A stretch of 64,000 bases of DNA from a virus (IMGVR_UViG_3300006750_000006:3446-67445), one strand, 5' to 3'; positions 1 through 64,000 are shown, numbered from the stretch's first letter. The notes: a model not told the origin generated them from the letters alone. Numbers and translations: made by a program.

Positions 1-19
1 AGAGAAAAGAGGATGTTAA

Positions 20-421
20 ATGAATAAATATATTTTAGGGTTAAGTATAGTACTTAATGGGATACTATTGATAGTACTATTTGGTTTAGTGCCTTTTTTA
101 CTGTATTTGAGCACACTTATTAATATCTTTTTTGTTTGGTTTATCATAAAAAATCTTAACGAGATGGATGACATAAGAGAAGATTTACTTTATAATTTGG
201 AATCGATTGAGTCTTTTTCTGATCATTTAGACCAATTACATGAAATGGAGGCATTTTATGGAGATCAGACATTGCAAGATTTAATTGGCCACTCTAGAAG
301 AGTAATTAACGATATAGTGGATTTACAAGAAAAATATTATGATGTTGAAACAGGAATAGAAACATATGACAATGATAATGAAGAAACCGAAGAGGAAGAG
401 ACGACCGAGGCGCAAGAATGA
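20..421 (+). CDS. Hypothetical membrane protein
   Basis: N-terminal hydrophobic segments (YILGLSIVLNGILLIVLFGLVPFLLYL..FFVWFII), then a coiled-coil and an acidic tail. GAGG upstream. Confidence 0.7.
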   Translation: MNKYILGLSIVLNGILLIVLFGLVPFLLYLSTLINIFFVWFIIKNLNEMDDIREDLLYNLESIESFSDHLDQLHEMEAFYGDQTLQDLIGHSRRVINDIVDLQEKYYDVETGIETYDNDNEETEEEETTEAQE

Positions 422-1079
422 ATATTTTACTAAAGTACACGAGAAAGCAGTAATAGACTACGCGTTATCGGATAGTAAAGCAGTACGAACCACTCTTTAT
501 GTTGAACTCCTGGCACCAGCTTTCAACGAGCTGGTTGATAAAATTGTTTATACCTATAAATTTAATAATCTCCCCAATATAGATTATTTAAAAGACGACT
601 GTAAAATTTGGCTAATGACAATTTTGGATAAATATGATCCAGAAAGAAAGTCAAAAGCCTTTTCATATTTTAGTGTTATAACTAAAAATTGGTTTATTCA
701 CCAAGTAAAGCAAAATTCTAAAAAATTAAAGAGAGATGTTCAGTATGAAAACTTGGGAGCAGACTCGACAAGAAAAGAATTAATAGTACACAATGAATAC
801 GAACAAAACAGAGAACAAGCAGAATTTTGGTTACACTTGTGGAAAGAAATGGAAAGTTGGCAAAAATTAAAACTCAAAGAAAGTGAAAAAAAAGTATTAG
901 ACGCAATAAAAATTCTTTTTGAAAGTGTGGACGAAATTGAAATTTTTAATAAAAAAGCTATTTATCTATACATGCGAGAAATAACTGGCATGAATACAAA
1001 ACAAATTGTTAATAATTTGAATCGTATTAGAAAAAGATATAGGAATTTTAAAAGCGAATGGGTAAAAGGAAACGTTTAG
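366..1079 (+). CDS. Phage RNA polymerase sigma-like factor (T4 gp55-type late sigma)
   Basis: YFTKVHEKAV N-terminus and KYDPERKSKAFSYFSVITKNWFI, matching the sigma region 2 motif of gp55-like factors. C-terminal HTH-like YMREITGMNTKQIVNNLNRIRKRY. Confidence 0.75.
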   Translation: MTMIMKKPKRKRRPRRKNEYFTKVHEKAVIDYALSDSKAVRTTLYVELLAPAFNELVDKIVYTYKFNNLPNIDYLKDDCKIWLMTILDKYDPERKSKAFSYFSVITKNWFIHQVKQNSKKLKRDVQYENLGADSTRKELIVHNEYEQNREQAEFWLHLWKEMESWQKLKLKESEKKVLDAIKILFESVDEIEIFNKKAIYLYMREITGMNTKQIVNNLNRIRKRYRNFKSEWVKGNV

Positions 1080-1357
1080 AATCACAAGAATATGTTGAGG
1101 AGGCAATTGCCAATATCAGAGACGATAGGGCAATTGCTTCGACTTTACTTATTGACTTGATGAAAGTTCTAAAGGAAGATACAGCAAAACATCAATATTC
1201 TGGGCCCGTAGCAGCAAAATATCTAGAAACCTTACAGAGATCAAATGAACAACTGGTAAAATTAGCCTCTTTATTGGCTAAAAAAGAAAATGTCGATAGC
1301 AGCTTATCTTCAGTTGATAAATCTGAAATATATGATTTAATTAACGAAGATAATTAA
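1058..1357 (+). CDS. Hypothetical helical protein
   Basis: 99-aa ORF overlapping the end of the sigma gene. No recognisable motif. Confidence 0.65.
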   Translation: MGKRKRLESQEYVEEAIANIRDDRAIASTLLIDLMKVLKEDTAKHQYSGPVAAKYLETLQRSNEQLVKLASLLAKKENVDSSLSSVDKSEIYDLINEDN

Positions 1358-1368
1358 GGATTAAATAA

Positions 1369-4300
1369 GTGGGAACAAAACCATGGAAAGTACATGAGGG
1401 ATTCAGTGGCCACGAGTTTAACCCTCTTAGCGATTTTGCTTACACTGAAGCTTACAATAGTGACGTCCCAATAACTGATTTAGTTGCTAGGCTTTTTAAA
1501 GATAAATATGAATACGATCTATTGTCTAGTACCGGTACTGGTCCTCACTTAGCAGTAGTTCTTAAAGTTTTATCTGGCCCACAAGCAAAAACCCACTCAC
1601 CAAATATTATTACAAAAAGCCTGCTTAAGGCACCTGAGGCTCTTTCCCTGTTAGATAACTCGGCGCGCCTAAGATTAAAGCCTGGACCAGTAAGAGTGAT
1701 AGCAAAAGTTCCCAATATTCACCAGATGCCATGGCCATCAGGTATAGAAGATGAATTTGGTATTTCTTTGTTTCCAGAGTTTGTTGCTTCAAAACAAATA
1801 GAACATGATTCTGCCATGGCAAAGATCACAGAGGGCGCCCTGGTCTGGGTTGATCTTTCAGCCCCGACTTCTAAAACTGGTATACTTATTGGCTTACATG
1901 ATACGAATTTTATAGCCAAAATAGAAGAAGCCAAATCAGCTTCAAAAGCATTTGATGATACATGTACGCTTCCTAAAGTGTGCGCACCATCGGAAGTAGA
2001 AAATTTATATGCCGGCTCAACTTCACATAAATTTAAGTTGACGGGGCCCCCTATTCGAAAAGTAAAGGGAAAGATTAAAACTGGTATGTATGGTGACGGC
2101 TTTGAGCAAACAAAATCACATTTTGATGAGTGTTTGAAACATGCTGGTATCTCTTTTAAGCATAGTATTGCCGGCCCAACACCAGATTCAAAAAATGCTT
2201 TTGTTTGGGTTGGCCATTTAAATGGCAATGGCGCCAATGATCTTGTTGATCGTCCACCTGGTCCTGGGCGCGAAACAATTATTTATGCTTCAAAAACACT
2301 GGACATAACGTCTCCGATCGAAATAAAATATTATTTTCATGATATTGCCGGCTTTGGTTTCCCCTGGATCAACGGTCCAGAAACAACAGTAGCAGAGGCT
2401 AAAAGTAGTGCGAAGATAGCTAATAATGATTTAAGAATGAAAGTAGCAGCAAATTTAAAAGACCTAATACGTGATGGTCGTAATTTTGTTCTTGTCATAC
2501 CGGAAATGCTGTATTCAAGGGGGTTTGGAACAAAACTAGGAGATGTAAAAAGAATAAAAAATTACACAAAATGTTCAACAGTTCCCCGGGGCGAAACTAC
2601 AAAAATTGATTTGATTAGGACAAATATGGAGTCCGTCGCGAATAGAAAAGCAATTCCAGTGATTAAAGATTATCTAGACAGTATATCTGATAATAAAATA
2701 TCAGGATTTATAGAAAAAGAAAGAGTTATCAAGACGTTTGTTGATAGTGGAGATTTAAATATATTTCACAACGAGATTATTGAAGTATTACAACAATATA
2801 TATATAAAAATATAGCAGAAAATATTGAATATGTTTCGATTTTGGCAGAAGGGGCTGGCGCGCTCTCTCTTGCCGGATCGTTGCCTTTGGTTTATGATAT
2901 TCCCCTCAACAGGATAGATTTTGTTCCGAATGGTTTTGATGAGGTGGACAGATATTCATTTTTTGATTATAGTAATATATCTGAACCAGAAGCAGAAGTA
3001 TTGCGCAATATACCGTCATACGTTCTTTATAAATTGTTTATAGAACCAAGTGCAAAAAAAGATTTAGAATTTAATTATATTGTCGATGATGCAGCATCTT
3101 TTATTCCATTAGATTTCGGTGGCGGCCCGGGCTCCAAACACTTTTTTGACCTCTTAGGGAGAGAAACAGAGTTTGTTAAAAATTTCAAGCAAGGGGGCTC
3201 TGGTGCCGAAAAGAAATTCGATTTTTGGGTCAATAATAATATAAATAATAATACCTCTATATCCTGTTACGTCGGCGGCAAAAAAAGACTTGATTATACT
3301 TTTAGTATGATAAATAAAATAAATGCGCCTCATAAATCTGATACTATTCCAAAAGTGGGAATGGATTATGTTCCCAATCATGCTCAAAATATTTCAGCTA
3401 AACAAAAATCTGCAGCAGCTAGCAATTATAATATAAAAATAGAACAATATAAAAAGAAGGCGGCCAAATTCGAAGAAATGTTGTTCGCTCTCGCTACCGG
3501 GGGATTAAATAGTTTATGCAAGATATCCAAATATAAAGTTTATTGTACAGATATTGGTTCAAATTCTTATATATTAAAATATGGTGAAGAATCTATGTTT
3601 CACAGGCTTTATAATAATTATTTGCATGCTAAAATAGAAATTCCAAAATTAGAACAATTGAAAGAAGGACATGTAATTTTAGTTGAGGCCGGCAAGGATA
3701 AAGTTCTTATTGACACGCGTCTTAAAGAATATGAAGATTTATTAAAAACAATAAAAGCCAACCTTGAGCCAGCTAAAGCTGAATTAGCAAAATTACAAAT
3801 TTTTAAACCTGGCTTTTTCAATTCAGCTCAAACTGTAGGTACTTTAGGAACTATTTCAAGCGCCTCCGATCTTGTGGGCCGCCAAAATGCAGTAGAAGAT
3901 ATAATTAAGAGATTAAAAGGCAAACAAAAATCAGCAAATCCCGATTGTTCTTTACCTGAAAAGTGCAGATCCAAACCAACACCCTTGGGTGAATTCAGTA
4001 GCGCCGGCGTTGAACTTCTAGAGCCTAGTCTTTTCAACTGCGAGGGCTCTCGTGTTCAGGTAGTTAAAAAATTTGATATATTAAGTGAGTGGATTCCTTA
4101 TTATCCCAAAAAAGATGATTTTACTTTTGAGGGCCAAACCAGCGTATATGGCAAAACTTCTTCTAAAAAAGTAGATATGAAAACAAAGGTTCCAGATTTT
4201 AAAACTGCCACCTTCAAATATAAAGTACGACGTGGCAGGGGAGTTGTCAGAGAAGAAACAAGTCCACCAGTATGGTCATGCGTTGCACCTATTTTTAAAG

Positions 4301-5079
4301 AAGCGTACGCCGCGGCCTGTGAGGCATCAAATTATATACCTTTTAAAATTGCAAGTGGCATAAAAAATGGTTATGCTGAGTCTGGCACGTTTGTATCTTC
4401 ATACGGATTATCAATCAATATCGATCCCTTCATCGCGCCGTACACTAGATCTATTATGAGTCATAGTGTTTTTACTGGCGCCTGGACTCCCGGGATAGGT
4501 GATGATGAATTTTTAACTTTTATGGGAGTTTTTAAGCTCGGCGCCGAATTTAACGCTAAAAATATGTATGACCGCGTTCCAAATTATCTTCCTGGAGTAG
4601 ATGTTCACGGCGAGGTAACGCATGGCAATTTACAGTCTCTTGGTTGGCGAAGAAAAATGGAGAATTTAAATGGTAACTCCGCCCAGGGAATCCCAACTGC
4701 AGAAACTCCAGCTGCAGCAGAATTAGAAAAATATTTAGTAAACCAGAAATTGGCTGGCCAGTGCAAAGGAAATTATATTGTGCCACCAGACGCCAATCCA
4801 ACATTATGGGCAATTGTGTTTTGCGAAAAATCCGGTGCGAAATGGGGGAATAGTCAATTTCTGAAACGAAAACAAAATGGTGGTGTCTGGACAAACGCTG
4901 AGAAAAGATTTATAGCTGATAAATATGGCATTGACAATGTTGTTGGGAGGGTGAGAAATATTTCGTGGCCTGTCAATACTTTTGATAATCATAGTTATTT
5001 TCAATTTTGGTCCGGACCGCCCCTTGTTCCTTGGGATCATATTAAAAAAATAGCGGAAGCAAAAGGTATAAACCAGTAG
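1369..5079 (+). CDS. Baseplate hub-like protein (gp5 N-terminal OB-like region) with degenerate alpha/beta-hydrolase-like and peptidase M15-like domains
   Basis: GTG start after AAGGA. HLAVVLKV..RVIAKVPNIH..GALVWVD resembles a gp5 OB-fold. The middle has YYFHD..RNFVLVIPE..ILAEGAG and the C-terminus has SSYGLSINIDP..GAKWG..DNHSYFQF. Lies directly before the spike gene. Confidence 0.5.
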   Translation: MGTKPWKVHEGFSGHEFNPLSDFAYTEAYNSDVPITDLVARLFKDKYEYDLLSSTGTGPHLAVVLKVLSGPQAKTHSPNIITKSLLKAPEALSLLDNSARLRLKPGPVRVIAKVPNIHQMPWPSGIEDEFGISLFPEFVASKQIEHDSAMAKITEGALVWVDLSAPTSKTGILIGLHDTNFIAKIEEAKSASKAFDDTCTLPKVCAPSEVENLYAGSTSHKFKLTGPPIRKVKGKIKTGMYGDGFEQTKSHFDECLKHAGISFKHSIAGPTPDSKNAFVWVGHLNGNGANDLVDRPPGPGRETIIYASKTLDITSPIEIKYYFHDIAGFGFPWINGPETTVAEAKSSAKIANNDLRMKVAANLKDLIRDGRNFVLVIPEMLYSRGFGTKLGDVKRIKNYTKCSTVPRGETTKIDLIRTNMESVANRKAIPVIKDYLDSISDNKISGFIEKERVIKTFVDSGDLNIFHNEIIEVLQQYIYKNIAENIEYVSILAEGAGALSLAGSLPLVYDIPLNRIDFVPNGFDEVDRYSFFDYSNISEPEAEVLRNIPSYVLYKLFIEPSAKKDLEFNYIVDDAASFIPLDFGGGPGSKHFFDLLGRETEFVKNFKQGGSGAEKKFDFWVNNNINNNTSISCYVGGKKRLDYTFSMINKINAPHKSDTIPKVGMDYVPNHAQNISAKQKSAAASNYNIKIEQYKKKAAKFEEMLFALATGGLNSLCKISKYKVYCTDIGSNSYILKYGEESMFHRLYNNYLHAKIEIPKLEQLKEGHVILVEAGKDKVLIDTRLKEYEDLLKTIKANLEPAKAELAKLQIFKPGFFNSAQTVGTLGTISSASDLVGRQNAVEDIIKRLKGKQKSANPDCSLPEKCRSKPTPLGEFSSAGVELLEPSLFNCEGSRVQVVKKFDILSEWIPYYPKKDDFTFEGQTSVYGKTSSKKVDMKTKVPDFKTATFKYKVRRGRGVVREETSPPVWSCVAPIFKEAYAAACEASNYIPFKIASGIKNGYAESGTFVSSYGLSINIDPFIAPYTRSIMSHSVFTGAWTPGIGDDEFLTFMGVFKLGAEFNAKNMYDRVPNYLPGVDVHGEVTHGNLQSLGWRRKMENLNGNSAQGIPTAETPAAAELEKYLVNQKLAGQCKGNYIVPPDANPTLWAIVFCEKSGAKWGNSQFLKRKQNGGVWTNAEKRFIADKYGIDNVVGRVRNISWPVNTFDNHSYFQFWSGPPLVPWDHIKKIAEAKGINQ

Positions 5080-5088
5080 GATAGTACA

Positions 5089-6432
5089 TTGTCAAAAAAT
5101 ATTGTAACAACAAATAAAACAGTACCAACTAATAATGGGCTTACAACTTATTATACAACGTACGTCATCGAAACTAAATCTGATGGTTCCACTACTGAAA
5201 CAGTTGCAGAATCAACATCAGATTATAAAGAGGCACAGGAGAACTATCAACAAGCTTTGGGCGAAAATCCCGGTGCTACTGTAAATGGCGAAGCCCGGTC
5301 GACAGCAGATCCTTTTAACGATGGCACTATGCCGTCGCCAGTCGGCGCGAAATATGACTATTATGATTTAGATACAAAATTAGAATCAGACTTGCTTTCA
5401 ACGCCCACTACTAAATTTAGTGACGCTGGCGTAGTAAAAATGGATGATTTTAGCTTCAGCTCCGGAGAGACTTTTCTTACGCCTGGCGGAACTTCCACTA
5501 TAACGAAAAAAGCGTATGATTTAAGCGGTGTATCTGATGCTTTTCGATCGGATATTGAAGCTCTCGATCGAAAACAACGCGCAGAACTTTTTGTCCATGG
5601 GGCTTTTGGTACTTCGAATCCACAAGCTGAAATTAATAGGCTTGCAACTCCCAGCCAAAAAGAAACAAGGAGTGGCAATGCATTTATAATTTGCGGGCCC
5701 GATACCACTGGCCATCACGCGAGCGGCTATGGTGGGAAAGCACATACTCAGTGTGATTCGATACTTCTGACGGCCGGGATGGGGGGTTCTGAGCCAAAAC
5801 AGTCCAATGAAGATGGTGAGCTGGTATATACTAATCCTAATTTTTTTGTAGATGCGGCCATGATATACATATCACAAAAAACCGATACAGATACTAATTT
5901 TGCAATTGGAAAGGAGGAAAATTATGATAAATCCGAAGGCAAGTCGGGTATTATTGTAAAAGCAGATCATGTCCGCCTCGTCGGCCGGGAAAGTTTAAGA
6001 TTGATAACCAACACAGACACAAAAAATTCGCAAGGTGGTGATATCCATAGTTGGAATGGTATTTGGCTGATGGCGAATAATGATGAGGACGAGTTGCAAC
6101 CTATGGTAAAAGGTGATAATCTTGTCGACGCTTTAGAAAAAATGAGCGATCATCTTAAACAATTAACTAAGTTTTTTCATAGTTACATTCGACATCAACA
6201 AGCATACAATCGTGCAATCGCCACACATCAGCATTTTTCACCGTTTTTTGCAATCAACACAACGCCCTCTGCAGATCTTCCACCGGAAGCAATCAAAAAT
6301 GCCATTAAGACGATGTCTGGTACAGAATTATCGGTTTTAAAAAGCTTAAATAATTATGCTGGCTTTAAAAAGAACTTCTTGATGGAACACGGGCCATCAT
6401 ATATAAACAGTACATCCAACAAGACTAATTAG
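5089..6432 (+). CDS. Baseplate central spike / gp5 C-terminal-like protein
   Basis: Beta-strand repeats (DAAMIYISQKTD, SGIIVKADHVRLVGRESLRLIT), a QPMVKGDNL motif and a C-terminal HxH (THQH, 6226-6234) typical of metal-tipped puncturing spikes. Confidence 0.6.
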   Translation: MSKNIVTTNKTVPTNNGLTTYYTTYVIETKSDGSTTETVAESTSDYKEAQENYQQALGENPGATVNGEARSTADPFNDGTMPSPVGAKYDYYDLDTKLESDLLSTPTTKFSDAGVVKMDDFSFSSGETFLTPGGTSTITKKAYDLSGVSDAFRSDIEALDRKQRAELFVHGAFGTSNPQAEINRLATPSQKETRSGNAFIICGPDTTGHHASGYGGKAHTQCDSILLTAGMGGSEPKQSNEDGELVYTNPNFFVDAAMIYISQKTDTDTNFAIGKEENYDKSEGKSGIIVKADHVRLVGRESLRLITNTDTKNSQGGDIHSWNGIWLMANNDEDELQPMVKGDNLVDALEKMSDHLKQLTKFFHSYIRHQQAYNRAIATHQHFSPFFAINTTPSADLPPEAIKNAIKTMSGTELSVLKSLNNYAGFKKNFLMEHGPSYINSTSNKTN

Positions 6433-6453
6433 TTATATTAAGGTATATAAATT

Positions 6454-9400
6454 ATGGCTAGCCATATTATTAAAAATTTAAATAAGCCGAACAAATCAAA
6501 AAAGCGTTCTAGTCCGTTTTTGCCAGTTAGGTATTCACCCAGCGAAAATAATCCCAAATTGGAACTTGGATGGGACGATGAAAATTTCTTATTGATAAAC
6601 AATGAGGGCAAATTAGTTAACCCTGAAAAGGAAGATTGCGACGGCATTGAATTGCCTCCAGAGGTCGAAGTAGAAGTTATAGAAATTGTGAATAGTCTTA
6701 CTGGAATCTGGTATGGCTTCGTGTTTACTTCAAATGACGTTCCGACAGAAAAAATTAATTCGTGGACAGCAGATGAAACAAAAGTATTATACGCTCGTCC
6801 TCATTATTTTGAAAAAACAGATAGCGCGCCAGATATTTTAATATCAAATAATTTAACTAAGAAAGAGGCTTCCGACGCAGAATCTGGTTTGCTTGAGGGC
6901 GCCAAATTAATAGCTCCGGATTCTAATTTAAATTGGAAGAAACTTGAGAAATATGATGTTAGATTAGCATATTATAATTTTAATAAGCATAACAGAAAAA
7001 ATATTCCGGAAGATCTTTTAATAATTGATGCAAGTACTATTGAACAAAATCCAACTTTTAGATACTCTGAAGGTTTGTACTATTTTATTGCCGAAGATGG
7101 GAAAAGAAAAACAGCAGAAGAGTTGGGGGTTGAGGGAGATGCGGAAGAATCTCAAGAGACTGCGAAATCAGAAGAAGCGGCAGTATCTGCAGGATCAATA
7201 AAAACAGAAGCTTTCGAAACATTATTGCGATATTTGAATAAGGATATCAGTTCTTCTAATCATAATGTCTTAATAAGAACATTGTTAAAAAATAGATATT
7301 TTGTAAACGTTTCGGAACACGTTACAACAAATTCCTCTAACCCTAAAAATCAAAAAATATTATTTGCGATCTCTGCAAATTATATTGATGGACTTCCTTC
7401 TTCTGATCTAAAATACGGATCAGAATTTGATCCGAATCACGAAGACGATGCCCCATTCGCTAAGGGACGAGACTATGCTTTCTTTATAAAATTAAAGGAC
7501 TTAAGAGGTCAAGTTGATGATTTGGTGGAATCATTTGAGCAGATAAAATCTAAAGTAGAAGAATTTAGACAATCTGGTGGAAAAATAAAAAATCCAAACA
7601 ATATTGATTTTGATGTAGAACAGCAAATAGAGGCTTTAAAGGAATTTCCGGACATAATAGACGAATTCTTAGAACGCCAAGCAGACGCGCTAGTCACGAA
7701 TAGTGATGTCATATCCCGCGCTGCAGCCCAGGGCACAAATACCGATGACGACCATATAATTCAAATAGGCCTTAAAGATAATAATGTTATTGGTGGAAAT
7801 GTTCGTGAAACTATTTCTTATATATTATTTTCGCCAGATAACAAATATTTGTCTAATATAGATAATATTAGTTTATATGAGCTTGACCCCTGGCTTACAA
7901 AAGAAGAAGCTTCCGGCGCCAAAGAATCAAAAAGAAGCGGCATCGATCTTAGAAATGGCCTAAATTGGTTAAGAAGTAAATTTATAGGTACACAGGGCAC
8001 AAGGACTCTTCATTACCTTATGGCCCAAAAGAGCATTATTGGTTTTAATGAGTTAGCCAGCAGTGATGTTAAGCTAAATGAATGGATGAAATTTTTACAA
8101 AATTTTTCGGCACCTCCATTTTTAATACAACTAACAAGAGATAAGAGACGAGAGGAAGAGGCAGGAGATTATGATTGCGTTGAACTTATCGAGGGATTCC
8201 TAGAAAGGGAAAAAAGCGGCGAACCTTTAACTGCTAAGGAAAATAATGAACAACAAAAGATTCTTAAAAACCCCAAGTGTGCAGAGGCTTGGAGAAAGGC
8301 AAAACAAAAAGACACCTCTTCAGCAGACTCTTCTTTATCTAAAAAGGGTCTTTTGGGTACTTCGAAAGTTGTAAAAGGTGTTTCAAAAAGCGCTGGTGAA
8401 CAAAATCTTAAGCTTCTTTACACTGGTTTATTGCACAATTTAGATCCACAAGCTTTATTATCATTATTGATGGCTTGTATACAAAGTCGACTTGGCATAC
8501 CCTTGACAGCAGAGGCTTTATGCGAGGCTGCCATAACAAAATTAATTGAAGATGCGGGAATACAAGAATTTACAAATACAATCATTGAAGCTTTTCCCGA
8601 ACTAGAAGTTGAACTTGGCGAAGCTATTGTAGAGTTAAAGCTAACCAATACAACGGTAAATGAAGATGGGGAAAGAGCGGATATCAATTTTGATGGTGCT
8701 CCTATTGCTGCAGCTCTTTTTTCAAGAGACGACGATCTCGATGCGGCAAACAGTGTTCGTGAGATGGAGCAAAGTGGCGTTTCGATTGATTTAACACCTG
8801 GGACTTTTACCGACGCAGCTACCGGAGGGTCAAAACCATATGCAGAAATTGATATCAATGCGGCCACAAGAAATTTCCTAGAACTAGGTTTCACAGAGGA
8901 AGAAACAAATGCACTTTTAGTGAAGGACGGTTATCTAGAACCAAGCCAGGTGCAATATCAATCTAATTCCGATAACAGAATATTTTCTGAAACAGAAGAT
9001 AGCTACGATAATAGTCCATACGGAAAAGTACAAAATGCTGGTAAATTTGTACAATATTTAAAAAGTCGCATCGGCCTGCATGCTTTATGTGAGGGCATCG
9101 TAGGCCCCTTATTAGAAATGCCAGGTGGATTTTTATCAGATCCCGGGGGTTTTATAAAGCAATTAAGACCTCCGTCACTCAGTATTCCAAAAATAGCTTT
9201 GCCTGATAGTCTTGCGACAGAAGATATGATAGGCGATTTTGGCGATCAGCTACTTAGTGCCCTACTTGGCATGATTGCTTCTATGCTAGGCCAGATATTG
9301 GGTCTTTTGTTAGAAGAATTGATTAGCGCGTGCTTCGAGGAAGATACAGATCTTGGCCGCACCGGGAATTCAAACAATCTGACAAGCGTTCCAATACCTT

Positions 9401-12400
9401 TCGACGAACTACAAAATGCCTTAGGTTCTATTGGCACTGTGGGAGATTTGCCACTTTCTGATGTGGGTGACTGGGCTAAAGATATTTTAAGTAATAATAA
9501 TCTCTCCCCAAGCCAAATTTGTGCTCTACTGAAAGGCAATGCCTCTAATTCAACATTAAAAGATTGTCTAGAAGCAACCAAATTAAACAATCCAGAAATG
9601 TATGAAAATGGCATTGAAAGTAGCGCAGAAATACGCACTTTATTTAGAACAATAGGCGAACATATTAACTTAGATATATGTGATGCAATTGGAACAACCC
9701 TACCTTCAGTTGCAGATGCTTGCGGTGTTTCATATAATTACGATGCTCGGTGTGCAGAACTTCAAATGGCCGGCCTAACAAAAGAAGAGTGTGATAAACA
9801 AATTAAAAAAGAACTGGAGGATTTAAAAAATAAAATACTTGCACTTTCTGGCTGGCTTTTTCCAAATTCGAATCCGCTAGACGGTATTTTATCAGATAAG
9901 TGCGGCCCCCAAGGGCTGTTTATTTTACCGCCGGCCATCAAAGATAGTATGGCATGGTTGACAGATGAAATATTAACTTATATAAAATATAGTTTACTTG
10001 AGGATTTACAATCACTTAAATTCTTTTCGCTACCTCCACGCGCTGTAATGGCAGCTGCGGATCCAGGTGAGATGGAGGCCGCAGCCCAAGCTATAACTGA
10101 TCAAGTTCAAGAAGAGCCATATCACGCTTTGGCCTTGGCTTATATTGGCGGAGGGGACCAAGACGGCAGTGGTGGTTATAAAACAGCTGAGAATGATTAT
10201 CACATGTGTTACAGTGCTACTCGTCATTACCTCCCTCGGGAGGCAGATCTAAAAGAGGAATTTGAAAGTTTTTCAGTTGGCAACGCCAACGGTCCAAAAG
10301 GCAAACCCGACTTGCGCGATCATAGGATGTTTGAACCGTTGGTATTTAATGATTTCGATCCTGGTAGCGGTTTTCAATTTAAAGAGCTGATGAACAACTT
10401 TTTTCCTAATGACGTTAAGGTGGAAATTAGAAAGATAGCTGTTGATCTTGGCCTCAGCGATTTTGAAAAGGATACAACAGATCTTACTGTTCTTGGCAAT
10501 GACACCGAAACATTATATAACACATGGCAGGAATGGAAAAGAGCTACGGAATTATTAGAACAACAGATGCAAGCCTTTATTGATAACGATCAAACTCTTT
10601 TAGACCAAATTGCCGAAGAGTTAGATACTGTAGGCGAAGTCGTCCTCGTCGCCGCCCAGGCTATACTGGCTTATTTTTACCCTGCTCCTTTGCTTGGCTT
10701 AATAGCTGATTTTTGGGCCGTAATAGAGGGAGGTTGGAATGATTTTCGAGCGGAGGTCGACCCCGCCTTCAAGCGCCGCCAGCAAGCTCGTGAAAAGAAT
10801 GAACGTATTAGGATTGCAGAAGAGGAAATGGTACCAAGAATTTCGGAAATGCAAGCCTTGACAACTGTTACAAGAATAGATTATGAAAATTCGGATGCAC
10901 AACTTGATATTGCAGAGGCAGATTATGAAACTTTAGTGAATCAGATTGGTGCTGAAATTAAAGTGCGCGTCAATAAGATGCCGATGCCGATGAATATAGA
11001 GAAGTTATTTTTTACAGCAAATCTGTTTTTACTTTGGACCGGATCCAACCGAGGCTTCCTTTTGGATGAAGAACATCAAGTCGCTTCCGAACGTTACGGT
11101 GGCTATGCACCCTTTGGCATAGATTATAGCGTGCTCTGGCCGGATCCATCTCCGGGAGATGCAGGAGCTGAATCAAATATGAACTTGGCGGCCACCAGGC
11201 CGTTCTCGCACATCCCCGACGCCCACGGTGATATGGTGATATATTACCCCTTGGATAGAAAATTACGAGATATACACGAGCTAAGGCCCACGTGGAGACA
11301 CATGCTAAGGATGTTTACTGGGGTAAAAGAACCAACAACTGTCTTCAATTGTACCGGCGAAGATGCTGTTTGTTCCTGGAACGTAAAGCCAGGCTCTTTA
11401 TCAACTAATTTAAGCCCGGGCATAAATTATTTGGCAAATTTAGCTGATGCCGATTCACAAGTAATTCCGAACGATATTATTGAAGCTTTTATGAACTTAA
11501 CTTTTGGCGAAGCTACAGGCTTGACAAGAAGAAGATTGAGGGCTATGTACCCTAAATTTGCTAGTTCAGATGCCATAGAAGGTGTGATTTGTCAAAAAAG
11601 TACTTATAAGTTTAAAGAACTAACAAATGTTTATCTTGATGTAACAATATTAGATGAAGAACTGGCAGTATCAATCATTGCAGAAGATCTCGATTCGTGG
11701 GTTGCTCCTGGCTACGAGGACTGGTCGTTGGCACTGCTCGTCTTCATGCAAGCCCTAGGCTGGTCAGATAAAAAAATCGCACGCAACAACGTCCTCCCCA
11801 CCGTTAAACTCGGCACCTGGCCACTAGCCTTGATGGATATACTTGTCGACGCCGGCGCCATAAGATATGAAACTAGAACCACATCGGTTGAATTTGATGA
11901 TGATTTGGGTAATTTTTTAGGCTATGCCCCGGTATTTGCAGTGTTCAAAAAATATGTTAGGGATCCTGACAACCCATGGGAGCAAGATGCAAAAGGCTTG
12001 GCTCATGCAACCAGCCTAGAGGGCAGAAAAGTAAATATAGAACTATATGATAGTTTAGTAGATAGTTCTATATTCCCGGAACTTTTTGATAGAAAGATTT
12101 CTTCTAATATAGCTGGGTCGATAGAAACAACCGCCATCATGATGGCCCCCGGCGGAACTTATTCAAACTTTAATCCAAATTATTTAAAATATGATCTTCC
12201 TTTTACTGAAATCATATCTTCTGATCAGAATGCTCGGAGACAAGTAGAAGAAGTACTTAATTTGTTTAAAAATTCAAGTAGTCAAGCAATCGCGACAGCT
12301 CTCGATGGTATACAATCTGTTAGTTTAAACAACATTTTATTATATCAAAATATGTTGGCGCCCCTAGAGAACACAAACGAAATTCAAAAGAACGGCCTAA

Positions 12401-15400
12401 AGGATGTTTCGAAGCTGATTAAAGGTAAAATTTCCCCTGATCACCCTCCGACATATAACGGGGCTATAGAGTCAGATTCTTGGGTCTCAGATGGAATTTA
12501 TAATTTTAATTTTCAAACTGGCTATGCTCCCGATATTCAAAATTTGTTGTCTGATATAGGATTAAATTCTTCAAACGATATTTCAGATTTGTTATCAGCT
12601 AATAAAATTGTTAACACGGTGGAGCATAATTCAAAGGCTGTGATATTTGGTCGACTTTTGACACATAAATTAAAAAAACTTTTAGAAAAATATCCCAATG
12701 AGGAGGATACAACATCTTCTGACGTGACAAAAGAAGAAGTTTTGAGACATGTTTCAAGAAATCTTTCTGACACAGGGTACGCGTCTCTGCAATTCGCATA
12801 TTCAAACCAAATGTTTGTTAAACTGAAAAATTCGAGATTGCATTATAGAAAGTTTTTAAGAAAATTATGGAAAAAAATACTTAAAAGTCCACTGGTCAGC
12901 CAAGATCTTAATTCAAAATGCCAGCAGACATTTAACTATATTACAAGTCCGGATAAAAAAACAGAAACAGATTTCTTTGACTTGGAAAAAGTTAAACCAA
13001 AGATAATGGACTTTTATGAAAATTCAGTCTGTCGCGACGTATATGATAAAGCGCCAGAGGGCCATAATGCAGTTAAAGATTCTTTAATCGGGGGTTGCAT
13101 ACTTCTATTGATAAAAGTATATACATTGGAAATGTGCCTGGCCAGCGTTATTAGTTGGGATAGTTTTGATATTGGCGATATTTTTAAAGATCGTGCCATG
13201 GTAAAGGTTGTTGTGGCAAACATTAAGCAAGATATAACAAATTTTGAAAAATTTACGGAATATTCTAATGATATTGTTAAAAAATTGGAAAATTTAGAAG
13301 ATTATGAATCTTATATGTTAGCAAGTCAGGCTAGCTCGATTGAATATCTTATAAAAAAAGAAAGTGAAGATATCTCTGCGACTATTAAATCATTGTTTCT
13401 CAATAGCAGCCCACTTAGTACGGATTTGGATTTAGATATAACACTATCTTCTGACGAAAAAGAACACTGGGATTCAGATGAGAAAATATTATATAAATTC
13501 ATGAAAGAAGCGGGCCATGAATACGTTGTTGACGCCAAGTTTACAAATAATATTTATACTATGAATTATGGTTGGGATATGAATTTGGTACCCGGTCGCT
13601 TTACTTCTCCCCAGAAGATGGAAAATGATATATATACCGGTCTTTGGGTGGCTAACAGCGGAATTGATTTGTTTGGTATGAGTAAATCAGATGTACAACA
13701 AAAATTACATCTTCATTCCCTGCCTATGACTTTTCATGAAAATGGGGAATTACATGCTGTTACATGGCCAAATAAGTGGGAAATATATGATCCATATAAC
13801 CCCAACGTTCCAACAAAAGAATATATAGATTATGCAAGTGATTATTATAATTCGGCGGAAAGAATAAACGAAGTTTCAAAACACAACCAAAATTGTTATG
13901 AGATGTTGTTTACAAACGAAATTAATTCTAAATTAGGCAATATCACATTTCAGCCTTACGTAAAAATTGTTGATACACAAACAAGCGATTTAGAGGGATT
14001 GGTGGCCAAAGATTATATTTTTGCAGAAACTCCATCCGGCGAGCCATGTGAAGACACCCCGCAAGCAACATCCCATACTATGTTAAAAGACTTACCTTTA
14101 CCATTCTTGGGTTACTATAGGAATGAGAACAATGTATTTGGATGTAAAATTTATGATTATGTGCCTTTGGATGTTTGGTCATATTTTTATACTCATGTGT
14201 TCTTGAAAAAAATCATGGATGTTCCAGAATATAAGATGATATATGAACAATATGGTATCAAACCATTTTTCAAGGAAATAAAATTTGGAATTCGCATGGT
14301 TTATTCCAGAAAGGACTATTCTATTGATATTGGTGATAAAATAAAAGAATTGGTCGGAAGCAACAATCTCAAGAAAGCTAAAGCAATTTATAATTTTAGA
14401 AGAGAAGTATCCACTACTCAGACTAAAACATATAAAACTCACCCATCTACAACTGCATCGCCGGGCCCGGATGTTGTACAAGCTGTTGTAACTGACGGAG
14501 AAGTGGTATATTTGAATCCGGATGTAAATCTTTCATCTGTCTGGGGCGCTGCAGCCGGCGGCCCCGAAGCAAAATTATGGTATGTTAAACAATTAGAAGA
14601 ATTATCTAAGTCTCACGAGGGTCAAAACTGGCCTTCGATAGTAAAAGAAACAACTGATGCTATTAATTTAGCACCAGAATTGCAAATACCTATTGTTGAA
14701 GTTGAAAGACATCTTGATTTTCATCATAATCCTCATGGTTTTTCAATAGGTGGTTTCTCTGGCGTAAGTCAAAATCGTCCTGGTAATTTTTTCTCATATG
14801 ACGAGTTGGGATATTTAGCCTCAGATCCCATGTATATTGGCTCTAATACTAGCGTTTCAGACCTACAATCAGATGCATATGCAGATACAATAAAAGGAGT
14901 AATCAATAATCCAGCCCAATTCTTTTATAAGAGAATTGCCAAAGATTTGCTTGCTGAATTAAAACAAACACCAGAATTTAGATTGATGTTTGAACATTTA
15001 TTTCCAATGCATAGATATATGTCTTTGGCTTTCCTATATTCTGGTGATGGCTTATCTAAGTTTATTCCTGAACCGACAGACGTTTTAGACGAAACAAAAG
15101 AAGCTATTCTTACCACAATTCAATCATTATTCGAATCTGATAATTTTGTATATGATTCTACTGTTGGGGAAAGTATGCTTGAGGCCTCACTGATGCGAGG
15201 TTCTCTCGGGACAAGAGGCAACTCACCTGACACAACAAAGATGTTGTTGAAGATAATTTTTATGACACCTTTGTTGATATTGAAAGGGCTGGTAGAGCTT
15301 ATAGATCCTGCTATTTCAATATCAAAGAAAATTATCGATCTTGCTGCAACCATTGCAGCTACGATTATTAGTGGAATAGAACAGGGTATTCGAGCTGCCA

Positions 15401-16053
15401 TAACTGTTGCGGAACAAGATAAAATATCTGCTGAATTTGCGGTCAGCCAAGCAGAAGTTAACGCACAAATTGCATCAGACCCTGCCAAGATTCAGTGGAA
15501 ATTAATTAGTCCAACTGATAGAGCAGCTGCTTATGGGAATACTACTTTAAATCTTGATGGTCCTATCAAGGGCTGGGAGTTTCCAAATGATGCTAGCGTT
15601 GAAGTCGACCCAGAGACCGGTGAACAAATTGCGCAACAGCAAGGTGATGTAGAGATTTCACAAGACTTCTTAAATGCGCTAGCTGATGTACAAGATAAAT
15701 ATAGTGAGTGGCAAGATGCAGGCCTTGAGGTGAGATCAGTTGATATTCTTCTTAATGGTGATCCCAATGATCCGAAGTCGATAGGCCTCAAGGGCGATCT
15801 AAATGAAACCTTAAAACAAGCTAAAGAGATTACTGATGCAGCTTTTAGCTCTCCCTACGCTCTCCCATCGTTGTGGGCTTCTTTGGTTCCCTCAACAATA
15901 CCATTTTTTGGTGGCTTATCCCCGATGGGAGGTCCACCCAGTACTATTCCTGGCATGATTTATCTTGCTTTATTGTTTTTAGATATGTACGAAGAAAAAC
16001 AACATGATGATGGTCAACTTAGTGAGGAAGAAGATTGTGATGAACAATTATAA
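6454..16053 (+). CDS. Giant (3199 aa) putative virion protein with several hydrophobic segments
   Basis: Uninterrupted 9.6 kb ORF between the spike and gp25 genes. Helical and Cys-containing, with several TM-like stretches. Function not recognisable. Confidence 0.6.
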   Translation: MASHIIKNLNKPNKSKKRSSPFLPVRYSPSENNPKLELGWDDENFLLINNEGKLVNPEKEDCDGIELPPEVEVEVIEIVNSLTGIWYGFVFTSNDVPTEKINSWTADETKVLYARPHYFEKTDSAPDILISNNLTKKEASDAESGLLEGAKLIAPDSNLNWKKLEKYDVRLAYYNFNKHNRKNIPEDLLIIDASTIEQNPTFRYSEGLYYFIAEDGKRKTAEELGVEGDAEESQETAKSEEAAVSAGSIKTEAFETLLRYLNKDISSSNHNVLIRTLLKNRYFVNVSEHVTTNSSNPKNQKILFAISANYIDGLPSSDLKYGSEFDPNHEDDAPFAKGRDYAFFIKLKDLRGQVDDLVESFEQIKSKVEEFRQSGGKIKNPNNIDFDVEQQIEALKEFPDIIDEFLERQADALVTNSDVISRAAAQGTNTDDDHIIQIGLKDNNVIGGNVRETISYILFSPDNKYLSNIDNISLYELDPWLTKEEASGAKESKRSGIDLRNGLNWLRSKFIGTQGTRTLHYLMAQKSIIGFNELASSDVKLNEWMKFLQNFSAPPFLIQLTRDKRREEEAGDYDCVELIEGFLEREKSGEPLTAKENNEQQKILKNPKCAEAWRKAKQKDTSSADSSLSKKGLLGTSKVVKGVSKSAGEQNLKLLYTGLLHNLDPQALLSLLMACIQSRLGIPLTAEALCEAAITKLIEDAGIQEFTNTIIEAFPELEVELGEAIVELKLTNTTVNEDGERADINFDGAPIAAALFSRDDDLDAANSVREMEQSGVSIDLTPGTFTDAATGGSKPYAEIDINAATRNFLELGFTEEETNALLVKDGYLEPSQVQYQSNSDNRIFSETEDSYDNSPYGKVQNAGKFVQYLKSRIGLHALCEGIVGPLLEMPGGFLSDPGGFIKQLRPPSLSIPKIALPDSLATEDMIGDFGDQLLSALLGMIASMLGQILGLLLEELISACFEEDTDLGRTGNSNNLTSVPIPFDELQNALGSIGTVGDLPLSDVGDWAKDILSNNNLSPSQICALLKGNASNSTLKDCLEATKLNNPEMYENGIESSAEIRTLFRTIGEHINLDICDAIGTTLPSVADACGVSYNYDARCAELQMAGLTKEECDKQIKKELEDLKNKILALSGWLFPNSNPLDGILSDKCGPQGLFILPPAIKDSMAWLTDEILTYIKYSLLEDLQSLKFFSLPPRAVMAAADPGEMEAAAQAITDQVQEEPYHALALAYIGGGDQDGSGGYKTAENDYHMCYSATRHYLPREADLKEEFESFSVGNANGPKGKPDLRDHRMFEPLVFNDFDPGSGFQFKELMNNFFPNDVKVEIRKIAVDLGLSDFEKDTTDLTVLGNDTETLYNTWQEWKRATELLEQQMQAFIDNDQTLLDQIAEELDTVGEVVLVAAQAILAYFYPAPLLGLIADFWAVIEGGWNDFRAEVDPAFKRRQQAREKNERIRIAEEEMVPRISEMQALTTVTRIDYENSDAQLDIAEADYETLVNQIGAEIKVRVNKMPMPMNIEKLFFTANLFLLWTGSNRGFLLDEEHQVASERYGGYAPFGIDYSVLWPDPSPGDAGAESNMNLAATRPFSHIPDAHGDMVIYYPLDRKLRDIHELRPTWRHMLRMFTGVKEPTTVFNCTGEDAVCSWNVKPGSLSTNLSPGINYLANLADADSQVIPNDIIEAFMNLTFGEATGLTRRRLRAMYPKFASSDAIEGVICQKSTYKFKELTNVYLDVTILDEELAVSIIAEDLDSWVAPGYEDWSLALLVFMQALGWSDKKIARNNVLPTVKLGTWPLALMDILVDAGAIRYETRTTSVEFDDDLGNFLGYAPVFAVFKKYVRDPDNPWEQDAKGLAHATSLEGRKVNIELYDSLVDSSIFPELFDRKISSNIAGSIETTAIMMAPGGTYSNFNPNYLKYDLPFTEIISSDQNARRQVEEVLNLFKNSSSQAIATALDGIQSVSLNNILLYQNMLAPLENTNEIQKNGLKDVSKLIKGKISPDHPPTYNGAIESDSWVSDGIYNFNFQTGYAPDIQNLLSDIGLNSSNDISDLLSANKIVNTVEHNSKAVIFGRLLTHKLKKLLEKYPNEEDTTSSDVTKEEVLRHVSRNLSDTGYASLQFAYSNQMFVKLKNSRLHYRKFLRKLWKKILKSPLVSQDLNSKCQQTFNYITSPDKKTETDFFDLEKVKPKIMDFYENSVCRDVYDKAPEGHNAVKDSLIGGCILLLIKVYTLEMCLASVISWDSFDIGDIFKDRAMVKVVVANIKQDITNFEKFTEYSNDIVKKLENLEDYESYMLASQASSIEYLIKKESEDISATIKSLFLNSSPLSTDLDLDITLSSDEKEHWDSDEKILYKFMKEAGHEYVVDAKFTNNIYTMNYGWDMNLVPGRFTSPQKMENDIYTGLWVANSGIDLFGMSKSDVQQKLHLHSLPMTFHENGELHAVTWPNKWEIYDPYNPNVPTKEYIDYASDYYNSAERINEVSKHNQNCYEMLFTNEINSKLGNITFQPYVKIVDTQTSDLEGLVAKDYIFAETPSGEPCEDTPQATSHTMLKDLPLPFLGYYRNENNVFGCKIYDYVPLDVWSYFYTHVFLKKIMDVPEYKMIYEQYGIKPFFKEIKFGIRMVYSRKDYSIDIGDKIKELVGSNNLKKAKAIYNFRREVSTTQTKTYKTHPSTTASPGPDVVQAVVTDGEVVYLNPDVNLSSVWGAAAGGPEAKLWYVKQLEELSKSHEGQNWPSIVKETTDAINLAPELQIPIVEVERHLDFHHNPHGFSIGGFSGVSQNRPGNFFSYDELGYLASDPMYIGSNTSVSDLQSDAYADTIKGVINNPAQFFYKRIAKDLLAELKQTPEFRLMFEHLFPMHRYMSLAFLYSGDGLSKFIPEPTDVLDETKEAILTTIQSLFESDNFVYDSTVGESMLEASLMRGSLGTRGNSPDTTKMLLKIIFMTPLLILKGLVELIDPAISISKKIIDLAATIAATIISGIEQGIRAAITVAEQDKISAEFAVSQAEVNAQIASDPAKIQWKLISPTDRAAAYGNTTLNLDGPIKGWEFPNDASVEVDPETGEQIAQQQGDVEISQDFLNALADVQDKYSEWQDAGLEVRSVDILLNGDPNDPKSIGLKGDLNETLKQAKEITDAAFSSPYALPSLWASLVPSTIPFFGGLSPMGGPPSTIPGMIYLALLFLDMYEEKQHDDGQLSEEEDCDEQL

Positions 16054-16069
16054 GTTTCATTTTGCGTTA

Positions 16070-16077
16070 CTATTTAT
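16070..16077 (+). promoter_or_regulatory. Putative late promoter motif CTATTTAT
   Basis: Intergenic, 26 nt before the gp25 start. The same motif recurs before other structural genes. Confidence 0.6.
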
Positions 16078-16103
16078 GTTAATAGATTGTAGGAATTTTT
16101 AAT

Positions 16104-16487
16104 ATGAATGGAATCGGACCCCAATTGCCGCTTGCTCGTGATAGTAAAAGTGGTGCTTATTCTTTAGTAACTTTATACAAGAATGAAGTAAAACAAAATT
16201 TAAAAAATTTGATGTTAACTTCTCCTGGCGAACGCGTTATGTTGCCTGATTTTGGGGTTGGTTTGAGACATTTTCTTTTCGAGCCAGAAAAAGGATTGGC
16301 GTCGGAAATAAAAAGTAGAATATTTTCTCAAGTTGGAAAATATATGCCATTTGTAAAAATTAAGAATGTAAAATTTAAACCGGCTAGAGAGAATCGTAGT
16401 AATCCTAATATGTTATCAATTATAATTGAATATAATATTCCGAGTTTGAATTCGAATTCAACTTTGATATTGAACGGCCCAGCATAG
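16104..16487 (+). CDS. Baseplate wedge subunit, gp25/GPW family
   Basis: VKQNLKNLMLTSPGERVMLPDFGVGLRHFLFEP is the canonical gp25 signature. Confidence 0.92.
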   Translation: MNGIGPQLPLARDSKSGAYSLVTLYKNEVKQNLKNLMLTSPGERVMLPDFGVGLRHFLFEPEKGLASEIKSRIFSQVGKYMPFVKIKNVKFKPARENRSNPNMLSIIIEYNIPSLNSNSTLILNGPA

Positions 16488-16508
16488 AATTAATAGGAAA
16501 TATAAATA

Positions 16509-18305
16509 ATGGCTAAAGATAGCAAAAAACTTATTAGATACACAAATCGCGATTTTAAAACGATTAAAGAGGGCTTGGTAGAATATACAAAAAGATATTA
16601 TCCAAGTGTTTTTAAAGATTTTTCTGAAGCCAGCTTTGGTTCAATGATGCTTGATACTGTGGCGTATGTTGGGGATGTTCTTTCGTTTTATTTAGATTAC
16701 CAGGTAAATGAGTCTTTCTTGGATACAGCAGTAGAATATAATAATGTAGTACGTCTAGGGGAACAGGCTGGCTATAGAGAAATGCTTAGATCAAATTCTT
16801 TTGGTCTGGTTACGCTTTATGTTCTGGTTCCAACGGACCCGAATGGTACTGGCCCAGACATAAATTATTTACCTATTTTAGTAAAGGACACTAAATTTAC
16901 TTCTAAATCTGGCCAGGTTTTCACTTTGCTTGATAACGTCGATTTCGCCAATTCTGATAATGAGGTAGTTGTTGCCACAAGCGATACAACCACTGGCGTC
17001 CCAACTGCTTTTGCTGTTAAATCTTATGGAAGAATTGTGTCTGGTGAAATGAAACAAGAAACTATTAATGTTGGAGATTTTAAAAGATTTTTAACTGTAT
17101 CATTGGCGGATCCAAACATAACAGAAATAGTTTCAGTAACCGATACCGAGGGTCATGAATATTTTGAAGTCGACTATCTTTCACAGGACACAATTTTTAG
17201 AACAGTAATTAACAAGGATCCAGATACGAGAGATAATGTACCTAGTATCATTGTTGCTGCCTCTGTTCCGCGCCGATTCACCGTTTCGAGCCGCGCCGGC
17301 CAAACTTCTTTGAAATTTGGATATGGCTCCGAATCTTCTTTAAAAACAGATAATATAACTCACCCCTCTAATGTAGTGTTAAAAATGCATGGTAGAGATT
17401 ACGAGACCGAATCTTCATTTGACCCGTCCAAATTATTAGAAACTGATAAATTTGGAGTCGCGCCAGCAAATACTGCTTTGAGAATTACTTTCAGAACTAA
17501 TTCTTCTTCAAACGCCAATGTAGCTACAAAATCAGTTACTAATGTGGCTAGCCCGATATTTATTTTTAGTGAAAATGCTACTAATCAAAATAAAATTAAT
17601 TTTGTCAGGGGTGGGTTGGAAGTAACAAATGAAGATCCTATTACTGGAGATGTTTCGCTTCCCTCTCTTGGGGAACTTAAACAGAGAGTTAATGACGTCT
17701 TTGCTACACAGAATAGAGCAGTGACAACCGAGGACTATGAAGCCATTGTTTACAGGATACCACCAAAATTTGGGAAAGTTAAAAGGGCAAAAATTATTCG
17801 TGATGTTGATTCCTTTAAAAGAAACTTGAATTTATATTTGCTCACAGAAGATTCAGATCAAAATTTGATAGTTTGTAGCCAAATATTAAAAAACAATATT
17901 AAAACTTGGCTAAACCACTTCAAGATGATCAATGATACTATTGATATACTTGATGCAAAAGTTATTAATATAGGTATAAAATTTGTTGCTGTTACCAATT
18001 ATGATCAAGATAAGTTTGAAGCTCTTAATGAATCTATAAAAGCAATTCAAAAAGAATTTGTGCAAAAGCTCGACCTCGGCCAACCAATCTATATTACAAA
18101 AATATATGATATATTAAATGAGCTTGATGAGGTTGTTGATGTCACGAATGTCCAAATAGAACACAAAGTCGGAGGCTTGTATTCTGATTTTTCATATGAT
18201 ATAAATGAAAACATTTCAGCCGACGGCCGTATATTATATGCACCTGAAAATGTAGTTTATGAATTAAAATATCCGAATCTCGATATTAAGGGAACTATTA
18301 AGTAA
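16509..18305 (+). CDS. Baseplate wedge subunit, T4 gp6 / baseplate J-like
   Basis: YTNRDFKTIK..DFSEASFGSMMLD..AYVGDVLSFYLDYQVNESFL, KFGYG, and QNRAVTTEDYE. Confidence 0.9.
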   Translation: MAKDSKKLIRYTNRDFKTIKEGLVEYTKRYYPSVFKDFSEASFGSMMLDTVAYVGDVLSFYLDYQVNESFLDTAVEYNNVVRLGEQAGYREMLRSNSFGLVTLYVLVPTDPNGTGPDINYLPILVKDTKFTSKSGQVFTLLDNVDFANSDNEVVVATSDTTTGVPTAFAVKSYGRIVSGEMKQETINVGDFKRFLTVSLADPNITEIVSVTDTEGHEYFEVDYLSQDTIFRTVINKDPDTRDNVPSIIVAASVPRRFTVSSRAGQTSLKFGYGSESSLKTDNITHPSNVVLKMHGRDYETESSFDPSKLLETDKFGVAPANTALRITFRTNSSSNANVATKSVTNVASPIFIFSENATNQNKINFVRGGLEVTNEDPITGDVSLPSLGELKQRVNDVFATQNRAVTTEDYEAIVYRIPPKFGKVKRAKIIRDVDSFKRNLNLYLLTEDSDQNLIVCSQILKNNIKTWLNHFKMINDTIDILDAKVINIGIKFVAVTNYDQDKFEALNESIKAIQKEFVQKLDLGQPIYITKIYDILNELDEVVDVTNVQIEHKVGGLYSDFSYDINENISADGRILYAPENVVYELKYPNLDIKGTIK

Positions 18306-19807
18306 TGGCGATTAAAAGATATAAAGCATCAAAAGATAACACCATAACCAATGCTTATAAATTAAATTTAAGTACACGCGGAACCGGTTCGAATATGGGA
18401 GCTTCTGATATTTTAGAAGTATTTTCGATATATGGCCAGCAGACAACTTCTTCAGCTGAACTCTCCCGTATACTACTTCAGTTCCCAGTTGATACAGTTT
18501 CAGCTGATCGTTTAGCAGGCATAATCCCAGCAGTAGGAAGCGCTAGTTTTTATTTAAGAATGTTTAACGCGCGACACTCTGAGCAGCTCCCAAAAGACTT
18601 TACTGTGAATGTGCTGGCAGTTTCACAATCCTGGCAAGAAGGATTTGGTCTTGATATGGAAAGCTACACTGATGAAACTGAAGATGCCATAGAGGGCTCG
18701 AACTGGGTAAATAGAGATTCAAATCCGGTTGCCACATGGGATCAAATTGGCGGAGATTACCACTCTTCTTCTTATCTTGCTGGTTCTACAATGCCAAACT
18801 ACACTTTTACTTTTAACAACGGCGATGAAAATCTTCTTCTTGATGTAACAACTGCAGTAGAGGAATGGCTAGATGGAACACAAGTTAATAATGGTTTTGG
18901 TATATTTTTAACTTCTAGTCAGGAGGCTCACACAACAGCCTCAGATAGTTCTGTGCTATTAAATGCCGAAGGGCAACAAACAAGTTTTTATACAAAACGA
19001 TTCTTTTCCAGATCAAGTGAATTTTTCTTTAAAGTGCCCGTATTAGAAGTACGTTGGGATTCTCGGGTGATGGACGATAGAGGAATATTCTATGCTAGTA
19101 GTTCTGTTGCCCCCGCAGTAGATAATTTAAATAATTTATATTTGTACAACTATATTCGTGGGTCTCTCAAGGATATACCCCACAGCGAAGATTTAATGGT
19201 TAGTTTGTATGCGTCATACAATGATGGCCCAACTGGAAGTTCTTTGATCACCCCGGTTACAGCATCGAAGGTTGATACTGGCATCTATAAGGCCCAATTA
19301 TCAGTCAATACTACTTCTTCTCTTATACATGACGTATGGTCTGGTAGCGCTGGGGGAGAATATAAAACTGGCTCAATATCCGTTAAGAGCTTTAATGATG
19401 TGTGTGTGCTTACTGCGAATGACTATCTGCAGCACACAACTAAGATCACTAATTTAAAACATTCATATGGTAAAGAAGAAAAGGCTAAACTTAGAGTATT
19501 CACCAGGCCTAGAAATTTTAGTCCAACAATTTATACTGTTGCTTCAACGGATATCCAGGGCTCTATAATTCCCAGTGCTTCATATGAAGTTATTAGAATG
19601 GCTGATGGTGAAACAATTTTTAATCATTCAACGGCCAGCGCTGATTATCATACTTATTTGTCTTATGACGAATCTGGAGGTTATTTTGATTTTGACATGT
19701 CTTTATTAGAGCCTGGCTATATGTATGCTTTTAAATTTGCTTATTTCTCCTCAGACGACTGGCGAGAACAGAAAGAATTATTTAAATTTAGAGTAGAGAG
19801 TAATTAA
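18305..19807 (+). CDS. Virion protein with a DNRLRE-like domain and a C-terminal Ig-like region
   Basis: SRILLQF..FYLRMF..AVSQSWQEG..GGDY..LDVTTAVEEWLDG..NNGFGI..FFSR..PVLEVRW. Overlaps the gp6 stop. Confidence 0.6.
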   Translation: MAIKRYKASKDNTITNAYKLNLSTRGTGSNMGASDILEVFSIYGQQTTSSAELSRILLQFPVDTVSADRLAGIIPAVGSASFYLRMFNARHSEQLPKDFTVNVLAVSQSWQEGFGLDMESYTDETEDAIEGSNWVNRDSNPVATWDQIGGDYHSSSYLAGSTMPNYTFTFNNGDENLLLDVTTAVEEWLDGTQVNNGFGIFLTSSQEAHTTASDSSVLLNAEGQQTSFYTKRFFSRSSEFFFKVPVLEVRWDSRVMDDRGIFYASSSVAPAVDNLNNLYLYNYIRGSLKDIPHSEDLMVSLYASYNDGPTGSSLITPVTASKVDTGIYKAQLSVNTTSSLIHDVWSGSAGGEYKTGSISVKSFNDVCVLTANDYLQHTTKITNLKHSYGKEEKAKLRVFTRPRNFSPTIYTVASTDIQGSIIPSASYEVIRMADGETIFNHSTASADYHTYLSYDESGGYFDFDMSLLEPGYMYAFKFAYFSSDDWREQKELFKFRVESN

Positions 19808-19830
19808 ATTACAAAGTTGGGATTGAAAAT

Positions 19831-22800
19831 ATGAGCATTAAGGATTTATTTGATAAGGGCCATTCGCTAAAGTTTCTTAAAAATAAATCCCAAGATGATT
19901 TAGCTAAAGATTTAGAATCTGCAAAATATATTGATGAATATTCAACTAGAAGAGATAGATTTTTTCCAGATGTTGATTTTGCAACTGCTTCTAACTTTGC
20001 TCGTTTTGGGTTGGCTGAACTTTACTATGAAAATTCTATTAAAAGAATTTATCAAACCTACCCATATGATGGTTCATTAACAGAAAAGATTGAATGGGAA
20101 AATGAAAGTACCTATTTAGATCTTTTTATGTTTGAGAATGAATATCCTCGAACTAATGGCCATATAATTATTAATGGTGCGACAAGTACTTATACTGCAA
20201 CTGAAGAAAGTAATATATATAGCAGTAGCCTCCCGCAGTATGTTCTTTTCCACGGCGGCCCTCATGCCGATGCATCGGGAGATTACAAAAATGATTTTTC
20301 TGCCGGCCCTTCAGGCCCAGGTGTAACAAAAGCCAACATATATGATGTGGGAACACAACAAACCAATAATCTTGAACTTGATCCTTCGAAGGGGGTAACT
20401 GTTGAGTTCTGGATGAAAAAAGATGGCTGGGCCTCGACTACTCTTCGAAAACAGGAATATCCTTTTAGTCTTGTTTCTGCTAACGGCGAGCATTTTTATT
20501 TAAGATATCATGGTCTAACAGCAACAGATAGAAGTAGATTCTATTTTCGAATTGAATCTGGTTCTGTGAGCGATACTGCTTTACTTGAAACGGGCCTATC
20601 GGATATTGCGGATGGTAATTGGCATCATTATACATTTACATTCAAGACGTACGGCTCTGTGAATAAAGTGAATTTTTATGTTGATGGGATTCATAAAGAA
20701 ACTACGACACTTACCGTTGGATTGGTAACCGGTACTTTTGGTGGAACCCTTTCGGCTTCACTTGGCGCCTTGGCCGGCCCTGTTGGATCTAGTGCGGCAC
20801 AGGGCTGGGGCAATGTAGTATCCTGCTCTTTCGATGAATTTAGATACTGGAAAACAGAAAGAGATGCACAACAAATTGGAAGATATTATAGAACTCAAAT
20901 TGGTGGTGGAACAAACACTGATAACGATAAATATGATAATGTAACAAACAAAGTAGATCTTGGCGTCTATTTTAAATTTAATGAGGGTATAGTAGGAAAT
21001 ACTTCTACTGACTCTGCAGTATTGGATTATTCTGGAAGAATTTCTAATGGTAATTTCGTAAATTATAGTTCTGAATGCAGATCCACTGGATCAGCAATGG
21101 TTTTATCAACTGCTGCTGATTATGAATTTGAAGATCCAATTGTTTATTCAGATCATCCAGATGTAGTATCACTATTAAGTAACAAGATGGATGTTGGGTC
21201 AATGCACGATCATCTGAATGTTGCTTCCATATATAAATCAGTACCCGGGTGGATCCTAGAAGAAGATGAATCTGAATCTAGCCATTTAAAGTTTTTAACA
21301 CAAATTATTGCTAGCTACTTTGATAATTTATATTTGCAAATGGAGAGCCTCCCGAGATTAAAAGATATAAATTATCCTTATGACAACAACTATGAAAAGC
21401 CCCTGCCTTTTGCTGATTATTTACTTGGTACACGCGGCCTTGAAACTCCAGAATTGTTCGCCGATGCTTCCATATTGGCAAAATATCTTCAAAGAGGAGA
21501 AAAAAAGCTTTATGAACAGAAACTTTATGAAGTAAAAAATACAATATACCAAAATATATATAATAATTTATCATATATACAAAAATCAAAAGGTACCATA
21601 AAGTCTTTAAGAAATTTTCTTAGATGTTATGGAATAGATGAAGAATTAATTAAAATAAATATTTATGCGGCTAATGACACATATGAATTAAAAGAAAATA
21701 CTTCGCATGCTTCTGTAAAGAAGAAATATCTTGATTTCGATGATTTAGAAACAAGATTCGCCAGTACTGGATTGTATGATAACTCATATACTGCGACTGC
21801 TTATCAGTATTATGACTCGATAGACTCTAATTCAATATCTTATATTCCTGGGGTTTCTGCTTCTTTTATGTCTGGCGCCTCAATGACTTTGGAAGCAGAA
21901 GTAATCTTCCCTAAAAGATTTTTATCTGGTGATGACAACTACCAGTTGTTTCCCTCTTTAACTTCTTCTATCGCGGGCCTCCACGCCGCAGTAGCTGACA
22001 ACGAAGATTTAACATACGCCACAGATAATACAATTAATTTTAATTTTGTTGTAAACAAAGGAAACAATGACAGGAGAAATGCTAGTTTTGCTCTAGTGAG
22101 TGACGGTTTGTTGCCAATATTATCTACGTTGGAAACAGAAACTTTCATGGGTATATATGACAATGAAAAATGGAATTTAGCATTTAGATTAAGACCAACA
22201 AAGCATCCTATTGCTAACTTAGTTGATGGCAGCCTAGAAGAAGCTAGCACTGCTTATACTTATGAGTTTTATGGTGTCAATTACCTATCAAATATATTAC
22301 AGAATGAATTCTCTTTGAGTGGTACGATGAGCCTATCCGATGCAGAAAAATTCTTCACACAACCAAAAAGAATTTATGCTGGTGCAACGAGAGAAAATTT
22401 TACAGGAAGTGTTTCTAGACATTCAGACGTAAAAGTTTCATCTGTAAAATTCTGGTTTGATTATCTGCCCAATGAAACAATTCGTGCTCATGGGAAAGAT
22501 GCTAGTATATATGGCCCACTACACCCCTATAAAAATAGTAATTTTGCGTCCAGTCATACAGAATTATTCGATGATTTTATTCCGCAAATAGAAACTTTGG
22601 CTCTAAATTGGACACTTGACAGCGTAACCGGCTCAAACCCTTCGGGACAATTTTTAATTGAAGATTTTGCTTCAGGCTCAACCTCTGACCGCAATATATC
22701 TAGACATGGCTGGGTTAGTGATGTCGCCAAATATAATTACACCGGCCGAGGAGACTTTTTTATTGGCGACTCTGATTACGCTGATCAAGCAGTCGACGTT

Positions 22801-25800
22801 GAATTTGTGCACACGGCCAAACAAAAGCTTCCAGAAATTATTAATAGCGATGATTTTGTTAAAATATTAACACAACAAGATGAAGTAGTATTTACTCGGG
22901 ATACAACCTATATTCAGCATCTTGTTTCTATTGAAAAGAGTATGTATCAGATTATTTCAGAAGAAATGCTGAGATTTTTTGCTACAATTGTTGATTTCAA
23001 CAACCTTATAGGCGATCCTGTTAATCGTTATCGACCAAATTACAAGCGCATGGAAAAATTGCGAGAATTGTTTTTTGAAAAAGTAGAAAATGAGCCAGAT
23101 TTAGATAAATTTATTGAATATTACAAGTGGGTAGATGATGCCGTCACAATGATGATCGCACAATTAATGCCGGCATCATCTAATTCTGTAGAGCTTCTTA
23201 GAAACATGGTTGAGAGCCATGTTTTGGAAAGAAACAAATATTGGACGAAATTTCCAACTCTAGATTCAGAAGTCAAAGATCCAATTTCTTCTTTGGTCGG
23301 TATTAATAAACTTTTATATAATTGGAAAATTGGACATGCCCCCCTGCCCTCCTCGCCGCTTTCACAGACAAAAAATCATCTTTGGTGGAAGGATAGAGCA
23401 GAAAGAGATATTGCAGAAATATCTTCAAGTGCACCAGGCGTAAATGATAATAAAAATTTATTATTGGAAAGGGTTACCACTGAAATAGTCACTTCTGGTC
23501 CTACATTAAAAACAATTGGCAACGCTAAATACGAAGTTTCTTCGTATATTCCGCGACGCCTTGCAAAACCTGTTCATTTGGATAAAGAACTTTCACTCAA
23601 GCTTAAAGGCGGCTCAAATCCAAAATATAATAATCGTCATGATTACTACAAAGGCGTTATTAAGTGGGGAAGCGATGATGACTTCATTTATTTAGATCTT
23701 GATAACGAAATATTAGAACAAGTTATTGAAGATGAAATAACACCAAATGAATTAAATAAAAAGCAATTTAGAGTAAAAGCGCTAACAATGCCGGCAAATG
23801 AAACTATGAATTCAAATGCACTTGGCGCAGGTTTAAATGATTTAAAATATTCTGATGCAAAAAGCACTTTATTATTACCATTTAATATATATTCATCGTC
23901 TGTCGATACAGGGTATCAAACTTTATATTCTAATCAATTTAAACTTGATTTTACTAACATACACGATGATAAATACGGTTATAATGCAGAAATACCAATG
24001 CAGGGTCCATTTGCTGAAAAGTATGTTGGGGGCATGCAACATCGCCATATCGAATTAAACAGAGGCACTGATGGCCAATTAACAAGAGCAGAAGGGTGGC
24101 ATTTACAGGAATTTTTAGATCAAACATCGACTGATATTCTTTTTACGGAAGATTTTGGAAATGCAACATCGGTCGGTACCACTGATGTTAAAATACTTGA
24201 TTTGCCACTAGGCTCTACTCTTGGTGATCCGAGCCCATATGAATATTGGAAAAATGGCGTGGGAGCAGACAACTCATGGACATTTTTATCTGGCCCCACC
24301 CCGTCAGTGGGTACTGGTCCTGATGCCGGGTTGGACGCTGGTTATGCTTATTGTGAAGTTTTACCATCTAAAGTAGGACAGACTTTTGCGTTGGTTACTC
24401 CCTTGGTTGACTTGCTGGACGTCCAACCCGATGCCCGGGTAGTATTTGCTTTTTATTATCATATGTATGGCTTGCATATAGGTAATTTAAAGGTTCAAAT
24501 ATCAGGTGATCCGACATTTCAAACAAATGTTGAAGATGTTCCGATGCTCTGGGACCTTTTAGGTTCACCCTTTATATCGACCTACATTGCAGGCCAACAA
24601 CAAACCAGCCCTTCAGATTCGTTTAGATATGCCTTTACTGCCTCTAATTTTATAGTTGAATATCTTAATAAATATTTAGGAACTCGTTTTTATATTAGAT
24701 TCTTATATACTGCCGGCATTACTCATTTGGGCGACTGCGCTATTGATAGAGTTTCAATTCAAGTTAACGAGACTGGAAACCAGCGTAATTCGTTTAAGCT
24801 TCTTAATCCAACCTACGATAACCACCATAGACCAAGCGCAATATATACCCGCCAAGAATTTGCAAAACGTCCTGTAAACATTCGCAATATTCACATGACA
24901 GGCTCTTCGCCGACAACAGCAGGTAATTATTTAGATAGATATGAATATGTTAGCACCACTAGTCCAGAAGCAAATGATCCTTGGTTTATTAAACATGCAG
25001 ATGAAATTACGTCGACAACAGCAGAAATTTTAGGTATTGGCACTGGCAGTATTGAGGAAATATTAACTATAACTCCTGGTACAATTAGAACTGAATTAAA
25101 ACGCCTTGACTATAATTGTCTTAATAAAGATTATCTAACTGGTTCTATAAAAAATAGAACGAGATTCAAAAATAGATTCAGCTCCCTAGGTGGTTTTGAA
25201 ATTATGTCACGAGGGTTCTTGGATCCTGCTCATGAAACTTATTCTGTCTACAATGCGATGCCATGGCGAAATAACTGGGGCAGAAAAGTATATAATACGC
25301 AACTTCAAGCACATATGGGCCAATTTGGTGTTAGCGTCCACGGTCCAAGTACTGATTTTGCGAGGGTACATGGTTCAGAAACAGTAGGCTCTATCAACGC
25401 ACTTGATTATACAATTACTGGCGATGCATCAAAACACAAAGTGCACAGAAATAATATTGAGAGGCCATATCTCGTTGTTTCTAGCTCTGTTCCCATGGTT
25501 GGAGATACTGCTGTCTCACTCAACGGCATAGCGCAATGTTATGTTATCGATGATGACCCTTCTCTTTCTTTTGGAAATGGGGTTGTTGATTCTCCATTTT
25601 CTCTAAGCGCATGGATTAAAGCAGATCTCACTTCCGAATTTGCGATTTTCAGCAAAGGATCCGACCCCACATGGGAATACACGTTCTATGTTTCCGCCGG
25701 CACCGACAGTCTTTATTTTATTGTCACCTCTGGCGGCACCTCGACCGAGTGGGTGGGTCAGTCGACGATTGCCAGTCTAAATAGTCATATTTGGTATCAT

Positions 25801-26358
25801 GTTTGCGCAACATATGACGGCTCCTCTACCACTTCCGGTATTAAACTTTATATCAACGGAGACCTCGCCCCTGCGGATCCTACGACAAACGGCGCCTATA
25901 TAGCTATGAGCAATACCTCTGAAGATCTTGATATAGGTAAAAGGGACACAGACTATTCTTCTGGCTCTATAGATGAGCCTAGTATCTGGGGAGTTGAGCT
26001 GTCAGCCGCAGAAGTATTAGAACTATATCAGGGTGCCGACTGTTATGATACCGTCGTCGCTGGCCCTGGAAATCTTGCAAATCATTCTCAATATAATAAT
26101 TTAATATCTTGGTGGCGTATGGGCGATCTCGATGATACTCTTGTTGGCCCCGATCTTATGGAAACATTCGACAGAAAAGGAAGTAATGATGCAACCCCTC
26201 CCGCTGGCCAGCGCCCGAAGACCACTCCCGGCCCAACCCCCGGCAGCTGCGATATAATCACAGCAGAATTTAAATCAACATACGACAATGCTTTCATTTC
26301 TCATATGATCCCGAGAACAGATAAACAATATGCATGGATAACAGGATCAATAATTTAG
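19831..26358 (+). CDS. Large baseplate/virion protein with LamG (ConA-like) domains and a MAM domain
   Basis: LamG motifs TVEFWMK..WHHYTFT..FDEFRYW and FSLSAWIK..WYHVCATYDG..GSIDEPSIW. KSKGTIKSLRNFLRCYG is a baseplate gp7/tail-I-like motif. MAM motif at about 24130-24770. Confidence 0.7.
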   Translation: MSIKDLFDKGHSLKFLKNKSQDDLAKDLESAKYIDEYSTRRDRFFPDVDFATASNFARFGLAELYYENSIKRIYQTYPYDGSLTEKIEWENESTYLDLFMFENEYPRTNGHIIINGATSTYTATEESNIYSSSLPQYVLFHGGPHADASGDYKNDFSAGPSGPGVTKANIYDVGTQQTNNLELDPSKGVTVEFWMKKDGWASTTLRKQEYPFSLVSANGEHFYLRYHGLTATDRSRFYFRIESGSVSDTALLETGLSDIADGNWHHYTFTFKTYGSVNKVNFYVDGIHKETTTLTVGLVTGTFGGTLSASLGALAGPVGSSAAQGWGNVVSCSFDEFRYWKTERDAQQIGRYYRTQIGGGTNTDNDKYDNVTNKVDLGVYFKFNEGIVGNTSTDSAVLDYSGRISNGNFVNYSSECRSTGSAMVLSTAADYEFEDPIVYSDHPDVVSLLSNKMDVGSMHDHLNVASIYKSVPGWILEEDESESSHLKFLTQIIASYFDNLYLQMESLPRLKDINYPYDNNYEKPLPFADYLLGTRGLETPELFADASILAKYLQRGEKKLYEQKLYEVKNTIYQNIYNNLSYIQKSKGTIKSLRNFLRCYGIDEELIKINIYAANDTYELKENTSHASVKKKYLDFDDLETRFASTGLYDNSYTATAYQYYDSIDSNSISYIPGVSASFMSGASMTLEAEVIFPKRFLSGDDNYQLFPSLTSSIAGLHAAVADNEDLTYATDNTINFNFVVNKGNNDRRNASFALVSDGLLPILSTLETETFMGIYDNEKWNLAFRLRPTKHPIANLVDGSLEEASTAYTYEFYGVNYLSNILQNEFSLSGTMSLSDAEKFFTQPKRIYAGATRENFTGSVSRHSDVKVSSVKFWFDYLPNETIRAHGKDASIYGPLHPYKNSNFASSHTELFDDFIPQIETLALNWTLDSVTGSNPSGQFLIEDFASGSTSDRNISRHGWVSDVAKYNYTGRGDFFIGDSDYADQAVDVEFVHTAKQKLPEIINSDDFVKILTQQDEVVFTRDTTYIQHLVSIEKSMYQIISEEMLRFFATIVDFNNLIGDPVNRYRPNYKRMEKLRELFFEKVENEPDLDKFIEYYKWVDDAVTMMIAQLMPASSNSVELLRNMVESHVLERNKYWTKFPTLDSEVKDPISSLVGINKLLYNWKIGHAPLPSSPLSQTKNHLWWKDRAERDIAEISSSAPGVNDNKNLLLERVTTEIVTSGPTLKTIGNAKYEVSSYIPRRLAKPVHLDKELSLKLKGGSNPKYNNRHDYYKGVIKWGSDDDFIYLDLDNEILEQVIEDEITPNELNKKQFRVKALTMPANETMNSNALGAGLNDLKYSDAKSTLLLPFNIYSSSVDTGYQTLYSNQFKLDFTNIHDDKYGYNAEIPMQGPFAEKYVGGMQHRHIELNRGTDGQLTRAEGWHLQEFLDQTSTDILFTEDFGNATSVGTTDVKILDLPLGSTLGDPSPYEYWKNGVGADNSWTFLSGPTPSVGTGPDAGLDAGYAYCEVLPSKVGQTFALVTPLVDLLDVQPDARVVFAFYYHMYGLHIGNLKVQISGDPTFQTNVEDVPMLWDLLGSPFISTYIAGQQQTSPSDSFRYAFTASNFIVEYLNKYLGTRFYIRFLYTAGITHLGDCAIDRVSIQVNETGNQRNSFKLLNPTYDNHHRPSAIYTRQEFAKRPVNIRNIHMTGSSPTTAGNYLDRYEYVSTTSPEANDPWFIKHADEITSTTAEILGIGTGSIEEILTITPGTIRTELKRLDYNCLNKDYLTGSIKNRTRFKNRFSSLGGFEIMSRGFLDPAHETYSVYNAMPWRNNWGRKVYNTQLQAHMGQFGVSVHGPSTDFARVHGSETVGSINALDYTITGDASKHKVHRNNIERPYLVVSSSVPMVGDTAVSLNGIAQCYVIDDDPSLSFGNGVVDSPFSLSAWIKADLTSEFAIFSKGSDPTWEYTFYVSAGTDSLYFIVTSGGTSTEWVGQSTIASLNSHIWYHVCATYDGSSTTSGIKLYINGDLAPADPTTNGAYIAMSNTSEDLDIGKRDTDYSSGSIDEPSIWGVELSAAEVLELYQGADCYDTVVAGPGNLANHSQYNNLISWWRMGDLDDTLVGPDLMETFDRKGSNDATPPAGQRPKTTPGPTPGSCDIITAEFKSTYDNAFISHMIPRTDKQYAWITGSII

Positions 26359-26364
26359 GGTATA

Positions 26365-26381
26365 ATCTAATTATATGTTAG
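26365..26381 (+). promoter_or_regulatory. Putative late promoter ATCTAATTATATGTTAG (copy 1)
   Basis: Intergenic. An identical 17-mer occurs at 60212-60228, and both copies lie 14 nt before a start codon. Confidence 0.65.
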
Positions 26382-26395
26382 GACCAAGGTAAAAA

Positions 26396-29300
26396 ATGGC
26401 AACAGATGAAACATTAAATTTTGTGAGTGCGAGCGAGTCTTTAATTGCACACGTCGCCGGTATGCAATTCCACTCGGCCACCCCTCACTATGCTGCAGCA
26501 CACCCTGAGTACGATTATTCTCCTGCTGCAAATTTTACAAATTTAAACTTGGGTATACAGGAACCAATAACTTCTTCAGAAAATTTTCTTGGCTATAGCG
26601 ATTTAATTTTCACCCCCGGGCTCACACCCTTCGCGGGGGACACTAATTATGCAAATGTGGGCTCCGTCGTCGCGGACGCCAACACCTTCGTTGGATCTTG
26701 GGCTTCTGGACTCCCAGGTTTGGCATCTATTCTAAATACAATTAATCTAAAGCGCAACGGTCCTTACCAGCATCCCACGTGGAAACAGATTAGAGGCGGT
26801 GAACATCCCGTTGCAAGATACCAAAGATTGCGCAATACGGTGTCAGTTGATCGGCGCAATCCCAAGCACATCGTTAAATCGGTCAATATGGACAATTATG
26901 GTCCAGAAGGTAGCCCAGCTTTTCATACCACAGTCTTTTCCGGTAGTGTGTCCATACAAGATCTAAAACAATTTTATGAGCCAGTAGTTGTATCAAAATA
27001 CAAGCCTTTTTTGTATGACGTACCAATTAATGTGGGCAATTTGGGCACAGTTGAACAAGCCAGAGCAAGACAAAGTTTGTTTAATCAGATGACTTATTTT
27101 TCTAATGATGACTTAAATGATCTTTTAAAATTTTCAAATGCGGCGCCCAATCCTCCAGCAGGATATACAGTTAATAATCAAAAAGTATATTCTTTATTTC
27201 ACGCTGCAAAAGATTTGGGGTCAGGCCGGTTTATTTTTCATGAAACAATTTATCCTCGCGGTATTAATACTTATCGCAAATATAAATTGGAAAAGCCAAA
27301 TTATGAAGAAGTCGCTGGTTACGGCTCAAATGGATATGATAGAAATCATGGCTTGATTAGAAGTTTTTGGAGGGATACCCAATATTCAACCACTTCTTCA
27401 TCAAGGCTCAGAACAATAGAACAAGCTTTAAGTACTCAAGATGTTACGCAAAGCATGAGTTACGCTCCTTCTTGGGAAAATCCCATGGATTGGCAGTGGT
27501 ATAAATCCGGGATTATACATCGATTTGATGCGAATGGCGACCTCGCTATTGATGCAGAAGATATTGGAATTTGGACATCTGGCTCCTCTTTTGGCGAAAA
27601 TATGACTGGTGCTTTTGGCGAAGGGGCCCAATTGTGGTATTGGCCTAATGGTATCGTAATGAATCAATTTACTACTGCAAAGTGTTTTGCTATTGACACC
27701 ACGTCTTCTTGTGGTCCGGTCACCCCGACGGCCTTTGGTGGTACAACATGGTCGTTTGGCCACATGAAAGGATATGTGCAACAAGATCCATACCAACCAT
27801 ACCAAATTAACCTTAATAGCGCGTGGCCTTTAGACGCACATGTTTACGATATGACACCTTCTTCTAGTGTTTGCCACCCGGGCCCCGCCTGCGCACCATC
27901 GTGCATAGATTGTTGTGGTGTAGGTTGTATTTCAAAACCGATTTGGACTTGGGAATATTATACAATTGGGGCCAACGCCGATCATATTGGTCTTACACCA
28001 CATGCATCAGATTTAATTATCTACCCTCCCGACCGCGGAGACTCTTTCACCTATTGGACTTCCATGCATGGTGGTTATACTCCGGAGGAACAATTGTGGC
28101 TTAGTTGGAACCCCGAGAACCCGAACCCGCGTCATTTTATTACGCGCTCAGCCGGCGAACTAGCATATAGCACAAAACCAACAATTTTCTTTTATAGGCA
28201 GACTCCTTTGGAAGTTACACAACTTGTATCAGTCTCGGCCTCGATCTGGGATCCCGACTGGGATGATTGGACTGATACTACGGGGTCGATGTATGGGCCC
28301 ATTGGCTACGCGGCAGCAACAGCTTCAATACAATATTTGCGTCATACATATCCATATCAATCACCTTGGTGGGTGACCAACTTAGTTGCTAATCGCAATC
28401 CAATGTTCGACACATATGCTGATTTTATTGGGAATGATTTAAAATATATTGCTCGCGATTATTCAATTTTACCTGAATTTAGAATATCAGAACATTTTGA
28501 TTATTATGACCGTTATTTTAGAGCTTATAAGAGCAATGGCCATATTAAAGTATTTACAACAGCAGAAGCTTTTGATGAATCACTTGGCCGCAAGGTCACG
28601 CGTGTTAAAAGGAACTTTGGAACACAAAACAATCCATTTTCTCCAGAAATCGCACACAAATTAGACTTTTTAACGCTACATGGTGTGGAAACAACTTCTA
28701 GTTCTGATTTAGTTAACTTGGAGGCTGAAGACCTTACGACAACTCGCTATACATATGATGATTTGGGCAATCTTCTTGAGGATCCCGATAATATAAACAA
28801 TGCAAAGCATTATAGAAATGTTGGCTCGAATGTAGTTTTCAACCAAAAATTTGTTCATACGGATGATATTAAAAACTTTACGTATTTAATACAAAATAAG
28901 GGATTCAATCAAGATGTAGTACCTGGTGAAATTTCATTTGAATGTGACAGCATTAAAAAGTTGTTACCATATGAAGGTTTTTATCCAATGACGAGGACAA
29001 CTCAAATTGGATCTTATTTCAAGAAGGCTTTTGAAGATTATATAGCAGAAGGATATTCTTCTACAAATAGCGAAGTTTCGGCAGCACCGTCGCATGGTTT
29101 AGGTCTGCCTGCATGGGATTTATTAGACGCGGATTTCTCGGGGTCTGTTCTAGGCATCGGAAACCCGATTGATGCATCCCCAACTACTGGGATGTTTTTA
29201 GTTTGGGATTGCCAAAACGTCTTCGAACCTTTCTGCAACACATCTGATAATTGTATTAAGTATGATACAACGGCAAACCGCTGGGCGGCTTGTTTGAGTG

Positions 29301-32300
29301 GCAATTTATCAACTGAACAAGATCGCTGGATTCAAACTGCAGAAAAATATAAAGGTACCTTAGAGATTACTTATAAATATCTCACTGGTGGCCCTATCAC
29401 CGACCTGTATGATCCCACTGGCCTTAATCTAGAAGTCGCCGAGGGCGGCGCCGGCGAAAATTTATCTCTTCAATATAGCGAAGACGGCACCACGTGGTCC
29501 TTCCTGGCCAGCCACTCCCCTTCCCTCATCCCGACAGCGTCTTGGAACGATGCGACCTCATCTCTAACTACAGATATACCTGTGTATATTAGGTGGCATG
29601 CATATGCCACCTCGCACACCATCCTCGGCGGTGCCCATTCAGATCACTGGGCTTTGGACGATATTCTAATTCGGGGGGAACCTAGTGCATTTAATAGTCT
29701 TGGAGCCCCCAGTGGACAATCACTAGATTCAAAAAATCAAGCGATGATGCAATCTTTATTGGAACCTTTCTTCGCGCCAGGTTTATTATATAATTCAATT
29801 AAATCGGGCATTGCTGTTGATTATCCTGTATATTTAAAAAATGCACCTGTGTATTATACTAGTTGTATGAGTGCCTCTCATGCAATTTGTATAGATCATC
29901 CTGATGGCATGCCAGATGATTTAACTCTCTCAACTGGTTCTTTTGGCCATGGCGGCTATCACATGATGGGCATTGCAAATGCTATGCCGGCCTATCTTAA
30001 GAGTGCACCTGATTATAGGATGCCTTTCGAAGCGCTTTATGATATGAATAAGCTAGCAAAACTTCACATATCAGATGCTAACAAAAATCCATTTGCAAAT
30101 TATTTAGTTTCGGACTTTTTATGGGGGTCTGGAAGTTTATATGGGGCCGGCAATATAAGTGAGGACTCCTCCGTCCACGTCACCGCGCTTGATTCCGCCT
30201 CTCTCGATTACCAGCCAAATGTTCGCCTCAAGCAAAACCCTGCTTATCTTGATACAACGGAATTAAACTTGTATGAAAGTGCTATTAACAATTTCCTTGC
30301 TGAAACTATGGAATTTTATTTAGAGCCTTATGACAAAACAATAAATACAAAATTCCCAATTATTGTATCGCGACCAAGACACCAGTTACAGGCTACAACT
30401 CCTGGATTTACATATTACATGGATTTGAAGTTGGAAATGGGCGTAGACCAGGTAATGTGCGAGGGCCCTCGCCGAAGTAACTTTATTTATAGTCCTAATA
30501 TACCATATGCCGAGGGCCCTCTTTCTTCCAGCTTACGTGGTTATTTATACGGACCCCCAATCGAGGTTGTTTCTCCTACAGAAGATTCTACCTTATCAGC
30601 TATCGGCAATAAAACTGGCGTTGGCCATCACTATGAATTAAATTTTCATTCAGCACTAGCTGCCAACTTAAGTGATCCTGCTTATCAACCGTGGACTCCA
30701 CCATATTTCTATGGTAACAGCCATATTACTCTTGCCTTTAAACCAAATTCAGCCACTACACCGATAAGTGACGCGTTCCAGGCAATTGAAACTAGCTCAT
30801 ATTATTTTGAACAATATAATATAGAAGATGGTCTTACACCAAAAATACCCACAACAGCTTCAACAGCTCAAGGTTCTTTCACAAGAATGAAGATTGATGC
30901 CAGTATTGATATTTTTAATGAATTGCTGGAGGTCGAAGACCCGACTTACCACTCAGATAAAATTAAGAAAATATGGTATGCAATGCCAAAGTGGGTCTGC
31001 CCGGTGCTTGATTTCTCGTCTTCACATTCGGGATATTATGAAACTGTCGGATATACAAACAATAATGAACGTAAACTTAAATTAACAACAATAAATAATC
31101 CATATCACGATGAGACAACGGGTAAGTCGATGTGGGGTGGCTATGGAACAGACCCCTATGATCCTTCTATTCTTACTGTCAACTTAGCTTCTGGGGCCCC
31201 CCTAAAATCCGATAAGGGAATTTATTTTTCATTGGCTCCGACCTTCCCGGGCATAGGCGAGGATACACTAGAAACAGCCGGCTTCGTAAGCGGCCTAGAA
31301 AGCGATGAAGGTTACTTTGTAACAAAAGAATCAACAATGGTGAAGCCGACGACTGGTTCGCTAGCCGAAAGATTAGGCCTAGGCGGCGAAGGCTCAGCCC
31401 AAAAGAGCGATATTAGATTTGAAATAGGCAAAATGGCTAGCAAAAAGACAATACGAGAAGCCATAGCTATAGTTCCTTATTTCGATGAACCAATAGATTT
31501 AGCTTTTATAACAGAGGCGTATAATCAACCGGTTGATGAAGCAACTAATTTTTCAAGCAATTTAAGTGTTCTTGGCGGTATTTTTAAAACAAGACAGATA
31601 ATACCAGGCAAACACTTCTTGGGAATACATAATTTAACTTTCGAAAAAATTCTCAATGTTATATTAACAGAAAAATTCTATAAAGGTAACTCGCTTAAAT
31701 ACAAGCAACTAACTGAACATTGGCTCACACAAGAAAATAATAATCAATCTACGCTTTCTAACGCTCTAAGTTGCGACGTTGGTAATATGATTTCTACACT
31801 AATTGGACACACGCACGTACCAGGCTCTCGTGGATACCAGCTACCTCCGGAATTTGACTTTATTCATAATAAAGATATTGGGCCATTCCAGATGATGATT
31901 GTGCCTTTCGAACATCAGCTAAATAAACAAGATTTAATTAATATTTACCAGGGTATAATGCCAGATATTAGTTTGAGAGCAGAAAAAGCATTTAGTAGTG
32001 TGGTCACACATCCAGGTACCGAACATGCCATAGACGATCCTAATTTGATACCTAGCTTTATAAGACCCGGGTCTTCTACAGTAAGCCGCATAATGTTAAC
32101 GGACTTTAATCTAGCAAACTTCCTTTCACCACTACCATTGGTAAGAAGAAAAATGATTGAGCAAGTATTAACAGCCGGCGGGCAAGGAAGTGTAACTTCA
32201 AAGCCAACAGGTGTCACTACTGCAAAAGAGTTTTATGAAAAAATGAAATTTATGGTTTTTAAAATTAAACAAAGGGCAGTCTCTAATTATAAGAGATACA

Positions 32301-32494
32301 AAGAGAAAAATCTTTCTATGGTAATAGAGAGCAAGATACTTCCAGAATTAACACAGGGTGATGACGTGTCAATAAGCAATTTAAATGATTCTTCAAATGT
32401 TTTTGCTGATGAAATTTATGGTCCGAACTGGCCATATGATAATTTCTCTTTGATAGAGGCAGCGAAGATGGATATAAAAATTAAGGTTGATTAG
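26396..32494 (+). CDS. Large virion protein with a reelin-like/Asp-box module and a Cys-rich segment
   Basis: LSLQYSEDGTTW..VYIRW..DHWALDDILI (about 29300-29680) and CHPGPACAPSCIDCCGVGC. Located in the structural cluster. Confidence 0.6.
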   Translation: MATDETLNFVSASESLIAHVAGMQFHSATPHYAAAHPEYDYSPAANFTNLNLGIQEPITSSENFLGYSDLIFTPGLTPFAGDTNYANVGSVVADANTFVGSWASGLPGLASILNTINLKRNGPYQHPTWKQIRGGEHPVARYQRLRNTVSVDRRNPKHIVKSVNMDNYGPEGSPAFHTTVFSGSVSIQDLKQFYEPVVVSKYKPFLYDVPINVGNLGTVEQARARQSLFNQMTYFSNDDLNDLLKFSNAAPNPPAGYTVNNQKVYSLFHAAKDLGSGRFIFHETIYPRGINTYRKYKLEKPNYEEVAGYGSNGYDRNHGLIRSFWRDTQYSTTSSSRLRTIEQALSTQDVTQSMSYAPSWENPMDWQWYKSGIIHRFDANGDLAIDAEDIGIWTSGSSFGENMTGAFGEGAQLWYWPNGIVMNQFTTAKCFAIDTTSSCGPVTPTAFGGTTWSFGHMKGYVQQDPYQPYQINLNSAWPLDAHVYDMTPSSSVCHPGPACAPSCIDCCGVGCISKPIWTWEYYTIGANADHIGLTPHASDLIIYPPDRGDSFTYWTSMHGGYTPEEQLWLSWNPENPNPRHFITRSAGELAYSTKPTIFFYRQTPLEVTQLVSVSASIWDPDWDDWTDTTGSMYGPIGYAAATASIQYLRHTYPYQSPWWVTNLVANRNPMFDTYADFIGNDLKYIARDYSILPEFRISEHFDYYDRYFRAYKSNGHIKVFTTAEAFDESLGRKVTRVKRNFGTQNNPFSPEIAHKLDFLTLHGVETTSSSDLVNLEAEDLTTTRYTYDDLGNLLEDPDNINNAKHYRNVGSNVVFNQKFVHTDDIKNFTYLIQNKGFNQDVVPGEISFECDSIKKLLPYEGFYPMTRTTQIGSYFKKAFEDYIAEGYSSTNSEVSAAPSHGLGLPAWDLLDADFSGSVLGIGNPIDASPTTGMFLVWDCQNVFEPFCNTSDNCIKYDTTANRWAACLSGNLSTEQDRWIQTAEKYKGTLEITYKYLTGGPITDLYDPTGLNLEVAEGGAGENLSLQYSEDGTTWSFLASHSPSLIPTASWNDATSSLTTDIPVYIRWHAYATSHTILGGAHSDHWALDDILIRGEPSAFNSLGAPSGQSLDSKNQAMMQSLLEPFFAPGLLYNSIKSGIAVDYPVYLKNAPVYYTSCMSASHAICIDHPDGMPDDLTLSTGSFGHGGYHMMGIANAMPAYLKSAPDYRMPFEALYDMNKLAKLHISDANKNPFANYLVSDFLWGSGSLYGAGNISEDSSVHVTALDSASLDYQPNVRLKQNPAYLDTTELNLYESAINNFLAETMEFYLEPYDKTINTKFPIIVSRPRHQLQATTPGFTYYMDLKLEMGVDQVMCEGPRRSNFIYSPNIPYAEGPLSSSLRGYLYGPPIEVVSPTEDSTLSAIGNKTGVGHHYELNFHSALAANLSDPAYQPWTPPYFYGNSHITLAFKPNSATTPISDAFQAIETSSYYFEQYNIEDGLTPKIPTTASTAQGSFTRMKIDASIDIFNELLEVEDPTYHSDKIKKIWYAMPKWVCPVLDFSSSHSGYYETVGYTNNNERKLKLTTINNPYHDETTGKSMWGGYGTDPYDPSILTVNLASGAPLKSDKGIYFSLAPTFPGIGEDTLETAGFVSGLESDEGYFVTKESTMVKPTTGSLAERLGLGGEGSAQKSDIRFEIGKMASKKTIREAIAIVPYFDEPIDLAFITEAYNQPVDEATNFSSNLSVLGGIFKTRQIIPGKHFLGIHNLTFEKILNVILTEKFYKGNSLKYKQLTEHWLTQENNNQSTLSNALSCDVGNMISTLIGHTHVPGSRGYQLPPEFDFIHNKDIGPFQMMIVPFEHQLNKQDLINIYQGIMPDISLRAEKAFSSVVTHPGTEHAIDDPNLIPSFIRPGSSTVSRIMLTDFNLANFLSPLPLVRRKMIEQVLTAGGQGSVTSKPTGVTTAKEFYEKMKFMVFKIKQRAVSNYKRYKEKNLSMVIESKILPELTQGDDVSISNLNDSSNVFADEIYGPNWPYDNFSLIEAAKMDIKIKVD

Positions 32495-32496
32495 TA

Positions 32497-33474
32497 GTGG
32501 AATTTTTTGATAAAAAACAAGATGTTATAGACTTACAAATGACTCAATTTGGTCGTTATCTTTTGTCACTTGGCAAGTTTAAGCCTGTTTTTTATTCTTT
32601 TCATGATGATAACATACTTTATAATGTAGAGAGCGCTGGTATCTCTGAATTACAAAGTGATTCGCAACCACGCATAAAAGAAACACCAACACTACAACCT
32701 CAGATTTCATTTTCTTCGCTAGACAAGCAGTTTGATGGTGCTTACAAAAAAATTCTTATGGGCAAAGAGAAGCCGGGATCACAGGCCCTGCAGCCAACCG
32801 CAATAAGAAATTATATGTTTTCTTCCCCGATAGGTACAAGTGATATAAATTCTGATTATGCGCCGGCTTGGGGTTTGATGTTCCTCCAGGGCCAATTAAG
32901 TGGCTCAACGGGCTATACAGAACTAGTTGGGAAGTCGGGGGGCAAGAATACTTTAAAGATTTCTCAACTTGAAACCGAAGTGACCATTGAAACAACCGAT
33001 ATTGAAGAATTAACAGAAAATATAGAAGAGGAGTTTTTGTCAGATTTTGCTGTTCTAACTAGCGAAGAAGATATGACAATATTGTTGAAGGTCGCTGAAG
33101 AAAATGCACCGTTTCAAAAGAAAAATTTTGATATTGAAGTTTATGAAATTATCGAAGAAGTAGAAGATGGACTTGCCATAGAAACTTTAAGACCATTATA
33201 CTTTTCCAAAAAGCAACAAGACCTCACAGAATTTGATTTTATTAATGAAACAATACCTGATTTTGATGTGACACATGTACAACATTACTTTGACTTATTG
33301 ACTGATGATGAGATTGATGATGAAATGTTGTGTAAGTACGACCCAGTTCAGGTGAAGATGGGTGTTTTTGCCGATAACAGAACAAAGCTTTGTCAAGACG
33401 TTCTTAATGAAGAAGGAAAGAAAGTATTTGATATTTATGAAGATGAATCAGATAATCCAGGTGAGGTCTGTTAA
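32497..33474 (+). CDS. Virion structural protein (tail-collar N-terminal-like)
   Basis: GTG start. N-terminus MEFFDKKQDVIDLQMTQFGRYLLSLGKFKPVFYSFHDDNILY parallels the N-terminus of the 40105 ORF. Confidence 0.6.
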   Translation: MEFFDKKQDVIDLQMTQFGRYLLSLGKFKPVFYSFHDDNILYNVESAGISELQSDSQPRIKETPTLQPQISFSSLDKQFDGAYKKILMGKEKPGSQALQPTAIRNYMFSSPIGTSDINSDYAPAWGLMFLQGQLSGSTGYTELVGKSGGKNTLKISQLETEVTIETTDIEELTENIEEEFLSDFAVLTSEEDMTILLKVAEENAPFQKKNFDIEVYEIIEEVEDGLAIETLRPLYFSKKQQDLTEFDFINETIPDFDVTHVQHYFDLLTDDEIDDEMLCKYDPVQVKMGVFADNRTKLCQDVLNEEGKKVFDIYEDESDNPGEVC

Positions 33475-33476
33475 CT

Positions 33477-36400
33477 ATGGCAAATGAATGCAATATCATG
33501 GATATGTTTGTTGGTGATTTATTGCCTCAAATCTATTGTAAGAAAGTAACATTAGAAAACCATCCAGACGACCCAGAAAAGAAATCTAAAGTAACTCTTT
33601 TACTAGAAATGTATGAAGAAAGAGATAAGTTAAATAATGCTGGTTGGTTGACTAATATAAATATTCCTGGTGGTACTAATATTTTAGATTCGCTTTATAT
33701 TAATTATCACATGATTACCGACAGCACTAATCTTGAAAAATTAAAACCCAACACAGATCCAGAATTTAATAGTACGGGCAATCTTTATGTCTTAAAACAA
33801 AACAAACCTGATTGGAAATATATTCAAGGTTTACACTCGAAGCTGTGTAAGTTTTGTACTGCGAAAATTCAAGTCGCAGCTTCTTCTTTATTAGGTGATT
33901 TCAAAAAAGGCGATGTTCTGAGTGGCCTTGGTGGAAAAATGAGAGAAGAGTATAAAAACGGAAAATGGTATTATATTATTCCGTTCAAGCTTCTCCTCCC
34001 GTGGGAATTTGACTTCACCCCTCAAAATATGGGAATTATACTTTACAGCTACTTGGATATGGCGACTTTATTTCCAGAAAAAGTTAATGATCCCTATGTA
34101 CAGAGTTTGAGCCTCGAAGGCCCAGTTAACACAGAGATTATATTTGATGGCGGCAACCTAGCAACGACAAGACAAGCTTTTATAGCACCCGGAGGCCTTC
34201 TTTGGGAAGGCGCGGTTCACTATCACGGAGACAGCAACCCGGCCCCTGATGGATATAAAGGCTGGATGGCTGGCGATCGCCACAGGGGAGGCACGGATCA
34301 ACTTAAATTACAGCTTCTAGAAGTTCCAAATACCAAGATAACAGACTTCAGAGATTCTTCTATAATTATGCCGAATAGCCAGGAAGATAATGTTCTTGGA
34401 ATGGGTAAAGACTCCATAATAGGAGTTGGGCCAAATTATGAAAAAGCAGAAGCAATCATTGGCGGTATTTTAAGTCCCTTCCAGAAAGAAAAGAAGAAGG
34501 ATTTTATTATTGATAACGATGATGAATATTCTAAATTATATCTCTCAAGAGACAGAAAAAATAATGCTCATGGCATGTTTTTTATTAATTTTAAAAATTT
34601 ATTACAGAACAACTCTTCCCTTTATCCTATTTTGGGCAAGAAATATCAACAATATGGTGTCTCGACTGAAGCCGAGACATTACAAGAAATTTTACAAGAA
34701 TCTAAAATACTTGAGTTAAGAGTATATCGTGATAGAGTTAGGCCTGTCAACTTGAGACAACCATATAAGAAGTTTTCAGATGGTGAAATGTTTGAGGAGC
34801 CATCTCGGTTGATTGGCACAATCTTTGATATAAATAATTACAAAACACCTAGAGAGAACTACGAAGCCGGGAAAACATATATTAAAGAAATCAGTTTGTC
34901 TTCTAAAGTTGAGTCTTACATGAACAGATATTTTGTTTTTTCTGATTACGAAGTTGGCTCTTACGATGCCGGCTTATATCAATACCGTGTTGAACTAGAT
35001 TTTGTTGATGGAACAAAAGTTTTTATCAACAAACTTATGGATGAGTTAAGACAGATTAAACTTGAGATGGAACAATATTATGAATTCGCGATATCAGGAA
35101 GAAAAACTAACCTAGATTTTTCGTATAAAATGAGTTATTCTTCTGAAAGCGGTACAAAAGTACACTTCAAGCCTTATTACGATGATACTTATAAATCTTT
35201 TAATGATGAGTTTCTTGTCGATGCTACATATAATTTTGCTACAAAATTAAACATAGTACCCATATGGCAACGCGCCGCCGAATGGATAATAAAAACGTAT
35301 TTATACTTTATAGAGCAAGAAGCCCACGGCCTATCTATATTATCTTGGGGACTTAATTTAGCTAATATGATAAGTCCGACAAGCGGCACACCAGAGGGAA
35401 TTAATTTTTGTATAAGGTTAATAGATTCGATAGTCACAAAAATTGATAGTATAATTGGTTCAACAAAAACGAGCAGTAACAATAATTTAAATGATAAAAG
35501 TTCTGTTGACGACCAATCATATTTACCCGTCCACGCTTATGAATCCAAAGTCAACACGAATAACAGTGTGATATACGAAAAACATTCTTTTGATAATGCT
35601 GGGGAAGTATTCGACGCAACAATACATGAGGGTATATACGCAGATTTTCTTTCGGTTGGCACAGAAATTCCACTAGTTTTTAAAGGCTTAAGAGGCGTAA
35701 CTCCGGAGTATTATAAGAATAGGGTGCTTCTCGAATCGGCTAAATTCTTCTCTACTGGTAAATCAATGGAGAGCCTTTACGAAACTTATACTCCGCCTTT
35801 CGCCACAAACACCCAAGATAGTATAATAAAAAATGCATTTGGGTACCTAACTCCTTCGGAGGTTAAAATATCTGATTCGGCTAAAATAAATAAAACATTT
35901 AATTTTGTACAGAAATCTTTTAGCAACGCTGCTTATACTGCTTTGGAGCCCGGCAACTTAACAAAATTTTCTTTGCTTTCGAAAACTTTTTTAAATCACA
36001 ATAATTATAATAGCTTGATGGTCAGTTTAATAAACTATGGCTTAGACAAAGAAAGCGATAGAAATGTTGATGTAGTGGCCCCGCCATTTGCTTTATCTGG
36101 TGACGCATCAGATTCGGAAAAAACCTACTTTCAACTGGATAGTGCCTATAGAAAGCTCTTTGAGGAATTAAATGTAACGTTACATGATGTTAATAAACAT
36201 GATAGTTTTTTTAATCCTCGCCGTCCAAAATCAGAAGATCCTAAAATTCCAGTGCACCCTCTAAAGAGGGAATTCTTCTCGGAAGCACTCGGCTTATCTA
36301 CTTTTTATTTTAGAGACTGTCTTTCAAACGAAAATCAAAAAATTATAAGTTTCCCGCCGGGAACTACACAGCCATATCCTTATAGTGAGAAATTACCAAA

Positions 36401-36992
36401 TAGTTTTAAATCTCGGCAGATGTTTAATATTGGCTTGACCGATAGAATTTCTTCTGAAATGAAGGAAATATTTAATAAACCAGAAGAAGATCATTATGAC
36501 GCTTTTAGATTTTTTAATTTTAATATGACAGCTATTGTTGAAGTGTTTTCTGGCACGGCCTCTCATCCATCGGATGATTTATGGGAAACTTTAAATGCCG
36601 ATCATGTGTTATCTTTGGGCGATTTTGATGTATTGTTTTGCAGGCTAAAATATTATGATATTAAACTGCTTGGCAAGCTAGACATGCCAATAATAGATGA
36701 ATATTTTCTGATATTCAAGGGAGCTGTTTCCATTCCCCAGCCATCGTTACCAGTGCAGATGATTTCGATAAAAGATGTTGTAGAAAAAAGTAATAAAGTT
36801 GGTACTTCGTTCATGAATCAACAGGCTAATGCAAAATTAAATGAGGTAGCAGCAACTTTGGCGAAGGGGGTTCTCCCCACTTCAAATTTGTCAGTTACTC
36901 CCACTTCCACAGCAGCGCAAAATACTTCTGGCGATATTAATAAAGCCCCCGCAAAAACAGGCCAAGCCGGCCCACAAAATATTGATTATTGA
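33477..36992 (+). CDS. Large hypothetical virion protein
   Basis: 1171-aa ORF with a GAGG RBS, in the structural cluster. Contains a YQYRVEL Fn3-like strand. Confidence 0.55.
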   Translation: MANECNIMDMFVGDLLPQIYCKKVTLENHPDDPEKKSKVTLLLEMYEERDKLNNAGWLTNINIPGGTNILDSLYINYHMITDSTNLEKLKPNTDPEFNSTGNLYVLKQNKPDWKYIQGLHSKLCKFCTAKIQVAASSLLGDFKKGDVLSGLGGKMREEYKNGKWYYIIPFKLLLPWEFDFTPQNMGIILYSYLDMATLFPEKVNDPYVQSLSLEGPVNTEIIFDGGNLATTRQAFIAPGGLLWEGAVHYHGDSNPAPDGYKGWMAGDRHRGGTDQLKLQLLEVPNTKITDFRDSSIIMPNSQEDNVLGMGKDSIIGVGPNYEKAEAIIGGILSPFQKEKKKDFIIDNDDEYSKLYLSRDRKNNAHGMFFINFKNLLQNNSSLYPILGKKYQQYGVSTEAETLQEILQESKILELRVYRDRVRPVNLRQPYKKFSDGEMFEEPSRLIGTIFDINNYKTPRENYEAGKTYIKEISLSSKVESYMNRYFVFSDYEVGSYDAGLYQYRVELDFVDGTKVFINKLMDELRQIKLEMEQYYEFAISGRKTNLDFSYKMSYSSESGTKVHFKPYYDDTYKSFNDEFLVDATYNFATKLNIVPIWQRAAEWIIKTYLYFIEQEAHGLSILSWGLNLANMISPTSGTPEGINFCIRLIDSIVTKIDSIIGSTKTSSNNNLNDKSSVDDQSYLPVHAYESKVNTNNSVIYEKHSFDNAGEVFDATIHEGIYADFLSVGTEIPLVFKGLRGVTPEYYKNRVLLESAKFFSTGKSMESLYETYTPPFATNTQDSIIKNAFGYLTPSEVKISDSAKINKTFNFVQKSFSNAAYTALEPGNLTKFSLLSKTFLNHNNYNSLMVSLINYGLDKESDRNVDVVAPPFALSGDASDSEKTYFQLDSAYRKLFEELNVTLHDVNKHDSFFNPRRPKSEDPKIPVHPLKREFFSEALGLSTFYFRDCLSNENQKIISFPPGTTQPYPYSEKLPNSFKSRQMFNIGLTDRISSEMKEIFNKPEEDHYDAFRFFNFNMTAIVEVFSGTASHPSDDLWETLNADHVLSLGDFDVLFCRLKYYDIKLLGKLDMPIIDEYFLIFKGAVSIPQPSLPVQMISIKDVVEKSNKVGTSFMNQQANAKLNEVAATLAKGVLPTSNLSVTPTSTAAQNTSGDINKAPAKTGQAGPQNIDY

Positions 36993-37000
36993 TGACGCAT

Positions 37001-37008
37001 CTATTTAT
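37001..37008 (+). promoter_or_regulatory. Putative late promoter motif CTATTTAT
   Basis: In the 30-nt intergenic gap before the 37023 ORF. Confidence 0.6.
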
Positions 37009-37022
37009 AGAGAGTACATATT

Positions 37023-40000
37023 ATGGCTGATTTCGAGCTAGTAGGAAAAAAGAAAAAAATAATAGATGCCACTTCTTGGGGCTCACCACCGCGTTTATCT
37101 AATCACGGAGGCCCACAAGGAGGCACAGGTGCCTCCCCTATAGGTATGTCTTCAGACTTTGTGGAGATGTTTCAACACGGTCTTCGGAGACATCCTTTCC
37201 ATGAGATTATAGACGGTAGGATGGTTTTTCTGGAAAAAGGAGGAGAACCGCTCCGCGATACTCTAAGAATATGTTTGGGCAAAAATTGGGATTTTATAAA
37301 AAAAGATGCATCTTCTGATAAAAAAGAGCTAGGAAATAATTGGGCGCCCCTTGCTGTTTGGTACAACAATGGTTTAGAGCTAGAATATTGTGACCCCAAC
37401 CCCACAGAACTTTATATAGATCCTGCTGCTTTTACTCTTCATGGCGCCGACGTCGATGCGTGGATAGCTGAAAACCCACATTTGATTGATGAAAGTGGCA
37501 AACTTACTGTGGAAGGAAAAAAGCCGGCATTTTCCCTTACAAGCGAACACCAGGCAGTACCACCACTAGCCTATACTAATGGAATGGTGACAGAACAGAA
37601 AATTGTTATAAAATGTGATTTATCTAATGAAGTTATAGATGAATTTGAAAATAATCCAGATTTTGCCCCAACCCAAGAAAAATGGATGTTCTTGATGAAG
37701 GCCGGCCTAAAGGGCGTAGACGGAGAAAAATTGCATCCTATCGTGACCAGCCCTCGTAAAGTGTTTTCTGATTTATATCATGAGACTAGTTTACCTTTTA
37801 CTAAAAAAGAACTGGCCTCAAAACAACCTGCTGGCAAGGCTTTTTTTGCAGATGTAAGAACATACTATAATGAGAGGGTTGGTTCAAGCTCTAGATCCGG
37901 TGGCAGGAATATGAGTTTTGAAAATAGAATAAAAGCTCCCAGTATGCACAATTCGATTCCTACTATATATGGCTTTTTAGATATATTATATAATGAACTT
38001 GATGTTGGGGAGTTGTATCAAAAATTTGCTGACTATGGAAGCAACCTTACACCGGCATTGGTTGACCAGCCTTTTGGTATGCTCACTACTTTTTGGGGAA
38101 AGATAAGTAAAGAAACGATAAAAAAATTCACAAATATAAATTATGACAGAGACGATGTCACTGCGTTTTATGAAGATTACTTTGATGAGTGGGCAGAAAC
38201 TTCTTCAAACCCATCCCTTTTAGGTGCTTTCTTCGAAGCTCTTGCTTTAAATATTCTAGAAAGGGCCTTCACAAATATTGCTTTTAGCCCAAATGTAGCT
38301 AGCTTCGTTAACAAAATTGAGAAATACAAGAATTATTTCCCCTTTTATAGCGAAATTGAATTTTCAGCGAAAATATTAACTGAGATAGGTGATTTAATAA
38401 AAAAGACTTATATGACAAAATATCTCTCAACCGTAATAGCTGAAAATTCTACTTATAAATCTGATGCGTGGACTCTAGAGAGAGGCGATTTATTTCCAGA
38501 ATCAGCAGCAAACGGTTGGATGCGCAATCGGCCTTTTATACAATATTACGAGGAAAAAGTTTATGAGGACACCAATGCAGACTCCCAGCTATCTGTAGAA
38601 GAAATGGCTTCACCAATTGCCGGCAAGGGCTTCGCTTACCCCATCGCCACGAATCAGACGGATGTTTTGAGGATTTTTAGAGTTTTAAAAGAATTTGTCG
38701 ATGACAATCCAGATTATATATATCCAGAAGAAGATGGTTTAGATGTTGACGATATACAAAATTATGTATCTTATCTTCACAACGAGTTGTCTACTGCGCA
38801 GGGTGATATAAGCACATGCAACGCTTTTTTCAAAACTATATTTGGCAATGTTTTATTAAATAAAATAATTGAAACTTATAAAACACACAGAAGAAATTAT
38901 AGCGAGATTTTGCAGGGCGTTCCAGCGTATACAGAGGACATTTTTTATAGAATAGAAAAATTGGTGAAAAAGAAAGGAGAAACATCTTTTCAACATTTAC
39001 AGAATATTATTATTCCTAATACTTCTGACTTAGATATTGTTAAATATGTCGACACACAGGTAAAATATGCCGACGAAGCTGTTTATAAATATAGGGTTTA
39101 TGCGGAGAGAATAATATTTGGTAGTTTATATAATTATTTGTGGATTGATCCGGAAACAAATGAAGTACAGACGCCTGATTGGAATTATTTCCCTGGCGAC
39201 GAGGAGAACTTAGATGTTATTCCAACGCCGACTGATGGTTCAAATTTAACAGGAACTAGCGTCTCTGGGGCCTCTCCAAAAGATAAAAAAGCAGGCATAT
39301 TTACGGCTACTTTGAAAGTTCGTGTCATGCCAAATATCGCTATGATGGAAGATTTAATTTTTTCGACACCAGAAGTGAGGATCTTAGACAGACCTCCAAT
39401 CGCACCGGATGTTAACATACTTCCCTATAGGGCGGTCAATAATAAAATTAAAATTTTGTTCAATGGGATGGTTGATCGATATCGTGATTTTCCAATTTAT
39501 ATTAATAAAGAAGTAGATGAAGCGAGATTTAATTTTATTAAAGAAGCACAGTTTTCATCAGATGGTAAAGTAGAATTTGGTTCTGATGATCCAATCAAAA
39601 AATTTGAAATATTTAGAACAAAAGTTAAACCAAAAAAATATACTGATTTTGAATTTTATAAAACAGTTAATAGTAAATTCTATGAAGAGAAGATTTTACC
39701 CAATACAAAATATTATTATACATTTAGATCTGTTGACAATCACGATCATATATCAAACCCATCAGCAATTTTTGAGGTTGAGTTGGTCGATGAGCATGGT
39801 GCGGTAAGGCCTATGATAAGGGTGATTGAACTTGATAAACCGGCAATAAAAGAACATGTAAAAGAATGCCAAAAATATATTTATATTAAACCTACGCCGC
39901 AACAAGTGTATACTTCTGGTAAGCAAGGCGTAGATTATATGTTTACAAATAATCAAGGAAACGCCAAAAGAAGATTTAAAGTTAGGTTAACGTCGAAAAG

Positions 40001-40046
40001 TACAGGTAAGAAGCTTGATGTAAATGTGGCTTTTAAAAAGAAATAA
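37023..40046 (+). CDS. Virion protein with C-terminal Fn3-like domains
   Basis: KYVDTQVKY..YKYRVY and ILPNTKYYYTFRSVDNHDHISNPS are Fn3-type motifs. Confidence 0.55.
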   Translation: MADFELVGKKKKIIDATSWGSPPRLSNHGGPQGGTGASPIGMSSDFVEMFQHGLRRHPFHEIIDGRMVFLEKGGEPLRDTLRICLGKNWDFIKKDASSDKKELGNNWAPLAVWYNNGLELEYCDPNPTELYIDPAAFTLHGADVDAWIAENPHLIDESGKLTVEGKKPAFSLTSEHQAVPPLAYTNGMVTEQKIVIKCDLSNEVIDEFENNPDFAPTQEKWMFLMKAGLKGVDGEKLHPIVTSPRKVFSDLYHETSLPFTKKELASKQPAGKAFFADVRTYYNERVGSSSRSGGRNMSFENRIKAPSMHNSIPTIYGFLDILYNELDVGELYQKFADYGSNLTPALVDQPFGMLTTFWGKISKETIKKFTNINYDRDDVTAFYEDYFDEWAETSSNPSLLGAFFEALALNILERAFTNIAFSPNVASFVNKIEKYKNYFPFYSEIEFSAKILTEIGDLIKKTYMTKYLSTVIAENSTYKSDAWTLERGDLFPESAANGWMRNRPFIQYYEEKVYEDTNADSQLSVEEMASPIAGKGFAYPIATNQTDVLRIFRVLKEFVDDNPDYIYPEEDGLDVDDIQNYVSYLHNELSTAQGDISTCNAFFKTIFGNVLLNKIIETYKTHRRNYSEILQGVPAYTEDIFYRIEKLVKKKGETSFQHLQNIIIPNTSDLDIVKYVDTQVKYADEAVYKYRVYAERIIFGSLYNYLWIDPETNEVQTPDWNYFPGDEENLDVIPTPTDGSNLTGTSVSGASPKDKKAGIFTATLKVRVMPNIAMMEDLIFSTPEVRILDRPPIAPDVNILPYRAVNNKIKILFNGMVDRYRDFPIYINKEVDEARFNFIKEAQFSSDGKVEFGSDDPIKKFEIFRTKVKPKKYTDFEFYKTVNSKFYEEKILPNTKYYYTFRSVDNHDHISNPSAIFEVELVDEHGAVRPMIRVIELDKPAIKEHVKECQKYIYIKPTPQQVYTSGKQGVDYMFTNNQGNAKRRFKVRLTSKSTGKKLDVNVAFKKK

Positions 40047-40077
40047 AATACGGTTAAAACATAATTGAAATTATTAA

Positions 40078-40085
40078 CTACTTAT
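40078..40085 (+). promoter_or_regulatory. Putative late promoter variant CTACTTAT
   Basis: Intergenic, followed by a GAGGAG RBS and the ATG at 40105. Confidence 0.5.
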
Positions 40086-40104
40086 TATAACGAGGAGCAA
40101 AAAT

Positions 40105-41172
40105 ATGGCCTTTTTGGATAATTCTGGAGATATCATCTTAGACGCAGTGTTAACTGATACTGGAAGATTGAGACTAGCACAAGGTGACGGAAGTTTTAAA
40201 ATTAGTAAATTCGCATTGGGCGATGATGAAATAAACTATGGTTTATATAATAAGACGCATGCTAGTGGGAGCGCTTATTATGATTTAGAAATTTTGCAAA
40301 CACCAGTTTTAGAAGCATTTACGAATAATACTTCTAATTTGAATACAAAATTAATGTCAATGTCAAGAACAAATATCTTGTATATGCCGACATTGAAACT
40401 TAATAAAATCTCTTCTACCCTAACGGATGATAATTTGCAAGTACGCGCCTCCTCCATGTTCCAGGGCGCGGCTGGCCAAGTTGCCACATGGGCAGATACC
40501 AAGTTTGTTGTCGCAGTCGACCAGGATACATGGAGTGCGCTTGTGAAAAATGAAGAGGGGATCACAGCATCCACCAACAAACCCAACGGCGCGGATGTAA
40601 TCCAGGGCTTTGGCGGCGCAACCACGTCTCCCACTGGCGCAGAAATTCGAATTGATCAAGGCATGGATACAGAGGCTATTAGTCCGACAGTAGGCATGGA
40701 TACTGATTTAGTTGAGACTGCTTATATTGTTGAAATGGATTATCGTTTGGGCAGGATAAAACCGCCGAGATCACAGTCACCGGCCCCTGTTAACTTTATA
40801 GACGATGATAATGTTGCTTCTTATTATATAACTGATACTGCTTATGTAATAAATAATCCTAGTGTTGATATAAAAGGTGTTGATGACGAACACCCCAGGG
40901 GCCCTCAAGTCTTCGCTGGCCCCCGGGGCACTATTTTTCAATTTAGAATACACGCCTCGGCCGAGCTGCAAAATTCCACATATTTGTTCACGCAACTGGG
41001 CTCTTCTGAAGATACAGATGGCGCCGGAAACATATTTGGCTTTCTTGTTGCCGACGATCGCGACGTAGTTGAGGGCAAAACAACTTATTACCTCGACACT
41101 ACCGTTAGGGTTATTGGGGCGAATACTGGAATCAGAATGGACATTCCAGTAAGATATGTTAAAATAGCATAG
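40105..41172 (+). CDS. Virion structural protein (tail-collar fibre N-terminal-like)
   Basis: DAVLTDTGRLRLAQG..FKISKFALGDDEINY resembles the N-terminal half of tail-collar fibre (P2 gpH-type) domains. Strong RBS. Confidence 0.6.
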   Translation: MAFLDNSGDIILDAVLTDTGRLRLAQGDGSFKISKFALGDDEINYGLYNKTHASGSAYYDLEILQTPVLEAFTNNTSNLNTKLMSMSRTNILYMPTLKLNKISSTLTDDNLQVRASSMFQGAAGQVATWADTKFVVAVDQDTWSALVKNEEGITASTNKPNGADVIQGFGGATTSPTGAEIRIDQGMDTEAISPTVGMDTDLVETAYIVEMDYRLGRIKPPRSQSPAPVNFIDDDNVASYYITDTAYVINNPSVDIKGVDDEHPRGPQVFAGPRGTIFQFRIHASAELQNSTYLFTQLGSSEDTDGAGNIFGFLVADDRDVVEGKTTYYLDTTVRVIGANTGIRMDIPVRYVKIA

Positions 41173-41186
41173 ATAGGATATAAATT

Positions 41187-42203
41187 ATGGCAAGCACATT
41201 TAAAACATTATTAAACGATGATGTAGTAAACACAAGAACTCTTTTACACGAAGCAATTCCAATTACGGGAGCAATTGCCTCTGGCACATATGCAGACAAC
41301 AATATTAAGACATTTTCTCATGGCATGTTTGAGTCTGTTTATGATTATCCTTATTTGAGTTCTTCTGCAAATCATATTTTTGATTTAACTTTTGGACATA
41401 GCTCAAATGCGGCATCATCCTCACATACACAGAATTCTAAAAAACTAAATATATATAACCAGATGGCCCAAGTTTTAATGGGATATACCACAGATGGTCA
41501 AATTAGAAATTTTGATTCAGATGGGACTCTTGATGATCTTGCTGGTACAATGAATCATTGTTTCTTTATGAACTTTTCTAGACTGCTTACGAAGGATGAA
41601 GTTAAGAAAAATTCTTTTAGACTGGGACTATATGTCGACAACCCACTCGCCGATCCACAAGATGGCACCTTATTAACTCTTGGAGATTTTGACGCAGCAG
41701 ATGAATACAGAACCTCCCCATCCGGAGACTATGGATTAATATTTACTTCATCAGCTGATGTATCAGATAATACTAATAGCGTTGGTCTAATTTTCTATCA
41801 AGCTGGTGTCGTTGTGTTGACTTCTTCTGTTTTCTCAACAGCTGAGTTTGTTAGCGGCGATTTGCTTCCAGCCGCACAAACTGGCTCTACAATAGAACAA
41901 ATGGCCGATGGTTTCAGACATCGCCTCTATGACATGGATTTTAATAATACTATTGAATTGAATTCAACAATTTATTTCTGCCGTATTAATCATAACGAAT
42001 TTAATTATAGCGCCAACCCAACTTATGTTTCTAGTAGCAAATTAGTTGTTAAAAACAATGTCAATGATTTGCCAGTATCTTATTTAACAACAGTTGGTTT
42101 GTACTCAGCAGACAATGAATTGCTAGCAGTTGCTAAATTATCTGAACCTATTAGAAAAGACCCAAATACGGAGCTTACTTTGAGAGTACGTTTAGATTAC
42201 TAA
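41187..42203 (+). CDS. Virion structural protein (tail-collar fibre C-terminal-like motif)
   Basis: Ends YLTTVGLYSADNELLAVAKLSEPIRK..LRVRLDY. Confidence 0.6.
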   Translation: MASTFKTLLNDDVVNTRTLLHEAIPITGAIASGTYADNNIKTFSHGMFESVYDYPYLSSSANHIFDLTFGHSSNAASSSHTQNSKKLNIYNQMAQVLMGYTTDGQIRNFDSDGTLDDLAGTMNHCFFMNFSRLLTKDEVKKNSFRLGLYVDNPLADPQDGTLLTLGDFDAADEYRTSPSGDYGLIFTSSADVSDNTNSVGLIFYQAGVVVLTSSVFSTAEFVSGDLLPAAQTGSTIEQMADGFRHRLYDMDFNNTIELNSTIYFCRINHNEFNYSANPTYVSSSKLVVKNNVNDLPVSYLTTVGLYSADNELLAVAKLSEPIRKDPNTELTLRVRLDY

Positions 42204-42213
42204 GGAGTAACCT

Positions 42214-43371
42214 ATGTCGTCTCACAAGCCCCAATACGGCAACTTTTTCAAATTTGAAAAAGATGATATATTCCACAACAGGCTCAAGACATATCCTGAG
42301 GTAGAGTTCTTTATTTATAGTGGATCTGTATACTATAATAATGAGAACCAGAATGCTATGAATCCAAACACACCAAATGGGTGTGTAAATTTATATGAAT
42401 TAAATGTTAATAAATCAGGTGATCAACTAATACACCCCTTTATAACAAAGGAGGGGTCTTTTACTAATTTTAAAACTATCTCAACGAGTGAATTTAATCA
42501 TGATTTTGTTTTCGGTGATGTAATATCTGGTTCTTATCCCTTAACAGCTTCTATTTCTGTTGACAGATATGATGCGGTACTGTCCACTGCGAAAAAGAGA
42601 GTGTTGTACGCTCTTCGAAATAGTTTAGATTTTAATTCTAAATTGAGCATGCATTATGCTTATTCTTCTGATTTAGGCGACAAAGAAACGCAACCATTAA
42701 ACTTGATTAGCGTTCCTTCTATTTTTTATGGCTCTAGCATAAAGAAGGGCAGTGTGGTGTTGAAATATTATGTTAGCGGTTCCCTCATAGCAGAGGCCTC
42801 GGACACTAAAAGAAATGGAGAATTAATTCAGACATCCGGGTCTTTGACAGGAAGCACGGTTGGTGTTGTATTATACAACGAAGGTTTTATGTTGCTAACC
42901 TCTAGCGTACCTATAGCGTTACATACAGAAAAATATTTAGAAGATCCAGTACTTCCTGCAGTTTCCGCTTCGTGGCAATATTTTGGTGTTACGGGATCAG
43001 GAGTGGGCGCCCCGTCTTCTAGTTATTCTATTAATTTTAAAGGTATAAACTATATTAATACTTTGACTATGTTTGCGCATGCGAAAGAAAATCAATTAAA
43101 TTTTTCGAATAATATAACTTTTCTCACTACTGCATCTTTTACCGCCGCTACTTCATCCACGACCTATATCGAGCCAGATAAAGCAGATATAAAAAATATC
43201 ATGTCCAGCAGTTACGCTACCTATTCGGCTAGCTATCAACCTGTGACTTATATTTCTAAAGTCGCGCTATATGATGAAGATAAAAACTTAATTGCGATTG
43301 CTGCATTGGCCAATCCTGTTAAAAAATTAGAAGATCGAAGTTATACATTTAAATTAAAGTTAGATATATAG
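42214..43371 (+). CDS. Virion structural protein, paralogue of the 41187 ORF
   Basis: VGVVLYNEG vs VGLIFYQAG. Ends YISKVALYDEDKNLIAIAALANPVKK..FKLKLDI. AAGGAG RBS. Confidence 0.6.
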   Translation: MSSHKPQYGNFFKFEKDDIFHNRLKTYPEVEFFIYSGSVYYNNENQNAMNPNTPNGCVNLYELNVNKSGDQLIHPFITKEGSFTNFKTISTSEFNHDFVFGDVISGSYPLTASISVDRYDAVLSTAKKRVLYALRNSLDFNSKLSMHYAYSSDLGDKETQPLNLISVPSIFYGSSIKKGSVVLKYYVSGSLIAEASDTKRNGELIQTSGSLTGSTVGVVLYNEGFMLLTSSVPIALHTEKYLEDPVLPAVSASWQYFGVTGSGVGAPSSSYSINFKGINYINTLTMFAHAKENQLNFSNNITFLTTASFTAATSSTTYIEPDKADIKNIMSSSYATYSASYQPVTYISKVALYDEDKNLIAIAALANPVKKLEDRSYTFKLKLDI

Positions 43372-43383
43372 TATAATTTATAT

Positions 43384-43932
43384 ATGATTTTTGGTTTAGA
43401 CATAAGCACCAGCATAACTGGCATTACTATTTTGGATGATGAGGGCGAAATCATCTTAAACGAAGCTTGGGATACAAGAAGATTTAAGAATTTTTTTGAA
43501 AAAGCTGATTTTATAAAAGAAAAAATAATTACTTTGCCCAAAAGACTTGGCCCCAACATTATAAAGGCAAAATGGGTTGACGCAATTTTTATAGAACAAT
43601 CTTTGCAGTCATTTAGATCTGGATTTTCGTCGGCCAAGACACTTTCAGCTTTATCACGTTTTAATGGCCTCGTCTCATGGCTACTTTATAACCATCTATA
43701 TACAGAGCCACAATATATTGCTGCGACATCAGCAAGAAAAATATGCGGGATTAAAGTACCAAGGGGCGAAAAGGCAAAACAAGTTGTTATAAAACATATT
43801 GTTGACAACGTACCAGATGTTCTTATAGAATATACTAAGTACAACAACCCGAAACCTGAATGCTACGATAAGGCTGATAGTTGGGTTGTTGCTAGAGCCG
43901 GCTGGTTGCAATGTCAAAAAACACCAAAATAA
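43384..43932 (+). CDS. RuvC-like Holliday junction resolvase
   Basis: IFGLDISTSITG, IFIEQ and DKADSWVVA supply the RNase H-fold acidic tetrad. Confidence 0.8.
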   Translation: MIFGLDISTSITGITILDDEGEIILNEAWDTRRFKNFFEKADFIKEKIITLPKRLGPNIIKAKWVDAIFIEQSLQSFRSGFSSAKTLSALSRFNGLVSWLLYNHLYTEPQYIAATSARKICGIKVPRGEKAKQVVIKHIVDNVPDVLIEYTKYNNPKPECYDKADSWVVARAGWLQCQKTPK

Positions 43933-44855
43933 ATATTTTAAAGAATACACTAGGCGAATATTATAGAAGCAATTCAGAGTATCTTTTTTATTGTCCTCGT
44001 TGTGAACATCACAAGCGCAAATTATCAATCAATATTGAAAAAAATATGTTTAAGTGCTGGGTTTGTGATTGGTCTGGCAGGAATATTTATCGTATTATTC
44101 GACGATATGGTTCTTTCCAGGATCGCAACGAGTGGAAGAGGTTTTTTGATCAAATAGAGATTGAGAATTTTGCTGAAAAGCTCTTTGGGAAAGAAGAGGT
44201 GGAAAAGGATCCCACCCTGCAGCTACCAGAAGGGTTTGTTTCACTCGTCAATAAAAATTTGCCACCGACGTCGCAGTACCCTTTAAATTATTTACAGAGT
44301 AGAAATGTAACAAAAACAGATATTATTAAATGGAAGATGGGATATTGTTTCGACGGTCAATATGGAGGCAGAATAATTTTACCTTCTTTCGACCTAGACG
44401 GAAAAATTAATTATTTTATTGCCAGGTCTTATTCCCCAAATACTTGGAAAAAATATATGAACCCACCGGTATCGAAAAATATTATTTTTAATCATTTATA
44501 TTTGGATTTTGATGAAGACATAATATTAGTTGAAGGCGTTTTTGACGCTATTGTAGCGGGTGACAACACGATACCTCTCTTGGGCTCGACTCTAAGAGAA
44601 AAACACAAGCTTTTTCAAGAAATTGTTCGCAATGATACTCCAATTTATATTGCTTTGGACACCGATGCCACGAAAAAAGAACTTGAAATTATTAAGTTAC
44701 TTTTGAAATATGATATTGAAATTTATAAAATTGATATTTCGCCCTATAAAGATGTTGGGGAGATGCCCAAATCTGTTTTTCTAGAGAAAAAACAAGAAGC
44801 AGCATTTATCAATTCCACGGACTATTTATTGAGAACAATCGGAGAAATTAAATAA
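43911..44855 (+). CDS. DNA primase (Zn-finger plus Toprim, DnaG/gp61-like)
   Basis: CPRC..H..CWVC zinc-binding domain, GRIILP..YFIAR, KYMNP, LVEGVFDAI, and ALDTDA (DxD). Confidence 0.88.
   Translation: MSKNTKINILKNTLGEYYRSNSEYLFYCPRCEHHKRKLSINIEKNMFKCWVCDWSGRNIYRIIRRYGSFQDRNEWKRFFDQIEIENFAEKLFGKEEVEKDPTLQLPEGFVSLVNKNLPPTSQYPLNYLQSRNVTKTDIIKWKMGYCFDGQYGGRIILPSFDLDGKINYFIARSYSPNTWKKYMNPPVSKNIIFNHLYLDFDEDIILVEGVFDAIVAGDNTIPLLGSTLREKHKLFQEIVRNDTPIYIALDTDATKKELEIIKLLLKYDIEIYKIDISPYKDVGEMPKSVFLEKKQEAAFINSTDYLLRTIGEIK
44822..44829 (+). promoter_or_regulatory. Putative late promoter CTATTTAT embedded in the primase 3' end
   Basis: 27 nt upstream of the 44857 ATG, with a GGAG RBS in between. Confidence 0.5.
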
Positions 44856-44856
44856 T

Positions 44857-45396
44857 ATGCTTCAAAAGTTGAATGAAGAAATCACCGCAGCCGCTATCGC
44901 TACAGCAATTATAACTGCCATTACCGAATTCGATATTTTACCAGAATTAGATGTCGATGTGACATCATGGCCGGATGGATCTGAGGGCGCACTAGAAGTA
45001 AAGTCCACCGAGGGTCTCAGAGTACGAAATCAGAACGTAGAAGCGCTATTAAAACAAACTAATGAATTACTACAAAATATGCAAGATATTTTAACAGTCC
45101 AAGTATCAAAGTTGGAAGATATGGATGTAAGTATTGATGGGAATACTGCCATGGTCGCCCAAACTGCCGGCGGCTCTATTTCGGGTGCAGATATCGAGGC
45201 AGCCCAGACAACTTATGGTCGCGCCGCTCCTCTGTCCATCACCACTACCAAAAAAGATACTCCTGAGAAAGCTCCAGAGAAAGAAGATCTTAAAGAAAAT
45301 AAAAGATCAGAAATCGATTATTGCGATTTAGAAAAAGTTGTGATAGAAGAGCTTAAAACGGTGTTATTAGAATTCTACAATGATGTAAAGAGATAA
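44857..45396 (+). CDS. Hypothetical protein, possibly head-internal
   Basis: Acidic, with KLNEE, DLKEN and LEKVVIEELKTVLLE motifs. Preceded by the late motif. Confidence 0.55.
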   Translation: MLQKLNEEITAAAIATAIITAITEFDILPELDVDVTSWPDGSEGALEVKSTEGLRVRNQNVEALLKQTNELLQNMQDILTVQVSKLEDMDVSIDGNTAMVAQTAGGSISGADIEAAQTTYGRAAPLSITTTKKDTPEKAPEKEDLKENKRSEIDYCDLEKVVIEELKTVLLEFYNDVKR

Positions 45397-45423
45397 AAAG
45401 TTTATTTCTTGATTTGTTTTTGT

Positions 45424-45432
45424 TGCTATAAT
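45424..45432 (+). promoter_or_regulatory. Sigma70-type extended -10 promoter TGCTATAAT
   Basis: Perfect TGnTATAAT in the intergenic gap before the nuclease gene. Confidence 0.55.
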
Positions 45433-45467
45433 ATCTATATGTTGTGTTCTACAGCATATAAGAGGTA

Positions 45468-48400
45468 TTGATGAAGTTTGCACACATAGCAGACACCCAC
45501 ATTAGAAATTTAAAATATCATAAGGAATATCGTGTTGTGTTTGACAGACTCTACAAGAGCCTGCGTCAGCAATCAGTTGATTATATTATTCATTGTGGGG
45601 ATATTGCACACACCAAAACACAATTAAGTCCTGAGTTTGTGGATATGTGTTCTGGTTTTTTAAAAAATCTAGCAGATATTGCCCCAACATATATTATCTT
45701 GGGTAACCATGACGGAAATTTAAGAAACTCTAGTCGTCAAGATGCGCTCACACCAATAATACAAGCATTAAATCACAAAAATCTTTTTTTGTTGAAGGAC
45801 TCCGGAGAAACTCAGCTAAACGACGAGTTCACCCTCAATGTTTTATCGGTTTTCGACAGAAAAAATTGGCAACCTCCTGTTAACTCGGACAAAATTAATA
45901 TTGCTTTGTATCATGGCTCAATTAGTGGTGTAAAAACCGATACTGGCTGGAAAATGGAGAACGGAGAAAATGATATTAATATTTTTGGTAATTTTGACTA
46001 TGGTTTTCTTGGGGACATACACAAAACCAATCAAACCATTGACAAAAAGGGAAAGATTCGTTATCCGGGCTCCATGATACAACAGAACCACGGGGAAACA
46101 AACGACAAGGGTTTTCTAATATGGGATATTGAAGACAAAGACTCTTTTACATGCGACCACCATGTTTTAAAAAACCCCAAACCTTTTTTGACGATCAAAT
46201 TAACCCCCAAGGGCAGATTTCCAAACAAACTTAAGGTGCAAAAGGGCGCTAGAATACGCCTGGTATCTGAAAACAACCTACCTATAGGTGTTGTACGTAA
46301 AGCCGTTGACGCTGCGAAGTCGAGGTTTAAACCAGGATCCGTAACTTACTTGAACCGCGCCGCCGGGGAGAGAAAAAACATTGAAGAATTCACCGATCTT
46401 CTGAAACAAGAAGATTTAAGAGATATAGCAGTACAAGAAGAATTAATTTCTGAATATTTGGTTGACTATCAACCAGAAGAAGATATACTTAAAAAAATAT
46501 ATGAAGTTAACAAAAAATATAATGCGGTTGCTGAGCGTGAAGAGGAAGTCCAGCGCAATATTAATTGGAAATTGAAAAAATTAGAATGGAGCAATTTATT
46601 TAATTATGGTGAAGATAATTCAATTGATTTTGGAAATCTAAATGGAATTGTTGGTGTGCTTGGAAAGAACTTTTCTGGGAAATCAAGTATTATCGATAGT
46701 TTGTTATACACAGTTTATAATGCTACTTCTAAAAACAATCGAAAAACAATTAATTTAATTAATCAAGATAAAGAAACATGTCGAGGATATGTTGAAATTG
46801 ATGTTGGGTCGAAAACTTATAAAATTGAAAGAACAAGTACTAAATATAAAAAGAAATTAAAGGGCAAAGAAACTCTAGAAGCTAGAACAGATATTGAGTT
46901 TACTGTAACTGATAATATCGCCAGAACTACTCACTCCCTTAACGGCATCACGCGAGTAGAAACTGATAAAAATATTAGAAAAATATTTGGCACAATAGAA
47001 GACTTTCTTATGACCTCCATGGCCAGTCAGTTAGATTCTCTAGCATTTATTAATGAGGGTTCAACTCGAAGAAAGGAGATTCTTGCAAAATTTTTGGATT
47101 TGGAATTATTTGATCGAAAATTTAAAATGATAAGAGAAGATTCGGCAGATCTCAAGGGCGCCCTCCGCCGCTTGTCCGACAGGGACTACGATCAAGAACT
47201 AAAGGAAACTAGAGAAGATCTTGCACGCTCGGAAACAGAATTATCTTTAAAAAATAGAAAGTTTAGTGAACTGGAAGAGAATATTGGTCAAAAATCAGGA
47301 GACCTGGAAACAACAAGTGATCAAATTAATTCCATTCCAGCAGAAATAATTGATATTAGAAATATTAAAAAGCAGATTAAAAAAAGCCAAGAAGAACTAG
47401 ATTCCCTTCTAGAAGATAACAAGGGTAAGCAAGGAGAGCTTGAATGTGAGAAGAAATTTCTTAAGAAGATCGAAAATTTTGTTGATAACTTCGACGTTAC
47501 GTCTTTTACTGATAAAAAACAGATTGTCGAGGAACATAAACGAAAAATTTTACAAATTGAAAAAGATCTTTCGCAACACGAAAAAGAAAAACAAGTAAAT
47601 GATAGAAAAATAGAATATTTGAAAAAAATACCATGTAGCCACGCCGCGCGGGCCCGCTGCTTGTTTGTTAAAGATGCTAGAACCGCTATCGATGACACTG
47701 CAAGAGTTAAAATATCTGCAAACCAGATGAGTTTAAATAGAAAAACATTAACTAAGAAAATAGAGGATTTAAATCCCAATAAGATTGATGAATACTTAGA
47801 AAAATATCAACTGATCTCAGTGAAACGTTCAGAACAAAAGAACAAAATAACCCAATTGGAGCTTGATTACGAAAGAAACAAAACAAAGATTCTCCGTCTC
47901 CAGGCCAATTTAAAAACCTTAAGCGCGAAAGAGCAAGAATACGAAGAAAACAAAGAGACAATTGAAAATTTAGAAAATTTATTAGTGAAGAAAGATGATC
48001 TTTTTGAAAACCTAAGAAAACTAGAAAATGCACACAAAAAAGACAAATTGAAGTTGATGGAACTATATAAGTCTAATGGAATATTGGAGCAGAAATTTAA
48101 TGAAATCGACAAGCAGAGGCAGGATTTTTATGATCTCGAAAATGAATTCACAATGGCTGATTTATTTATGCGATGCATGCATCCTAACGGCATATCTTAT
48201 GATATTATTAAAAGGCGATTACCAGTTATTAATGACGAGATTTCTAAAATTTTAACAAATATAGTTGATTTTGAAGTTTTCTTCGAGAATGATGAAAAAA
48301 AATTAGATATATCGATTAAGCACCCAAAACATGATCCGCGCCCAATCGAAATGGGTTCGGGGGCAGAAAAAACTATTGCAGCTATGGCAATTCGCTTGGC

Positions 48401-48626
48401 TCTGTTAAATGTTACAACCCTACCAAAGGGTGATATATTTATTCTGGATGAGCCAGGTACAGCACTAGACGCTGAAAACATGGAAGGGTTTGTTCGAATT
48501 CTTGAAATGATAAAAATCCAGTTCAAGACAGTATTGTTAATCTCTCATTTGGATAATTTAAAAGATGTCGTTGACCAGCAGCTGCTTATTGAAAAAATAG
48601 ATGGTTTTGCGTATGTAAATGAATAA
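45468..48626 (+). CDS. Fused SbcD/Mre11 nuclease - SbcC/Rad50 ATPase (T4 gp47-gp46-like)
   Basis: Phosphoesterase motifs DTH, GDIAH, GNHD and GDIH. Walker A GKNFSGKS, long coiled coil, signature GSGAEK, Walker B ILDEPGTALD, H-loop LISH. The true start may be the ATG at 45471. Confidence 0.92.
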   Translation: MMKFAHIADTHIRNLKYHKEYRVVFDRLYKSLRQQSVDYIIHCGDIAHTKTQLSPEFVDMCSGFLKNLADIAPTYIILGNHDGNLRNSSRQDALTPIIQALNHKNLFLLKDSGETQLNDEFTLNVLSVFDRKNWQPPVNSDKINIALYHGSISGVKTDTGWKMENGENDINIFGNFDYGFLGDIHKTNQTIDKKGKIRYPGSMIQQNHGETNDKGFLIWDIEDKDSFTCDHHVLKNPKPFLTIKLTPKGRFPNKLKVQKGARIRLVSENNLPIGVVRKAVDAAKSRFKPGSVTYLNRAAGERKNIEEFTDLLKQEDLRDIAVQEELISEYLVDYQPEEDILKKIYEVNKKYNAVAEREEEVQRNINWKLKKLEWSNLFNYGEDNSIDFGNLNGIVGVLGKNFSGKSSIIDSLLYTVYNATSKNNRKTINLINQDKETCRGYVEIDVGSKTYKIERTSTKYKKKLKGKETLEARTDIEFTVTDNIARTTHSLNGITRVETDKNIRKIFGTIEDFLMTSMASQLDSLAFINEGSTRRKEILAKFLDLELFDRKFKMIREDSADLKGALRRLSDRDYDQELKETREDLARSETELSLKNRKFSELEENIGQKSGDLETTSDQINSIPAEIIDIRNIKKQIKKSQEELDSLLEDNKGKQGELECEKKFLKKIENFVDNFDVTSFTDKKQIVEEHKRKILQIEKDLSQHEKEKQVNDRKIEYLKKIPCSHAARARCLFVKDARTAIDDTARVKISANQMSLNRKTLTKKIEDLNPNKIDEYLEKYQLISVKRSEQKNKITQLELDYERNKTKILRLQANLKTLSAKEQEYEENKETIENLENLLVKKDDLFENLRKLENAHKKDKLKLMELYKSNGILEQKFNEIDKQRQDFYDLENEFTMADLFMRCMHPNGISYDIIKRRLPVINDEISKILTNIVDFEVFFENDEKKLDISIKHPKHDPRPIEMGSGAEKTIAAMAIRLALLNVTTLPKGDIFILDEPGTALDAENMEGFVRILEMIKIQFKTVLLISHLDNLKDVVDQQLLIEKIDGFAYVNE

Positions 48627-48630
48627 AAAA

Positions 48631-48638
48631 CTATTTAT
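48631..48638 (+). promoter_or_regulatory. Putative late promoter motif CTATTTAT
   Basis: Intergenic, directly before an AGGAGG RBS and the lysis/packaging/head gene run. Confidence 0.6.
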
Positions 48639-48654
48639 TTAACAGGAGGTCAGA

Positions 48655-48852
48655 ATGATGACAGCAGTAAGAGCATGGTTAGATAAACATTTAGAAAGAT
48701 TTATATCCCGTAAATTTTTAGCATGGGGTACAGCAACTTATTTGGTTGCAAGTAATTCACTAACAAGTGAAGATTGGGTTGCAGTTACTTTGGCTTATAT
48801 TGGTTCTGAAGCACTTGTTGATATTGCAGCTCGCTGGAAACACGGAAGTTGA
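48655..48852 (+). CDS. Small membrane protein, holin-like
   Basis: 65 aa with an SRKFL motif and two hydrophobic segments. Tandem Met-Met start. AGGAGG RBS. Confidence 0.5.
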   Translation: MMTAVRAWLDKHLERFISRKFLAWGTATYLVASNSLTSEDWVAVTLAYIGSEALVDIAARWKHGS

Positions 48853-48853
48853 A

Positions 48854-49258
48854 ATGTTTACTAAAGTTTTCTGGAAAAAAGCGTGGACATGGCTTAAACA
48901 TTATTGGTATTGGCCTGTTATAATAGTATTATTAATATTTTCAACAGTCGCCGGCGCCAGCTCAAGAGAAAAGTTATTTGGTCTTCTCTCCAAACAAAAA
49001 GAAAACTATGAAAAAGAATTACAAATCGTTAAAGAAACAGTTGAAGAAACCGATAAGAAGAAAACTGAGATCTTCACGAAACACATAGAAGAACTAGAAA
49101 GAATAGAACAAGAGCACGATATTAAAATAGAAGAGCTAGAAGAAGACAAACAAAATGAACTTGCTAAGATTATTGAAGAAAATAAAGACACTCCGGATAA
49201 GTTAGCAGAAGAAATAGCTAGAATTCTTAGCGCAGAATATCATAAGAGTAACAGGTGA
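48854..49258 (+). CDS. N-anchored coiled-coil membrane protein, i-spanin (Rz)-like
   Basis: Likely start is the ATG at 48854, just after the holin-like stop. TM segment WYWPVIIVLLIFSTV is followed by a long charged coiled coil. Confidence 0.5.
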   Translation: MFTKVFWKKAWTWLKHYWYWPVIIVLLIFSTVAGASSREKLFGLLSKQKENYEKELQIVKETVEETDKKKTEIFTKHIEELERIEQEHDIKIEELEEDKQNELAKIIEENKDTPDKLAEEIARILSAEYHKSNR

Positions 49259-49261
49259 TTT

Positions 49262-49720
49262 ATGTTAAAAAAAATATTGGTATGTTTTCTCACTATTCTA
49301 ATAATAATTCTTCCAATTGAAGCAGCTGCAAATGAATTAGAGGGCAAAGTTACCTCTCTTACCTTAAACGAAAAGGCTCCCTATGCTGGTGTTTTGTTAG
49401 ACCCTATTGCTGCATCAAAAATGATTGTAGATCAAAGATATTTAAAATCAGAAATTGAACTTCAGCTAAGAAAAGAATTTCAGCAAGATCTAGCCAGCAA
49501 GAGACTGGCCTTCGATTTACTTAAGGTAGAATACGATTCTTTAAAAATAATACACAAAGAAACTCTTTCCTTGAGAGAACAGCAGATTAATGATTTGAAC
49601 GAACTCCTAAAGGAGGAGATGGGTGACGATCATACTGAATGGTGGGTCATCGGCGGCGTAGCTTTGGGAATTATACTTTCGGTAGCTGTATTTTATGCAA
49701 GTGTTGAAGTTGCTAAATAA
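49262..49720 (+). CDS. Secreted coiled-coil protein with C-terminal TM, spanin-like
   Basis: Signal peptide ending EAAA, APYAGVLL, a coiled coil, and C-terminal WWVIGGVALGIILSVAVF. Confidence 0.5.
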   Translation: MLKKILVCFLTILIIILPIEAAANELEGKVTSLTLNEKAPYAGVLLDPIAASKMIVDQRYLKSEIELQLRKEFQQDLASKRLAFDLLKVEYDSLKIIHKETLSLREQQINDLNELLKEEMGDDHTEWWVIGGVALGIILSVAVFYASVEVAK

Positions 49721-50115
49721 TGAAAAAGAAAGATATTGATTATGTAGCAAGATTAGAAAGAGCCATAAAAGAAAAATATGGTGAAGACACAATTCAAAAT
49801 CCGGCAAAATATTGGGATGAAAACAAAGAAAAAGAATATTTGGAGCAACTCAAGGAGTTTGCTGCAAAACAAAAAATTAAAGAAACAATTTCTGGTTTCG
49901 ATAATGTTGACGGTATTTTAATATCTCGTAAACTAATTAATAAAGAAGTACTTTTAAATTGCCCGACGTGCAAAAATAAAATTAAAACGATTAATGATGA
50001 TATATTTATCATTAAATATGAATGCTGCAATAAATGTTATATAAAATATGTAGAAGGGCGAGAAAATCGTTGGCTACAAGGATGGAGACCAAAAGATGTC
50101 AGAAAAAACACTTAA
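49720..50115 (+). CDS. Hypothetical zinc-binding protein
   Basis: CPTC...CCNKC motif. Confidence 0.6.
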   Translation: MKKKDIDYVARLERAIKEKYGEDTIQNPAKYWDENKEKEYLEQLKEFAAKQKIKETISGFDNVDGILISRKLINKEVLLNCPTCKNKIKTINDDIFIIKYECCNKCYIKYVEGRENRWLQGWRPKDVRKNT

Positions 50116-50638
50116 AGTAATAGAGGGAATTGCCCAGGCAGCTGCTGATAGCTACGACGGCGCCCTGGATGAAAAAGGCGAAGTAATTAAGATTGGTCTT
50201 AAAAGAGAAGAAGGCAATCCTTTAATAGATTCTAGGATGATGGATGGTTTCAAGGTACGCTGCAGCGGAACCAATATGATTTGTACTTACCAATCTCAGA
50301 TTAAATTACGAGATGTATATGCTACCAAGTTCGAAGATGAATTAGAGCGCACAATGGTTAGTATTGTGAAGCACCTTAAAAAGAGGTATAAACAAATTAC
50401 AGGTTCTGCTCTTGGACTTAAATCAGTTGGAGAAGTCGACGCTTTAGTACAAAAGTTGAATAATAATCTCGTTTTTGTTGTTGCAACAAAGGTATATAAG
50501 ATTTCTGGTATGGATGCAGAAGATAAAGCACAGCCTAGCGAAGATAATTTGGAGAAGGATTTTAAAAGCTTTCTTGAATTGGGTGGTTGGGGAAAGAAGT
50601 CTGCGAAGCCAAAGAATGTGACTCGTCGAACAGAATAA
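50096..50638 (+). CDS. Hypothetical protein upstream of terminase
   Basis: 180-aa ORF with a GGAG RBS, ending 1 nt before the terminase start. Confidence 0.6.
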   Translation: MSEKTLKVIEGIAQAAADSYDGALDEKGEVIKIGLKREEGNPLIDSRMMDGFKVRCSGTNMICTYQSQIKLRDVYATKFEDELERTMVSIVKHLKKRYKQITGSALGLKSVGEVDALVQKLNNNLVFVVATKVYKISGMDAEDKAQPSEDNLEKDFKSFLELGGWGKKSAKPKNVTRRTE

Positions 50639-50639
50639 C

Positions 50640-60211: not shown

Positions 60212-60228
60212 ATCTAATTATATGTTAG
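60212..60228 (+). promoter_or_regulatory. Putative late promoter ATCTAATTATATGTTAG (copy 2)
   Basis: Identical to 26365-26381. Intergenic, before a GGGAG RBS. Confidence 0.65.
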
Positions 60229-60242
60229 TGGGAGAATATTAA

Positions 60243-62300
60243 ATGCCATCACAAACAGGACAATTAGCATTTTTAGGAGCAGCAAGATTCCAAGGTCTTT
60301 GGAATGCAGGCACAAATGCGGCAACAGGATCTGATTTAGATGGGGCCCCAAGCGGCCCATACAGCAATCTTTTTACAGCTGGTGCTTCTGTTAACGGTGG
60401 TTACCATTCTTCAACCAATTTGACTGCTTCTGCTGGTGATTATTGGCAAATAACAGGATCCGGAGCGCATAATGTTGATGGTCAAACTGATTGGGACTTA
60501 AATGATTGGGTTATATTTTCTGGCTCTGCTGGAAATCCTGGATGGATAAAACTAGCTTTTGAAGATACAATAGCTTCAATTGTTGTGGGCGATTTATCTT
60601 CAAGTTCTTTCCATATGGGCGAAGCAAATGATAAACACGTTATTTTTGCATCTGGTTCCGTTCATAGTGGGTCTGACAACTTTACATATGATTATAATAC
60701 AAATATACTTTATAGTCCAATCATTTCTGGCTCTTCAAATGGCATTGTATTATCAGGTTCAAATATTACTATGGCATCCGGCCCGGGCCAAGATGCAGTT
60801 TTGACCCTCAAAGCTGATGATGGCCAAGATGCAAATGACACAGCGACAATAACACTATATGACGGCGGTACATTATACACACAAGCAGAGGCTGTTTGGT
60901 TTGCACCGCAGACTTATTTTTCTGCTATAGCTCCAAGCTACGCGAATATCACGGCGGCCGGCTCCGGCGGTATCAACCTCGAAGCGATCCAAGGTCGTGT
61001 TCATGTGACAGCTTCAACTGGCATGTATGTAACAGGAAATGCTGTATTCAGAGACGATGTACAAATTGATGGTGTGTTACACGCTACTACTATTACTGGC
61101 TCTGGCGGATCGAATCTTGATTTGTTATCAGATGCAGATATGGTGTTAGTATCGAATGATGGAATATATTTAAAATACGGTAACGATGGCGCCGGAAATT
61201 TGCGCATACACGGTGGAGACGGCAGTGAAAAGGTTAGAGTTGATACTGTTGGCAATGTTGGCATCGGAACAACAGCACCATCTCATACACTATCTGTCAC
61301 GGGTACTATGGCAGTTTCTGGGAATGCTGTATTCCATAACGATGTACAGATCAATGGAACCCTTACAGGCGGCAGCCCACTAGTTGTTAGCGGGGGGTTG
61401 AATTTAACAGGCAGCCTAAATGTATCAGGTTCCGCATCTATTTACTATGATGCTACTGCTCTTCCGGCATATCGATATTTAATTATTTCAGGTTCTCATG
61501 TTCCTGGTGTCCCTTCTGGTGGGGGTGTAGTTATATCTGGTTCAAATATCATTCAGACTGCTAGCACCAGTATTACACTAAATTCTGATGCTAATATTAA
61601 TTTAAATGCTGCTGGCAATATTCTTATTGGCGCTGGAACAGATGGCACTATTCAATTTAATGCCGGCAACTCTTCTGCTTTGATGAATTTTGATGAGCCA
61701 GCAGCAGGCTACCATCCCAGCGGATCAATAAAAATTAATGATAATATAAAATTATATTTTGGAACTTATCCCGCCGGCCCTGAAAGCTACGTAACTGGTG
61801 GTTATATAGAATACAATGCAGATGGTGATCAATATATGGTCATTTCTGGTTCTCATAATGGCATTGTTCTAACAGGTTCTACTATTGTTATTGATGGTAC
61901 CCTCACCGGCGGCAGCCCACTAATTGTTAGCGGAGGGATGAATTTAACAGGCAGTGTTAATATCACTGGAAGTCTTTTTGTTAACGGTGTCTCAATATCT
62001 GGAAGTGGCGGAGGTGGCTCTGGAACTCCCGGCGGTTCAGACACACAAGTTCAATATAACGATTCTGGTGCTTTCACAGGAAGCGCTAATTTAACATTTG
62101 ATGGTTCAAGCTTGGTTGCAACCGGATCAGTAGAAGCAACTTCATTCTTTACAACCCATGCTGGTTTCTTGAATCCAGTAACTTTCAGCACATCAATTGT
62201 TGTTCCCGACGATCACAATGGTGGTCTTTACGGACCATTGGTTTTTAGTGGTGGTAATGATTTAACCATTGGAACTGGCTCCACTATGAGAATATTTTAA
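60243..62300 (+). CDS. Tail fibre protein (Gly/Ser/Thr-rich, internal repeats)
   Basis: FQGLWNA..GDYWQI..DWVIFSG N-terminal module, GNVGIGTTAPSHTLSVTG fibre motif, and repeated TGS/SGS strands. Confidence 0.7.
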   Translation: MPSQTGQLAFLGAARFQGLWNAGTNAATGSDLDGAPSGPYSNLFTAGASVNGGYHSSTNLTASAGDYWQITGSGAHNVDGQTDWDLNDWVIFSGSAGNPGWIKLAFEDTIASIVVGDLSSSSFHMGEANDKHVIFASGSVHSGSDNFTYDYNTNILYSPIISGSSNGIVLSGSNITMASGPGQDAVLTLKADDGQDANDTATITLYDGGTLYTQAEAVWFAPQTYFSAIAPSYANITAAGSGGINLEAIQGRVHVTASTGMYVTGNAVFRDDVQIDGVLHATTITGSGGSNLDLLSDADMVLVSNDGIYLKYGNDGAGNLRIHGGDGSEKVRVDTVGNVGIGTTAPSHTLSVTGTMAVSGNAVFHNDVQINGTLTGGSPLVVSGGLNLTGSLNVSGSASIYYDATALPAYRYLIISGSHVPGVPSGGGVVISGSNIIQTASTSITLNSDANINLNAAGNILIGAGTDGTIQFNAGNSSALMNFDEPAAGYHPSGSIKINDNIKLYFGTYPAGPESYVTGGYIEYNADGDQYMVISGSHNGIVLTGSTIVIDGTLTGGSPLIVSGGMNLTGSVNITGSLFVNGVSISGSGGGGSGTPGGSDTQVQYNDSGAFTGSANLTFDGSSLVATGSVEATSFFTTHAGFLNPVTFSTSIVVPDDHNGGLYGPLVFSGGNDLTIGTGSTMRIF
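61354..61954 (+). repeat. Imperfect 61-bp direct repeat (61354-61414 and 61894-61954) inside the fibre gene
   Basis: Copies are exactly 540 nt apart with 6 mismatches by my count, encoding GTLTGGSPL(V/I)VSGG(L/M)NLTGS. Confidence 0.85.
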
Positions 62301-62315
62301 AAAAGGAAAATACTT

Positions 62316-63164
62316 ATGAGTACACTATACGTAAATAACATATCACCCCAATCTGGGTCTGAAATCACAATGACAAACACTTTGGTCATGCCCACGCTTC
62401 CAGAAAAGATATCTTTTGAATCAGGCGCCGAAGTATGGGGAACCATCACGGCCCTGTCTCAGTCTGAAGGCCAAGGCTTGTTAATCGGAGGGGACGATAT
62501 TGTCACGCTAACAGGCTCAATGGTGGCAGTCGACGCGCAACTGATTCCTTACCAAGATATTAATATGAATAATTGGGGACTACAAAAAGTAGCAGGTATT
62601 ACCGGGTTAAATACTACGGGGTCGATTGGCATAACGGGCTCTGTGGAAATTTCCGGTAGTCTAACTCTTAACGGTGACTCAATTACCGCCGGCGGCGGAG
62701 GTGGAGGAGATTCAACTCAGGACTTTACCGGCGTTGACCCATATGGTTTCACATCTAATGGCGATATGTCAGGTGACATTATTAAAATTGGAAGCACCAC
62801 AACTGTATTATCTAATCTTTGTTATCTAACCGATTCTTCTGTATGGACCCTCGCTGACGCATCGGATGTAACTGCCTCTGGGCCTGTGTTGCTAGGCCTA
62901 GCTGTCGGAACAAATTCCGGAACAGATGGGATGTTAACTCGTGGATATGCAAGAATATCAGCAGCTCTTTTGGCCGGCACCGCCACCACAAAACAGGGAG
63001 ATCCTGTATATGTGAGCACAACTGCTGGCGCACTAACATTTACTGCCCCCTCAGCATCAGGTGACACTGTCCGAATTGTTGGTTATCTTGCAAGTCCGGT
63101 CAATACCAATACAGATTCTGTTGTTCTTTTCAATCCAGATTCAACTTATGTTGAAATAATTTAG
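62316..63164 (+). CDS. Fibre/adaptor protein with a C-terminal domain paralogous to the 57828 ORF
   Basis: Starts MSTLYVNNISPQSG. Ends LLGLAVGT..DGMLTRG..APSASGDTVRIVGY..FNPDSTYVEI. Confidence 0.65.
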   Translation: MSTLYVNNISPQSGSEITMTNTLVMPTLPEKISFESGAEVWGTITALSQSEGQGLLIGGDDIVTLTGSMVAVDAQLIPYQDINMNNWGLQKVAGITGLNTTGSIGITGSVEISGSLTLNGDSITAGGGGGGDSTQDFTGVDPYGFTSNGDMSGDIIKIGSTTTVLSNLCYLTDSSVWTLADASDVTASGPVLLGLAVGTNSGTDGMLTRGYARISAALLAGTATTKQGDPVYVSTTAGALTFTAPSASGDTVRIVGYLASPVNTNTDSVVLFNPDSTYVEII

Positions 63165-63178
63165 GAGACTGATTATTA

Positions 63179-64000
63179 ATGGCAACACTTTATGTAAGCA
63201 AAGCAGGCAATGACTCTAATGATGGCTCAACACCAGTATTAGCAAAGCTTACAATTGGCGCTGCTTTAACAGCGGCTTCCAACAACTGGACTGTTATAAT
63301 TGGAGAAGGTACGTACAATGAAAAGATATCAACTTCGCTCACTGGTGTCACCATACAAGGTGCGACTGGCTATCCGGAGGATGTTGTAATTCAGTCGGCA
63401 ATAGAAGGTAGAACTGTTACAATTAATACTGATTGTGTTTTGAAGAATTTTACAGTACTACACCAGCCTCCTGGGGAAGCTGATAGCGCTAACGACTGGG
63501 ATAATGCCACTTTTGCAGTCGGCGCTGCTAGCGGCAAGATAGTATACCATATCGATAATTGTTATGTTCTTTCATCCAGAGGCGCTATACAAAATTTGGC
63601 TGTTGGCGCGACGATTAATCGTGCACGCATTGAATATATTGGTAGTGGATCTGCACCAACACCGACGGCCGAATGGCCTACCTGTCCTCCTGGTACTGCT
63701 GCGACCACTGCGGTTGTTGGCACTTATGGTCCCGGGTCGGGCAACGAAAGCGATGCTGTGTGGACTAGTTGTTTATTTATGAATATGCCCGCCCACGACA
63801 CCTATCGCAGCGGCGGATTTGTAAATTGTACAATTGCATCTCATAATAATTCCGATCCCAACAAGCGCGGATTGTATGCCAATGGCGGCGTAGTCAATAC
63901 AGTTGTTTTCTATGATACAGCCTCTGCGGCTACCTTGGTTGCTGCCGGTTGTACCACGAGTTACACAGCACACCGCGCCGGTATGGCGATTTATAACGAG
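63179..64000 (+). CDS. Partial right-handed beta-helix (pectin-lyase-like) protein, possible depolymerase/tailspike; truncated by the window end
   Basis: Not in the ORF track. AGGAG RBS at 63163-63167. Translated by hand as MATLYVSKAGNDSNDGS..TIGAALTAA..TVIIGEGTYNE and open to 64000. Confidence 0.7.
   Translation, partial: MATLYVSKAGNDSNDGSTPVLAKLTIGAALTAASNNWTVIIGEGTYNEKISTSLTGVTIQGATGYPEDVVIQSAIEGRTVTINTDCVLKNFTVLHQPPGEADSANDWDNATFAVGAASGKIVYHIDNCYVLSSRGAIQNLAVGATINRARIEYIGSGSAPTPTAEWPTCPPGTAATTAVVGTYGPGSGNESDAVWTSCLFMNMPAHDTYRSGGFVNCTIASHNNSDPNKRGLYANGGVVNTVVFYDTASAATLVAAGCTTSYTAHRAGMAIYNE

Follow-up and report, generated by a model that had tools for sequence, protein, structure and literature searches.

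The variable regions of diversity-generating retroelements (DGRs) are rich in NNC codons, and quasipalindrome mutations occur in phage T4. GC-biased gene conversion (gBGC) with 'biased clustered substitutions' has been described in mammals and proposed for bacteria. Short-range template switching and quasipalindrome correction are treated in PMC7954356, PMC8794818 and PMC9435742, each used here in part. In marine T4-like cyanophages, patchy %G+C in psbA and psbD was ascribed to intragenic recombination (Zeidner et al. 2005, as related in the sections of Sullivan et al. 2006, PMC1484495, drawn on here). Cyanobacteria carry highly iterated palindromes (HIPs), namely HIP1 (GCGATCGC) and the alternate HIPs GGCGCC and rCCGGy, at densities of 1000-2000 per Mb according to the part of Elhai 2015 (PMC4390886) considered. 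The AT-rich marine T4-like phage described here, of which a stretch of 64,000 nucleotides (the window) was analysed, resembles each of these systems in some respects and differs from them in others.

Short runs of GC-rich, C-ending codons are a real feature of this phage. Clustering was measured by 8-codon windows with at least seven GC-ending codons (GC3), and a second measure required at least six C-ending codons (C3). In 37 ORFs, 206 windows passed the first threshold as compared to 36.0 +/- 9.6 under synonymous shuffling (300 shuffles, maximum 67), and 108 passed the second as compared to 12.6 +/- 5.4. As synonymous shuffling yields far fewer windows, the clustering goes beyond amino-acid composition. 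When shuffling also preserved one following base, two following bases or whether neighbours ended in GC, 40-58 windows resulted against the 206 observed. With identical ORF calling, the window had 204 vs 33.6, T4 9 vs 6.0 and Flavobacterium phage immuto 4 vs 2.8. The GC3 residual of the window had an autocorrelation of 0.11 at lag 1, which dropped to 0.03 for lags of 2-3 and was close to zero past five codons. An HMM separated a patch state with a GC3 of 0.84 from a surrounding state of 0.21 and returned a mean patch length of 2.5 codons; most tracts comprise 2-5 codons, with a tail to about 30. Altogether, 116 patches were counted, spread over most ORFs, and the patch state takes up 4-13% of the codons in most of them. 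Lag-1 autocorrelation was 0.07-0.11 in the window and in the relatives G001, L005, L008, L068, L082, L124 and L133; it did not exceed 0.05 in any of 11 relatives further away and was close to zero in T4 and immuto. Patch clustering is a trait of one clade and not general to AT-rich phages.

An earlier note on this DNA had reported such runs from loops of virion adhesion domains, and the stretches it quoted are all present, in frame and with the letters given (the patches located below lie on the plus strand). In the ORF at 26396-32494, assigned there to a reelin-like module and without any family in our Pfam search, positions 29435-29455 (VAEGGAG) contain 19 GC bases in 21, with six C3 and one G3 in seven codons and the overlapping palindromes GGCGCC, CGCCGGCG and GCCGGC. 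The quoted framework behind this stretch is AT-rich (4/21 GC). The whole segment 29435-29557 is without counterpart in G001, an 80%-identical relative, and includes a 25-codon patch (29483-29557; 14 C3 and 7 G3) that aligns to a gap. At 29606-29635, where C3 occurs in eight of ten codons, G001 is AT-rich with partly different codons plus a gap. Three further patches mark the start of this ORF (26450-26482, 26609-26641 and 26657-26689), and a 15-codon Pro/Gly/Thr-rich patch at 26206-26250 starts within the 12-nt palindrome CGCTGGCCAGCG (26202-26213). The LamG assignment in the ORF at 19831-26358 was borne out (Laminin_G_3, E 7e-31). Two patches in the last such domain (25660-25767) cover the quoted loops 25693-25707, with C3 in all five codons, and 25723-25749, with six C3 and two G3 among nine; residues at 25660-25767 are unlike those of G001 throughout. 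At least ten patches in the ORF at 6454-16053 (10639-11859) cover the places named at 10640, 10750, 11190 and 11700-11860, and positions 11845-11859 read GTCGAC GCCGGC GCC; the G001 record, and with it our comparison, ends before this region. Patches are densest in the 513-aa ORF at 58659-60200, where nine were listed and 20% of the codons are in the patch state. A 33-codon patch lies at 59499-59597 (22 C3 and 7 G3); the quoted stretch 59415-59588 holds 35 C3 and 8 G3 among 58 codons, and 59521-59580 has 42 GC bases in 60. This ORF matched no PHROG family and has a single close homologue at 71% identity. An 18-codon patch (60936-60989, ORF 60243-62300) and a 10-codon patch in the last ORF (63785-63814) correspond to the places named at 60950 and 63790. 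Of 13 further named places, 12 hold a patch by our threshold; the exception, 28020, has a weaker run (28019-28051, 7 C3 in 11 codons).

The patches are not confined to virion adhesion domains as had been proposed, and their assignment to loops is putative, both structure models having come out at low confidence. They occur in all gene classes, those for replication, recombination and packaging among them, including an SbcC-like nuclease gene, the terminase and portal genes and most other ORFs. For instance, positions 46347-46370 of the SbcC-like gene encode YLNRAAGE by TAC TTG AAC CGC GCC GCC GGG GAG, and G001 has the same eight residues with the AT-richer codons TAT TTA AAT AGA GCA GCT GGC GAA. 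A 13-codon patch at 47151-47189 differs from G001 in one residue and contains the 10-nt palindrome AGGGCGCCCT. A third patch of this gene (47637-47663), with the palindrome GCGGGCCCGC inside, is located in a variable loop between two conserved cysteines. In the patch of the large terminase gene (51150-51194), PTLSTGGR is identical in G001 and encoded there by AT-ending codons. The ORF at 40105-41172 contains four patches (40444-40968), two of which (40570-40626 and 40891-40929) are partly shared with G001 and are therefore regarded as older.

The preference for C over G claimed before was confirmed. At four-fold sites C:G is 2.7:1 in patches (230 C, 86 G) vs 1.6:1 elsewhere (1467 C, 935 G). 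Simple GC-biased repair does not predict this stronger C-over-G preference in patches. Proline (1.85x), glycine (1.64x), alanine (1.62x) and arginine (1.38x) are raised in patches, and isoleucine, lysine, asparagine and tyrosine are lowered to 0.4-0.6x; N, D and S, which favour loops, are under-represented. The amino-acid shift tracks the GC content of codons and not loop propensity.

Comparison with G001, whose alignable part takes in 343 patch codons and 12602 other codons, revealed that the patches are lineage-specific and often synonymous. In 157 of the 343 patch codons (46%), G001 has the same residue with AT-rich codons. In same-residue patch codons (n=148), the window had a GC3 of 0.84 and G001 one of 0.38; elsewhere the values were 0.26 and 0.24. 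The shift extends to all codon positions: in residue-changed patch codons, GC12 was 0.58 in the window and 0.45 in G001. The homologue alignment that the earlier note had called for placed the patches preferentially in diverged and indel segments, as 186 of 343 patch codons (54%) were changed or gapped vs 3513 of 12602 (28%) elsewhere (OR 3.1, p 1e-23); for gaps alone the OR was 6.4. G001 carries patches as well, at places different from those of the window (31 windows vs 12.3 shuffled; this comparison gave 53 vs 19.0 for the window). At the 35 SbcC patch columns of the window, GC3 was 0.26 in the closest relatives vs 0.27-0.28 elsewhere; the 18 relatives compared did not show a rise. Thus, patch positions are not conserved, which argues against pause sites or other fixed functional sites.

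Closely related strains differ in tight clusters. Identity to L128, a 97%-identical strain, is about 99% and falls to about 87% at around 48350. Over 1301 nt we counted 16 differences, including two clusters of four within 17 nt. By chance, such a maximum has a P of 0.01 and this number of cluster starts a P of 0.0008. Of the two clusters, one lies inside the existing patch at 47637-47663, which holds four of the 16 differences. The other is entirely synonymous and creates a new GC3 pair: in the micro-patch at 47300-47306 the window has GGA GAC CTG and L128 has GGC GAT TTA, i.e. four synonymous differences in 7 nt, three of them AT-to-GC, and GAT TTA is kept by both L128 and G001. AT-to-GC changes assigned to the lineage of the window were A>G (178), T>C (150), A>C (40) and T>G (19), but the apparent excess was alike in both lineages with AT-rich outgroups (387 vs 197 and 344 vs 196), so that its direction is insecure.

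We tentatively favour the explanation that the patches were left by a GC-favouring conversion or repair of very short tracts that works genome-wide and whose products are filtered by selection on the protein; we would give it somewhat less than an even chance. Such a process would act on the whole genome of this phage clade, most likely as micro gene conversion or as biased mismatch correction in recombination heteroduplexes of a heavily recombining population. In conserved segments, purifying selection would spare only synonymous AT-to-GC changes and leave NNC/NNG runs with unchanged residues. In tolerant, fast-evolving virion segments, all three codon positions and the length could shift, so that patches would accumulate and appear loop-directed. 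By our arithmetic, a single, fully GC-biased conversion between genomes with a GC3 of about 0.3 would reach only about 0.5. Patches of 10-33 codons with a GC3 of 0.85-1.0 therefore imply repeated events per spot or unseen GC-rich donors.

Plain mosaicism relies on such donors. Here, homologous or microhomology recombination would bring in tracts from unsampled, uniformly GC-rich sources, relatives or others, postulated at about 65% GC and a GC3 of about 0.9, and no repair bias would be needed. We consider this unlikely but the strongest of the alternatives. The composition of the patches (GC3 0.84-0.92, GC12 0.58, C-ending codons preferred) is what coding sequence at a high-GC equilibrium would show. 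Indels and diverged segments are enriched in patches, and some patches are part of insertions relative to G001 (28232-28312, 38619-38660 and 29435-29557). The block from 57.8 to 64 kb has a raised GC content (0.41-0.50) and is barely alignable with G001. Moreover, the patch at 47151-47189 is discordantly and partly shared with the more distant L065 (identity 31/39) and not with the closer G001 (25/39), the order being reversed in the flanks. The patchy %G+C of marine T4-like phage genes, read as intragenic recombination in the part of PMC1484495 used, is a precedent. The donors are the difficulty. GC3 never exceeded 0.51 among 113 SbcC homologues. No SbcC patch was matched at 90% or more in 106 relatives, the best values being 0.52-0.83 over 18-39 nt, and GAC CTG of the micro-patch at 47300-47306 was absent from all 106. 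The RRLSDRDY patch keeps the residues of the closest clade while ten synonymous sites differ, hence its donor must be close in protein and yet GC3-saturated. Furthermore, a typical tract has merely 2-5 codons, and import does not explain an excess of palindromes that persists with the GC/AT pattern kept. Of the short-patch recombination with GC-richer donors suggested earlier, the recombination-like turnover and the enrichment in diverged segments stand, but no GC-richer donor was found.

Throughout the window (1-64000), synonymous codon choice produces an excess of perfect, mostly GC-rich palindromes. Palindromes of at least 6, 8, 10 and 12 nt numbered 1403, 500, 152 and 46, as compared to 1135, 324, 88 and 21 expected (z 9.4 to 5.0), and the excess stayed when the third-position GC/AT pattern was kept (z 5.4 to 3.9). 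A window-wide count gave 155 of 10 nt or longer, 43 of these with at least 60% GC; examples of long GC-rich ones are GGCTGCAGCTGCAGCC (53687-53702) and GCGAGGGCCCTCGC (30459-30472). Among hexamers, GCCGGC occurred 45 times (11.5-12.0 expected), GGCGCC 28 times (9.6-10.1 expected), GTCGAC 20-21 times (5 expected) and CCCGGG 15 times (4 expected). The excess is a property of the DNA and independent of the reading frame: hexamer palindromes were enriched 1.25x, 1.18x and 1.26x in the three frames, GC-rich ones 2.09x, 1.31x and 1.72x; GCCGGC itself is frame-skewed, with 38 of 45 copies in one frame. GNC-GNC codon pairs were raised 3.43x when palindromic vs 1.29x when non-palindromic. An excess was also present in G001, L005, L008 and L024, and palindromes were avoided in T4, immuto, L016, L023, L029 and L031. 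Across 14 genomes, patch and palindrome statistics correlated with a Spearman coefficient of 0.52 (p 0.054). Long patches are not built of palindromes: those of at least 6 nt take up 17% of the bases in long patches and 15% elsewhere.

These properties raise the question whether the words themselves are read. Palindromes, and maybe GC runs, would then be selected as binding or modification sites, as a HIP1-like 'self' mark, or as rare-codon clusters on which ribosomes pause. Consistent with this, the excess is frame-independent and strongest at spacer 0 (1.73x), falling to 1.2-1.3x at spacers of 2-10 and to 1.0 beyond 11. Sister lineages contrast sharply, as expected for words that are read: none of about 50 expected GC-rich palindromes was present in L031, and L005 showed a 2x excess. 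Of 26 palindromic GC-ending in-frame codon pairs, G001 retained 8, as compared to 80 of 608 non-palindromic ones (p 0.019; a small sample), but a repair ratchet that re-creates palindromes could also yield this retention. The lack of conservation of patch positions in 18 relatives, the excess of many palindromes of 6-16 nt instead of one word, and the failure to see a cognate methyltransferase in the partial records of the clade speak against word selection, which we regard as improbable.

The rewriting of loops in many virion proteins in trans by a DGR-like or other targeted hypermutation system, as the earlier note had envisaged, is very improbable. Patches are indeed denser in large, fast-evolving structural ORFs and in segments unlike the relative, differences between near-identical strains cluster in one patch, and the NNC codons look like those of DGR variable regions. 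But a search for reverse transcriptase (PF00078, RVT_1) gave no match in the contig that includes the window (67.4 kb, 37% complete) or in the records of five relatives, one of them 100% complete. Self-BLAST of the contig for a template/variable repeat pair returned three imperfect repeats, none with adenine-specific mismatches. T>C was about as common as A>G, and A>C transversions occurred too. Patches lie in nuclease, terminase and portal genes too and often leave the residues unchanged, and those of G001 are located elsewhere. Within the records searched, a DGR was rejected on four features, namely a nearby RT, a TR/VR pair, adenine-only changes and confinement to a residue-changing variable region. 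Chimeric assembly of strains of different GC content is conceivable for an uncultured-virus record from a metagenome with related strains in the same samples, but it is hardly credible given that assemblies from other samples repeat patch-bearing stretches at >99% identity (over the SbcC patches, contig X7 of another run has 8 differences in 2072 nt and X9 has 11 in 1437 nt; 11 of the 24 runs listed hold at least half of the words), that the metagenome contig L128 has the patch at 47151-47189 letter for letter, and that contigs of relatives give the same statistics.

Returning to GC-favouring short-tract conversion or repair, the GC-rich perfect palindromes are taken to stem likewise from this repair bias or from one linked to it, as has been proposed for the iterated palindromes of cyanobacteria. 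What we infer is recombination or repair as the agent, its bias towards GC, and a cause common to patches and palindromes. On the other side, searches for Vsr and for C5- or N4/N6-methyltransferases (PF00145, PF01555, PF02086) came back empty in the records of the clade, 37-68% complete; a Dam-like gene turned up solely in the palindrome-avoiding G006. A more far-reaching version, in which the clade has an intrinsic, GC-biased very-short-patch conversion or repair ratchet writing GC-ending runs and palindromes chromosome-wide, is doubtful. If such a ratchet existed, receptor-binding proteins, being most tolerant of tracts, would diversify faster as a side effect, and it would count as the first description of a gBGC-like drive in a virus; a narrow literature search found no report of gBGC in phages.

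With DGRs, the phage shares NNC-rich codons in variable parts of receptor-binding-type proteins, but its patches extend beyond a single C-terminal variable region. Like gBGC, it shows lineage-specific clusters of apparent AT-to-GC changes that involve all codon positions, are independent of function and are tied to sequence exchange; the scale is tens of bases instead of kilobases, and the direction is not securely polarised here. Template switching, as described in the parts of the three papers used, can, in a single event, produce both tight multi-base clusters and perfect inverted repeats, in keeping with the palindromes and the clusters of four changes in 7 nt; having no inherent GC bias or codon periodicity, it cannot alone give runs of 8-13 synonymous changes. 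A phage precedent is psbA/psbD, at least as presented in the sections of PMC1484495 drawn on. Both cases concern AT-rich marine myoviruses with GC clumps inside genes, seen in windows of about 30 nt and largest at third positions, and in both GC-richer recombination partners have been proposed as the cause. Whereas that work deals with two host-derived genes with known GC-rich host and phage donors, the patches described here extend to more than 30 genes, core genes included, in tracts of mostly 2-5 codons, with no donor detected among 113 homologues and with an excess of palindromes alongside. The cyanobacterial HIPs, to the extent that they are covered by the part of PMC4390886 considered, differ in that they are not phage-borne, reach a higher density (about 700 GCCGGC and 440 GGCGCC per Mb here) and involve one palindrome where many of 6-16 nt are in excess here. 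In both, GC-rich palindromes in coding sequence, including the identical words GGCGCC and GCCGGC, exceed codon-aware expectation by far, and a biased-repair ratchet rather than a function of the sites has been proposed as their cause.

The clustering of GC-ending codons into short in-frame patches is real, strong and specific to the clade. Every stretch cited in the earlier note is present, in frame and of the composition described, and 12 of the 13 further places named there hold a patch by our threshold, the exception being 28020 with only a weaker run. When synonymous codons were permuted inside each of the 37 ORFs, keeping proteins and per-gene codon usage, 8-codon windows with at least seven GC-ending codons numbered 36.0 ± 9.6 against 206 observed, and windows with at least six C-ending codons 12.6 ± 5.4 against 108. 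The enrichment thus keeps its significance when amino-acid composition is controlled. In a two-state hidden Markov model, GC content at third codon positions (GC3) is 0.84 in patches and 0.21 outside; mean patch length is 2.5 codons with a tail to 23, and a segment score gives runs as long as 33 codons. GC heterogeneity at the scale of domains was rejected as a cause, since the autocorrelation of GC3 residuals (0.11 at one codon, 0.03 at two or three) is gone beyond about five codons. Context-dependent codon bias was rejected as well: null models preserving one or two following bases, or the GC state of neighbours or flanking non-synonymous bases, reach only 40–58 windows, compared with the 206 counted. 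A dispersed repeat family was likewise rejected, as GC-rich k-mers of 11–12 nt have at most two or three copies each and short palindromic cores are what recurs. With the same ORF calling, neither 50 kb of T4 (9 windows vs 6.0) nor 50 kb of Flavobacterium phage immuto (4 vs 2.8) showed an excess or any autocorrelation.

The record, linear and 67.4 kb long, comes from an uncultured virus and is an estimated 37% complete; the window covers 64 kb of it, and all gene-like ORFs of at least 100 aa lie on the plus strand. Among them are those for an SbcC-like nuclease subunit (45468–48626, +; PHROGs E 3e-47), the large terminase (50640–52223, +; PHROGs E 2e-54) and a T4-type portal (52227–54215, +; PHROGs E 8e-75). 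Because the portal is about 41–43% identical to those of Microcystis phage Mel-JY01 and immuto, the phage is a distant member of the T4-like myoviruses. It is found in many marine metagenomes (24 runs among the matches listed, 11 of them containing at least half of the sampled words). Three giant ORFs (one of 3199 aa, one of 2175 aa and one of 2032 aa) lie upstream of the nuclease, terminase and portal genes. The LamG label given to this region was borne out by Pfam in the 2175-aa ORF (Laminin_G_3, E 7e-31), whereas 'reelin-like' stays unconfirmed because the 2032-aa ORF returned no Pfam family. The 3199-aa ORF (6454–16053) has a borderline Peptidase_C10 match at residues 1053–1124 (25.9 bits vs a cut-off of 26). 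Bases 1–3445 of the full contig, G000, which lie outside the window, together with window positions 1–420 contain ORFs resembling sulfotransferase-type proteins, a family-25-type glycosyltransferase and an adenylylsulfate kinase, named by eye from their translations; the kinase-like protein, upstream of the window, has a P-loop GLSGSGKTT, read in the same way.

Patches occur in more than 30 genes and often leave the protein unchanged. The idea that they are confined to virion proteins does not hold, as the SbcC-like nuclease, the terminase, the portal and most small ORFs contain them too. Six ORFs, one of them the SbcC-like gene, have p = 0.000 for the window count (300 shuffles), and 4–13% of the codons of the terminase, the portal and most small ORFs are in the patch state of the Markov model. 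The densest ORF, encoding a 513-aa protein (58659–60200), reaches 20%.

Relatives were collected through the SbcC-like protein (34 loci in a scan of viral contigs and 80 more in a metagenome scan). The closest long one, the 103.5-kb record G001, runs collinear with the window between about 15.8 kb and 57.4 kb, with a DNA identity of about 71–80%. It was aligned codon by codon over 23 ORF pairs and 12,945 window codons, with two mispaired small ORFs left out. At same-residue codons within window patches (n = 148), GC3 is 0.84 in the window vs 0.38 in G001, compared with 0.26 and 0.24, respectively, for codons outside patches. For instance, the peptide YLNRAAGE is encoded by TAC TTG AAC CGC GCC GCC GGG GAG in the window and by TAT TTA AAT AGA GCA GCT GGC GAA in G001, and RRLSDRDY of the SbcC-like protein and PTLSTGGR of the terminase follow the same pattern. 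The patches of G001 sit elsewhere (31 windows vs 12.3 shuffled; 53 vs 19.0 for the window in the same comparison), and raised GC3 at the window's 35 SbcC patch columns was seen in none of 18 relatives. The patches are thus lineage-specific. The five-ORF block at 57828–64000, in which GC is raised to 0.41–0.50 and is high at first and second codon positions as well, is nearly unalignable with the otherwise collinear G001 and is therefore a swapped structural module. Just 3′ of the SbcC-like gene (48626–48767), G001 carries two extra ORFs of 167 and 144 aa (reverse strand, 34440–35375), and the near-identical metagenome contig L128 has at the same junction (1574–2926) about 1.3–2 kb of DNA absent from the window; this junction is an insertion hot spot between conserved genes.

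The best-supported explanation is a genome-wide, GC-favouring conversion or repair over very short tracts, the outcome of which would then be filtered by selection on proteins. We rate it at somewhat under an even chance. Over 47050–48622, L128 and the window share 96.9% identity, and 88% beyond; around 48350, a stretch of a few hundred bases takes identity from about 99% down to about 87%, which looks like a recent recombination breakpoint in the 3′ end of the SbcC-like gene. Eight of the 16 differences in the first 1301 nt sit in two clusters, each with four inside 17 nt (for the maximum, P 0.01; for the count of cluster starts, P 0.0008). In the first cluster, L128 GGC GAT TTA corresponds to GGA GAC CTG in the window; all four changes, which fall within 7 nt, are synonymous, and three go from AT to GC. 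GAT TTA is retained by L128 and G001. The second cluster lies inside an existing patch (47637–47663). As half of the differences fall into these tight clusters, near-identical strains differ by multi-base events. An untemplated mutational burst would strike non-synonymous positions two times in three; clusters that are wholly synonymous thus speak for either templated exchange or changes fixed one step at a time under a local bias. The conversion or repair explanation is weakest in three respects: neither donor nor enzyme was found, the polarisation of the changes is insecure, and a GC3 of about 1.0 across 10–33 codons needs repeated events.

Plain import from unsampled GC-rich relatives is an unlikely alternative on present evidence. 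Patch 47151–47189 matches the more distant locus L065 at 31 of 39 positions and G001 at 25 of 39, while its flanks show the reverse, which indicates exchange, or else loss in G001. Against import, the highest GC3 among 113 SbcC homologues is 0.51, and none of 106 aligned relatives reaches a 90% match over any one of the five SbcC patches compared (best 0.52–0.83 over 18–39 nt). Patches of the RRLSDRDY type retain residues unique to the closest clade, so a donor would need to be near in protein and yet GC-saturated at synonymous sites; no such lineage was seen among these relatives and homologues. Searches of 50,697 phage records gave no match to ORF 26396–32494 (blastn) or to the 513-aa protein (tblastn), and a viral-contig scan gave none to residues 802–1334 of ORF 26396. 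Homologues of the 513-aa protein comprise one distant viral locus and one protein at 71%.

A further signature is an excess of palindromes. Four of the top eight hexamers ranked against the synonymous shuffle are palindromic; GCCGGC occurs 45 times vs 11.7 expected, GTCGAC 20 vs 5.0, GGCGCC 28 vs 9.6 and CCCGGG 15 vs 4.5. The mean z of the 64 palindromic hexamers is 1.34 vs −0.04 for the others (Mann-Whitney p 2e-9). Among all-GC hexamers, palindromes reach 2.76-fold and non-palindromes 1.66-fold, and the four palindromic GNC-GNC codon pairs 3.43-fold (79 vs 23.1) compared with 1.29-fold for the twelve others. Counts of perfect palindromes with minimum lengths of 6, 8, 10 and 12 nt are 1403, 500, 152 and 46 against an expectation of 1135, 324, 88 and 21. 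The excess is present in all three frames and survives a null fixing the GC/AT pattern of all third positions (z 5.4 to 3.9). It is common to G001 and the loci L005, L008 and L024; avoidance, the usual pattern, was found in T4, immuto, L016, L023, L029 and L031. The last is an extreme case with 0 of about 50 expected GC-rich palindromes, a purge opposite to the window's clade, and both L031 and L105 (about 52% SbcC identity) have zero copies of any of eight GC-rich palindromic hexamers. Selection for hairpins was rejected, as spacers of 2–10 nt give only 1.2–1.3-fold vs 1.73-fold without a spacer, and longer spacers 1.0. GAGCTC and CTCGAG are absent from the whole window (0 vs 4.4 and 3.0, maximal-order Markov model), most other GC-containing palindromes being in excess, and restriction avoidance may act on these two particular words.

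Many GCCGGC copies stand isolated in AT-rich surroundings, and some of the two-codon micro-patches are accounted for in this way. The long patches owe little to palindromes: those of 6 nt or longer take up 17% of the bases there vs 15% elsewhere, and palindromic pairs make up about 65 of about 480 excess GC3-GC3 neighbour pairs. The correlation between the two signatures over 14 genomes is weak (Spearman 0.52, p 0.054). So is the tendency of GCCGGC to extend symmetrically to 8-mers (19 of 45 vs 26% expected, p 0.015). Selection on the words themselves strikes us as quite improbable. No phage-borne Vsr or methyltransferase gene was seen in the clade's partial records, the palindrome-rich ones included; the sole Dam-like gene found (MethyltransfD12, E 4e-28; L145, 19018–22731 of G006) belongs to the complete 184-kb relative G006, which avoids palindromes.

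The earlier note had proposed, as one of two options, a targeted diversifier of loops resembling a diversity-generating retroelement (DGR). This reading is not supported, and we regard it as very improbable; no new diversity-generating machine is revealed. The reading holds a kernel of truth in that patches are enriched where residues differ or are missing: among 343 patch codons, the residue differs from G001 in 38% and is opposite a gap in 16%, vs 25% and 3% elsewhere (odds ratio 3.1 for differing segments, p 1e-23; 6.4 for gaps alone). At residue-changed patch codons, GC at the first two positions is 0.58 in the window vs 0.45 in G001. None of four defining DGR features tested was found, about two thirds of the genome lying beyond the contig. 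An RVT_1 domain is present neither in the contig (67.4 kb, 37% complete) nor in the records of five relatives, one of them complete. The contig has only three imperfect repeats, none with adenine-specific mismatches, and changes assigned to the window lineage comprise similar numbers of T>C (150) and A>G (178), plus transversions; the spread over so many genes, often silent in the protein, speaks against it too. As to loops, both structure models are of low confidence: the C-terminal LamG region folded alone gave a pLDDT of 31.6, and the 513-aa protein (25-row alignment, pLDDT 44.9) is usable only at residues ~20–170, where the two patches in range cover strand and coil alike. Patches are rich in residues with GC-rich codons (P, G, A, R) and poor in those with AT-rich codons (I, K, N, Y, E), and Asn, Asp and Ser, which are good loop formers, are depleted. 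The residue shift thus tracks nucleotide composition rather than structural class. An assembly artefact is hardly credible, as near-identical contigs from other samples carry the patches (Logan contigs, matched at 80% likeness); among the matches listed, those over the SbcC patches differ from the window at 8 places in 2072 nt and at 11 in 1437 nt.

If a GC-biased short-tract process is indeed at work, codon usage and local GC content of abundant marine phages would in part reflect recombination or repair rather than host adaptation or translation. Host prediction from codon usage, detection of recombination and selection tests on tail-fibre genes would be affected. The palindrome excess is opposite to the restriction avoidance expected in phages. 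Since the genome is small and many relatives are sequenced, this phage may be a tractable system for studying how such palindromes are made.

GC-biased gene conversion classically leaves clusters of AT-to-GC substitutions, and in T4, endonuclease VII has been described as correcting heteroduplex mismatches in very short patches. Our search of the literature, which was narrow and is weak evidence of absence, retrieved no published report of such patches or of a palindrome excess in phages. In psbA and psbD of marine cyanomyoviruses, %G+C that is patchy across 30-nt windows has been explained by intragenic recombination with copies of higher GC content (Sullivan 2006, PMC1484495). Short-range template switching, as outlined in the accessible parts of three papers (PMC7954356, PMC8794818, PMC9435742), yields substitution clusters and perfect inverted repeats, but unlike the window's patches, these come without GC bias. 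For the highly iterated palindromes of cyanobacteria, the accessible text of Elhai (PMC4390886) proposes a ratchet of methylation-directed biased repair, over-representation being perhaps a by-product and not a function; in the partial records of the window's clade, no methyltransferase or Vsr gene is seen. The words themselves are the same as the unexplained 'alternate highly iterated palindromes' that this text gives for some cyanobacteria: GGCGCC is shared, and rCCGGy covers the GCCGGC of the window.
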